This document shows, in pieces, positions 1-64,000 of a stretch of DNA of 64,000 nt (its first letter is position 1; each line of letters starts with the position of its first letter). The notes beneath the pieces are model-generated. The model ran no database searches. It worked only from the letters and a program-made list of their open reading frames with translations, and was not told where the DNA came from. The stretch is from contig NC_087257.1 in the NCBI RefSeq assembly GCF_037042905.1, positions 7,688,001 through 7,752,000 on the forward strand, written 5' to 3'. The stretch comes from Lytechinus pictus. Lineage: Eukaryota. Position numbers and translations under genes: made by a program.

Positions 1-133
1 GAGATGGGGCTATATCAAAGATAGGTCAGGGGTCGTACATTTTATATCTCAACAATACCCCAGTAATTTAATCAAGATATGATGTCATCCTGAATTCTTG
101 CCCCTTAAAAAATAAAAATAAAAATAAAAATAA

Positions 134-172
<39 letters not shown>

Positions 173-507
173 AATATAGCCGGACGCCATCCATGTGCTA
201 CACATTATATCAATTCAACTCAATTCATGTACAGGACATTAATATTTCATTCGCTGCACCTACTTAAGGGATCTCTCGACATGCTCAAGGAAATATCATG
301 AGACAAGTGCTTAATATCAAGTAGCATCACTTCAATTTGGGGGCCAAATAGGGCTGTGAACAAGTTTGCAGGGACACTTGAGAAAATTTTCCTTTTTTTC
401 GGGGAGGGGGGGGGGCAGTGACTACGAAGTTTCCCAGGCAAAACCAAACGCATTTTTTAAATCCATTGCATTGTAAATTATATTAAAGATTTCATTAAAA
501 TAACGAA

Positions 508-1529
508 GTAGTAACATTACAAGTAGTAGTAGTAGTAGCAGTAGTAGTAGTAGTAGTATTATTAGTGTTAGTAGTAGTAGTAGCAGCAGTTTTATTGGTA
601 GTGGTATAGTAGTATTTGTAGTAGTAGTANNNNNNNNNNNNNNNNNNNNNNNNNNNNNNNNNNNNNNNNNNNNNNNNNNNNNNNNNNNNNNNNNNNNNNN
701 NNNNNNNNNNNNNNNNNNNNNNNNNNNNNNNNNNNNNNNNNNNNNNNNNNNNNNNNNNNNNNNNNNNNNNNNNNNNNNNNNNNNNNNNNNNNNNNNNNNN
801 NNNNNNNNAGTAGTATGGTAGCAGGGATGAATTCTCACTAATAATTCCCTGGTAGCATTTGTACTTGTACTTGTAGAAGAAGAAGAAGAAGGAGAAAATG
901 AAAAAAAGGAGGAGAAGAAGAAGAAGTAGTACTGCTTGTAGTAGTGGTAGTAGTAGTAGTAGTAGCATTGGCGGCGGAAGCCCAAAATTTTAGGGGGGGG
1001 TACCACCAACATTTTTGACGAGCAAAAAAAAAAAAAAAAGGTTATTAATTTTTTTTTTAGGGGGGATCGCCCCACCTCAAATTTAGGGGGGGGGGGGCAC
1101 GTCCCCCCCCCCCGCCTTTGAGTAGTCACTACTAGTAGTATAGAAAGGTGGAGCCAGCTGGATATGACAAAATGAATTTGTTGGGCCGACAATTGTGCAT
1201 TAATTATACTGCTCAGTGCTAATAATTTATTACATTCTACCTAGCTAAATTCGTCACTGATCGTAATAGTAGCAGTTGTAGTAGTCGTCCTCCTCCTCCT
1301 CGCCGTTGTCTTTGTCGAAGTAGCAGAAGCAGTAGTAGTAGTAGTAGTAATAGTATAGTAATAGTTGCAGTAGTAGTAGTAGCAGAAGCAGTAGTAGCAG
1401 CAGTAGTAGTAGTAGTAGTAGTAGTAGTAATAGTGTAGTAATAGTTGCAATAGTAGTAGTGGTGCTAACAATAGAAGTAGTAGTAATAGTAGTAGTAGAA
1501 GTAGTAGCAGCAGCAGCAGCAGCCGCAAC

Positions 1530-1573
<44 letters not shown>

Positions 1574-1641
1574 AAGTAGTAGTAGTAGATGTAGCAGTAG
1601 TATATGTAGTTGTAGTAGGAGTAGTAGTAGTAGTAGTAGTA

Positions 1642-1681
<40 letters not shown>

Positions 1682-1873
1682 GAGAAGAAGTAGCAGTAGA
1701 AGTAGAATTAGTAGTGGTAGTAGTAGTAGATGTAGTAGTAGAAGTATTATTATTATTATTATTAGAAGTAGTAGTAAGTGTAGTAGCAGTAGCAGTAGAA
1801 GTAATAGTAGTAGTAGTAGTAGTAGTAGTAGTAGAAGTAGTAGTAGTAGTAGTAATAGTAGTAGTAGTAGTAG
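508..1873. repeat. (TAG)n-dominated microsatellite field containing assembly gap 630-808
   Basis: Long imperfect gtagtagta runs plus (GAA)n; source of the poly-L/T/V/Y ORFs. Confidence 0.95.
966..1120. mobile_element. G-tract MITE (CA..TG termini, hAT-like) inserted in (TAG)n
   Basis: cattggcggcgg...cccgcctttg flanked by agtag on both sides (5-bp TSD). Confidence 0.6.
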
Positions 1874-2022
1874 CAGTGGCGTACCTAGGATTTTGCACAG
1901 GGGGGCAAAACCGTCCGCCAAAAAATTTGACAAGCAAAAAAATTAAAAAAAGGTCTTCAATCACAAATGAAGGATTTCGTACCAGAAAAAAAAATTGACA
2001 AGCAAAAAAAAAAAGAAAAAAG
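1874..2022 (+). mobile_element. Truncated hAT-like MITE, same family as 38045-38320
   Basis: cagtggcgtacctaggatttt...tttgacaagcaaaa matches the reverse complement of 38220-38320. Confidence 0.8.
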
Positions 2023-2444
2023 GAGCTTGTAGAAGTAGTGAGAATTTTTTAGTAAATGTTAAAGAAGTACATGTATAACAAATATAAGTAATAATAGCAG
2101 AAGCAGGAGTAGTAGCAGTAGTCAAATTAGTGATTTTTTTTTAAAGAATTACACTTTTAATGTGATTACATGAATTATCTATTACGTTAAGTTAACCCTC
2201 GATCTAAAGACTGAGCCATCGCACCTCCATGTATTTGGCAAATGAGTATTAAAATAAGCAGGAGCAACCAAGTATAAGATTTATACGGCAAATTAAAAAT
2301 CATTTCTGATTGTAATATAATACTAGTATTGCTTAGATGTAAATAAGGTACAACCTTATGTCTTTGTATGAATTTCAAAGCAAACATGATTGCAAACGTA
2401 ATAAACTTTTAAAAGTTGTCATACTCAAGCTACTGATAGCACCA

Positions 2445-2830
2445 ATAATAATAATGATAATAATAATAATGATAATAATGATGATAATTGTAGTAATAAT
2501 AGCAATACTAATGATAATGAAATAACAATGATAATAATAGTGAAGATAAAATTTAGAACATTAATAGTAATGATAATATTAAGAATATTAGTTATAATTG
2601 CAATAATAATGATAAGAAGAAGAAACAGAAGAAGAAGGAGGAGAAGAAGAAGAAGACGAAGAGGAAGAATAATAAGAAGAAGAACAAGAAGAAGTAAAAT
2701 CAAAATACATTTTACCCATGAACATATTAATGGATACTCATTTTACTCATATCAGAAGTAGAGGTAGAAGTGTATTATTATTATCATCAGCATTATCATT
2801 ATGATTATTATTATTATTATCATCATCATC
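2445..2830. repeat. (AAT/GAT)n, (GAA)n and (ATT/ATC)n low-complexity tract
   Basis: Visible trinucleotide runs. Confidence 0.9.
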
Positions 2831-3130
2831 GGTGTGGGCGCGTCGTGGTCTAGTGGTTCTGACTCTCGCCTTTCAAACAGAGGGTCGTTGGTTCGAATCC
2901 TAGCCATGGCGCTTTTTCCTTCAGCAAGAAATTTATCCACACTGTGCTGCACTCGACCCAGGTGAGGTAAATGGGTACTGGCAGGAAGTAATTCCTCAAA
3001 AAGCTGTGCGCACCAGAAACGGTAGACTAGCTTAGCCGGGGTAATATAGGAGCGCCTTGAGCACCTAGCAAGGTGGATACGTGCGCTATACAAATCCTAT
3101 ATTATATCATTGTTGTTATTATTATTATTA
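2831..3130 (+). mobile_element. tRNA-derived SINE
   Basis: A box tggtctagtgg, B box ggttcgaatcc, core gcaagaaatttatccac..gcactcgacccaggtg shared with 3708, tail gtgcgctatacaa+(att)n. Confidence 0.9.
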
Positions 3131-3707
3131 TTAGTGTGGCTCGTCAGTAGTAGTAGTAGTAGTAGTAGCAGCAGCAGTAGTACCTGTAGTAGTCTTGATA
3201 GAAAAAAACCCCATAAGAATAGGGAGGAGAAGGAAACGTACAATAAGATAAAGGTCACAGCAAACGAAAAGTAATCTTCTACTGGCTTAAGTGGGTTTTG
3301 TCTGTTTTTGTTTTGTTTTTTATTTATTTCTTTCATTTATTTTTTGGGGGGGTTGGAATTAGAACAGGTTATTATTCTGCAAATTCTGAATTATTACAGC
3401 ATTATGATATTTCCGTCACGTGCATTATGTTTGGAGCTTTTTTATAGAATGATAGACAGGAATATATACGCGACAGACAATATCAAACAAGAAATTATTG
3501 CCCCAATAATAAATAATAAAAGAAAATGGAAAGAAAGGGGATTTTACTTTAATTTGTATGATAATGTGATCAGTCGTAATAATCCTTCGCTGGCATCTTA
3601 AGCTTTCATTTGTGATTATATCAGGCCAGACAGACAGAAATAGGATCCATAAGATTTGGGCCATAAGTAACTCTCTCCAGTATACTATTATAGAATTATC
3701 TATTTGT

Positions 3708-4025
3708 GTGGAGCGTTGTGGCCCAGTGGATTAGTCTCCGGACTTTGAAACAGAGGGTTGTGGGTTCGAATCCCAGCCATGGCGTAATTTCCTTCGGCAA
3801 GAAATTTATCCACATTGTGCTGCACTCAACCCAGGTGATGTGAATGGGTACCTGGCAGGAATTTATACCTTGAAATGCGTGTGCGCTGTAATCTTAGTAA
3901 TTACGGCTGCCAAGCTACAGCTGGGGTAATAATATCCAAGTCCTTTGGAAGCGCATAGAGACATTATTCATAATTGTGATATGCGCTATACAAGAACTGT
4001 TTATTATTATTATTATTATTATTAT
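3708..4025 (+). mobile_element. tRNA-derived SINE
   Basis: A box tggcccagtgg, B box ggttcgaatcc, same core, tail atgcgctatacaa+(tta)n. Confidence 0.9.
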
Positions 4026-4221
4026 TTCTTTTCGTTTATCATGAAGTCGGAAACTAAAAGTACAAACAAAAGAATCACATCTACCCGGTCACCTTTAGTA
4101 AAATATTGGGATTTATGGGATGTGGAAAGTTCATTTAAGTTCCTATATATTGTTTTAGATCGTGTTTTGTCACGTTCAAATTAGCAACATCCAAGTTTAC
4201 CTTTATAGTTAACCTACTTAT

Positions 4222-4720
4222 ATTACCCCTAAAAACGCCGGGGGGGGGGGGGGAATCAACCCCCTCGATATTTCTCCCTACCATACCGCCACGCGATTTT
4301 CTTTCGACCGCGCCGCTCGTCGACTCTTTACACAAATTTGGCGAAAAGGGGTAACAAAAATTACATAACATAACTCATAAAACAATAAGATTCATAAGAA
4401 AATGATTTTTACACTTTTTTTTCCAACGCAGTAGTTAGAATACTTAGAAATGCTACAAAGAATATTTTGAAGCAAAATAAGCACTCTTGGAGCTTTACTA
4501 AGCGAATATTAGCGAAAAGTATGACTTATGCTTAAATTCGTATTATATATTCATATCAAATGAAATGTAACTATTTCGGGTAAAAAAGCATTACAACCTT
4601 GTAGTAGATTACATCGCACCCTCATGCAAATTTTCGCGGCGCTTGTGCGGTCGAGATCTCAAGGGGGTGGGGGGGGGGGAGGGGCTTGCTTCAACCCCCA
4701 CTCCTGTTGAACAACAGCCA
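4222..4720. mobile_element. Degraded MITE with G-tract ends (piggyBac-like?)
   Basis: cccctaaaaacgccggggg...aatcaaccccc start and ggggg..ttcaaccccc end motif; TSD not clear. Confidence 0.45.
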
Positions 4721-5301
4721 AAATGCCTGCTTAGAATCAAATATATCGTGTGGGAGGATTTGGGAGACTTTTTTAAAGTTGTGTATACGATGCAAGAGAA
4801 TAATCATGAGAAATAAGATATATGGGGGGGGGGGGCGCAATAAATATATAAGCCCATCATTTCATTTTTCTCCAAAATTGAATGAAATCCGGGAAAGAGA
4901 TTCGAATCTAATAAATTTTGATTTCTCTATTCGTTCTTTCCATTGTCAATCAAAAGCAAGAAGAAACAGATTTTCGAAGCTAATATTAAGATTCGGTAAA
5001 TCCCCGATAGGGCATGCTAATACTCCGATCAATTACTGGATTATATGAATGTGTGTGTCCTGTAAATATATATATGTGTGTGTGAGTGTGTTGTTTGATA
5101 AAGTTTGCAGTTTGCGATTCTAAATGGAAAAATATTATTTGTCATTTAAAAATATGATATAACAGCCAGTAGAACTATTATTAGTATAGTAAAAGATCCA
5201 GGAGCAGTTACAACAATATCAGGAGCAATAGAAGGGTAGTACATACAAAAAAAAAACCAAGGAATAGTAGGCATAATAGAAGAAATAGAAGTGGGAATGG
5301 A

Positions 5302-5575
5302 AGCAGTAGTAGAAGTAGTAGTAGTAGTAGTAGTGGTGGTGGTGGTGGTGGTGGTAGTAGTAGTAGTAGTAGTGGTGGAGGTNNNNNNNNNNNNNNNNNN
5401 NNNNNNNNNNNNNNNNNNNNNNNNNNNNNNNNNNNNNNNNNNNNNNNNNNNNNNNNNNNNNNNNNNNNNNNNNNNNNNNNNNNNNNNNNNNNNNNNNNNN
5501 NNNNNNNNNNNNNNNNNNNNNNNNNNNNNNNNNNNNNNNNNNNNNNNNNNNNNNNNNNGTTGTAGCAGTGGTAGG
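5302..5575. repeat. (TAG/TGG)n microsatellite with assembly gap 5383-5558
   Basis: Visible repeats flanking an N-run. Confidence 0.9.
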
Positions 5576-6309
5576 GGTATTCTGTATCATTATTAGGAGA
5601 GAACAGACACAAAAAACGTAAAACATGCTATCCATGCGCTTGCGCCAAACATAGTCACCATTATACAGTATATAGCAATCATGGCGTTATTTCATTTAAT
5701 GTTCAAACAAAGAAATTAACGTGTTTGTGCCTACAATTTCTTTTATCTCATACCTTCCGCCAATGTAAAAAAGCGCCATCTAAATAGTACATCGAGGAGG
5801 GTGGGGGATATATATAAAGCCCTTTCTTTTCTCCCTTTTTATAGTACATGAATGCATCTTCAGATACGTTCGACTTCGCACGTATCTGATCGTTGCTGAT
5901 TGACCTCGGTTTCTTTCCCGCGATTTTTTTAAGTGGACAGTGGAACTATTCACATATTACGCCGTGGCTCATTGTGATCTCTTTTTTTCTGTGCTTATCT
6001 TTTTACGCACTTGCCAAGTTCTTTTTTACCCGGTATGTTTAACCAGGGTGGCTGAACATTATAAACTGTTTACAATATCACCGTACAGTGTACTAGTACT
6101 TTAACTCGAATACATGAAAGAAATCTTACCTACTATCAACCTTGCAATGATTACAATGATGTAAATCTATTTGACCTTAAGGACATTGATCTCCATCGTT
6201 TCTGTCTGTCCATTGATTAATAAAACGAAAAAAGACATCACATTCAAAGATGGCTTACACGATCTTTAAGATCTGTGTAGAATTTTACGAGTCATCATGC
6301 CATCATCGT

Positions 6310-6900
6310 TTCAATGTCAATGTCCTCAAGAAAATGGCAACATACGGCAAACCCCTGACATTCCTGGGTTTATTAACCTCAGTTAATTTCTTCTTCTAGA
6401 TCATGGTCCTGTGACCGATGAACCTGACGAAGATAATTTATATCCCGATCACATTATTAAAGACATTAGATTGGGCGGAACGTACACGGTCGCTAAAACA
6501 GCAGAATGAGACACATTGGCATTTGAACGAGCCTCCGAGGGTTTGTGCATGCATCTTGTGAAAACTATCGGCTGTTCATACCCAAAATTACATAGATGAA
6601 TTACATAGCAACAGATGGATGGATGGTTCAACAAATATGGCGATGGTAATTATGTTTATTTAATTCATTCTGGAACACCCACCCGAACCACCGTACACAT
6701 GGTACATTCAAACGCAGACCATTGCAGAATGCTGACCTGGAAAAACCCCAATAATTTGGTTCCCAATTTATTGATGCTCTGTAACTTGGAGAGTACATGG
6801 TATTCATGGATTTCGCATTAATAACTGATGAATATCAGGGTTCATCGCATTACTAACATGGTTATCGAGCCGATACTGCTGGAATTGACCTACAATGGCT
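6310..6900 (+). pseudogene. Eroded pogo/Tigger-like transposase fossil
   Basis: Ordered motifs across frameshifts: KMATYGKPLT (~MA.xG.PLT), YGDGNYV (~A.G.Y.PP), LLMLCNLES (~LLILDNHxSH). Confidence 0.5.
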
Positions 6901-7429
6901 TACTATTGAGGAGGGGGGGGGGGTGGCTTTCTGGTTTGCTAGAGCCAAACCGGTAGTTCTAATACAGGGGGTGACTTAGTCAAATTTCTTTGATAAACAT
7001 ATTTGTTAACATGGTTAATATTGGTATTTTGTTCCAACTATTGATGGAATCAGTATTTGACTTTTTAAAAATAATGTGTTAAACCATGCTGTTTCTCCAA
7101 AGAACTGCATACAACCTTCGCCGAACGCCAGTCGAAAAGAGTATTAACAGTAAGTGTGAAAAAAAAATCACAAAATCAAACTGTAAGGAGAGAATTTGTA
7201 TAACGTTTTGTAGTCAATATTTAATTTGATCCCACCGGAAGATTTTTCCAAGTGTCTGAACCGATCTCGTATTCCTTCATCAAAACGAAATCCTAACCAG
7301 ATGCAATGAGCCGACATAAAGAAGCCTTTGGATCATAACAACACACGGTTGATATTTAGTAACATAGATTGAAGTCATAAACACAGATTGCCTTGGACGG
7401 AATCCCTTTCATACTATATTGACTTTTGC

Positions 7430-7750
7430 GTCTACCCTTTCAGTCGCATCACTTGAAGGGGCAGATGCTGAAGTTCAACGCGACATGCCCAACCTATCGA
7501 ATGTCCAGGTCTAGACTGTCATCTCTTGGAAATCTTAGAATGGTTTTGTTAATGGTATCAATCGCGCCGATGCGACTTTCCCATGGTTTTCCTTGTCTTG
7601 CTGGTGGCTACGAATAAGATTACTTGCAGGGGTTGTAGAAGATTTTTTGTAGTTGGGGAGGGGCCATGTGCAGGATCTTGGGATCTTCTTTGCTGTATGG
7701 AAACTGCTATTGTTGGTGGTTTTCACAGAATCTGATTTCAGTTTGTAAAA
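7430..7750 (-). pseudogene. pogo-like transposase fossil (third catalytic D region)
   Basis: NLLQPLQVILF at ~7612-7644 (~HLLQPLDVxVF). Confidence 0.6.
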
Positions 7751-8369
7751 TAAAGGTGTATGTATCAAGGGGGGGGGGGGGGAGGGGCGTTCATATGAAG
7801 TATTATAATATCACTGCTTTATAGCCTACATGCATTCATTAAGAATGGTAAGGGATAATTCGTTTCGTTTTTCAAACTTTAATTAAGGAAATGTACATGG
7901 AAACAGAAACGAAAAAAAGAGTCAAACTTACTGATATTAGAACTGTGGCTAAAAGTGAGAGGATATTTTGAATAATGTTTTTAAAGTCACCACAAAGCAG
8001 AAACTTGGTTTAATAAACAATTCTTCTTGTCAGTTCTTTGTTCAAATCTTAATGAACATTTCTTGCCTACATTTTGTTATTTCTCACAAAACGATGGAGC
8101 TGGATCCGAGCAATAACATTCAACCAAAGTTAAAGTTACCACACAGGAAAAAAAAAATATCGACATAACCTTTACGTTCCTGGCGATCTTATCTTACCGG
8201 CAAAATAAACGTACAAAAGAACATAGAAATATCACGTAACATTGCAGCATATGAAAAAATGAATCCAATATAATTTTGTTACAAAAATAGGAATAATTCA
8301 TGCTGAAATTATGATAAGTTATTTCAGGCCTGGATGATAGACTAATAGGTTTTTTCTTTAAGTTTAACA

Positions 8370-9566
8370 TCATACCCTACTTTCGACTACAGTCCCATTC
8401 CCAACCTCGTTCATGATATCATCAGTTCTATCATGCACCCACTCTGAGGTGTTGAAGACCTGCTGCACCCTCGCAGCCTTCTTGAACAACACCTTCAGGG
8501 CGTGCCGAAACTCTGGGTTCCTGGCTGTATATATGAAGGGGTTGGCACAAGAATTAACATAGGCCAGGAGGATAAACGCCATGTAGAGCCGGCTGTGGAG
8601 GAAGTCCTCGTCAAGTATACCGATACTGTAAAAGAGATAACACAGCTGGTCCGGAGTCCAGCAGATTATGAACGTCATTACCACGACAAAGAGCATTTGA
8701 AGGACCCTTTCCCGCGCTTGAAGCAGATTGAGGGTTATCCTTGAGGAATCCATGCGATTGTCTTTGAGGGCACGTGCCTCGGTGTGTAACTCCCGTATCG
8801 TCCTGACGTGCGCGAAGAGCATGATGCCAATCGGGATGACGTATTCGGTGATGAACAGGAGAACACCTTGCATCATCTTACCAATATGGTTCGGAAAATG
8901 GACGACACAAACGCACGATACTGGATGCACCATGTTGACAACGAAGCTACCTATGTTCACGCTAAATGCTAGCACCCATATAGGAATGAAGACATACTTG
9001 ATACGGGAAGGGGTTATCTTTGCACGATATACGAACGGGTAGACGATAGCGAAAAAGCGTTCGAGCGATATCATGCATAGAGTGTACATCGACGCTATGA
9101 ATGGAATCCAAACGAGAACATTGGAGAAGACAAACTTACAGTAGATGTTACCCAACCAATTGTTCGACAACCTGGATGCACTAGGGATTGGCGTGAAGAA
9201 CACGGAACATAGAAGATCAGCTACTGCCAGTCCTGCTATCAGCCGGTCTGTACCGCGCACACTCTGCGACTTACTGTGTATTATAATCACCAACGAGTTT
9301 CCCATGATCCCAGCAAGGGTCAGACTCAGTCGAAGGATATTGAACCAATTCCAAACAACCGGCGCCCACTTCCAAGCTTCACCAAACTCTGGACAGGAAG
9401 CATTAGCCCCTCGGTTGATCACAACGGATGGACTTGTCCCACCTACATCATACACCAACACTCCTAAACCTTGATTGTCTTGGGTAGAAGTGCTTCCACC
9501 TATTAGTCTGTACGTTGCGTTCATGTCGAACGAGTGGACACCCGGCTCGTATTGATTAAGCGACAT
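8370..9566 (-). CDS. Intronless class A (rhodopsin-like) GPCR, ~398 aa, peptide-receptor-like (galanin/allatostatin-A receptor-like); probably one of the expanded echinoderm GPCRs
   Basis: Seven hydrophobic segments with GN (TM1), LAVAD (TM2), C3.25 and ERF (DRY variant), W4.50, YVIP (TM5), CWTP (TM6), NSCANPFIY (TM7) and helix 8 EFRHAL. N-terminal N-glycosylation sequons (NAT, NAS). The ORF-track start at 9623 is a GTG; the first ATG is at 9566 with A at -3. Confidence 0.95.
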   Translation of the reverse strand: MSLNQYEPGVHSFDMNATYRLIGGSTSTQDNQGLGVLVYDVGGTSPSVVINRGANASCPEFGEAWKWAPVVWNWFNILRLSLTLAGIMGNSLVIIIHSKSQSVRGTDRLIAGLAVADLLCSVFFTPIPSASRLSNNWLGNIYCKFVFSNVLVWIPFIASMYTLCMISLERFFAIVYPFVYRAKITPSRIKYVFIPIWVLAFSVNIGSFVVNMVHPVSCVCVVHFPNHIGKMMQGVLLFITEYVIPIGIMLFAHVRTIRELHTEARALKDNRMDSSRITLNLLQARERVLQMLFVVVMTFIICWTPDQLCYLFYSIGILDEDFLHSRLYMAFILLAYVNSCANPFIYTARNPEFRHALKVLFKKAARVQQVFNTSEWVHDRTDDIMNEVGNGTVVESRV

Positions 9567-10399
9567 TGTGCTGTTGTGGGACGAGTTGACTATCCAGATA
9601 AAACTTCTCGTCTTACAAAGCACCGAGCTGACGATTGGAGCAGATTTCCTGCGAATGTCGGATGTTGTCGCGCACCTCCTCTTTTAAAGTATATTTCCAA
9701 TTAATCCGTTTTGTTAAATAAACGGCTTCAAAAGCACTTTTCAACAAAAGTTATATCTTAGTTGGTAATAAGCATTCATAATCCTTGTCACTGAACGTTA
9801 AGCATTAAAATTGTACTTGTGTCTGACAAGACGACCGTTTGTCTAAGATGTAATTATCAAAAGCATCGCCACATGCTTCCAAAACGCGAAAATAACTCAT
9901 TGACATTCATGAATTTTCATTGCAAATTTATCAAAAAGACATATTTGAAAGGTAACCTTTTACAAATCTTCAAAACTCCGCAGTGATTATGACAGCTAGA
10001 TTTTACCCATTTTCATGAATAAAACAGATAAACTGATGCGTATTCCAATTCTAAGCTTGATTTAGCTCGATGAAGAAAACAGCCGCGTCTGTGATCAACT
10101 CAATAGAAACAAATGTAACACACCAACGCCAAGTCGAAGAAAGTAATTTGAAGCGCTATAGTAAGCTTTGGTCTTCTTTTTACTGGGAATAAACGGCAAG
10201 ACATGCTGAAAATCAGTCAATAGCTTTCCATATACAAATACAAATCCGTCTGAAAGTCTTTTGGTAAATCCACAAAGTTATCACAGCCTCAAAAACACGG
10301 CTTAAGCGTTGCCGCCGCTCGTTCGTTTCCTTGATTTTGCAGTCGTTTATTAGTTGTTAAGATTTCGTTAAGTCACATTTCGCCCTTCTGAAAAATAAA

Positions 10400-10760
10400 T
10401 ACCGCGTCGTAGCGAATCGAGTTAACTCCACATTCAAATGTGATCAAAGCGGAGAGAATCATTCAATTAGAGCAAACGGAGAATGAGATTAGCCTTCGCT
10501 GTTGTCATCGCAGACGATATTTGAAGACAGACGGCACTTCTCTCATTAAAAAATCGCGCGAAAGAGCTCTGCCCATGTGGAGCCTGCAGGCATCAGAATG
10601 AATTGTGAGAGGCGAAAGATCCCTGCGATGATACGCAGTCGCGTATAGTCTTCCGGCGCGGCTACTTTTGGAAAGAGAATACTCAGACGATTACGATATC
10701 TTTGGTTCATGATCACGCCTCGATCGCATTTTCTGGGCTTTGTCAAACCCCCGATTTGTC
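10400..10760 (-). pseudogene. pogo-like transposase fossil (second D region)
   Basis: FILMPAGST..ELF (~LILDxHxSH..E); nucleotide similarity to 19190-19260. Confidence 0.4.
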
Positions 10761-11199
10761 ACCTAACGTAAACAAATGTCACTCGATGGAATAATTTCGT
10801 CTGCCCCCCCCCCTGCTTTCTGGACGTATTCTTCTGCCCTCACATTCCTGAATGCTTGTACACCGAATCTGCAATTTTCAAGATATAGCAGCCAATCCTG
10901 TTGTCATCGATGAATCTCCAAGACAAAATGATTTGTGTCCATAACAAAATATATCGTCCAATTAGTGAGGGCGATCACTCATTAATTCTTCCTTCCAAGA
11001 ATAGGAATCCGGATACACTGTTAGGTATTGCAAAATATTTACTATAACTGTCCAGTTGACTGCAATCCCTCGCCAGGCTTGAATGCTGTCGTTGACAAAT
11101 ATCTGTATCGGGTATTCAGTATTGGAAAAGAGAGAGATAGAGAGGGGAGGAAGAGAGACAGAAAGGAAGAGGGAGAGAAGGGAGAAGGGGAAAACAAAA

Positions 11200-11400
11200 A
11201 TATGATATATAAGTTCACGTTTTTGGAAAAGACTTGGCCATCATCCAATGCTAACATCCTACAGTCCAATGTCAATTGTACAGTCGGCATAACATTTCAC
11301 TACACTTTAAATAGTTTAGCCATTCTGTCATTTTTCCACGAAGTAGGGTTCTATTTCCTTGTGGTTCGTACCCATGTGGTGAAGTATTTAATAAATGCAA
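11200..11400 (+). pseudogene. pogo-like transposase fossil
   Basis: WPSSNANILQSNVNCTVG (~LPPxTTHILQPLDxxVFG). Confidence 0.45.
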
Positions 11401-12187
11401 ACATCTATTTCTTTTCATTTCCGGGAATGTATATTTAGATTTCCTCATCGTGAATTACTTTACTTACAGACACTCGTAAAGAAATAAATCTGTATAAGTA
11501 GTCTTATAGTAGAAGGCTGAATTTATGAACATTGTAAGAAAATCAACTTCATAAACAATATATTTTAAGAAAGATTTTCGTACTTATACAGTTCACAACA
11601 GTATAATTAGAAGAAAATTCAACAAAGATGATTTAACGTGATGTATTCCTAGCATACATCAGTCCCATTTTGGAAAATAAAGATCGATCTACATTGAAAA
11701 TAAATTCCTAGGATTGCTAAAAAAAAAAAAATTAAAATGCACAACACTTTGAATATAACACAACGCAGATTACACATTCATTTTTTTTTCTTTTCATATT
11801 TCTATTAAAAGAAATACTTTGTGTTGCCCAGTTACTTCAAACGTTAATTAGACAATATGACAGTTGCGTTACAGGACGAGAAATTTCACACAAACGCTAA
11901 ATACGTCAATAATATGGAACAAAACTGATCAACCATATCCATTCTTCTTCCGCGCATGCGTCAACGATACCGTTGTCTGTCTTCTGCATTTTTAGGTCGT
12001 TATTCAGAAAAAAATAGGGTAAGGAACAAGGCAACGCAACCCTCGTCTAAATTTAGTAAATCACATACATGAAAAAAAATGTGTATGCTCGATTGAATTC
12101 TACAGTGCGTCCCACAAAAAACGAAACCGAGATTTATCGATGATATATTATAACTTAATCACAAGTACTGTAGACAAATGACCTACC

Positions 12188-15100
12188 TGTAGACTTGTAA
12201 ACTGCAAAAAAGGGGTGAATGCTGCATTTTTTTGTAAAAATGTGCCTCTTGGCATGTATATTCATTGAACCCATTGGAAAATTTTTATCCAAAGAGACAC
12301 CCTGCATCTATGCAAATTAACCATGATAAGCATAAATTATGTAAATTAGCCTCTAAAATTAGTAATTTACTAAAAACACTTGTAAAAATGTAAAGCTACT
12401 TCATAGACATGTCAAATTTGATGCAAAGCGTTTGTGGAAGTAGCAAAAGAAAACTAATGAAAAAAAAATGCAGTAACCATACATTTCATTACCTAATTTG
12501 CATAAATTATACACATTTTCAATCGAAAGTGCCCCTTTTTCAAATGATTCTGGATAATCTGAATTGAATAAACGTATCAAAAAATGTGATATGTAAATAA
12601 TGAATGGTAGAAATGTGTCTTAGGGTCTGGGAAAGACATTGGACAAACGAATTTGTTTAAAATATGCAAATAATCCCTAATTACCATAATTTATGCATAA
12701 AAATGCAAAATGCTCTGAACATTAGAAAAACCGCTTTAATAGTAAAACATGTCTTACTCGTGACAATCTAATGATGATGAAAGGAAAAGAAACTATACAT
12801 GGAAAAACTATATCTTTGTAATTTTCAATATTTGCGTTAAATTGATTTGTTTGTGATATTCAGTGCATATTTTGCATAAATTATGCAAATTAGTACTATT
12901 AATAGATATTAAGCCTTTGTCTGATTTTAAATGATCTAAACTTAATAAATAATGATATATGTGTTAAATAGGGTTATTATAAAGTATTCGGGCACAAAGA
13001 ATTCACTACATCTATGCAAATGACCACTTATTACCATAAATACATATTAATGAGTTTACCTATACTAATTCCATGAGTAGTGTAAAAAATGAGGCATTTT
13101 AATCAGTACTAACGTTCTATGGATGGAGGAAAAGAAAACATTTATCAACGAGCCGTTTATCCATCCATATTGTCGTCTAAATTGCATAAATTATGTATAA
13201 ATTTTGCATAAATTATCATACATTATGCAAATTATGCAAACATAAAATGGCTAATTTTCGCAGTTTATACCGGATTCCCAATTAAAATTCTGGCACAATT
13301 AAAACTAAAGTTCAATATGACATGAAGAGACAAGTAAATACAGATAGAAATAGTTTGTTGGGTGCAGAACTACACAACTTTTCATATCATGCAATTGGTA
13401 TTACTATATAGTTCCAGACAGTGTTATTTAATCGCTTGTATCAACTAAATTGGTTCTCTTCTAACATATACATGGGATTATATTTGCAAAAATTGGTCCC
13501 AAAGTTAAAGAAAATTTTAGAGTTTTAGAGTCCATAATCTGAAACTTTCATATTTTCTTAAAACGCTGCGATGCCACAATTAGCAAAACAACTTTTATAT
13601 TTATGAAACCTCCTCTGCTCTTGGTAAAATTAGAAAAAGACGGAAAAGGGTATTATTGTAGTTTTAGTATTGAATTAATTTTTGTTCTGGTTTCTGTGAA
13701 TGCGTATTTTTAGCCATGTTAGTCAAATGAATTACAAACGATGTTATTTAAGGAACTCTGCACTTCAAACATTTTCTTATTTATGCTTTAATAGTTCCTA
13801 CTTTGTATTATATGTAACATTATATTCAGTCAATTTATTTCTTGTTATGCATGGAGAAACATAAAAAAATGCTATGCATTTTACATGCAACAACGTTCTG
13901 GTAACGAAAGCCTAACCCCATTGGGAGCCTGTCGAAGGTATTCCACACCCTTTCTCAATAACAAGAGTTATATAATTTTTTATTCGAAATTATCGCTATA
14001 ATTTCCACCGATCTTTTGAAAAAAGACAGAGGATACATTGTTCTAAAGGTTGCATTAAAAGGCGTCCTGGTACATTGAAGCCTATAAACCCTTTACTATT
14101 TTACGTTGCTTGTCAAAGTAGCCCCATCACTTTCCTTATACTATATTATTCTATAAAAGGAGCGCTTTTGCTGAAAATTAAATCAGCTTCTATTTTCATT
14201 AACGTCCTAAGATAAAGGAGGCATAAGGATTAAGTAAAGAAAAATCCTAACAAATTAAATCCTCTCCCCATCGAGACCTAAAAGAAGTTGCACGACTAAT
14301 TATCTTATTAATTACATTTCTGCAAATTCTGCTACACTGTAAAACCACTTCAATACGTAATGTTCTCTTGGATAAGAAATAGAAGACCCTACTCTACTGG
14401 TTAGTAACCAGTAGAGCATGTAACCAGTGGTTACATTAGCATTTGGAACATCAAAGCCTTTCCCAATGGGAGCCCCCATGGCATTTCTAGTACACGAGCA
14501 CGCATCAATTGTTCGTAACATGTATTATTTCATTTAGATGGGTATTAATACATTTTCCACTATATTCTTGTAATGTAATACAAAATATGAAGATGTTCCA
14601 TTGGAAAAGGTGCCTTGACTATATACATTAGCTAGCCATGGTAAATGTTAAAAAGTAAGAGGAATGTTTTTGGCCCCAAAGGGGGTTTAACAAGTGCAGT
14701 ATGGAAAGGAGTGGGGAACCATGAAGGTACGCTCTGTACCATGAATTTTCTACATGCAACTTGTGAAATGATGCTTCCTATATTTACCTAAAATAATATA
14801 AAGAATTGTGGGGAGGGGGTACTTCGACAGGCATACAATGTTGGATATGCTTCAATGTGCCGGATTTTCTCTACCTGTAACTTGCAGACAGGCAGAGTGT
14901 ACCCTTTATGTTAAAAAAAAAATCAATGAAAAAAAAATGGAAGTGGCTTTTCCATGTAGAAAAAATGACGTTTTGCCCCAATTGACAGTTCCAAAAAGAC
15001 GCTAGTTTAAACATAGAGTCAATGCGGAATGAGATGTGATACTTTCAACAGGCAGCCCCTTTGTGGAATAGGATCTAATGAACTTAATAACATGAAATCG

Positions 15101-16699
15101 ACAGAGCAACGTCTCCTCTATCTTATTAAACAGAGGTTCCATAAAACTAAACCTTGCTTTACTAGGTGTTAAAGACGCCTTTTTTTGCCACCGTGGGGGC
15201 TACAAACACATGAAATATTTCAATATAGTCAAAATATGGAAAGGGATGGGGAAAAAGCCCCCTTAGAAGTAGGGTTTAATTTGCCTGAATTTCTTATTTA
15301 TATAGCCTGTGCACTAGAACAATGCCTCCTCCTGGGCACTGTGAACGATTTTTACAGGGGGTGCTGATGAAAATTTGAAAAGCAAAAAAGGTTAAATAAA
15401 AAATGAAGGTCATTTTGGTCCCAATAAATTTAACAAGCAAAAAAAAAAAAATAAATAAATAAATAAATAAAAAAAAAAAAATAAATAAAACAGAAACAAA
15501 AAGGATTGCACTACAAAATGAAGGTTATTTTGGTAACTTCTTGTTTTCGTTTTGTCACATCTGCCGGAATTCCAAGGGGTCTGTCTATGAAGAATAATAC
15601 ACGTAGCACCCCCCCCCCTCCCGAAAATCTTGCGGGTGCTTCAGCCCACGTTTCCCAGTGCCAGGGCCTCCTCTATATAATGTAGATGCTGCTGTTAATA
15701 AGTGCCCTTTTCCAGATGAGGGTTTCATTTAGACGATATTTTCAATATATATTGTCAAAACAAAATAAAGGGTGGGGCAACTTCGACAGGCCCCGTCATG
15801 TATATACAGGGACTTATTTCCATGCGATATAAAACAATGCCTTCTCTTTCTTTTTTCCAAGTTAAAATATGGATTGAGGTGGGGTACATTCGTCATGACT
15901 CATGTGTTTATATTTTTGATGTGCCAGAGCTTCATTAAAGTAACCTACAAAGCAGTGTCACCTCTAAATTTTTCAAGAGAAACAAACTAGAAACAAATAA
16001 AACAAATGGTGTTTTACCGATACCAAAATGCATTTGCCCGTATATACCATATATCACGTTGTGGCAGACACACCAACAAAAGCAATACGAGAAGCCGATG
16101 GAAGCTGTTGTGTTGGGATTGTGTTATCTCGAATGACATACCATTGATCGCTTTATAGCGGATTCGTGAGTGTGACTGTGACATAGAGGTTTGTTTTGGC
16201 CTCGTTTTAGCGCAATATCACGTAATACATTTTGGCTTATTTTCCCTCTTTCTAAGCAAATTAAGACACTAGTACTGTCATGAAGCATATCTATGTTTTT
16301 GCTAATATATTCTCTTTCCTGTAGAATGTTGCTGTTATTTATAAAACATTTCAGGTTTCATGAAACAAATACTCTGTTTTAAATTATAATTTGCACAATT
16401 CATGTAAATTAGGTAATAGTAAACAAGGATATCCCAATCATTTTATGACAATTTTCTTCCCTTTCTTACCCTAAGTCTTTGTTTCCAATTTTGGAGCAGT
16501 TCTGGTTAAATATATACTCTTAAATACTTGTTTTCACTAAACGACATAATATGCAAATTTATTCAAATTACTTGCTTATTTGCATAGAGACAGCGTGTCT
16601 CTTTGGATGAATCTTTTTCTTTTGACTCAAGGAACATTTGTGCCAAGTGGGACACTTGTACTAAAAAATGCAGCGTTCAACCTCTTAACAAGTCTACTA
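12188..16699. mobile_element. Academ-like non-autonomous DNA transposon (~4.5 kb) nested in the Tc1 element
   Basis: Termini t(a)gtagacttgt...acaagtctacta, imperfect TIRs >=130 bp (12188-12320 vs 16570-16699), 3-bp TSD acc that restores the host arm; no long ORF. Confidence 0.8.
15332..15665. mobile_element. hAT-like MITE nested in the Academ-like element
   Basis: 8-bp TSD gcctcctc; TIR ctgggcactgtgaacg / cgtttcccagtgccagg. Confidence 0.8.
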
Positions 16700-17053
16700 A
16701 CCATTTTAAAGCTTAAGTCTCTTCTTTCATCTGAAATTACCTAGATTATTTCTCATTCACGCATGAGTGAGCAAACCCAATTTGAAGAGGGAATACCAAC
16801 AAGTCACTTGGCGGGCTGTATCTGGGTTTCAAAACGAAAACCACGTTTTTAAAAAAGGTCAATATCTGCTCTTTAATTTGATACCTCAATTACAAAAATT
16901 GGTCAAGAAATAACAAAGTTCTGGATATTTGAAATAAGGCTTGAATTTCAATAATTTCTTAAAATGAAGAGGTTTTACAGGCTATGGTCCAAACTCACTA
17001 CTCGACACTCCGTTTTGTTGACGATCAGCTATGCATTAAGTCTTTTGTTAACC

Positions 17054-17467
17054 TCTCTCTCTATAGGTGATCCATCCACTGTTTTGGAGATTCTCAGAAA
17101 CGAATATATAAATTCCAGTCTGATAAGTTAGGGATTCAACATCAGGTTGGAGCGGTGGTCATGAATTTTATGTAGAAAAAAGAAAGATTTGAGGAGCAAA
17201 CTATTATTCACTTCGGAAGGGAGACCAGGTTGATTGGTTAATAGGGTAGCACAGGAAAATTGGTGTGGATCAACAACTGTATACAAGTCCATGTAATCTG
17301 GGTGGTCGATGAGACACTCCTCGACTCTGCGTATAAAGTTTTGGCGGAGGTAACCAAGAGAGGAGCATGATCCGACAAAGTGTTCTACTGTCTCATCATA
17401 AGAGTCACAAAGGGGGCAAATACGGGTGGAGGACTTTCCTAATGTGTAGAGGCGACATTGAGTTAGC
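17054..17467 (-). mobile_element. 5'-truncated non-LTR retrotransposon 3' end (ORF2 C-terminal CCHC zinc knuckle)
   Basis: Open frame RLYTLGKSSTRICPLCDSYDETVEHFVGSCSSL...LMLNP* (stop 17128-17130), (GA)n tail, TSD taacc (17049-17053 / 17468-17472). Confidence 0.88.
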
Positions 17468-17978
17468 TAACCGTGCGATAGCTTCTGTTGGAAACCGGTG
17501 AAAACACGTTTATTCAATGAAATAATGAAAATGCAAGCATTGTTTCGTGGGAACAGAACGTTTTTACTTCTTGACCATTTTCTGTGATTAAGGTATCAAA
17601 TGAAAGAGCAGATATTGAACTTTTTAGTCATGTAATTTTCTTTTTGAAATTCAGATACCCCCCGCCAAATGAGTTTTTGGTATCCTTTCTTCAAATTGTT
17701 TTTGCTCACTCATGCGTGAATGAGGATTAATGAAAGTAATTAAAGATGAAAGAGAAAATTCTAAGCTTTACATTGGTAGGTCATTTGTCTTTTGTATTTA
17801 TGATTAAGTTATGATAAATCATCGCTAAATATCGGTTTCGTTTTTTGTGGGACGCACTGTATAGTAGTATTGACGTTCTCGCGTTCCCACATTGTATGTC
17901 CCTAATAAGGATTGTTTGCTCTCCGATGTACGGGGCATGCAACAACATAGTAAAGGTATTGTCAATTGCCGGTCACAA

Positions 17979-18275
17979 GCGCCGTGGTGTAGCGGTTCTG
18001 ACTCTCACCTTGTAATCAGAGGGTCGTGAGTTCGATTTCCACCATGGCCTAGCGTCCTTTGGCAAGGCGTCAATCCAGGATGCGAAAGCCTACGTGGTAT
18101 GTCTAGCAATTGAGTCTTGGAACTCTTGTTGGAATGCTCCCCAGGGAGTGGAGAAGGTGCATACGTTGTATGCGGGCATGCAAGGATCCGTTGACTGGGG
18201 GTAATGATATATATCCGTAAAGCGCTTAGAGACGTCGTTACGATGTGTAAAAAATGCGGAATATTATTTTTAATA
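17979..18275 (+). mobile_element. tRNA-derived SINE, same family as 53070-53395
   Basis: A box tggtgtagcgg, B box agttcgattt; body ttggaactcttgttggaatgctccccagggag; tail aaagcgcttaga. Confidence 0.88.
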
Positions 18276-18304
18276 TTACAATAATGGCAAAATAATTAGA
18301 ATTA

Positions 18305-18720
18305 AGAAGTTTTTGTCTAAATTGGTGAACCGGAACAGCAGTTTTGTCCTGGTTTCAGGGCTAATGAAAAGATTGATCGCGTGACCAGAATCAAGGACCA
18401 AATTTCTGCTTTGATTCACCACTTTTCGACAAAGTCTTCTCTGTAGGCTTTGTCATTGCGGGCATTTGACAAACTCTGTTCTCGAATCCTCCTTACATCG
18501 CTGAGCTAAAACCACCTTTTTATCTGACACAGACGGTGTTGCTGTCTCGCCTTTTTAAATACAGACATCAATCCACCTCCATCATGCCCACGGACGCCAT
18601 TAAGACTGCTTCGATGGCCAGCAGTGAGTGCAACAGATCCTCAATGAGCCTTCACACTGAACGACGGAAAGAATACGATATCAATTCATGAGCTCGTTTT
18701 CTGGCAGATGCGGATCCTCT
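18305..18720 (+). pseudogene. pogo-like transposase fossil with hairpin copy A
   Basis: Hairpin 18312-18433; QTVLLS (~QITVLAC); frameshifted GYINSELF.W at ~18677-18705. Confidence 0.6.
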
Positions 18721-18814
18721 TATACGAGAGAATTCGTCACATTCGACAATCGATCGATTTTGTTATAGAGGTATTAGAGTTTGAATAGGATAACGAGTGA
18801 ATTAAAAGAGGTTT

Positions 18815-18819
18815 AAGAA

Positions 18820-18850
<31 letters not shown>

Positions 18851-19060
18851 AGGTGCAGCGAGGGAGGGTGAAGATGAGGGAGGCACAAAATAATGAAGAG
18901 CTAGAGATCATGGATATAGCGAGGTAAAGAGAGAAAACGGAGAGAGATACAAAGGAAAAGAGATATAGAGATACAGGAATGGGAGAGGGGAAAAGAGAAA
19001 TTGAAAATAGAGAAATACTGAGAGGGAGAGAAAGGGGGAACTAAAGAGAAAAAAAATTAT
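18815..19060. repeat. (GA)n purine-rich tract
   Basis: Visible; similar tracts at 19330-19480, 22320-22590 and 29095-29220 (pyrimidine strand). Confidence 0.85.
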
Positions 19061-19109
19061 TGAGTAATTCCTGAAATGTGGATCCCTGGAGAAATGATCG
19101 AAATCAGAC

Positions 19110-19290
19110 AGGATTTGTCAAAGGACTCAAATTCAGAAAAAAAAGCGCCTGGGCTGTCAAGATTCTGCCTGCCCTAGGTTTCATTTTAGTCACGATTTTT
19201 CGTTCATCCTGTCTTACAATTTTTCATTCTGTTTCTCTGTTTCACGCGATGAATATGAGCCTCAAATCGAGTGGCTCCAGGGGCGATTCC
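19110..19290 (+). pseudogene. pogo-like transposase fossil
   Basis: SAWAVKILPALGFIL (~SAxGxxLPPxxIF). Confidence 0.45.
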
Positions 19291-20289
19291 TGATCTTTTA
19301 CTTTCGTCTATTAGTTGAACTAGATCTCTCGGGAGAGAGGGGAGGGGTGGGTGGGTGAGAACAAATAAGAAATGAGACTAGAGAGAGAGAGACGTAACTA
19401 GGCAGCATGAGATGCATGGGAAAGGGGAGAGTATATGAGAGGGGGTGGAGAGAACGAGGAATAACAGATAATAGAGAGGCACGATATCAATTTTAGAATT
19501 TATCTGCAATTTTGTAATTACAACTTTAAATTAATTTTTCAACCACTGTCAAGCAGTCAAAAAGTTACATTGATTAAAATAGTAAAACATCAGGAAATAC
19601 ATCGTATGGTACATGCTATTTAGATGCCAATGGAAGCCAAGCGACATATTGTACTAACGCTTTGCAAAATTTACTTCAAAAACCCTTTGCCGTTTTTGTT
19701 TTCATTTCAAATCATTCACAACTAAAATAGACGTTCTTTGTTATTTGTGCACAGAGTGAGATATGACAGACGTTTCATTCCTAACATTATAAATAGAGTT
19801 TTGACAGAAGTTAAATGAGGGGATGATATTGATTTTAAAGAACATAAAGTAAAATGACGTAACTTTGTAGAGGTAGGGATCAAAACAAAAATGGCCATCC
19901 ATCTTTCTGATGTTGAATCCAGAAAATCGTACGACCGCGAATGCAATGTCTTAGTGTTCTTTTTAATTTTAATTCTCTTAAAACTCTGTCTCTTCAAAAT
20001 CCCCTTTGCTTGCCAAAGAGAAAGTGGTTCGAGAGTTGAGACCGACCACTTCAGAGGGCCAACCGACCAGTTATTTTGTGGCATAGGTTGTACCAGTATA
20101 GTGTTTTGCCCTACCCAAACCCATGGGAATAACTAATGTGTGCGTATTCGGGTGTTAAACTGCTAAAGGTGTCAACAACAGTAACATTCTTAGCAGTGTG
20201 ATAAAATGCGTCGGGAAGATTTGCTCTCTGAAATGATAATGAAATAAATAAATAAAAACAACAGCAACAGAAAGAGATATCTTTATGAT

Positions 20290-20900
20290 AAGTGGTTGAT
20301 CAAATCGATGTGGAAATTGTTTCCTGGACCAATTCAAATCGAAGGTGTAAGGCTATCTTTGTCCTAAATGTATCCTTTAATACATCGCTTAGGCTGATCG
20401 AGGCATTGGCACGATCAGACTTCTGATAAATTGTTAAACAGTCGCCGCACGGCTCTGAGACCTTTAAAAATTGAACCCGCAATCTAAGAGGGCATCCCGA
20501 CTATAGGGTATCATGACATCACTCTTTTCACTCCGTCCCCCAGAGGATTCGGCTGAAAACACAATGACCAGCTAAATCAAAGGGTAAAGCAAACATTTTC
20601 GATCATATTTAAGACGTCAACGGCACTATGAGATCACAGACACGGTATGCCCTCAATCTATGGGCAAATCCAGGACGGCCGAATCAAGCCGGGCGAGGTG
20701 TATCTCACATGTACGAGATTATTGGACAAAAATTGAATTCCCCAATCATCTCGCACAGCATCTAGACCTATTTCCTTTTACCCGATAATATTTCTTACTG
20801 CATGGTTTTCATGACAACTATTTATGGAAAGCACTTTAGTAGCATTGGCATGATTGAAGTATCGGCCATTCGCAGTGGGATAACGAATCCAAATGGCTTC
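20290..20900 (+). pseudogene. Two adjacent pogo-like transposase fossils
   Basis: SPHGSE at 20442 (~PPHxSH); AESSRARCISHVRDYWTKIEFPNHLAQHLDLFP from 20678 (~SxxRAxCxxxVxxYFxKLxxxL...P). Confidence 0.6.
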
Positions 20901-21299
20901 AGAGAATAGGCTATGGTCGATAATTATTTCGAAGCTGAATAGAAGTGTTTTCAAATAGGCATTCTTCGGTCATCGGGGTGCAACTACTGCGAGGGTGTAA
21001 CGAAGTGGGTGTATAATGGGGGTGCGGGAGGGTAAGTGTTCTTGTGGGAATACATTTATCTCGGGGAAAGATGATAAATACATAATAAGAAGGTATAGAA
21101 TGGATGCGATGCTTAATCACTTGTAAGACGAGACACCTGCGTTCCAAAGAGCTGGCATTTAGGACTCACCAACCGTGATTGTTCGCATGCCAATACCCAG
21201 TGGTCCTTCCACCCTTTTTTCATTATTGTTATTACACAATAGAAACGAAATGTACAGAAGAAGAAAATTCGGAAGAAATGGATTGTATTCAGGCCATGT

Positions 21300-22260
21300 C
21301 AATAATACTTAATATGTAGTTTTCGCACCGGGACGCAGACCGAATTGAATAATAGAGTAAAATGCATTGAAACGTTCGTCAAATGGTAATGACCAGCTTG
21401 TTCGTCTTTGTCGAGATATGGTGAACGGGGAACAGCAGTTCCATTGTAAGTTTCGGAACTTACGAAAAAAAAATCAAATTTGTCGTTTGTCCAGAGTCCA
21501 GGAGGAACTGCTGTTTGTAAGGAACCAATTTTCGACAAAGACTTCTTGGTTGCTCTTTGTCATGAAGGGTATTTGGCAAATCCATTTTCTATGTTCTTGA
21601 AAGCGTTCTGCGTTGCGATGCAAGAACTCCTCACTATTGCAATGATAAGGGCTTCCGTAGTTTTTGCTGAGCTTCAGTCATACATCCGCTCCGAATATTT
21701 CGATCCAATCTAAAGAAGATATGGACGTTGTGGTATGTCCTTTTCCCCCATTCATCGATTCAAGATGATCAAGACATCTTTGGATATTTCATACACTGTA
21801 AAAGCAGAGATTAAAAATTTACCCAGTATTATGTAGAAAGGTATGTTTGCAGGGTAATTTTTTCCTCAATATTGTGAAAAATGCATGTTTGAAGGGTAAA
21901 TTTCAACGAAATATTGCGTAAAAGTAACAAAATATTTGATATCTTTTTACCCAACAAACATGCATGTTTACATTTACCCAATATTGGGTAAACCTTTTTA
22001 GAGTGTAACAAACAAGAAACATCCCAATTCGATGAAACAAATCTGCTGCTCAAATCTGTGTTCCTTTCCTTGCGTATGGATATGTGGGGGATATAAGACG
22101 ACTTTATCTTCGCCTAATCGCCCGAGCAGGATGACCGATGTCATCGATTAGACACGGTAAGATTAGCCGTAGCTTGGGGAGATGGGCACTCGCCAATGGG
22201 TTTTCGTTTCTTCCCTAATGCCCCACCTCTCGAGTCAAGGTGGTAGGGTTACCGGGGAGA
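21300..22260 (+). pseudogene. pogo-like transposase fossil with hairpin copy B, split by a MITE
   Basis: Hairpin 21404-21542; FDK..HEGYLANPFSMF; FPPFI (~21741); GDGHS at ~22178. Confidence 0.62.
21794..22005. mobile_element. CAC-terminated MITE with TA flanks (CMC/CACTA-like)
   Basis: ta|cactgtaaaa...tttttagagtg|ta; internal tttaccc/gggtaaa motifs; relatives at 27151-27252 and 63704+. Confidence 0.75.
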
Positions 22261-23502
22261 AACGGGCATCGAGCGATCAGGAAAAGTGTCATGACGCAAT
22301 CCTTTGAAGAGGATGCTAGAGGGGGGAAAGGATGCATAGACTGAAGAGAAAAGGGAAAGAAATGGGAGTGAGATTAGCAAGCGGGTGCGTGTATGTGTAT
22401 GAGAGAGAAAGAGGGAGAGAGAGGGTGAGAGAGGGGACAGATAGAAGAGAGAGGGGGAGAGAAAGGGGATAAGGAGAGAGGGGGAGAGAGGAAGAGAGAG
22501 AAAGCGAAAGGGATAGACAGAGTGAGTGTTAGAGATCGAGAGAGGTGTGCGGGATGGATCTAAAATCTAAAGAGAGCAGAAGAGACCTAGTGGGTGTGTG
22601 TCTAGAGTGTAATTATGTCTTTATACACAAGTGGATAAGTCCCAGTGTGAACATGGACCTACTAGTAGGTTTATGGTGAGGGTAACGTTGATTGAGTAGA
22701 GTGTGTGTGTGTGTTTAGAGGGTGAGCGTTTAAAGGCATGTGCGCGTGGGTGGATGTTTATGTATTGTTGAGAAGCACAAGGCCATGTACACCCACACAC
22801 ACGCAAAAATAAAAACAAAAAACAAAACAGATGGCTGGGGAGGGGAGAGAAGGGGGGGGGGTGTCAAACAGGCTACGTTGCACAGATAAACACAATGTTT
22901 CTTTTAAAAACATACCCAAAAATATATTTACAAATTTTGAATGATATCCCATGGCCGACGCTTGGAATATTACCTGTAAATAAGTAGGTATACTGAATAT
23001 TTCAGCACGACACCCCCACACACACACTAAATCTAAAAAGATAGGTATAATCAATAATCTATACATGCTTTACTATTTAATTAATTTTTACTAGCTATTT
23101 AGCATTGAAACATTGGGTAAATTTTAATGAAGATGATCCCTGCGTTAACACCTTCACAATACATAATTTCTCAATGTACTCGTGGCGAATTGCTATATCC
23201 CTTTCCTTGCAAAGATTTATATCCCTTCGCCCACAGAAAGGAAGCGACGAATCTAGGACATCAAGAGTGCCGAATGGCGTCTCTTATTGACTCAGTTAAA
23301 ACAAACTTGAACCATTAATCTCTACCTCTGAGAGAACACGCATATCTGAAGGGGTTCGGTGTTAATATCAGTACGTTCACTCCTCTCAAAACACGAGGTA
23401 TTCCGAAAGAAAAATGTGTTCACACAAAGTATACATCAAGGTATACATCCTCTGTTCTTAATCTGTTCTATGTGTGCGGCCGAATCTGCACAAGATGATA
23501 TG

Positions 23503-23685
23503 CAGTGGCGAATCCTGGTGGGGGCGTATGGGACAGACACCTCCCTATATTGTTGCCAGTTGAATAATATATTTAGATATTATATCATATTTACAAATAT
23601 AACAAAACTGTCTCCTGTGCCATTCTGCTTAAAAATTGCTATCTGCCCCCTACCCCTCTGTGTGAGATTTAAGGATCCGCCACTG
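23503..23685. mobile_element. CAG-terminated MITE with 5-bp TSD
   Basis: TIR cagtggcgaatcct / aggatccgccactg; TSD atatg. Confidence 0.8.
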
Positions 23686-23876
23686 ATATGGGCTCGTAAA
23701 TTATGTGAAGAAGTTGTTTTGATAGAAACAGACCCTCTTATCAAGAGGGGTTAAAGACAAGGAAACCACTTCAAGTTCATGTTATGAGTGCTGTCAGTAC
23801 AGCTTATTCAATTAACTCCCACATACAGTCAAAGCAGACTATAAAATGAAATTAGATAAGCATCTAGTTAAACAAT

Positions 23877-24054
23877 CAGGGGGCCGTTTCATAAAACTGT
23901 TTGTAACTTAAGAGAGACCTTACGAACGACTGGTGATCCTTTCTTACGCGCTAAATAATCACCAATAAACATTTAAGTGTATACCATTTACCACAAGAAA
24001 GGATCACCAGTTGCTCTTAACTTACGAACAGCTTTTTAATGAAACACACACCAG
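23877..24054. mobile_element. Harbinger/PIF-like palindromic MITE
   Basis: cag|ggggccgtttcataaa...ttaatgaaacacacac|cag; internal IR actggtgatcctttctt / aagaaaggatcaccagt. Confidence 0.75.
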
Positions 24055-26279
24055 ATGTAATTATCATTCTCGAATTTCCCTCGTGTTTTATACACAGTGA
24101 ATACGGCAGCGATTCGATTCCCAATTCTTTACAGCAGCATGCAAACATAACTGCAAACATTTGATTTTAATCGATAATTTTGATTAGTCTTTAATTGTCA
24201 TTTCAAAGCACCTCATTTTGTTGAACAATGCACTGTGTCCATTGGCGCGTGTATGTGTGTGGGAGGGGGGGGGGGTGCATCACCCAAATTGATGGGGTAT
24301 AATGTGTACAAGGTTTCATGGTGGAAAGAATAAAACAAATAGTAATGATATTATCTTACCGTGTCATAACGGAATCCATATTCATAGGGTTACTTAGGAT
24401 TTTTCAGATTGAACAAATGAATGAATGTACATGTAAGTTAAGAGACTGGGATTTTACGTCGTACCCTAAGAAAAAAAAGTGGAAACGTCGTTGAATGTGT
24501 GCGTGGGCCTCCATGAAAGTGTTTGAATTGAGAGGGTTGGAGCGGAAAGGGGGTGCTCAAGTATCGGGTGGGCGGGATGATGATGGAGGGAGTTTCATGG
24601 TCAGATCTTTGCCATTGTTTGCTGATCATCTATACCGCAGTCAGACACTGAACAGATGAAACGATAAGAAACCGAATGGCAATGGAAATGGGCTCTCGAA
24701 TATACATGTAGGTATAACCAACATACCAACATAAGACCCTGATTCTTAAATTCTAAGCCAGTCATGCGAGTAGATTGGGCAAAGCACCCACTTAGTCACA
24801 GCCAGGACTAGGTATGCAGAGCTTACTAAATAACGATTCTGGTCTTAAATGATATTTATCGATGTCTGGTAGATGTGGCCGTGGAGAGGATTCTGTCTGA
24901 AGGGCAAAATGAAATAAACCCTACTGGAAGAAAAATGAAGTTCATCATGTTTATTGTGATCAAAATAAAGATTCCTTTGTGAAAGCTGGTCAAATACGGG
25001 TAATTACCAGTGTCAGCGTGTTTTATTCCTCTTTGTTAATTTGTTTGAATTCTAAATTAATTACCCCCCAAAAAAAAATCAAGCTCAAACAATGCTGAGG
25101 AAAACATTGATATACGGCGTCCAAAGTGATCTCGATGGCAAAGCGCTTTAACACATTTAAAATTCCTTCGCTTCAGTCCCATCTTCTTCTCTTCTCAGCT
25201 TCCATTACATTTCATTTTCCTATTCCTTCATTATTGTTTTGACGTTGTGATTAAATGCTCTTGGAGCATTTTTCCGCTCTATTAATTATCTTTATTGAAT
25301 CATCATCAGCACGGGGTGCCTCCCAAGGAGCCGTCTATCTCTTCTTTTCAACTACCCTGTGGGTATAAACGGTATTATATAAACTAGACAAGTCTCTATA
25401 GACAGATAGATCATGTCAAAATGAAGCTCGGGGAGGGAATGTAACAGCTTTTCGAAATAGGAAATCAAGTTATGAATTTTCAGTTGAGCTCTTGTAAAGA
25501 TGATTTGCAGTACCGGTGATGTGTTTTGTGATGTGTGGGCACAACCAAAATGATTGTGTTGAGAAATAATATTTAAGATATAAATAGTTGAAAAAAGGAT
25601 TTTGTTACCTTTAGCATGTTTAGCGTTAAGTCAAACAAGTACCTAGATGATGCATCAAAATTCATTTTATCTGACCAATCTATTATGATACATATAACTG
25701 TATCAATGAAGTGAAGGGTTATGTATCAGGCCTGCAATTGCCATTTCTTACTTGTTGCTGTCGTTTTCATCGTCGTCGCCATCATCGAAATCATCTTCAT
25801 TCCAATCATCATAATCTATCATTCTTCACCTTAATGAGCCGGGTCCAGGATTGAAAAAAAAAAGAGAAAAGGACCCCTTTTGCCAAATAAAAAAGATATC
25901 GGCGAGACAAGCCGGAGGAGCGGGGGGGGGGGGGGGGAGGGGGGGGGAGAGGTTTCCCCACCACCTGAATTCGTGCCTGTGATGGTGTGGAATGGGGCCT
26001 TTAGTTCTTGTATCGATACCCATAAGAATCTTAGAAGAGTAGTTTCTCGGATTATAATGTAAAGTCTTCTAATAACATTGAATTTTACGAGGTTGTAAAA
26101 ATTACAAGTTTTACCTCACCCATGCGCTCACACTTATCATGTATATATATATATATTCATATTTTCCTTTTGACTTGAAATGACCAATATCACAAAGGTA
26201 ATTGCAAACAAAAAATATATCAGTATGATAAAATAGATTTCTTTGGTGTATAATTCAGTTTTTTAACTATCTAATGAAG

Positions 26280-26930
26280 ATATGAAGTGACGTCTTGTGC
26301 TGTTTTATAGACGTCTTCAATTGCGTTTTTTAACATCCACTTCGCAGACGCTTTTTGGAACGTTGATAATCTATTAAAATTGCCACACAGTCGATTCACA
26401 ATGGACAGATCAGAGGTCATTGTCGAAAGTTGGTTGACCGGTCCAGCAAATCGTCTTGAAATTCGGACCTGTCGAAAAATTGCAAATATGTCCTTGTCCA
26501 GGGTCCAAAACGACACTGCTGTTTTGATTCACCAATTTTCGACAAATACTACCATATTATGAAGGGCTTTTGATAAAATGATTATCAGCGTTATGGAAAG
26601 CGTCTGTGAAGTGACTGCTAAAATGCCCTATTAATAACTCTACACAAACAAACAAACTGCGTACTTTATTTGTTTTATTTAGGCCAACCATGCAATTTAA
26701 TTTTAGACTAAAATGAGAGGAAAATATATTAATAGCTTAACATGCACGTTCATATTCATAAATTCATAAATCTCTTTTTTTCTTTAATCGAAATTCATGC
26801 GCGACTCGGCCTGGTTTTCAGACTCGGATCATCTGTCTCTCCCGTCGACGTCCCAACAGTTGTTGCCCCGGGGAGCACTCACTCTCCGTCTATCATCTTC
26901 ATCATTTTGGAAATCTCAATAATGGATTGG
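26280..26930 (+). pseudogene. pogo-like transposase fossil with hairpin copy C
   Basis: Hairpin 26420-26545; RKIANMSLSRVQ (~RKPExLSxxRA); LPSTSQQLLPREHSL at ~26838 (~LPxHTSHxLQPLDxSVF). Confidence 0.65.
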
Positions 26931-26999
26931 TGAGAAGTAGTTCTCTTCATTACCAACAATGCCCATTGAAACAAATTCTAAAATAGAGTACTAGATTTG

Positions 27000-27095
27000 G
27001 AATATCACATTCATAGATTCACCCAGAGGATGCGCGTACTTTACGTTAGCGGACAGTAGCCTTTGGGAGCCACGGGACTTCCCCAATCTTTGAAT
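27000..27095 (-). pseudogene. pogo-like fossil fragment
   Basis: SRGSQRL...GESMNVI (~RGxKxV...GExVTVI). Confidence 0.4.
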
Positions 27096-27150
27096 TGAGA
27101 CGTAAAGTGGTGAAATAATAGGTAAGGAAGGCGCAGACGCCGCATACATA

Positions 27151-27252
27151 CACTCTAAAAAGTATTGGGTAAAAAAATACTGACCCAAATTGGTTGGACA
27201 CATAATACCCTCGTGGTGGTAACAATTTTACCCAATATATTTTTTTTCAGTG
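27151..27252. mobile_element. Small CAC-terminated MITE
   Basis: ta|cactctaaaaagtattgggtaaaa...ttttacccaata...ttcagtg|ta. Confidence 0.75.
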
Positions 27253-27777
27253 TATATAAATTGTTAATGAAAAAAAAGTCCGACGGAGTATGGTGTGGCA
27301 AAGGGAAAAGGGAGACTCTGTGATCTTGTCTCTGTTATAGGAATCATTAATACACCAATGATGCACTTTAAGTAAAAGTTAAAAACTTTCGGTGTGTTTA
27401 GCAATACAGAAGTGGCATGCAGCATTTCATTTTTTTTTACAGATGTAATTATGCACCTTTATGGGCAGAAATGTGGAAATATGAATATCTTAACCTTTAA
27501 AATGCACTCCCTGTTACTCACATCTACTTCAATTCTTTCAATACTTTTGGGGAATTATGCAATATTTATAATGATGCCTTTGAAAAACTGCATTTATAGC
27601 CTCAGTAAATGGTCAATACTGTAAATTATACTCAACTATGATCCAATAGTCCAATCTTTTAAACTTGTATCAGCGGTTTTTTTCAACTGCCAATTCTCCT
27701 TTGAAAACAAAAATATTCAAATTAAACATATATAGCCTTATCTCACTTGTTAAACAAAATTATGGATTGGATATCAT

Positions 27778-28549
27778 GAAGCTACAGTCATTTATCGCGA
27801 AACGGGTTAGGTCCACTTTGGATCATTCTGAAAAAAATTATGTATTTTATTTTCACTTATTGCAATATTCTTATGAGAAAATGAATTGTCATGATGTGCT
27901 ACCATATCATGTGAACATGACATTGGATATAAACGAAATCTACCTGTTTTCAATTTTTTTCTATATATTTTTGCGAAAATTTTCATTGTGGACCTAACCC
28001 ATTTTGCAAGCAAACTGAAATAAATCAAATCTCATTTGAATAAAAAAGTGATTTTTCTTCGCCACTTTTATTTACGTTTTAATGTGAACTTCAATTTTCT
28101 TTGGTATCATCAGAGCGACTAAAAATCTATAGGCTTCGAGACAAGAAACAATAACATTTATGAAAAATGGACCTAACCCCTTTGACAAATGAGCTGTTCA
28201 GAAGACTTTGGTTGCAAAAGGGGTTAGGTCCACTCCAAGAAAATCATTTTTTATTCTCCCATATTGCAATATTCTTATCCGAAACTAAATTTTCAAATTG
28301 GTCTTTAAAAGAAATCTACCTGTCTTCATATTTTTTGAAATATTATTTTTCAATAAATTTTTTGTGGACCTAACCCCTTTTTGAAAAAAAGGTGATTTTT
28401 CTTTGCAATTTATGTTCACTTTTTAATGAGAATTTCAACTTTTCTTTAGGGTCATTTTATAGAGCTACTAACAATCTATACATTGAGACAAAAAAGAAAA
28501 TCAAATTTGATGAAAATGGACCTAGCCCCCTCTGCAACTGAGCTCTTCA
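27778..28549 (-). mobile_element. Non-autonomous DNA transposon with repeated aaaggggttaggtcca motifs (family of 40736-42099)
   Basis: Colinear with the reverse complement of 41320-42100; end tgcaactgagctcttc. Confidence 0.85.
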
Positions 28550-30664
28550 TATTAGATCCTGATTTTTTTTTAGCCCAGTCCTTGTTTTGGAATAGGTTTT
28601 ATATCAAATAGAAGACTACGCATATATTTGATCGGGCACTCAAACAAATGATTTTTTTTATGTAAGACTGCAAAATTTTTCATGTCATGTATCATGTATA
28701 TCCTTCAGATTATAAATGTTTATGACATACAAATTTGTAAAATCTAGCAATAAACTGAAATAGTGATAGCCACATATTAAGGGATTTACCAAAGATGTGG
28801 ATTATAATCATACGGTAATTTAGTCACTTGATAAATCCAATAGTGTCAATTTGAGATCGCTCACCTACGACTTTGACTATGAATTTGTACGACGCTATTA
28901 GTTTGCAATGCAGAAATAAATTATAAAATTAGGCAATTTCTCATACTTCAGCGTATCGATCAAATTAATAAATGGAGCAATCAATCTAAATCAGAACACA
29001 GGTGGGGTAAGCTTTATCTGTCATTTGGCAAATTGCATGCTTGTTGGCAACCGAAGCGATATATTGGTTACATCGCCTAAAGAATTTTACTCCCCCTCTC
29101 CCCTTTTCTTCACCTCTCTCTCCCTCGCTCTCTCCGCCCTCCCCCTCTTTATTTGTTTTCTCACATTCTATTCCGTTCTCTCGTGTTCTCTCTCTTTCTG
29201 TCTGTCCCTCTATTTTCCCCGGATACTAATCAATATTGACGTGTCATGTCAAGCTAAGAGCTTTTAATTTTCAATAGTCTTCCATACTTAATATCTCAAA
29301 TTAATGATATTTTGGCTATGTTCGAGTCAATACAGTCATGAGCGAGGTCATCAATTTCAAAATCTGAATGAGCCAATTAAACCTTTTTATTCATTCAGTA
29401 TTATATGGTTAGGTTTAGAAATATCCTCTCTTTTTTACTAGACGTTTATTATAATGAATTCGATTCGATACTCAGTCGCCTAATGGAGTCGGAGAATGGC
29501 GTTACGGTCGGACCTGACAAAACTGCCCTAAGCAGTACTTTTTTGGGTCGAGAATTGCATTTTCTATAAAAATATCCACGCTTAAAGGCATAGGCTAATA
29601 TTACTATGATCTTATTTGGAAAAAAAAATACTGAATTTTGATTCACGTTGCATTAATTTTTGTTCATTTGGATAAAAAAAATACCAAGGAAGAGAGAACA
29701 AACAAAAAAATACCCAGGAAGAGAAAAGAAACAAAAAACAAAATGAATTCGTGCAGAAAATGAAAATATTGGTTACTGAAAAATCATCTTACTTAATGTC
29801 CTTGGGAGATTGATATAACACATGCTTGTGTATGGGACCAAATTAAGAAGGTATTTCCGGTCAGTATATATTCCACTTGTATGAAGCAATGATAATGTTC
29901 TTTTCGGGCGCAATTTTTTTTCTGGCATTCATTTTTCACAACATATCACAAACACAGGACAAGTGGCATCTTGCAGTTCAGATTAAAGAAAAAAAAAAAA
30001 TCATATGACTACTAAATTTTCGTCAAAGAAGAATTCGTAACCATGGTAATAGAGTGTCCTAAGTAACATATGAAGAGAGTGAAATTATGTCCATGGTTCA
30101 CAAATAAATGAAGATGCATATTTCATTCTAATATAATAGGGTTAAATTATTATCAAAATATCGCAAAAAATAAATTGATAGTAATAATTTCCAGCTACGG
30201 CTTGTTTGTCTATTCACTCAGTGTATTAGAACACTGTTCAATGACAAAATATGCTGCCTCGGCTATGCCAGTAAGTCTCAATGCATTCTTCTACAAAGTC
30301 CTCCTAACGTGCTTAATTCACCAAGAACACACCGCCTCCCATTATCTGCCATAGAAAATGCCATTTGCTTATCATTTTTCTGCGCATCATAATATGCTTT
30401 TACGAGCCTTTTTCTCATTTAGGTGATACGCGAATTTACTTTCTCCTATGATCAATTTTCTACATTAGTGTTGGCACTACAGCATTCACCAGAGTACGGA
30501 AAGATTACAAACAACAGAGAGTGGAAAAGTGATTTTGCTTTATACCCCCCCCCCCAAAAAAAAAAAAAATGGATATTCATGTTGATGGTTTATACAAGAT
30601 GAAAATAATTAAAAAAGTACGTAAATCATTATGCATGTTAGGGAATAAGATGTAATACAATATT

Positions 30665-30842
30665 GCAACCTGGGGCGACATCATGATTTTTTTTTTTGGG
30701 GGGGAGGGCAGGGTGGGCTTCCCCCCCCCCCCCACACACACACTTTTTCCAAAACCGTGTACAAAAACGTAAAAAATTAAGAGCTGATTGTGATTTAATG
30801 CATGGTCAGTCCCTTACTTTCTAAACTCTTTCGTGGCCTTTG
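30665..30842 (-). mobile_element. Degraded copy of the 57698-57876 MITE
   Basis: tttttccaaaaccgtgtacaaaaa...ttgtgattt..gcatggtcag is the reverse complement of 57758-57825. Confidence 0.7.
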
Positions 30843-31349
30843 GGAGGAGGCCGGGGGATTACGGGGAGGTCTAATGATGGCATATTTCATATTTTTCTCA
30901 ATTGCATAATAGTGATGTTATCCAGTTGCACGGCCAAGGCCTCTCTTTTTATGTACTTCTTTCTTCTTTATTTTCTTTACTCCCTCAATAATAATGTAGC
31001 AAAAAAAAATTAATGTAGCTAAAATTCGTTGAATCGAACTAAACATTAAACAAGTTTGCCTCGACTGGGACAGAATATGGCACAATGGAAGAAGGGGGTG
31101 GGTGGGGTTTATTTAATGACAGTTCAATATGGCAAACAACCAAAGATGCCCTGGCGTCATCATGCTAAATGTCCAATACTTGCCGCGGGAGATGTTTTTT
31201 TGTTCAGAGCTTATACTTACATGGCTCGGAGTTTAAGGGAGAAAATTCTCAATTCTGTAGGAAGTAGGGATCGATCTCATACTACTACTAATAATAATGT
31301 CTTTCATTTTATGAGGATGTAGCTGAGTATATAGCCCTTCTACCGTATA

Positions 31350-31700
31350 GACTGACCACCATTAGCATGATGAGATTCGCCATCCCTGCAACCATCTCGA
31401 CGTCATTCCTTCTGGCGTTCTTAATTTTGTCTTTTAAGTACCCGTTAGACCGTTCGATATTTTGGACACATTTGGCGTTGCCGAGAATATGCGTACAATC
31501 TCGTTAACTTGAACCAAACAACATTGACTAGAACACTTACGAACAAGGGAAAATCTGGAGCTGTTTATACTATGTTTACTCTTTATAAGGATCGGTAGAT
31601 TGCCGGAGGGAGGGAAAAGTCGAGAGCGGTCATTACTGCCCAACTTGGACACTCGATAGACGACGTCTGTTTTTCCATTATGGTAATTAATCAATGGCAT
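31350..31700 (+). pseudogene. pogo-like transposase fossil (third D and C-terminal region)
   Basis: VIPSGV followed by PLDRSIF at 31442-31462 (~IPxGxT..QPLDRSVF). Confidence 0.65.
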
Positions 31701-31859
31701 CGGTGTCTTGTATATGGATAAAAGCCCGCGAGAAACACCCGACCAAGCGGGATCGTTAAAATCTTCAATATGTGCATCCCAAAAATGTATATAATTTCGA
31801 GCTGTATTTGTCTAAAAAATACATATATATATTTGGACTTCAATAGGATTATTGGCTTG

Positions 31860-32213
31860 TTCCTCTCTCTTTCTTCTCGTACATTTACTCGCTATGTTTC
31901 CACTCCTTGGAATAGTCTCCCTTTACATATCCGTCAGTCCACCTCTCTTGAATCCTTCCAATCTCTCCTGAAAACACATCTCGTCCTGTCCTAATTCATT
32001 AAATATCATTAAGGCTTCATTTTAATCATTTGTGATCGTGATCGATTTCTATTATTGCCTTTACTTGACTAAATTCTTGATATGATATGAAGTGTATATG
32101 TTCTCTAATTTGTATTATGATTTTATGTTATTCCTTTGAAAAAAACCGCTTAGAAACACTCGTTAAAAGCGGTATATAAATGCAACGTATTATTATTATC
32201 ATCATTATTATTA
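31860..32213 (+). mobile_element. L2/CR1-group LINE 3' end
   Basis: SRTFTRYVSTPWNSLPLHIRQSTSLESFQSLLKTHL* is the typical ORF2 C-terminus; 3'UTR with stem-loop accgctt..aagcggt, then (tat)n tail. Confidence 0.88.
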
Positions 32214-32313
32214 AATATTAAAATAAAAACACATAAGTCTGTTGTTCCCCGCATTCAGTGACCATGAGAGTAATCATTTATATGAAAGCGACAGTCGTAT
32301 TTCATAACTTTAA

Positions 32314-32823
32314 GGGGGAATCCAACCGGAATAAAAACGTGCTTTTGGAGGAAAAAGAAAAATCATACAAGCTGAGAAAGTTATGAATTTTTTAAAGTTT
32401 TAAATATTGGTAATCACTATACTCATGGAAACCTCAAATTGGCCGACAAAGTGATGTCATAGTGATGTAAGGCAGGGAATACCCTTCCATGTTCCCCAAT
32501 ACATAAAATGGCTAAAATATCTTTTTTATTTTCAAAAGTTAGTTGTGATTATATTTTTGTTTCATGAGGACAAATATCAATATACTATACCTAGTTTATA
32601 TTTAGATAACTGCCCCAGGGGAATGGGTACTAAGAAGAAAACCACATACTCCTGATAATTCAGTCCATGGCCTAGGTGAAAGTTGTCCTTGCCCCTTGTC
32701 ATGATTTACTTACCCAGTTGCCAATTTGAAATCTACATAGTCTTACAGATCTCAATTTTGAATCTGTTTTATTCATTTTCTCCTCCCCAATACAACATTT
32801 TAGGACCAATGCTAGATTCCCTC
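32314..32823. mobile_element. Kolobok-like MITE
   Basis: ttaa|gggggaatccaac...gctagattccctc|taa. Confidence 0.65.
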
Positions 32824-33399
32824 TAATGAGAAATTGATTCGTTGCTTAAATTTCGAAGTTCAACTTTGAGTCGGTTTCTAGGAACAATCATAACTTCACA
32901 TATTGATCTAAAAAAAATGAAATGCCAAAATAATATTTCACTACACAAAATTTAATAATATCCAATTTGAGAGTTTGCCACAATGAAGAATGCAAGTGTT
33001 GTCAAGCTCAGTTAACTTCACTTCTAGTAAAGATCTGTATATATTTATTTATTTAGTTTAGATTTAAGGCAAGCAAATCAAGGTGAAAAAAATTTCGTGC
33101 TTTTATATTGTCTATATAAAAATTATAGTTTTGAGTAAAAGTGTACCAAGTAATCGGTATGAATAGATAAGGGAAATGTATTACGTTAGTTTGAAAAAAA
33201 AAGATTGATAAACACGCGTTTAATAGCTAAATTCACACAACGTTGTGGTAAACTACACATCATTTGGTGGCACGAAACTGTACACTACAATTAAGCATCC
33301 TTTTTTCTTATCCAATATAAAATATCGATTTCTAAAAGTGCATTGGACTTCACTTATGCAGGCATTTACAGATACAGATATATGGTGTGATACCGCAAT

Positions 33400-33660
33400 T
33401 GAAGAACATGGTGGATCGAAATATTATGAAAATACTTCAATGACCTCAAAGCTACGTCCGTGTGAGATGACGGAATGACACACAAAGGCATCACCCTCCT
33501 TTTGTCACTGGTAATCCAGCACATTAATCTTGCACCCCAATGTTTTCATGACGTGATGGCCCCCTCTTCTGATGTATGCATGGTTGACTGAGGCTCTATC
33601 CTGCCTTGACAAATTTCCACCCTGGAAAGTGCATCAACGAATCAAAGATTTAGGATGCGT
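33400..33660 (+). pseudogene. pogo-like transposase fossil
   Basis: GGSKYYENTS, KGITLL, GNPA..TPMF and AWLTEAL in the expected order (~KGSK..TS, ITVL, NAxG..PPMF, GWMTxELF). Confidence 0.6.
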
Positions 33661-34305
33661 TAAAATCAGAGAAGTGGCGCCTTGACAGGTCACATGCTGA
33701 ACTTACGGCGCATTATTGTACACCGATGAGTTTGTTCCTGTCTTGGTCAGCCATGCTAGCATATAAGGTTTTTTGTTGTTGTAAATCTGCAAAACTCAAA
33801 ATAAAAAGTGTAATAGTTCGAGCATGTTCTGAATAAGCCATTATTATACCATATTCATGAATAGTTCAAGTTACAATGAGTATGACTGGTGATAAAAAAG
33901 AAAAAAGAAAAAAAAATACCCAAAACAACCCCTAAAAAAAAAAACATGTCAGTAACGAAGTCAATAACTTTCCTTCTGCACAAAAAAAAAATAAACGTAT
34001 ATTATGTTACGATTAAACTGAATCAGTGATCATAGGTTGAATTGAAAGGGTAAATTTCAATTAAGCGTTCGTTTTTTTTTCTTGATTTTGGATCTGAGTA
34101 TAACATTGTGACTAGAGTTTGGGGGCGCTGCAATAAAATTCTATATCAAAGGTAGGTCTCAAGACCAAACGCACATCGTCTAATCAAATGCAAATTCTTG
34201 GTTAATTTGCGCTGAACCGCATTTATGCTTCAATTACGATTGAATGTAAGTTGCTTCCAACGCCCCATTTGTCAGTGAATACATGACATGCATGAAGAAC
34301 GCTAA

Positions 34306-35440
34306 AGCCCATTTTACATCTCCAAGGATGCAACACGGATCATAACGGATCTCAGTCCGTGGTGATCCGGGGTGCCAAATTGATATTTTTCTACCATTGC
34401 CGGAGTGAATACACATTCGACTGGGTATATTCACACGGAAATGTACAGAAAATGCGATTTCTACAAGGATAGACAAGGCAGCAGTAGGGATCTACTTTAT
34501 AAGCTACTGGGAGTCAACACGGAATACACGGATGTTACTGGGTCCTTACACGGACGTCCACGGTGGCTTACGGTCTCTACTGTGCTAACTAAAGATATCT
34601 AATGTGGTATGGCCAAGATTGACATTTCTTTCCTTTTTGCAACGTCTGAAGCGTACCCATACGGTTACACTTCGTAATTCCGAAGGTTCTTTATTCCGAA
34701 GGTTCGTAATTCCGAAACACGTAAATTACCTATACCTCGATGTTCGTTAATCCGAAAACGTAAAAGGGTTCGTTAATCCGAACATTTGTGGTGTTATTCC
34801 GAAGGTTCGATAATCCGAAAACGAAATAAGGTTCGTTGTTCCGAAGGTTCGATAATCCGTATACGAAATAAGGTTCGTTGTTCCGAAGGTTCATTAATTC
34901 GAAAACGAAATAAGGTTCGTTGTTCCGAAGGTTCGTTAGTCCGAAAACGAAATAAGGTTCGTTAATCATTTCGTTCTCGGACTAACGAACCTTCGGAATT
35001 ACGAACCTCATTTCGTTTTCGGACTAACGAACCTTCGGAAATACGAACCTTCGGAATAACGAACCTTCGGAATTACGAATGTATGCGACCCATACATGAC
35101 CATGAACACGGACTATTATTCATGTACGCAAACAATGGCATAATTTCGGCCTCGGATATAGCCGGTATTAACAAGTACCTCCCGGAGCCTCCGGATGCAT
35201 CCAGTAGCTACACGGATGTACAATGTGGCTACAAGGATGAACACTGATGAATATCCATCCGTGTACTCCGGGATGAAATATTGAACATGTTCAATTTTTC
35301 TCCTGGATATGCCGGTACATCAAGGATGGCACCGGATAAGTGGCCGGTATGTACACGGTAATCGCGGACTGTACACGGTTCATCCCGGATTGACAATCCG
35401 TGAGGATCCGTGTTGCATCCGTGAAGGTATAAAAGGGGCT
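34306..35440. mobile_element. Harbinger/PIF-like non-autonomous element
   Basis: TIR agcccattttacat..ggatgcaacacggatc / gatccgtgttgcatcc..tataaaaggggct; flanks taa/gaa; many cacgg/ccgg subterminal motifs. Confidence 0.8.
34663..35087 (+). mobile_element. Foldback element built of ttccgaaggttcg units (Merlin/MULE-like), nested
   Basis: Perfect 8-bp TSD acccatac; ggttacacttcgtaattccgaagg...ccttcggaattacgaatgtatgcg. Confidence 0.9.
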
Positions 35441-35776
35441 GAAGCATTTGGTTCAAAGCCAGAGCCTGAACCTTTACTCATTTGTACTTTACAGTAGTCT
35501 TTGAAAGGAAATATGAGATGCGTCGCTTTATCCCGTAGCGCCCCCATTCATCCACTCTCTAAGGTCGATGTACGAATGAATCCTCAACCGTATATTATAT
35601 CATTCCTAAGAGAAAAATGTATCCCCGTCTGACCATGCTCCCCTATTTTTCGATTGTGCTTTGGAATACATCCAAGATAACCCGAGGCTGTAAATGATGA
35701 CATGGAGAGGGAATGGAGAGATGGAGAGATGCTGACCGGATGTTTTTGTTGCATTTAGTTAAGGTAGATACCTGTG

Positions 35777-35890
35777 GAGGGGCAGTGGCCGAGTGGTCTA
35801 AGTTGCTTGCTTGGAGATCGGAGGATCGGGGGTTCGATTCCCTTCGATTGCCTTGAGCAAGGCATTAATCCACATTGCTGCTTTATCGTA
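35777..35890 (+). mobile_element. tRNA-derived SINE head (degenerate)
   Basis: A box tggccgagtgg, B box ggttcgattcc, then ccttgagcaaggcatt..ccaca. Confidence 0.75.
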
Positions 35891-36153
35891 CATCAAATAA
35901 TGTTATGTGCATAATGCATATCAATGTGTGAACTTGTAAAAAAAATAGAAACTTCAAATTGATGTCTAAAAAATATTTCTAGCATGCTGAAACGCTGTTG
36001 GGAAAAAAATCACTGTGTTGTTGGTTAGAGCAATGTAAAAATTAATCTAAATGATTATCGTTAATGAATATAATCTGATAATCGATATTGATCATGATCA
36101 TATTTAAAATCCATTTAATCACTTCTTAGAAACAGAAAGTGCTGTATTTTTAC

Positions 36154-36535
36154 GGTTTATTTTCATTTGGTCCAATGCCAATTCGTCCAATTGCCAACTC
36201 GTCTACCATCACTTTGTCTATCATCAATTTCGTCCATTCACCATTTACTCTAATAACCAGCTGGTCCAATAGCCAATTAGGTTATATACCATTTAGTCTA
36301 TTTAATTGGGCAAAATGAATGAAAATAAAACGAATATCAGACCAAATGTTCTGATGGTCTGAGACGAAATGGTCTGAGACAAAATGATCATAGACGAACT
36401 GATAATTAGACGAAGTTATGATTGGACCAAATGGTTATTGGACGAAATGTTGATGGACGAAATGGCATTAGACCAAATGAAGGTAGACCATGTAGTGAGA
36501 GGACGAGTTGGCAGTGGACAAATTGGCAATTTACC
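36154..36535 (+). mobile_element. Foldback element built of tggtcta/tagacca units (GG..CC termini)
   Basis: TSD atttttac/attttac; colinear with 37463-37869. Confidence 0.85.
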
Positions 36536-37462
36536 ATTTTACTATAGCTAAAAGGAAATGTCATCGGAATTAAGATATGAAAATATTAATCATTTCTTAA
36601 TGTATGAGAATTTCCGGCTCTTCTGAAAAATGTTCAAAATAATAAAACTGACTTTTCGATCAAAGTGAATACACTCGTCAGTCTTTGATGCCAAGTTCAC
36701 ATATCTTTCCTATTTAGGCCTGTCATCAACAAACAAAGCTATCATGAATAACACTGTTTAAAAAAAACTCAAGCCATTTACGAAAATCCTTCATAAGGAA
36801 AGTTTAAAATATTGCCTCCCACAAATAATGAAACAAATAACAATGTTTCGAGCGATTGAACAAAAAAAATGACATCTCCAACACGAAGATAAAATTTTGG
36901 GATAGATTCGGGCCTAATATAAAAACTAGATATGTCATTCTTTCCTCTTTCATTTTCCTTTTTGTCTCTTGTTCGAAAAACATTTGGGAAACCATGGCCC
37001 CCAAGCAGCCCCTATCTGTGCGTCAGTGTTCAAAATCTTTGCTAGACGAGCCATGGAGGTAGTATCCCAATTTTGCATGTTTTGGGTTAAAGTTTTTTGA
37101 TGAAATGAAAGATGCCCAAGAACCTACCCTTCACTTGCCTCTGACCGATGTAACCGCATACAAGTCCAGGAGTTCAATCAATGAGCGGAGGAAGCAATAT
37201 GTTCCTGACAGATGTCAATACTTCACATCCAGACTTAATGCCACCTGGAAAAAAAAGAGAAGAAAAGTCATATCAAATATTTGATCATGTCTGCATCAAA
37301 TAATATTGACTTTATCATACTCGAAGTCTCGGCTCAACATGCATTAGTCAGGTTAGTAGTTGAAGATTTGTATTTCAGTGACCCCTATACTTCCGAGGAT
37401 TATCGTAAAATTCTGTCTTGAAAGGTTTAAGAAAGCAGCATGGAAAGAGGGGTTCATTGGAC

Positions 37463-37869
37463 GGTTTATTTCCAATTCGTCTAATGCCGATTCGTCCAAT
37501 TGCCAACTCGTCTACTATCATTTGGTCTACCATCAGTTTGTCCACTCACCATATGGTCTACTTTCATTTAGTCTATAATGCCATCCCGTCTATAAATAAC
37601 TAGTTGGTCCTATAGCCATTTAGTCCATGTACCATTTTGTCTAATTAAACTTAAGTGTTAGATTGTGCAAAATGAAGGAAAATAAAAGGGTATTAGGCCA
37701 AGTGGTTATTAGACGAAATGGTAATAGACGAACTGGTGATTAGACAAAGTGATGATTGGACCAAATGGTTGTTAGACGAAATATTGATGGACGGAATGGC
37801 ATTAGACTAAATGAAGGTAGACCATGTGGTGAGTGGACGAGTTGGTAGTGCACGAATTGGCAATTTACC
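37463..37869 (+). mobile_element. Second copy of the tggtcta/tagacca foldback element
   Basis: TSD cattggac/catgggac; ggtttatttccaatt...aattggcaatttacc. Confidence 0.85.
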
Positions 37870-38044
37870 CATGGGACAAGATAATAGATATTTATATGTA
37901 GGGGTAACGAATGTGAAGCTACGGAATGTTCACTTAAAAACAAATAAAGCAAGCAGACAAGGTTATTTCCAGGAACATTTAAACATGGCGTTGTAATCTA
38001 GTAGTCATGTCACGTGTTACATTACATGACGTAATTGCTATAAA

Positions 38045-38320
38045 CACTAGCGTACCTACGGGGGGGGGGGGGGGGCAGGGGGGCACTCTGCCCCCCCCCC
38101 TGACGAGCCACAACCCATACAAAATACATATCACTGCCCCCCTGACGAGCTTGAAAGACGTTTTATTATGCCCCCCCCCCCCGACGAGCTTGAAGACCTT
38201 TATTGCCCCCCCGCTGACGAGCTTGAAGACCTTTTTTTTTTTTTTTTTTTTTTTTTTGCTTGTCAATTTTTTTGGCGGCCGATTTTGCCCCCCCTGTGGA
38301 AAATCCTAGGTACGCCACTG
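38045..38320 (-). mobile_element. hAT-like MITE
   Basis: 8-bp TSD gctataaa; cactagcgtaccta / taggtacgccactg; four internal gccccc..gacgagc repeats. Confidence 0.9.
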
Positions 38321-38341
38321 GCTATAAATTGGTAACATGAG

Positions 38342-38765
38342 CAGGGGTGGATCCTGGGTCCCGTCTAACAAAGAGTTGCAATTGATCCGATTAATCGCAA
38401 CTATGGAAAGCCAGCAAAGTCAACATATAAAATGCATGTTTGTTCAAAAAAAAATTCTAGGTGCGATGTATATTCATAAATTCATTGATTTCTTGACAAT
38501 TTGGTGTGTTCTCCTTTGTTTACAAAGGACATTTTGCAAATTTCGTGTAGAATAAATTATGACACTGATGTATTTTCAGAGAGTTAAGATTGATTGGTTC
38601 AATCGTAACATTTTGTAAGATGGGGCCCAGGATTTTCCAAAAGGTGGGGCTCATTTTGTCAATAAACATAATTATGACAAGCCCCTCCCCCGCAAGGTTT
38701 TCACCTAAAAAAGGGTCCTCACTTTCAAGGGGGGGGGGGGAGGACACACTTGGAATCTGCCACTG
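38342..38765. mobile_element. CAG-terminated MITE containing a nested Harbinger-like MITE (~38356-38628)
   Basis: Host caggggtggatcc / ggaatctgccactg; insert gggtcccgtctaacaaa..ttgcaattg / caatcgtaac..tttgtaagatggggccc with ctg/cag flanks. Confidence 0.75.
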
Positions 38766-40735
38766 AAGAGAAGGAGCACCTTTCAATATTAATTCAAGAC
38801 TGCAAGGAACCAGATTTTATCGGAGGGTGATTGTGAGGTTTCTTTTTTTTTTTTAAATTATGTTTGTATATTTTCCCGGGTAAAAAAAAAAATATCACCG
38901 ATCGTCGGTCATTCTCTCTCGAATAACAATTTGATTTCCCGACTCATTCTTAACCCTGATGAATGGCGTTTGTATTTTATCACATGCATTCTTTCAAATG
39001 TCAATATTCACTCACTAAAAAATCACGTATTTGGCCGCTTAGATTGCTATTTGTTCACAAAATGCTGTTCTCAGGGGATAACTCTAACATAAATTAAGGA
39101 CGGTAAAATCAAATAAAATAATGCTGATATGCAGTAGGTATTGGTATCCGATTCGAAATTGAAAAAAAAACCGTTATAACGTTATAATCCATCATGGCTT
39201 TATATGGCTCGATATTAGACGTATTTTCATTTTTCATCTACAAATACGACATCACAAAATACAAGCGAAATTTGATAGCAGAATAACACACTTTTATAAC
39301 TATGTTCATTAAAAAAAGAATCTTATACTGTTTTTGAAAAAAAAAATTCCCTTCGTCATAGAGACTTTTAAAACGAAACATCTCACAATGTATATTCTTG
39401 CTTCGTGTGCAATACGCATGATAAGGAAGAACAGAAATGTTATATTTACATTGGTAACTTGGCCTATATCCGCTGATTCATCATGTTTAATACTGTTTTG
39501 ATTTTACACGTTCTTTATTCTATTGCTTTTTATTTGTTCGGAAATAAAACCAAATATCAATATATGAAATATTTTGTTATTGTTGTTAAGTTGAATGACT
39601 AGTGAAAAAGTGCATTTTATTTGTCCTGTTTTAATTCCAATAATCCTATTAGACGTCCATTCTAAGAGCATTAGTCATCTCCTGTTGATGCTTTGAAAAT
39701 AGATTTGCTCGTTCGTTTACAAAGTCAGTATATTGATAGTGTATCACGAAGGGGTCCTGTCACATACTGCCGGAGAAAACCATCTGATAAACTTTTATAA
39801 TTTCTTTGTTTATTTTTACACACTTTTAGAAGATATAATATTCTTTTGAATTTTGTTTTATTCGTTTCTCTATCGATTCATATACTTTTATCATGTTTAT
39901 TATATATTAATTTATTCATTACTGTTACTATTTTTGTTAGTTTTGTTGTCGCTGTTACTCTTTCCTCCTTTGTTGTATATATATATTTACTATCCTACAT
40001 CTATTTATTTCATTTCATTTCATTTATTTCATTTTCAACAAAATATAAATCAAATCAATACAATCATAACAAGTCAACATCATAAAAAATATACCAAGGT
40101 CATAAAATCAACTTGAAAAAGACATGTTATAAGAAAGTTATATACATACAAAAATAATAATAATGTGTAAAGGATTTGTGATTTATAATTTGTGAAAATT
40201 GAGGATCCCACTAAAAAGCTATGCTTGTATATTGTGGGATCTTTATGAAATATAAAATGAGTACTCGTTAATATATATTTTGGCATATTATAATTACTGT
40301 TGTAATGCCCTCGTCATAATCATCATCACCACCATCATCATCATCATCGGTTATAATGAGCCAGACCAGAAGAGCGGTAAAACGGTATAATTTGACGGTT
40401 TTATGTGACAGAACCGCAAATAAGTCTATGCTAACAGTTGATTTTGAAGGTAAAGAACTGGTAATGCGTTTCCTTGGTGGAATTATACAGGATTATCACT
40501 TGTCTTGGTGAGCGTGACCTTGACATTGCTTTAAAGATTATCGCTTGTTTTTCGATGCTTCGTAAAACATGCAAGAGGAAGACAAGGTCGGAAGAAAATG
40601 AGAAGTAATATAAAACATACAGAATCTTAATTAAGATCAAGCACTTTAAGCTTTTCTTTTTCAATATCAAGAAAGTCTCCAAAATGGCAAAGGGGATAGG
40701 ATTGACCTCTGATGAAACTTTGCTGGCTATATATG

Positions 40736-42099
40736 AAGAGCTCACTTGCAAAAGGGGTTAGGTCCATTTTCCCGCATACATTCGTAATTCCGAAGCTTCG
40801 TTATTCCGAAGGTTCGGATATTCCGAAGGTTCGTTATTCCGAAGGTTCGTATTTCCGAAGGTTCGTAATTCCGAAGGTTCGTTAGTCCGAAAACGAAATG
40901 AGGTTCGTAATTCCGAAGGTTCGTTAGTCCGAAATCGAAGTGAGGTTCGTAATTCCGAAGGTTCGTTAATCCGAAAACGAAATGAGGTTCGTAATTCCGA
41001 AGGTTCGTTAGTCCGAAAACTAATGATTAACGAGCCTTATTTCGTTTTCGGACTAACGAACCTTCGGAACAACGAACCTTGTTTCGTTGTCGGATTAACG
41101 AACCTTCGGAACAACGAACCTTATTTCGTTTTCGGATTAACGAACCTTCGGAACATCGAACCTTATTTCGTTTTCGGATTATCGAACCTTCGGAATAACG
41201 CCACAAATGTTCGGATTAACGAACCCTTTTGCGTTTTCGGATTAACGAACATCGAGGTATAGGCAATTTACGTGTTTCGGAATTACGAACCTTCGGAATT
41301 ACGAAGTGTAACCCATTTTTCATCAAATTTTTATTTTTATGTCTCAATGTATAGATTTTTAGTAGCTCTATAAGATGATACCAAAAAAAGTTGAAATTCC
41401 TATTAAAAAGTGAACTGAAATGGCAAAGAAAAATCACCTTTTTTCAAAAAGGGGTTAGGTCCATTTCAGTTTAGTTACAAAAGGGGTTAGGTCCACACTT
41501 AATTTTTTTGGAAAATAATATCTTAAAATATATGAAGACAGGTAGATTTCTTTTATACCCAATTTTATGTTCTCATGATAGGGTATCATGAAAATTTAGT
41601 TTCGCATAAGAATATTGCGATATGGGAGAATAAAAAAAATGATTTTCTTGGAGTGGACCTAACCCCTTTTGCAACAAAACTCTTCTAAAGAACTTATTTG
41701 TCAAAAGGGGTTATGTCCATTTTTCATAAATTTTATTGTTTTCTTTCTATAAACCTCAAAATTTTTAGTCACTTTGATGATATCAAAGAAAATTTGAAAT
41801 TCAAATAAAAACGTGAATGAAAGTGGCAAAGAAAAATCACCTTTTTAATCAAAGGAGATTAAATTCATTTCAGTTTACTTGCAAAAGGGGTTGGGTTTAC
41901 AATGATATTTCTTTTTAATATATAGAAAAAGTTGAAGACAGGTAGATTTCTTTTCTACCGAATTATATGTTCAAATGATAGGGTAGTACATCATGACAAT
42001 TTAGTTTCTCATAAGAATATTACAATAAGTGAGTATAAAAACATGTTTTTCTCGGAATGGTCCAAAGTGGACCTAACCCCTTTTGCAACTAAACTCTTC
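40736..42099 (+). mobile_element. Non-autonomous DNA transposon with aaaggggttaggtcca repeats
   Basis: TIR gaagagctcacttgcaaaaggggttaggtcca / tggacctaaccccttttgcaactaaactcttc; AT-rich flanks. Confidence 0.88.
40773..41313 (-). mobile_element. ttccgaaggttcg foldback element nested in the TIR of the previous element
   Basis: TSD cattttcc/catttttc; reverse complement of 34663-35087. Confidence 0.9.
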
Positions 42100-42729
42100 T
42101 TATATGCATCAAGGGGTATCAACGCATTTTGGTCTCTTTGAATTTTCTATCGTCATTCGAATGCAACGCATTCATCATATTGTAGCTCTATTGCTCCGAA
42201 GTGAGATGGAATATAGTAGAAGGTTACCATGAAGTCGTTGTTATTTGTGTTCCATGACTTTCATTAAAAACACAACATCAATGTCAAGAATTATATCATG
42301 TTGTCAAACTTCTTCATTCTAATGGAAACTGTTTAAAACCTGAAAACATGTATAGTCATCAATCATTATAGTTTTAATCACGTTCACTGGCTAAATATAC
42401 TGTTTCCCTAGTACCTCAGAACCACTCTATTTACAATACTGTATGTAAGGAAAGCAATATCTAATCTAGGTTTATGTAAAAACAAAGACTATCAGATGCA
42501 ATGGAACAAGTTCATGACCTACTTTTTATACTTAATGTTATGTAACTTATTTTACCAACAAAATATTCAAGTAATAGTATTTTTGTTTTTGTTATGGTGT
42601 CAGGTCTAATCTAATAAGGTCGTTTACCTGTTAGTACTGTTTGTAGGGCGTATTATATCGAAAATAATGTCCCCTTATAAACTTGTCTGATAAACAGGCG
42701 TCCTTAATTAGCAACCGCGCAAGGAGTGA

Positions 42730-42980
42730 AATAAATACATTTGAATTTGAGCTTCATTACCAAGGGCATGCTACACCCCTTACCGGCATGGCAATAGCAA
42801 TGCCTTGAAGTAGGGCGAGCTGCTTTCATTACAGACCCACGTATTGCAATTGATGTTATCTCATAAGACCCATCACCTTTGGCCAAATATGCATTCATCA
42901 GCCGATATTAGAGCGGATTTGAGCAATGCTTCCAGAGTGAGAGATCGTGTTTATCCCACGTCGGGTCAGATAACTTTTGC
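42730..42980 (-). pseudogene. pogo-like transposase fossil (first D region)
   Basis: LISADEC (~IFNADExG), LAKGDGSYEITS, CHAGKGCSMPLVMK. Confidence 0.6.
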
Positions 42981-43654
42981 AATTCTCCTCCCATTCCCTG
43001 ATCATTATCTACTTGGAGATGCAAGCGTGGTGTCCATGAGCCGCGTACCACTAAAACACTGCTGCCCTACAAATAAAGATTAACAAAAAAAACCCGTTGT
43101 TATCCAAATCAAACATCTCCAGCGTGTGAGATGTTGAGTAACAACCGACCCCTTAAAGATCGAAAGCCGAAATATCTTCTTTTATAATTTTCAATGGCTA
43201 TGGGTTTGTAATGCTTTTGATACACAACGCAACATTCCCATTTGGTTCCTGTTAAGTTGTGCACGTTAAATGCATTTTGGGAGAGACTCGAGACAGTATT
43301 GAAAAAAAAAAAAGTGCTAACATGATGAAATCCCATTTTCGATATGAACACGGATTCTATGTGGGTTTCATTAATGCGATAGAAAGAATGCAACGTCTTA
43401 TCTTAAACCTGTTGCTTCGCACTCGAGATTAATGTCTCACACTTTTTAGGTTACATTACAATTCATTAAAATCACTGTTATGTATAGATATTCCGATGCT
43501 CCAGTTTGATAAACTTCCATCCATCCAAAACAATGATAAGCCTGGGGTCTGTTAAAGCCAGACAGTAATTAGAGCATTGTCATTGCTATGTCAAACAGCT
43601 CAAGGTGTCGAGAAGAAATAATAAGAACCAGGGCCTTTTCATACCAAGCGAGGC

Positions 43655-43842
43655 TAGTCTACAACTGTAGACCCACATCTGCAGTGTGTGTATCACAGCT
43701 GATTCAAGGAGTCTGCATAGCAGACTAGGTCTACTGGAGCTGCAGATGTGGCTCGCTTCGCTCGCCCTTTCAGACTGGTTTGCTTCGCAAACCAGCTGCA
43801 GATCCCACTTCACGAGCCATTCAGAGTCTGCATAGCAGACTA
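43655..43842. mobile_element. 188-bp hairpin-rich element with TAG..CTA ends and 9-bp TSD (AcademH-like)
   Basis: Perfect TSD aagcgaggc; termini tagtct / agacta. Confidence 0.8.
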
Positions 43843-43854
43843 AAGCGAGGCCAA

Positions 43855-44165
43855 GCAGAAGAAGAAGCAGGAGAAAAAGAAGAATAAGAAGCAGCAGAAG
43901 AACAAAAATAAAAAGAAGAAGGTAGAAGAGGGAGACAGAAGAAGAAGGTAGAAGAAAAACAAAAAGAAGAAGACGGTAGAAGAAGAAGAAGAAAATGATG
44001 AAGAAGNNNNNNNNNNNNNNNNNNNNNNNNNNNNNNNNNNNNNNNNNNNNNNNNNNNNNNNNNNNNNNNNNNNNNNNNNNNNNNNNNNNNNNNNNNNNNN
44101 NNNNNNNNNNNNNNNNNNNNNNNNNNNNNNNNNNNNNNNNNNNNNNNNNNNNNNNNNNNNGAAGG
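43855..44165. repeat. (GAA)n tract with assembly gap 44007-44160
   Basis: Visible. Confidence 0.9.
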
Positions 44166-44214
44166 ATTCAAACAAGTGTGCACATAGTGCTACCAAGAAT
44201 TCATATTGCATTTC

Positions 44215-44335
44215 CTTGTATTTGAAAGTAGGGTAAGAGAGCACTGTCGAAATAAATGCCTTTCTAACGTATCCGGTGGGTCGAACCTCGGTCTTTCATG
44301 TGTCTAGTCGGGCGCCTGTGACCACTCGGCCACGA
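44215..44335 (-). mobile_element. tRNA-derived SINE head (degenerate)
   Basis: Reverse strand tggccgagtgg ... ggttcgaccc, then aaggcattta. Confidence 0.7.
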
Positions 44336-44834
44336 AACAATCGGCACCTCTACTCCTCAGCAACCCACCCACACCCACACACACACACCCTATCACACTC
44401 CCACACAAACATAATCATACACAATCAACTTACAGGAATACGTTAACATACTGCAGTAAAATTCACCAAATTATCAGCGTAAGTTTGATTAAAATTTTCA
44501 ACTAAATTATATTTTAATATTAAAAACAGAAAAAATAGCCTGAATGGCAATTTTTTCAAATTATAGGAAGTGTCATCATTTTCTTTATGACTGACCGGAT
44601 TAATTTCGAGCATTTTTTTTGGAAAGAGAGATTTTATCCCAAAAATAACGTGGTGGGATCGTGGTCATACTTCAAGTGGCGTTGATTCGGTATAGAAATA
44701 TTGGATTCCAGTTTCTTTAAAGTTAAATCAATAACGAGACCGCACGTAAGCATATTCATTATTATAACATTTTAGTTAAATATAATCCCGAACTCACCTA
44801 CAATAAATTCATTTGAGAACTTAAAAAAAGTTCG

Positions 44835-45203
44835 CTGCACAGTTTAAAAACCACGATTAATTGTCACTATGACATAGTGGATCTAGATATGGTAGAGTTA
44901 CATAAACTGAACTTTGTGATAAAATGAAATATAAGCCGAAAAACGATCACACTTTAAATCGCCAACACAGATAGGCACATGTGGGGCAGTACATTTTGTA
45001 GCATGGAAAAAACGAGCCCATAATTTGCTCAAATACCGGGCATATTTTGCAAATTTCTCAGCAACGACACAATTTTTTTTTCAGAATACCTTGGTAATTA
45101 TTTTTTTTTTTTATAGATAAACATAATGCACACGCAGGAACTTTTAGGGGACTTTGTACTAACTCATTTGGAATCGTTACCACAAGTGGCGTTTATCTTT
45201 TTA
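44835..45203 (+). mobile_element. Degraded copy of the Kolobok-like element at 46762-47156
   Basis: Shared ggatctagat..cataaactgaactttgtga..caacacagata..atcgttacca. Confidence 0.75.
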
Positions 45204-46337
45204 CAAGTCTCGATTGGGATGAGAGATGAGTAACATGCCCTCGGCCTCACCTTCAGATATGACTATGTAATGAGGCGTAGGCAAACACAGTTATGAACAC
45301 GAGATGACGTTTACTTTAGATATTGATTTGTTGTAAGGGAAGATGGAGAGAGGGGAGCGGGGAGGGGTGTAATTTGGCCTCGGGGCACGACAACCATCGA
45401 CCTAATAAGTTTTATGAAGGATAAAATCTAATTAGCCTACAACCATGACAACGTCCAAGTACAACACGGTGATTTTGTCATGAATTAGCCTTGGAACGTG
45501 CAAACGACTTCGATGAACGGAATGCGTGATGTGCTGACCGAAAATAGATGATGAGTGGTAGATTACGGATATGAAAGTATAGGGGTAAATTTAAAACGAA
45601 GGTTGAGGGGATAGAACGATTACAAAAAAAATGGATAAACAGTTTATTTTAAATGTGTAAGTCTAGTTAGGTCAACATACACAACATAAAGGAATTTGTC
45701 CTTTTTTACTCATTCAAAAGCAACTTTCTTTATGGTACAAGTAGAACGAAATCAAGGACTGGGCATGAATTTTAATTTCTTCTTGTATACAGATAACACA
45801 AGATTGAAAATAATCCTGTCACATATTTGATACCCTTTCCTTGAGAACAAAAAAAATTAACCTTGCACTGAAAATGACATTAATATTTTTCATTAAACAT
45901 TAACTGTTATTAAAACAGACATCGTTAAGGGCAACATAATTCAAACTTTTCATTTAAACGCTGGTCGGAATAGTTATGGGGCTATTTGGGCTTTCCCAAA
46001 TAGAGAAACTGCGCCGCATGGAAGATAGGAAATCAATTTGAGTCATGTTCTTACTTTGCCAGGGAAGGTGGGTGGATAATGAAGGCTAATACTATCCTAA
46101 AGGGCACAAGGACCGTGTGAGAAATGCTAACTCTCTTTCATCCTTCCCGACCGGAAGCCATATTTGGCGCGCTACTTGAAAACGCGCGGGCTAAAGCAGA
46201 CTAAAAGGTGCCGTCGGCGACCACGTGACCTCGTTTGTAATCACCAATTGTATGTGAGGTAAAATACTAGTCTAGAGCCTTTTATACATAGAACAGGGCA
46301 TTGAAGGCAATCACATTGAAGAAAACAGCCCCTTTAA

Positions 46338-47342
46338 AGGGATGGACAAGGCTAGTAATCTTTATATCTCAATAAATAGAGTAAAATTCACAAAGCAAAA
46401 TGCTAAAAATTTTATCAAAATCGGATAACAAATAACGAAATTATTGCATTTTAAAGATTTGCATTATTCCGGTGAAACAGTTCTAGGTATGTCTTTATGA
46501 ATATTCATTAGGTGGGCTTATGATGTCATATCCCCCTTGTTCTTTTGTATTTCATTATATGAAATTAAGTTTATTCAATATCTATCTACCAAGAACTAAA
46601 ACAATTGGATTGACAACTGATTAAGTGCATTAGTTATTCATTGCCGCAACTTATCTCATCATAATGGAGACACATCATAAACACAAGTATAAAAAAATGA
46701 AAGATGTATGATTTCATGTAATAAAATAAGAAAAAGGAAAAAGGGGATGTGACATCATTAAAGAGAAATTCCAGTAGTTGCAGTAAACACTGATTTCATG
46801 AGAAAGTCTGTAAAACCAGGCTTAATTGTCAGTATATCATCGAGGATCTAGATCTGGTACAGTTGCATAAACTGAACTTTGTGAAATCTTGAAATCTACG
46901 CTGAAAAATGTTCAGACTGAACTTCCCCAACACAGATAAGCGCACGTGGGACAGTGTATAATTATTGCTTTGAGCGTCGGGCCCGACGCTCTACCCGAAT
47001 CCTGTGCTTATTTGCTGATTTCTCAGCAATTACACAATTTCTTCCAGAATCCTTTGGCACATGCGTTTTATTTATACAAACAGACACTTTGGTGGTCATT
47101 TCATTGGATTCTGTACGAACTTATTTTGATATCGTTACCAAAACTAGCATTTACCTTTAACCCACCTAATGAATATTCATGACGATGTGCATATAACTGT
47201 TTTCACAAAATATTGATAAACTTCAATAACTTCGTTATTTGTTATCCAATTTTGATGACATTTTCAGCATTTTGCTCTGTGAATTTTACTCTAAAAAAAA
47301 AAAATTATTTAGATAAAAATATTTTCAGCCCGGAGCATCCCT
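46338..47342. mobile_element. Kolobok-like non-autonomous element
   Basis: ttaa|agggatgg..ggct / agcccggagcatccct|ttaa; long imperfect TIRs. Confidence 0.85.
46762..47156 (+). mobile_element. Kolobok-like element nested in the previous one
   Basis: ttaa TSD on both sides; removing it restores host gacatcattaacccacc. Confidence 0.85.
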
Positions 47343-47510
47343 TTAAGTCTGTCCCAAGTGTAAAAACGCCTTTCAAGTATCAATTAAATTGTTGTGACTT
47401 CAATCGCAATCGTAATCAATTAATCTTAATGTGAAGTAATTCAATTGCAAATTCATTGTTGTTCATTTGACTAACATTTGCCTTTTCATTAACATTCCAT
47501 CTAATATATT

Positions 47511-47915
47511 TGAAGAACTCAATCGCAAAAGGCGTTAGATCCATTTTTTCATCAAATGAGATTTTTTTTTGGTATTGATTTTTAGCATAGCTCTATAAGA
47601 TGATACCAAAGAAAAGTTGGAAATTCCCATTAAAATGTGAACAAATATGGCAAAGAAAAATCACTTTTTTTTCAGGGGTAAGATCCATTTCAGTTTGTTT
47701 GCAAAAGGGGCTAGATCTACAAAGGGAATTTTGGGGAAAAAATATTTGAAAAAAATATGAAGACAGGCAGATTTCGTTAATACCCTATTTTATTTTTACA
47801 TGGAAGGGTATCATGACAATTTAGTTTCGCATTAGAATGTTGCAATATGGGAGAATAAAAAACACATGATTTTCTTAAAATGTGTGAATCTAACCCCATT
47901 TGCAAACAAACGGTT
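47511..47915 (+). mobile_element. Degraded third copy of the aaaggggttaggtcca family
   Basis: Colinear with 40736-41680. Confidence 0.75.
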
Positions 47916-48214
47916 GATTCGATATCAGTTCATTCGTCATTGCGTCAGTCAATAATGTAATAAGCGCCATACAATATGTTGCAGCAAATTTTGGTATTAA
48001 TATTTAACCGACGGAAGGGCTGAAAATGGCATGAGCGGCAATCCCACTTAATTCTCATCCGTTAATTAGCATATTTCGACAGGTCATACTAAAAATTCAA
48101 CTGACAGTAGTACAATGTACTGTCGAAGACACTATTCCTCAGTGTTGTAATATACATGATACATTCACATCTTCATTAGATAGTTCGCAGCTATCTTATG
48201 CGATAACAGTAAAA

Positions 48215-48530
48215 CAACAATGATGACGATGACGGCCATGTTTATAATGATATGCTTATGAAGATCCATTTTACAATGATAATGATGATGATGATGATCA
48301 TGATCGTGACAACAATGATAATAACAATTTCACATCTTCAGTAGACAGCGTACAAATTATCTCTAATACATAGCAACATTATGCACAATAAATATAATGA
48401 TGATGATGATGGGGGTGAAGGTAGCGGAGGTGATGAGATGATGATGATAATGATAAACATGATGTTGGTGTGATGATGACGACGACGATGAGGATGATAA
48501 TGATGGTGTTGATGATGATGATTGATGATC
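48215..48530. repeat. (GAT)n microsatellite
   Basis: Visible. Confidence 0.85.
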
Positions 48531-49596
48531 AACGGATTGAAGTTGCAAAATTCTGAATTCTTGTCAGCTAACAGTATTAAAACTGTAAAACACCTGAGGT
48601 TTATTTCACTTAACCAATTTAAAATTGATAGAGTAGAAATGGGGGGGGGGGGGCATAAAGCAAGAGGGACCGAGATAGGGAAAAAGAGAGGAAATATAGG
48701 GAGAGAGAAAAACTAATTATATCGGTCATTGTTGCTGTAACATTATTATAATGCCTCTATCATTGAGAGGATATTTATTTTTGCATTTTTATAATATTTC
48801 TCCTCCTCCTTTTTCAAAATACCCCGGCGCCATGTTTTGTTTTGCAGTTAATGATGTAGGTTCCGGGACACATGCCCCACTTCTTCAGTGGGGGATGGAA
48901 TAGGATGCCGAACCTTTTCGTGTCTGCTTTCCATTCTAGAACTTCACGGTCATATAAGTAGTACGTGCACGGTGTGACCCGCGAGTGCTCTATAATTATG
49001 GGCGCTATTACGTGACAAAACGCCACCACTGAGAGACTAAAAGGACACGTGCATAGTCCATTCCACTACATCTGATCAAAAGGAAAAAAAAGTGGCCTTA
49101 TTATTTCAAAGACCCCTAAATGCAGACATTGACACTGCATTGAGTTTGTTTACTTTTTCTGTTAGTGATTTAAGTATAATTTTTGAAAAAAAAGGTCCGT
49201 TTTGGAAGCGTTGTCTTGGACTGATAAGAGTATTCTATCTTATGATCGTATTGCTCTCGTCTTCAATCCGAAATAGTGTCACCATATGGAACAAATGACT
49301 TTTAAGAAATACATGACATATCGATTGTCTTTATCCCCCTCCCTCTCTCTCCGTCTCTATCTCTTTAACTTATGAAATGTTCATGAACCGGGAAGATTTG
49401 AATTATAAATCATAAAAGCCTCATGACAAAATGACAGATTATGAATTATCATCATGATTATATTATTTTATGGATTTGTATAATTGGGTATCATACAAGC
49501 CTATGGCATTGATTGGTGTCTAGAAATCACCGAAGAGTAGGCCGTCGCCACTGCCATCACAGTGAGGTAGAATGTTAAATCCTGTCTCGATTTCTC

Positions 49597-50070
49597 GGTT
49601 ACACTTCGTAATTCCGAAGGTTCGTAATTCCGAAACACGTAAATTGCCTATACCTCGATGTTCGTTAATCCGAAAACGTAAAAGGGTTCGTTAATCCGAA
49701 CATTTGTGGCGTTATTCCGAAGGTTCGTTATTCCGAAGGTTCGATAATCCGAAAACGAAATAAGGTTCGATATTCCGAAGGTTCGTTAGTCCGAAAACGA
49801 AATAAGGTTCGTTGTTCCGAAGGTTTGTTAGTCCGAAAACGAAATAAAGTTCGTTAATCATTACGTTTTCGGACTAACGAACCTTCGGAATTACGAACCT
49901 CATTTCGTTTTCGGATTAACGAACCTTAGGAATTACGAACCTTACTTTGTTTTCGGGCTAACGAACCTTCGGAATTACGAACCTTCGGAAATACGAACCT
50001 TCGGAATAACGAACCTTTGGAATATCCGAACCTTCGGAATAACAAAGCTTCAGAATTACGAATGTATGCC
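49597..50070 (+). mobile_element. Third ttccgaaggttcg foldback element
   Basis: Same termini as 34663-35087; flanks gatttctc/tctttctc. Confidence 0.9.
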
Positions 50071-50149
50071 TCTTTCTCATCCAATATCTTAACATTCCAA
50101 ATGGTCACAGCACGATCGAACATTGACTGATGATCGACGAGAGATAATG

Positions 50150-50500
50150 CTTTATAAGGGTATAATTTACCTTTTAATCATCGTAGGAGAGCATTCCTGG
50201 ACAGTAGACATGGTAGATGTATCGGGTAACCGACAGCATTTTGTAGATTTCATTTAAAAAACGGGTGTCCTTCATGATCGGTTAAGGATTCATCAGAATT
50301 GCTTTGTTTACAGAGCGTATGTCTCGCAATCCTCAGCGGCAAAATAGCACGCCTTACAATCAGGTGAAAAATAGCGATGATAAATGATACGTCTGCGTTC
50401 TGGAGCGATGCTCAAATATCACAATTCTTCACATGTTCAGTTAAGACTAAGTTACCAATTCCCGTGGCATTGGCTATCAAACATACTCAAAGTTGACACG
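50150..50500 (+). pseudogene. pogo-like transposase fossil (HTH region)
   Basis: Frameshifted FK.NGxPS..D(W)LxGFIR at ~50253-50300. Confidence 0.45.
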
Positions 50501-51739
50501 GATGTTTGCTGTGACCATTCTCTTACATCTCATGCAATTATTACACACATCAAACTCATGCAATAACGCATGCAACTACGCAACGTTTAAGTACATTTCA
50601 GACTCGAGGGATCCTCGCATATCTTATTACCCAAATAACTTTTTTTATAGAAAATAAAAAGTTTTTAAGTGTTGTATTATCAGACCTTTTCTTATACTGA
50701 TTACTGACCAGTGGTCAATGACCATCAGTCCACAAAAAGCATGAGGAAGGGAACATCAGAATTGTCTCTCAAGGTTAACATATCGGAATTTTTATTACCA
50801 AATTCATGGTTGAATCCAGTTGTAGAAGATTCTGACTACACTCGATGTATTGCTATCACATCGTATAAAATGTGTGATTGGTTAAAATCACACTAAAATA
50901 CTTTGGTTCTAATCAGATTGAAAGATAAAAATTCTTCAAGTTTTAAGTCACACTTGGCTTTGGACAGATTCAATACTAGAGCTGTGTACGCATTACTCAG
51001 GTGTCCTGTCACACAGCTGTACGAGGTTATTCCGAAACTGTTATCAACCGAATGCCGCCCTTTGAACATTATTTAGTCTGTTATTAATTACGAACTTCGT
51101 CATCACTTGCTGTGTATAACTAGGATCGTTTAATACCTGTTGAATGCTTTTTGAAAACTACATAAATGCTGCATATACCCCCTGTGATCTTGAGGCACAC
51201 ACAGGCAATGCCAATAAAAAAAATAAAATAAAGAATGATAAAACTACTTGGCCTACTAACACTAATAAAAAAGCACTTGTAAAACACTATTCTGATTTTA
51301 AAAAATAAATAAAAACTAAAACCAAATATTACCTTTGAAAGAAGCAAGTGAAATATAACATGTAAAAACTATTAATAATATTTCATGCATGCCTATCCAA
51401 ATAACATTAGAATTTGCCCATCTTAATGAATATGACACGCTCAACGTCGACCTGTCACAAGCCACACTCGGTTGTCATTAGAAGAACAAAATCAACATTT
51501 GCTCATTTCAAACAGTGCTTTTCTCCATGTAAACAGCATCCTTTTTGTTTTTACAGAGTGATCGATTCCTTAACACTCGAAGGACACTTCATCGTGTTCA
51601 TTCTATTTTAATCTAAACACAACTAATCATGCTGACATGATGACGTAGATATTGGTTTAAAAGGAGATGGAAGAGCTAGACAGAGAGACAGAAAAATATA
51701 AAGAGAAAGGAAGATCGAGTGGGTGTGTTTCCCACTTAA

Positions 51740-52067
51740 AGGAAACCAAAACCCAAGAACAGAAGCAATGTTATTGGAATTATCTTTAAATCAAATTGCA
51801 CATTACCTCATTCTGAGCATAACATATGTCATGGGAAGAGATGATGTGAAATATGTAAATTAAAAGGGGAAATCTGGAAATTTGTGTACAAAACAAATCA
51901 GCCATTTTGAAGCATGTTTGCCAATCTGAGGATCCCCATAGAAAGTACAAGACTTTTTAAACGTCCATAACTTGCTTATTTTACAACCGATTTTGATGAA
52001 ACTTGTTTTAAATTGTTCCTATTAATTTACTCTTTCCAATAAAATTGCTTCTTTTATTTGGTTTCCT
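51740..52067. mobile_element. Kolobok-like MITE
   Basis: ttaa|aggaaaccaaa...tttggtttcct|ttaa. Confidence 0.8.
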
Positions 52068-53069
52068 TTAATAGTTTGCTGATGTATGCATGAGGGGGGG
52101 GGGTAATTAATCACTCTACTACCCAGTACATTCTTGAAACAAAGAATATTCCATGTGAGCGTTTCATCAACATTGATGTGTCCGACAAGTTGTCAGATCT
52201 GACATTTTTCCTAGATTTTGTAAAAATAGTAAACATGAATCCTAAGAATACGCACAAAATACTGTAACGTTTGCAAAAAACATAAATGGACACTACAATA
52301 TTATAACGTGATTGGTCAGTAGACATGGTGGAGATATGGCACTTGTTCTTCCCTTATCTCTCCTCGCCTATAGACGTCGACCGAACATGCCATCATTCAC
52401 TTTGTAAGCTGTGTTTAAATAAAACAGAGACGTATATTACGTCTTACCCAACATGCCAAAAACAGCACTGAACAGCCCACACATTCTAAAAATGAACATA
52501 TCAACGATTTTCCTATCGCGGTGCTAATAATGAATAAAGTAGCGCCGACAAAAAGAAATCCATATCAAATTATTTGCTGAGTCGCAGGATAGTCAAAGCA
52601 GGATAAAGCGATCAGAAAATATTCTTGAAAACAAAGTATCAAGTGCTTGCATTCTCAATTGGTCAAATTGTAATCCAAATAGCACATCGGATTATGCTTT
52701 GTAATCCTCACTATTTTAGTGTGGTTGAATGGTCATAGCGCTGTCTATCCATTTTACGCCAATGCATAAAAACTTTGGTTTCATTTTTATAGGTGTCTTT
52801 TATTGCAAAGGATTTTGATTTAAATGTCTCATGAAAATGCATAAGGCCTATACTTAATCAGAATTCATTGCAATAATCATAAATGACTAACAATAATAAT
52901 AATGATGATATTTGTAATAATAATTCTAATACTTATAATAATAATAGTAATAATGATAAAAAATTGTAGTAGTAATAATAGTAGTAGTAGTAGTAGCAAT
53001 AGTAGTAGTAGTAATAATAATAATAAGAAGCAGAAGAAGAACAAAATAATAATAATAAATCCTGTTTTA

Positions 53070-53395
53070 TAATGTAAAGCACTTAATACATCGAAACGAC
53101 ATCATTAAGCGCTTTACAGATATGTTATTACACTGGTCATCCGATCTTGGCTTGCCCGCACACAATGTATGCACTTTCTCCCCTCCCTGGGGAGCATTCA
53201 AACAAGAGTTCCAACACCCGAATGCTAGTCATACAACATACACTTTCGCATCCTACCGGGTAACAATTTAAACCTGAGTGGAGAGTGGCCCGGAGAGAGT
53301 GGCAAAGTGTGGTTTGACGCCATGCCAAATGACGCTAAACTGTGGTAAGATTGGAACGCATGAACGCATAAGTCGGAACCTCTACACCACAACGC
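53070..53395 (-). mobile_element. tRNA-derived SINE (family of 17979) followed by an (AAT/TAG)n tract at 52870-53060
   Basis: Reverse complement colinear with 17979-18250. Confidence 0.85.
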
Positions 53396-53699
53396 TTCTT
53401 GGATTATGCCAAAATATTACATCCTCGGTAGAGGAAAAAAAGAAGGTTGATAAAGTTTTCAGCTTAATCTTAACCCTATAACATGCCTAAACAGCACAAC
53501 ATGTTATACAAGCCCTTTAAATGTATGAATATTTCTTTATCTTCCAGCGTTTCAGATGCGACGGATGGCTGGTTAGACCTAAATGTTAAATGTAAGCCTA
53601 AATACCTTAAGCATTTCTAAATTTGTGTAATTCATAGAGTATATTACATGACATCAATAATCCTTTTTTTCATATATGAAGCCACTCTCTACAATCGGA

Positions 53700-53950
53700 T
53701 GAACAACAAACCCTTTCTCAATATAGACGTGAGTAAATACGAGCAATGGGGAATCGGGATACTTCATCTTTCTCAGAAAGTACTGAAGAAAAATCCACCA
53801 ACACATCAAACAATGTTCTCATTGCTTACCCTCCATGTCGTCTTTGCGGATTCTATCCCGCAAGCAAGGGGGAACTAATCAAGCAACGAAGCGGAGGAGG
53901 TAAATATCTATCCCACAGAATGTCAGAATACATCGCAAATACTCCTTATT
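53700..53950 (+). pseudogene. pogo-like transposase fossil
   Basis: NNVLIAYPPCRLCGFYPASKG (~NNIxLxCLPPHxxHxLQPLDKG). Confidence 0.45.
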
Positions 53951-54406
53951 AACTTCGGATAGAGGGACACTATGACGAAGGGTGAAACCAAAATCAACAA
54001 AATAAGCAAGAAATGCAACCCTGCTAGCCCAGATTCCCAATGCAATCCTACCCTCAATCAATGCTTTGAGAACCGGATCGGGTTTACCTGATGCAGCGGC
54101 ATCTGTATACCTCAAGATTGATGGTTTTAGTAGACGGGATATGATATTATTCTCAGATCAATACATGATAATTTATCCGGGTGTTATTGTTTTAATATCG
54201 CGAACCAGCGGGGCTGAACATAACCTAAGTCCCTTTTTAACGACATACCGCTGCTCGTCGGGGGAAATTTGAGAAGATAATACACGTGTTGAATATCAAA
54301 CAGTTTTAAAGTTGCTTAAACAATCAGGTTATTTATAATCACTGTTTGGCGATTTTTCAAACACACGCACCAAAATAGAAATAATATGTTAACAATTCGA
54401 ATACAG

Positions 54407-54649
54407 CACTGCCAAAACACTGGTGTTGAATTAACAACAGCCCGGTATCTGTATCGGTCCACACCAGAAAATCGTATAAACAACATCAGTTAAGAATCAA
54501 ACCGATATATTCGTTTAGCACTAATTAGTGTTGCTTAAATGCCAATTTGGTGTAAGCATAACGCCAAAATTGGTGTTGTTTCAACACCTCTCTGGTGTGG
54601 ATTGATATATAGAAGCTGGTGTTAGATTAATACCGGCGTTTTTGCATTG
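54407..54649. mobile_element. CACTG-type palindromic MITE
   Basis: cactgccaaaacactggtgtt / ataccggcgtttttgcattg; internal ccacaccaga / tctggtgtgg. Confidence 0.7.
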
Positions 54650-54659
54650 TTTAAATAAG

Positions 54660-54980
54660 CGATCAGGAAAGCTGCCACAACAGGGACGGATTTTGCTACA
54701 TAAATCTATTGTCAACATCCTTCATGATAAAGCAGCCTTTATCGAATAAAAACTGCAGTTTTACCCTTGACTATAGCTAGACAAACGACACGTTTGTAAG
54801 AATCGTCATTTCAGAATCTTACGACGATCAGCTGTCCCGGTTCACCAATTTGCTACAAAAGCCTCCCAAGCTGTCCATTGGGATTTTACGGACATCTTCA
54901 ATAGATTTATTTCGTTGTAGATTCCGTCCCCGTTCCAATTGCGAAAACTGGCTACTAATTATCTCATGAGACCACATCTA
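54660..54980 (-). pseudogene. pogo-like transposase fossil with hairpin copy D (one arm partly deleted)
   Basis: Reverse complement aligns to 26340-26600 and 60340-60600; NGQLGR / GFCSKLVNR. Confidence 0.6.
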
Positions 54981-55851
54981 TATTTTTAACGAACTGCGAG
55001 AATCCCATAAAATTCCAAACAAAGCCAGCTAAAGATGCAACCTAATCATTAGTTATCAATAATATCATGATAACCGATATACTATATTTCTAGAAAAAAA
55101 AGGTATTCGATAATGTAGACAATAGTGAGTGTCTGGGAGTGGTCCGGGCATTTGAAGATTAAATCTTCTCTCATAATTCTTAATATTTTTCTTTTTTAAT
55201 TTACATGAATCAATAATTTTCTGTGATACAATCATCAAGGAATGGTGAATAATTTGTTTTATACTAGGTTGTACTTCATTTCAATTTTTAAAATTAAAAT
55301 GGAAGTATGTATTATATATGTATATAAATGTACGAGAAAACAAAGTTCCTTGGATAAAAAAATACTAAATTAATCATATTATAAATATATATATATAATA
55401 TCGAAACAACATGTTTATGATTTAAAATTTAATCATGTTTTTTTTTAAAGAATTGTCAATGTCTTATTTACGATCATTGTAAAGTTCAAACTAAGTTCTG
55501 TAATTACGGTGTAATTATATTGAACACGTTTTGAATTCTTGATAAAGAATGTAATGGTTAACTATATTCTATTATTTTATGAAAGAAGAGAATAAAAATA
55601 AAAAATCATTTAAAGAAGATTAAAAAAATACTGTTAGAATAATTTGAATCCTGATATCAAGTTGCGTAATTTTGAAATACCACCTGGCATAATTAATCGA
55701 TAGCATTTTGTCTTAAATTATGTTATCGAAACATCAAACGATCACTATGACTGATTCATCTCAATCAATCACTCCTTATGAGTGAATGTATAAGTTGAAT
55801 GAATAAATAAAACAAAATTAAGTAAAGAGAACATAATATCATCTTCGTAAC

Positions 55852-57048
55852 CAGTGGCGTAACTACGGGGGGGGGGGGGGGCATGGGGGGCACGTGCCCC
55901 CCCCCCCCGATCGGCTGACCAAAAAACAAAAAAAAACGGGGAAAAGGAGAAAAAGAGGGAGAAAGGAAGAGGAACGTAGTGGCAAAGAAGAAATTATTAT
56001 TCATTATAATTGTATATTGTATTATAATCATGTTATGTTATATTATATAGGAAACATTTTTATCATAACTTTATGAAACATAATTTGCTCAGGGTCCATG
56101 TCTTCATTGTTCCTGGTGCTCGCATTGTCTGTTTAAAAAGATATAAACCTGTTGTTCGAAAACCTCCCGTTCTGAAGTCAATTTATATACACTAAATATA
56201 TTATTGTTTTATGTAGTGACATATGCTTCTTTTTCATGACTACTTAAAGTGATTGCCCCATGTTAAGGTCTTAATATAAAACATTTCCTGTCCGTGATTA
56301 CGATCGCTTCAGTGGATTGGTGAGATATGTCTGCTCTCCATGAATTCCTAAAATCAGTCCTTGAAATGTCCCCTTTTCTGATCTGAATATCTTCAATATT
56401 TTCAGCTCGCGCTTCGCGCTCGCATCATTTGGTTAGTGAAATACGTATGGTCTTAGTGAATTCCTACAAACAAGCCTTAGACTGCCCCGCTTAAGGTCTG
56501 AATTATCTAAATTTTCAGCTTGCGCTTCGCGCTCGCAATATTTGATTAGTGAGATGCGTATGATAATCATGATAACATTGACTACAAAAAGTGCTTCATG
56601 TGTTCAGATGTAATTCTAACAAAATCAGTAAGCGCTTGGCACTCGCATTACATGACTATGGTGAGATATGTATACTATTAAGAGATTCCTAAAATATAGT
56701 CCTTAAGATCTCCCTGTTTGGGATCAATATATACAAAAATTTCGGCTCGCGCTTCGCGCTCGCATTGTTTAGCAAGACAGGTACGTATCATGATTACAAA
56801 AATTCGATTATAAAGTCCTTTTTTAGGTCTGAATATAAAACATTTTCAGCTCGCGCTTCGCGCTCGCATTATTTGATTGCTGAGATGCGTATGTTATTCA
56901 TGATTACAATGACTACAAGTGCTTCCTTAAAATGTCTCTATTAGGTCAGTATACCTGACAACTTAGCGCGCTTCGCGCGATCACTTTATAAGTGACTCAA
57001 AAATTTTGCTGGTGCCCCCCCAATGCCGTGACCCATGGTACGCCACTG
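55852..57048 (+). mobile_element. hAT-like non-autonomous element with internal ~115-bp tandem units
   Basis: Perfect 8-bp TSD ttcgtaac; TIR cagtggcgta / tacgccactg. Confidence 0.92.
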
Positions 57049-57079
57049 TTCGTAACATAAATACTGAAAAACAGCCATT

Positions 57080-57340
57080 AGTTTACCGTGCAAAAGTTTG
57101 TGATGGAAATGTGACATTCTCGAAGGCAGTTCCTCTGTTAAGGTTGTCAAGCATGCGTGCTTGATACCCTTCCCACTCTTTCTGAATGGCTTCGGGCAAT
57201 GAATTAGTACATTCGAAAACAATGAAGAAGTTTATAGAGCAATGAGCATGATGAGAGTAAAGGTCGACATGGGAGTTTGCGCGGAGGAAACCTTCGCCTT
57301 TTTGCGATACTTTTATGAATAATGCAAACCTTGATCCCGC
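57080..57340 (-). pseudogene. pogo-like transposase fossil
   Basis: FLRANSHVDL (~LDxHxSHVxL), then IVFEC..EAIQ. Confidence 0.4.
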
Positions 57341-57389
57341 CAAGATCTTAACTTAAGATATCGTTTCTCTAAATAATCTTCATCGTATT

Positions 57390-57680
57390 CCCATAATCCA
57401 AACCCATCTTAAGATGATCAAAAGAAATGCTGCAAGGCTGAAACCACGCTCTACAGCGATGCTATGCAGCTCAACGGATATCAATAAAAACTTTATAAAG
57501 AAAACAATAATACCAGAAAGACATGTAAGGTGACTCGACATCCAATACTCAATGACGTATCCGGTGAAGTCAACGATTTCATTTATTCTACTCCTATGCA
57601 TAATTTTCCTCCCGCCTGGAAGTCCTGTAAGTATCAATGTCGTTGTATCCATTACCGGTCCTTATCGGTGCTGTCTTGTC
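57390..57680 (+). pseudogene. pogo-like transposase fossil (second and third D)
   Basis: Single frame CSSTDINKNFIKKTIIP..*LD..MTYPVK..IIFLPPGSPVSINVVVSITGPYR (~WSNEETM..YIxKII.P, LD, FxPxG..LDVSINxPFK). Confidence 0.62.
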
Positions 57681-57697
57681 GGGTAAGGAGGGAGTAG

Positions 57698-57876
57698 CAG
57701 GGGCCGCGGAACGGTTTTCAAAGTGGGGGGGGGGGGGGCTGAGCCAAAAGTGGGGGGCTGACCATGCTAAAAATCACAATCATATGGTCATTTTTACATT
57801 TTTGTACACGGTTTTGGAAAAAAAAGTGGGGGGGGGGGGGCTGAAGCCCCCAGCCCTCCCGGTTCCGCGGCCCCTG
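57698..57876 (+). mobile_element. CAG-terminated G-tract MITE with 5-bp TSD
   Basis: TIR caggggccgcggaac / gttccgcggcccctg; TSD agtag. Confidence 0.88.
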
Positions 57877-57919
57877 AGTAGTAATGAGAGGGAGGGGGGG
57901 GGGGGGTAAGGGGAGGTCC

Positions 57920-58500
57920 TTTCCTATGTTCTAGTAATTTTTCGAACGCACAACCCCATCTTTTCACTTTTGTTGGTATGTTTGAAGACACCGTCCACAT
58001 TTCACTAATGGCGCCATCCGTCCAATCTGAAAAGTCCTGGGGCCGGTAACTCAAAGCTGAACAAATCATCTTAAAATGTGTTTTTACGATTGGTTGCAAT
58101 GATTATAATGTACGATTTATCTTGAAAATCAAGTGTACGGTTAATTGCTAACATTTGTGTTACAGGACCCTGGAATCGCCACGGGCCTCCATCACCAGTG
58201 CAATTACGAATGCAAAGAGACATTTCCCTCCAGTTTTCTTCTCGATATTTGCAATCATCTTAAGCACCAGAACGTTATCTAACCAAAAGAGGAATGGTGT
58301 TTGGTTCCCTGCTCTCCACATGAAAATAAATATAAAAAGAAATGTCGGCAATCGACTTGTAAATTGTTTGATCTTTGAATAAGCCATTACCATGAATTTC
58401 AAATGTTGAGGATCCAGTCATTTTAACATTTTGATTATCAAAGTCGGCTCTCATTAAAAGGGAATGCACTCCATCAATCCGCTTGGAATAATATGAAAAA
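57920..58500 (+). pseudogene. pogo-like transposase fossil (HTH to DDE)
   Basis: RPHFTNGAIRPI*, VNC*, SITSAITNAKRHFPPVFF in the expected order. Confidence 0.62.
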
Positions 58501-58879
58501 GGCACTGATAAGAAAGTTTAATCGTTCAATATTGTGTTTCCCAATTTTTTACACTCTATTTGACATGTTGGATAACCATTTTCTATGTATAATCACACTA
58601 TTTATGTATGTATGCCCCCACATCCAGTGTACATCTCATTAAAGTCATTACAAACAAACGTGACGAACGATAACTACCCCCTTTTGTAAACTTCCCAACA
58701 CACACATGAAATCGAAGGATTTCGATTGATGTGGTAATCAAAGAAACTGTACAAAAACACGTAACATAAGTTGTTGGGGATAAAGTAAAATAAATCAGTA
58801 AATATGTTCCAAACTATAAAAAGCGAAGGGAAAAGATGATTACCTCAGCATTTTTAATGTTTCTAATCACAGGAGAATC

Positions 58880-59070
58880 TCCATCAAAGTGCCTTCCAGA
58901 AAAAAAACTTCCAAAAGTCCAAAAGATATCGAACTGCAAATTCGCAGAAACGGTGTCCCTCAAATTTTCAGTTCTCACACCATCAACAGCCAACACAGAC
59001 AATAGACAAAAAAGCTATCTCCCAAATGCCAACGGATAGGGATCGTTCGTTTTCTAATGGGTGTGTTCTC
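58880..59070 (+). pseudogene. pogo-like fossil fragment
   Basis: KSPKDI...PNANG*..FVF. Confidence 0.35.
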
Positions 59071-60339
59071 ATGGTCGTGTGACCGGCCACCCTTAAGTGA
59101 CTGAAAGCATATCTTATGGATTATTCCTACTTATCACATGGTAAGACGATGTCACTTGAAAGTTTTCGTCAACGATACGTGAAACAATATTTAAGATCAG
59201 CAATGTAATCGGTGCTTATTCTATACTTTTAATTAAGTTCACGTTTTTATTTTTGTAAAGCACATCCTTGAGTAACCTTCACTTTTATCATATCAATAAT
59301 CCACGAAGTGGGTATTTAAATTTTCATATTCCATTTAACGTCAGACATTTTTTTCACAGTTGTTTTTACCTTAGCATGTGCTATTTGAACGCCCTGGAGC
59401 AGACTCAAAGATAACATGTTTTATCGAGTGTAAAATAACGCTCATGTCACTGGTGTACTATGCTAGCAAGTTTACATCACATAGATCATGAAGATCAAAC
59501 ACGATACAAGTGTCTCATCTAACATTGTTCGTCGATTAAATTATTTAATTTTCCGAGAAATACATAGGTCAATCGAATAATAGAGGTGTTTTTAGATCAA
59601 AATGCATGTTAGATTGTATAAAGACGTTGAACATAGCCTACGGCAAACGTGGCAAAGTTACAAACAATATCTTGGCGTTCTTGACTGAAGCAAAGTTATT
59701 GCACATACGGTTCCTCTTCATGTCGTATTTCCATCCCACAATGGTACCTCTCAGTGTGCCGTTGTAAAGAAAGAAGCCTGCGGCAAATATCCTCTCTTTA
59801 GCGAGAAAACATAATCATATTGGGATTTATCGAGCATAAAGTCAGTTCATTAATGGCCAGAGTTCTTTGCACTTTGTCGTTGCCAATGACTGTATTACAC
59901 TAAATCCTCACTATACCCAAGTGTCTGAACGATTTACACTTTTATCACATCTCGACCAACGAGACTTTACCGAAAGACAAGGATAAAAATAAAATCCTCA
60001 CAGGGGCGATGGGAGTTTTGCTCATTACGTACAGGCGCAAATTCAGGTGTACGGATGGGGAAGGGGGTGACAGGTACCCCTTCGATCCACACTGCACATA
60101 AACTTACCCTGTGCCCCCCCCTTAGGAGTGACTATGAAAATACTTTCCGATATTGGACTGATTAACGCTTGTCTGCTCTTTTCTTTAGATAGAAAAGAAA
60201 ACTTCATTGCCTTTGAGAAACAAAAATGCTTCTTTATAGTCTCCGAAAGTTTTACTTGTAGTGCTTTGAAATGAAGTTAATTGTTGAAGTGGTAGGCCTA
60301 CAAGCATGCCCCTGTGAACACGTTATTAGCCTATTTTCG

Positions 60340-60760
60340 CCACTACGCAGACGCTTTCTACAACGCACCAATTCCTTTGAAAATGCAAATCACAATGTAT
60401 AGACATGATAGATGAGAGGTTTTTGTCGAAAGTTGGTGAACAGGGACAGCAGACCGTCGGAAGATTCCGACGGGACGAACAATTGGAAATATGTAGTTTT
60501 TCAGAGTCCAGGACGACACTGCGGTTTTGATTGATCGATTTTCGACAAAGGATTTATTCGACAAAATATTGCCTGCATTATGGAAAGAGTCGGCGTGATG
60601 ATTGCGAAAATACGATTTCTTTTAATGGCTGCAAACCTGTGTTCACCGCCCGATCACCGGACTATTTAGTGTCGAGTGAGATGAGGACGGAACACCTTTT
60701 ACTATTCGCTGATGAACATTTCCCCACTTGTGGCAGTTACTGAACTGCATACTTTAAAGA
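60340..60760 (+). pseudogene. pogo-like transposase fossil with hairpin copy E
   Basis: Hairpin 60422-60549; RGFCRKLVNR, frameshifted W.KESGV, LLLFADEHFP. Confidence 0.62.
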
Positions 60761-61422
60761 TATTTAAGGTCACTGAGAAAAAGATTATCCCTCTAATAAT
60801 AGGAAGTTGGAATACCTAACAATGATTAACAAACTAGTGCAGGGAGTTCATATACTGAAGGGGAGAGAAGGGGTCTGGGTACCCTTGCTAGTACTTCCAC
60901 ATCGGTGTCTCAGTATAAACCACTTCCACGTGATTCATTGTAAATCAAGCAAGGCTATAAGATTGCCTCTGGAGTTAGGAAAATGAACTCGGGGGAAAAG
61001 AACTAAAGGATCCGATCTTATTTCGCTTATGCTTTACATGCCCCAGTAGCTCGCGTAGCCCTTAGACCGGGTACCCTAGAAATGCCATAATCGTGCATTT
61101 ACGAGATACCCCTTAATTATATGAGCTTTTTATCCCATATTTTTATGAAGCAATAAACACGAACCTTATTCGGTCCGCATCACTCATTGAAAGAGTAAAG
61201 GTAACAGCTTTTGGCGTTATTACGCCAATATTTTGAATCGCTGCATCTTTATGGGAGCGCAGTCACTCTAAATACAAGACCTACGGTAATTTAGCGAGCT
61301 ACATTTAAAGAAGTGCAATGTTGATCCACCCCCCCCCCCCATCCGAAGCGATAGACCAGAGCTCAATTGCGAATTAAAAACCTAATTGCCACCTTTCGCA
61401 ATCCTCACGGACGCTAATATTA

Positions 61423-61563
61423 GGGTCCCCTAACACAAAAGTTAACGCTTAATCATACATTTGATTTTTAAGATTGATTGTACATTATAGTCAATAGAAT
61501 CAAACGTAGAGAACTGCTCTACAATCAATGCTAAGCTTTGTGTTACAGGGGGGTTACAGGCCC
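61423..61563. mobile_element. Harbinger-like MITE
   Basis: ta|gggtcccctaacacaaaagtta / taagctttgtgttac..ggccc|ta. Confidence 0.7.
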
Positions 61564-61860
61564 TACAGATCTGCTTTTCGTGTGCAAAATTATTTCCCGC
61601 GACACCATGTACATTACGACTGATGGCTGGAGATATTCGAAAGGCAGGACCTAAAATAGATTATGACATGGATAAGAAAGTGGTTTTTCAAACAAATCGA
61701 GTACATATTGAGTGAGGAAAAAGTTACTGAATTAAGGCTTAGATATAGATCATTACAGTCCATCGAATCGATATTGCATTTAATGTGGATTATTGGTGGA
61801 TCTCTGGCAATTGATTCCATCGGTCAAATCACCTCTCCAGGCGAAACCATTTCGCATGCG
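61564..61860 (+). pseudogene. pogo-like fossil(s)
   Basis: WFFKQIEYIL, AFNVD (~FFxxLxxxL, IFNVDE); nucleotide match to 62382-62405. Confidence 0.45.
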
Positions 61861-61995
61861 TTGATTATGTACACAGCATGTATACGTGCGGGTTTTTTTC
61901 TTTTGTTTACTCCTACACAAACGATATGCATCTAGCACACAATGTAATGGGCATTATACTTTACTTTCCCCATAAATGGGGATTAGATTCGAATT

Positions 61996-62294
61996 CCCGG
62001 GGGACCACTTCCATTGATGAGTGGATACCAGGCACGACCATGCGGTTTCGAAAAGCACCCTAAACAAGGGAAGCAAGGCTTTTCCAGATTATGAACATGC
62101 ATCTCTTAACAAGTATTTAGCTTGTGAAACCCTACAAGTATTGAAAACATATCCTCCTTTTTAGTATTTTAAACATCGTTTTTTACACCCTTATAACGTT
62201 ACATAAGCCTTTACGTAACGTACTTGCCCACTCCTTCCCTTTTTACGCGTGGTCGCGCCTGGTATCCACTCTTCAAAGGAAGTGGACCCCCGGG
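61996..62294. mobile_element. CCCGGG-terminated MITE (EnSpm/CMC-like)
   Basis: ~45-bp TIR cccgggggaccacttccattgatgagtggataccaggcacgacca. Confidence 0.88.
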
Positions 62295-62304
62295 CGGCCT
62301 CTCG

Positions 62305-62600
62305 AGCTCTGGGATGAACCAAATGTGGCTTTGGAAAGTCGTCCTAAATCGGATTTATCGCTGTTACCATAGTAGCAACCAGAATTTTGCACACGAAACG
62401 CAGATTGAATGTTTCCTTTCCAGATGCGAAACGAAAAAAATTCTCATGTCACACAATTTGCATTGCAGGACAGAGTTTTACGACCATGACGACGGGCCCA
62501 AAAGTCTCTTCCATAATCGACTTCCGTCGCAAATAAGCGTTCGCGTTCTCCAACGAAAGGTCGGGAATGTAATCATATGCTCCACTGGTGAACTGTGAGC
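62305..62600 (-). pseudogene. pogo-like transposase fossil
   Basis: RLSKATFGS (~PLDKAVFGP). Confidence 0.45.
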
Positions 62601-63299
62601 AGTGAATCTATTGTTCCGGGGGGGGGGGGTGAGCTATTGCTTCATCCCCTCCCACTTGAATAGCATGACATCACGGATTTACGCCAATGATATGCTGATT
62701 ATAAGTAAATCATCCAATAGTTTTATTTGTAATTGTTATACACTATGTACATATTTTTTCTCAAAATCTAGTGATTTCACGTTGTAATGTCTGACTACTA
62801 TCGTTGAGACACCAGTCACATCTAGAAAACTTGAAAATGAATTATTAGGACAGTTTATTTATGACGTCTTGAGTAGTAATCCCAGCCCTCATCCGTTTTT
62901 AACATATGAAAGTTTTATTAATAAAATTAGAGGATGGGGGAAACCTGGATCAAAATCATCTTTCTCTTTTGTTTTGTAGTTCACAAATCCTTAAAATTGA
63001 ATTTATTCACTATCACTGACTCTTTATCTTTAAAGGTTCACAAGATCTGAATTATTAGTAGGCCCCCTACAAATCAATATGTTGCTCCACGTGTTACAAA
63101 ACAAATGAATGGTACAATTTTTTGAGGAAAATGTTTTTCATGGTTCTGCAAACCATTTCGCTTCTTGTGTGAAAAAGTAGAAATTTCGTAATTAATGATG
63201 ATTTATTGGAATGACGTTAAACATTCGTCTGAAAATATTGTAATCAATACTCCAGTCGCAACAACTAAACCGACTCCAAACTTAACGATGGCATGCCAT

Positions 63300-63520
63300 T
63301 GGAATTAACGTAGTAACTGTTGTCGATCTTGAGAAAGGGTGGCTCTAGTGACTGTGGCATAGAAGTGAATGAAGGAAGGAAACCCATCCAACCGGTAAGT
63401 TTGTCCCCGAGGGATGAATCTAGCTCTGCTCCATCTCGCATGGATGTCTTCAAGGAGACTGGATGTTTCGCGGGTCGAATAACACTTAAAGGTCGAAGAA
63501 CGAAATGTTCTCATTTACGA
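63300..63520 (-). pseudogene. Possible pogo-like fossil
   Basis: LGDKLTGWMGFL (HTH or GWM motif-like). Confidence 0.35.
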
Positions 63521-64000
63521 CACATAAAGTTAGTGAAGGTTTGATTATGTCTACTGCCTTCATGGGGAGAATAGAATGCTAAAGGTAAGTTAAATATTCC
63601 AAGCGTGGGTTTGTCAACTCATCACTCCTTATTTGCATGCTAAATATGATAATGACAACTCTTAAAAAAGGAAGAAGGAAACTAAGTCTCCCCGCAGCAT
63701 GTACACTGTAAAAAAAAATTAGTTGAAATTACTCAATAAAATTGTGGCAAAAAATGCCTTACTTTTTTCAAGTATTTATGAGTATTGCAGTTTTAAGTAC
63801 AATATACTTATTTTCTTTGCATCCATTTTACTCAAGAAAATTAAGTTACAATAACTAAATTCAATTAAGTAAAACAATCACTTAAATCAAATGGGGGAGT
63901 GGACTTTCGTGATTCGAACGTCTGCTCTCCCATCGTCCCACTTTTAGTGGCATCATTTCCATCTTAGACATCTTTTATCCAAATATTAGACTTTGTGCAT

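What the first reader, a model, noticed from the sequence alone, without database searches (positions are those of the whole stretch)
18312..60549. Five-copy dispersed hairpin family with strand-specific G.U pairs and copy-specific compensating stems
Seen: copies at 18312-18433 (+), 21404-21542 (+), 26420-26545 (+), 54735-54863 (-) and 60422-60549 (+). Consensus arms are TTTGTCGAAAGTTGGTGAACxGGGACAGCAG and CTGCTGTTTTGATTCACCAATTTTCGACAAA. Most arm mismatches are G opposite T, so they pair as G.U only on one strand. The inner stem differs in sequence between copies yet still pairs: A ttttgtcctggtttc/gaatcaaggaccaaa; B aacagcagttcc/ggaactgctgtt; C tcgtcttg/caaaacga; E cgtc/gacg. B and E also carry different small hairpins at about the same position (gtaagtttcggaacttac 21446-21463; ccgtcggaagattccgacgg 60454-60473). 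The arms look better conserved than the flanks. The segment lies inside what reads as the HTH-to-DDE linker of a pogo-like transposase ORF, not at a TIR, and the four + copies share the same 4-T run (QFSTK rather than the expected QFFDK). Inference: an ancient transposon-derived structured RNA or ssDNA element, possibly exapted. Alternative: quasi-palindrome correction by template switching.
Basis: partly seen in the sequence, partly recalled or inferred. Interest (0 to 1): 0.8.

Follow-up and report, generated by a model that had tools for sequence, protein, structure and literature searches.

The report
Decayed copies of an ordinary MITE
The five "hairpins" are five worn copies of a common 300-base palindromic mobile DNA element, a MITE present in thousands of copies in this genome, and nothing shows that the host uses their fold.

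Summary
The five copies exist and are homologous. They are not a five-member hairpin family.

**What they are.** Each is part of a roughly 302-bp non-coding element:
- It has 43-bp terminal inverted repeats and is flanked by TA.
- Homology stops sharply at its ends.
- Its left half and reverse-complemented right half are 82% identical over their whole length.

**Abundance.** The genome holds thousands of copies. The arm 13-mer ATTTTCGACAAAG occurs 2390 times, against 36 for the control. There are at least two age classes.

On 40 independent copies:
- There is no covariation: 86.7% of cells pair, against 86.5% in shuffles, and both-sided changes number 12 against 12.5 expected.
- New mismatches show no strand bias (G.T on + 123, on - 133).
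- Copy-specific substitutions are no rarer in the arms (3.3% against 3.4%).
- No transposase domain, Rfam family or locus-specific RNA was found.

**Verdict.** This is an ordinary MITE, probably of Tc1/mariner/pogo type, decaying neutrally. I did not find its autonomous partner.

**Other notes.** The scan holds similar unverified hairpin notes on other pieces of this genome (s1-324953, s1-329334). I could not tell whether they are this family. The gap at 44007-44160 touches no copy.

The parts
60327..60617 (+). Copy E: near full-length MITE of the younger subfamily, 89% identical to the consensus. TA at 60327-60328. Left TIR about 60329-60366, inner arms about 60421-60451 and 60521-60551, right TIR about 60575-60615 (3' tip diverged).
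   Evidence: nhmmer E=4.6e-55; coordinate map; alignment to 29 genomic copies.
26321..26630 (+). Copy C: full-length MITE, 81% identical to the consensus. Flanking dinucleotides are TT (26321-26322, a mutated TA) and TA (26629-26630). TIRs 26323-26363 and 26588-26628. Inner arms about 26418-26448 and 26518-26548.
   Evidence: nhmmer E=1.4e-51.
21313..21636 (+). Copy B: older-subfamily MITE, 75% identical to the consensus. TA at 21313-21314 and 21635-21636. Inner arms about 21406-21437 and 21510-21541. Local hairpin at 21446-21463.
   Evidence: nhmmer E=4.5e-25; fold z -7.4.
54664..54954 (-). Copy D: older-subfamily MITE on the minus strand, 74% identical to the consensus. The right inner arm is partly deleted, and the inner segment no longer folds better than shuffles.
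   Evidence: nhmmer E=6.4e-32; alignment; fold z -0.49.
18302..18476 (+). Copy A: partial older copy covering consensus positions 85-258. Both TIRs are missing or unrecognisable.
   Evidence: nhmmer E=2.5e-16.
44007..44160 (.). Assembly gap. It is not part of any copy. An (AAG)n microsatellite at 43853-44006 lies beside it.

Best explanation
The five hairpins are five independent, decayed insertions of one high-copy MITE (miniature inverted-repeat transposable element).

**The element**
- It is about 302 bp long, flanked by TA, and has 43-bp terminal inverted repeats.
- It has no coding capacity.
- Its body is palindromic from the tips to the apex, so either strand can fold back on itself.

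**How it works (inferred)**
- Copies were moved in trans by a cut-and-paste DDE transposase of the Tc1/mariner/pogo superfamily. The transposase recognises the terminal repeats and possibly the inner repeats, and it duplicates a TA target.
- There were at least two bursts. The older class is about 22-25% diverged from its consensus and the younger about 9-10%.
- After insertion, copies drift neutrally.
- The hairpin is a by-product of the palindromic origin of the element, most simply one transposon end folded back. It is not a host function.
For: **Shown**
- Homology among the five copies extends about 300 bp.
- Thirty genomic copies align with sharp ends. The consensus starts TA-GCGTATTTTCGCAATCACTACGCAGACGC and ends with the reverse complement of nearly the same sequence, then TA.
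- TA is present on the left in 11 of 15 copies, on the right in 13 of 15, and on both sides in 9 of 15. There is no longer duplication.
- The two halves are 82% identical in both subfamily consensuses. The consensus folds as one hairpin, at -154.6 kcal/mol on the + strand and -140.9 on the - strand.
- Copy number: 2323 to 3008 first-look candidates; 259 TIR matches with at most 3 mismatches; 2390 exact arm 13-mers against 36 control hits.
- Two subfamilies are present.
- There is no covariation.
- Private substitution rates are equal in the arms and elsewhere.
- No Pfam transposase domain was found in the open stretches, and there is no Rfam match.

**Inferred**
- The superfamily, from the TA flanks.
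- Mobilisation in trans.
Against:
- No empty site was found, so TA as a target duplication rather than terminal bases rests on convention.
- In the younger consensus, mismatches between the halves favour G.T on the + strand 12 to 4 (two-sided p about 0.08).
- Copy E carries a true C:G to G:C double change in the local hairpin.
- Variation shared among sub-lineages is lower in the arms (3.6% against 5.9%, p=6e-4). This hints at a cis requirement in source copies.
- The sample is 40 copies, not the whole family.
Confidence: 0.9

Rival explanations
1. Exapted structured RNA or ssDNA element: the hairpin of one strand is used by the host and kept by selection.
For: - The consensus folds better on the + strand (-154.6 against -140.9 kcal/mol).
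- Six of 7 arm mismatches in the younger consensus are G.T on the + strand.
- Copies B, D and E fold better on the element's sense strand.
Against: - There is no covariation: 86.7% paired against 86.5% in shuffles, and 12 both-sided cells against 12.5 expected. In my own test, compensated doubles number 18 against 14.4 expected, P=0.17.
- 522 single-sided changes sit against 26 double changes in the younger set.
- Private substitutions are as frequent in the arms as elsewhere.
- Copy C prefers the opposite strand, and D no longer folds.
- RNAalifold finds no consensus structure, and there is no Rfam hit.
- RNA-seq reads over D and E come mostly from other copies and lie in both orientations.
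Confidence: 0.03
2. Quasi-palindrome correction: intrastrand template switching during replication occasionally re-perfects local stems inside individual copies. This would give copy-specific "compensated" pairs without selection.
For: - Copy E has C:G changed to G:C in the local hairpin.
- Genome-wide counts for this 17-mer are: unchanged 24, right-side change only 1, left-side change only 0, both changed 1 (copy E itself).
- The only right-side-only copy lies 69 kb from E on the same chromosome. This fits a two-step path.
- B's local stem is 7/7 paired, against 5/7 (4 Watson-Crick plus 1 wobble) in its subfamily consensus.
Against: - This rests on one or two events. A simple independence test on the E pair gives p about 0.08.
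- Family-wide, both-sided changes are not in excess.
- One of B's three changes is shared with other old copies, so it is a lineage variant.
Confidence: 0.07
3. Some transcribed copies act as precursors of small RNAs (miRNA- or siRNA-like), as known for palindromic MITEs such as human Made1 and mir-548.
For: - The element has long fold-back potential.
- Family sequence is present in RNA-seq in both orientations.
- There is precedent in PMC1784062.
Against: - No small-RNA data were examined.
- There is no Rfam miRNA match.
- Reads over D and E are mostly partial matches from other copies.
- There is no conservation signal.
Confidence: 0.05

Closest known systems
Stowaway-like / Tc1-mariner-type MITEs (for example human Made1, a mariner-derived palindromic MITE; PMC1784062)
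   Same: Short non-coding element with terminal inverted repeats, TA flanks, a high copy number, sharp homology ends, and a near-palindromic body that folds into a long hairpin.
   Different: - This one is longer: about 302 bp against about 80 bp for Made1.
- Its TIRs are 43 bp, and a second inner inverted repeat lies about 90 bp from each end.
- No autonomous partner or small RNA was shown here.
- I could not match it to a named Repbase or Dfam family, because no such library was available.
Head-to-head (two-same-end) Tc1 foldback elements noted earlier in this genome (s1-306781)
   Same: The two halves are inverted copies of one another. Here they are 82% identical along the whole length.
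   Different: Those elements are kilobase-sized and carry a transposase. This one is 300 bp and non-coding. No sequence relation was tested.
IR/DR-type Tc1 elements (Sleeping Beauty, Tc3), which have two transposase-binding sites in each long inverted repeat
   Same: Each half has an outer and an inner repeat.
   Different: In IR/DR elements the inner site repeats the outer one. Here the inner arm and the TIR share only a weak 13-base similarity. This is a resemblance from memory, not a membership.

Membership tests
MITE | Short (under about 800 bp) and non-coding | tested here: met
   The consensus is 302 bp plus TA flanks. The longest open stretch is 82-84 codons with no start context and no transposase domain.
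MITE | Terminal inverted repeats | tested here: met
   The first 43 bases and the reverse complement of the last 43 match at 40 of 43 positions in the consensus.
MITE | Target-site duplication flanking each copy | tested here: inconclusive
   TA is present on the left in 11/15 copies, on the right in 13/15, and on both sides in 9/15. There is no longer duplication. No empty site was found to prove duplication.
MITE | High copy number with sharp homology boundaries | tested here: met
   2323 to 3008 first-look candidates; 2390 exact arm 13-mers against 36 control hits; flanks are unrelated beyond the TA.
Tc1/mariner/pogo-derived MITE | TA target duplication | tested here: met
   with the empty-site caveat above.
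Tc1/mariner/pogo-derived MITE | An autonomous element with matching TIRs that encodes a DDE/D transposase | not tested
There are no orphan TIRs in the 358 kb held.
   Pfam at E up to 10 on the longest open stretches of B, C and E gave only chance hits (zf-RRPl_C4, BORCS7, ABHD16_N), all below their cut-offs.
Conserved structured RNA | Covariation that supports the pairs | tested here: not met
   The count of structure pairs on 40 copies gives a covariation score of 0.132 against 0.130 in shuffles (180 of 500 shuffles at least as high). RNAalifold predicts 0 pairs.
Conserved structured RNA | Match to a described RNA family | tested here: not met
   Rfam 15 at gathering thresholds over the whole window: 0 matches.
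Conserved structured RNA | Strand-specific expression from the locus | tested here: inconclusive
   Three RNA-seq runs were laid on the stretch. About 90% of the reads fit only partly and run on into unlike sequence. Both orientations have equal depth, and loose ends at 60343 and 60378 show that the reads come from other copies.

The most novel reading that the evidence does not exclude
The source (master) copies of this MITE may be under selection for a fold-back of one particular strand.

**Hints**
- In the younger consensus, mismatches between the halves are G.T on the + strand 12 times and on the - strand 4 times.
- The inner arms vary less among sub-lineages than the rest of the element.

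**What it would mean**
Transposition, or its silencing, would pass through a single-stranded hairpin of a defined strand rather than only through protein binding to duplex TIRs.
Probability: 0.04. Interest if true: 0.5.

Novelty: new member of a known kind. Interest (0 to 1): 0.08.

Why it matters
It matters little beyond annotation.

- It removes a false lead. Dispersed hairpins with apparent G.U bias and "compensating" stems can be produced by a palindromic MITE alone, through inheritance from its source copy plus subfamily differences.
- It gives a practical way to tell source-level constraint from host-level constraint: compare substitutions private to one copy with those shared among copies.
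- The family should be masked as a repeat in this genome.

Tried and rejected
- **Rfam on the whole window:** no match.
- **RNAalifold on 40 copies:** no consensus structure.
- **Pfam on open stretches:** no transposase domain.
- **Fetching 20-kb stretches around 71 TIR matches:** the genome serves only 10-kb stretches, so the targeted copies were cut in half. The sample therefore stayed at 40 copies, and I could not look for an autonomous partner. I did not try to draw more sequence by other routes.
- **Orphan TIRs in the 358 kb held:** none.
- **Paralogous empty sites among the held sequence:** none.
- **Similarity between the inner arm and the outer TIR (IR/DR idea):** only weak.
- **RNA-seq laid on 54660-60659:** dominated by reads from other repeat copies, so it says nothing about D and E themselves.
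- **Literature search for a named sea-urchin MITE:** nothing specific.
- **Earlier notes of the scan, by place and by sequence:** nothing on this family.
- **3-bp (TWA, PIF/Harbinger) and longer target duplications:** rejected.
Full report
**1. Observation**

I read the five places and aligned them with 200-bp flanks. They are homologous, but over about 300 bp rather than the roughly 125 bp of the hairpin. About 100 bp upstream and 80 bp downstream of the arms also align.

The gap at 44007-44160 lies between copies C and D, more than 10 kb from either, beside an (AAG)n array. The 42-kb span of the finding is only the envelope of five separate insertions, so continuity across the gap is irrelevant.

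**2. What the unit is**

A search of the window's own genome with copy E gave 2323 first-look candidates. All 40 that were scored are 74-82% identical. Copy C gave 3008 candidates.

Thirty genomic copies aligned with their flanks show sharp ends. The element starts TA-GCGTATTTTCGCAATCACTACGCAGACGCTTTCTACAACGC. It ends with the reverse complement of nearly the same 43 bases, followed by TA. The sequence beyond that is unrelated between copies.

The consensus is 306 bp including the two TA. With it, nhmmer finds exactly the five copies in the window and sets their extents:

| Copy | Window position | Strand | State |
|---|---|---|---|
| E | 60327-60617 | + | near full length |
| C | 26321-26630 | + | full length |
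| B | 21313-21636 | + | near full length |
| D | 54664-54954 | - | right arm partly deleted |
| A | 18302-18476 | + | fragment without TIRs |

Of 15 copies with both ends intact, TA flanks the left in 11, the right in 13 and both in 9. No 3- to 8-bp duplication exists inside or outside the TA.

**3. The hairpin is the whole element**

The left half and the reverse-complemented right half are 82% identical over about 141 aligned positions, in both subfamily consensuses. The consensus folds as one long hairpin.

The "small hairpins" in B and E are the family's own local stem near the apex.

**4. Abundance and age**

- A 30-base TIR pattern with up to 3 mismatches occurs 259 times, against 0 for the control.
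- Twelve unselected copies turned up in about 290 kb of sequence fetched for other reasons.
- I put the family at roughly 10^4 copies, with wide error.
- Copies fall into a younger set about 9-10% from its consensus (E belongs here) and an older set about 22-25% from its own consensus (A, B and D; C is intermediate). The two consensuses differ at diagnostic positions.

**5.

*Covariation.* On 40 independent copies with the consensus fold, 86.7% of cells pair, against 86.5% in shuffles. Cells changed on both sides number 12 against 12.5. The covariation score is 0.132 against 0.130. RNAalifold predicts no consensus pairs.

My own test per subfamily gives, for the younger set, 18 compensated doubles against 14.4 expected (P=0.17) beside 522 single-sided changes. 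The older set shows a small excess (27 against 20, P=0.03). I attribute this to unequal copy ages and unresolved sub-lineages.

In the older consensus it is 6 against 4. It is therefore one inherited state of the source copy. New single changes give G.T on + 123 and on - 133 in the younger set, and 78 against 60 in the older set.

Folding energies of the five copies on the sense and antisense strands disagree with one another. B, D and E favour sense, C favours antisense, and A is equal on both. D is no better than shuffles.

*Conservation.* Raw divergence is lower in the arms. I then split substitutions into those private to one copy, which arose after insertion, and those shared by several copies, which are lineage differences.

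| Substitution class | Set | Arms | Rest of element | p |
|---|---|---|---|---|
| Private | younger | 3.3% | 3.4% | 0.93 |
| Private | older | 6.7% | 8.2% | 0.26 |
| Shared | younger | 3.6% | 5.9% | 6e-4 |

Only the shared substitutions are rarer in the arms. So inserted copies are not protected. If anything is constrained, it is the source copies, as expected for cis-acting transposition sequences.

*ORF.* The open stretches are at most 84 codons and carry no HTH or DDE domain.

*Known RNAs and expression.* There is no Rfam match. Three RNA-seq runs laid on 54660-60659 give reads over D and E in both orientations. About 90% of them run on into unlike sequence, and loose ends at 60343 and 60378 bracket a 35-base stretch identical to the consensus. 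They therefore come from other copies.

**6. The one oddity**

Copy E has C:G changed to G:C in the local hairpin. Genome-wide counts for the 17-mer are:
- unchanged: 24
- right-side change only: 1, at G000:C13:7679423, 69 kb from E
- left-side change only: 0
- both changed: 1, which is E itself

This fits a two-step path by chance or by template switching. It is a single event (p about 0.08), and the family-wide counts show no excess.

**7. Mechanism**

*Shown:* a non-coding, TIR-bounded, TA-flanked, palindromic, high-copy element in at least two age classes, decaying without constraint.

*Inferred:* mobilisation in trans by a Tc1/mariner/pogo-type transposase, and origin by fold-back of one transposon end. 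Kilobase-sized head-to-head Tc1 elements were noted earlier in this genome (s1-306781, not tested here).

I could not seek the autonomous partner.

**8. Comparison and verdict**

The closest known kind is a Stowaway-like or mariner-type palindromic MITE such as human Made1 (PMC1784062). The element meets the MITE criteria I could test. The TA duplication lacks empty-site proof, and the family name and partner are unknown.

This is an ordinary repeat. The apparent RNA-like features come from a palindromic source copy plus subfamily differences. Interest is low.

Noticed in passing
window 34793-35079, 40781-41200, 49720-50062: Arrays of a 42-bp unit (with a 16-bp sub-unit, TTCGTTATTCCGAAGG-like) are each followed directly by the same array in inverted orientation. 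They look like arms of a foldback-type transposon. The scan has a note on a TU-like foldback with tandem-repeat arms elsewhere in this genome (s1-320086).
   Followed up: no
window 8370-9623 (-): Intronless 417-codon ORF with a rhodopsin-family 7TM receptor domain (7tm_1, E=3.6e-42).
   Followed up: partly
window 55860-57059 and 57660-57859: Very high-copy repeat. The summed contig depth in a DNA run is 10^5 or more, and RNA-seq reads lie on it in both orientations with many internal joints. It is unrelated to the MITE.
   Followed up: no
G000:C13:7679423-7679439 (8.6 kb before the window start): This is the only other copy in the genome with the right-side G-to-C change of the local hairpin 17-mer that copy E carries together with its compensating left-side change. 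I could not read it.
   Followed up: partly
genome-wide, e.g. G000:C1:7517227/7517344 and C1:11183716/11183834: Many copies carry the exact 13-mer ATTTTCGACAAAG on both arms, a minus-strand hit followed by a plus-strand hit 110-140 bp on. This indicates a sub-lineage with perfectly matching inner arms, like the older consensus.
   Followed up: no
window 630-808 and 5383-5558: Two further N runs, each next to an (AGT)n microsatellite (522-629, 1319-1877, 5305-5373).
   Followed up: no
window 18302-26630: Three MITE copies (A, B, C) lie in the same orientation within 8.3 kb, and there are five in 64 kb. This is about ten times the genome-average density of exact 13-mer hits (2 in the window against 0.19 expected). 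It is probably ascertainment of this window, or regional clustering of the family.
   Followed up: partly
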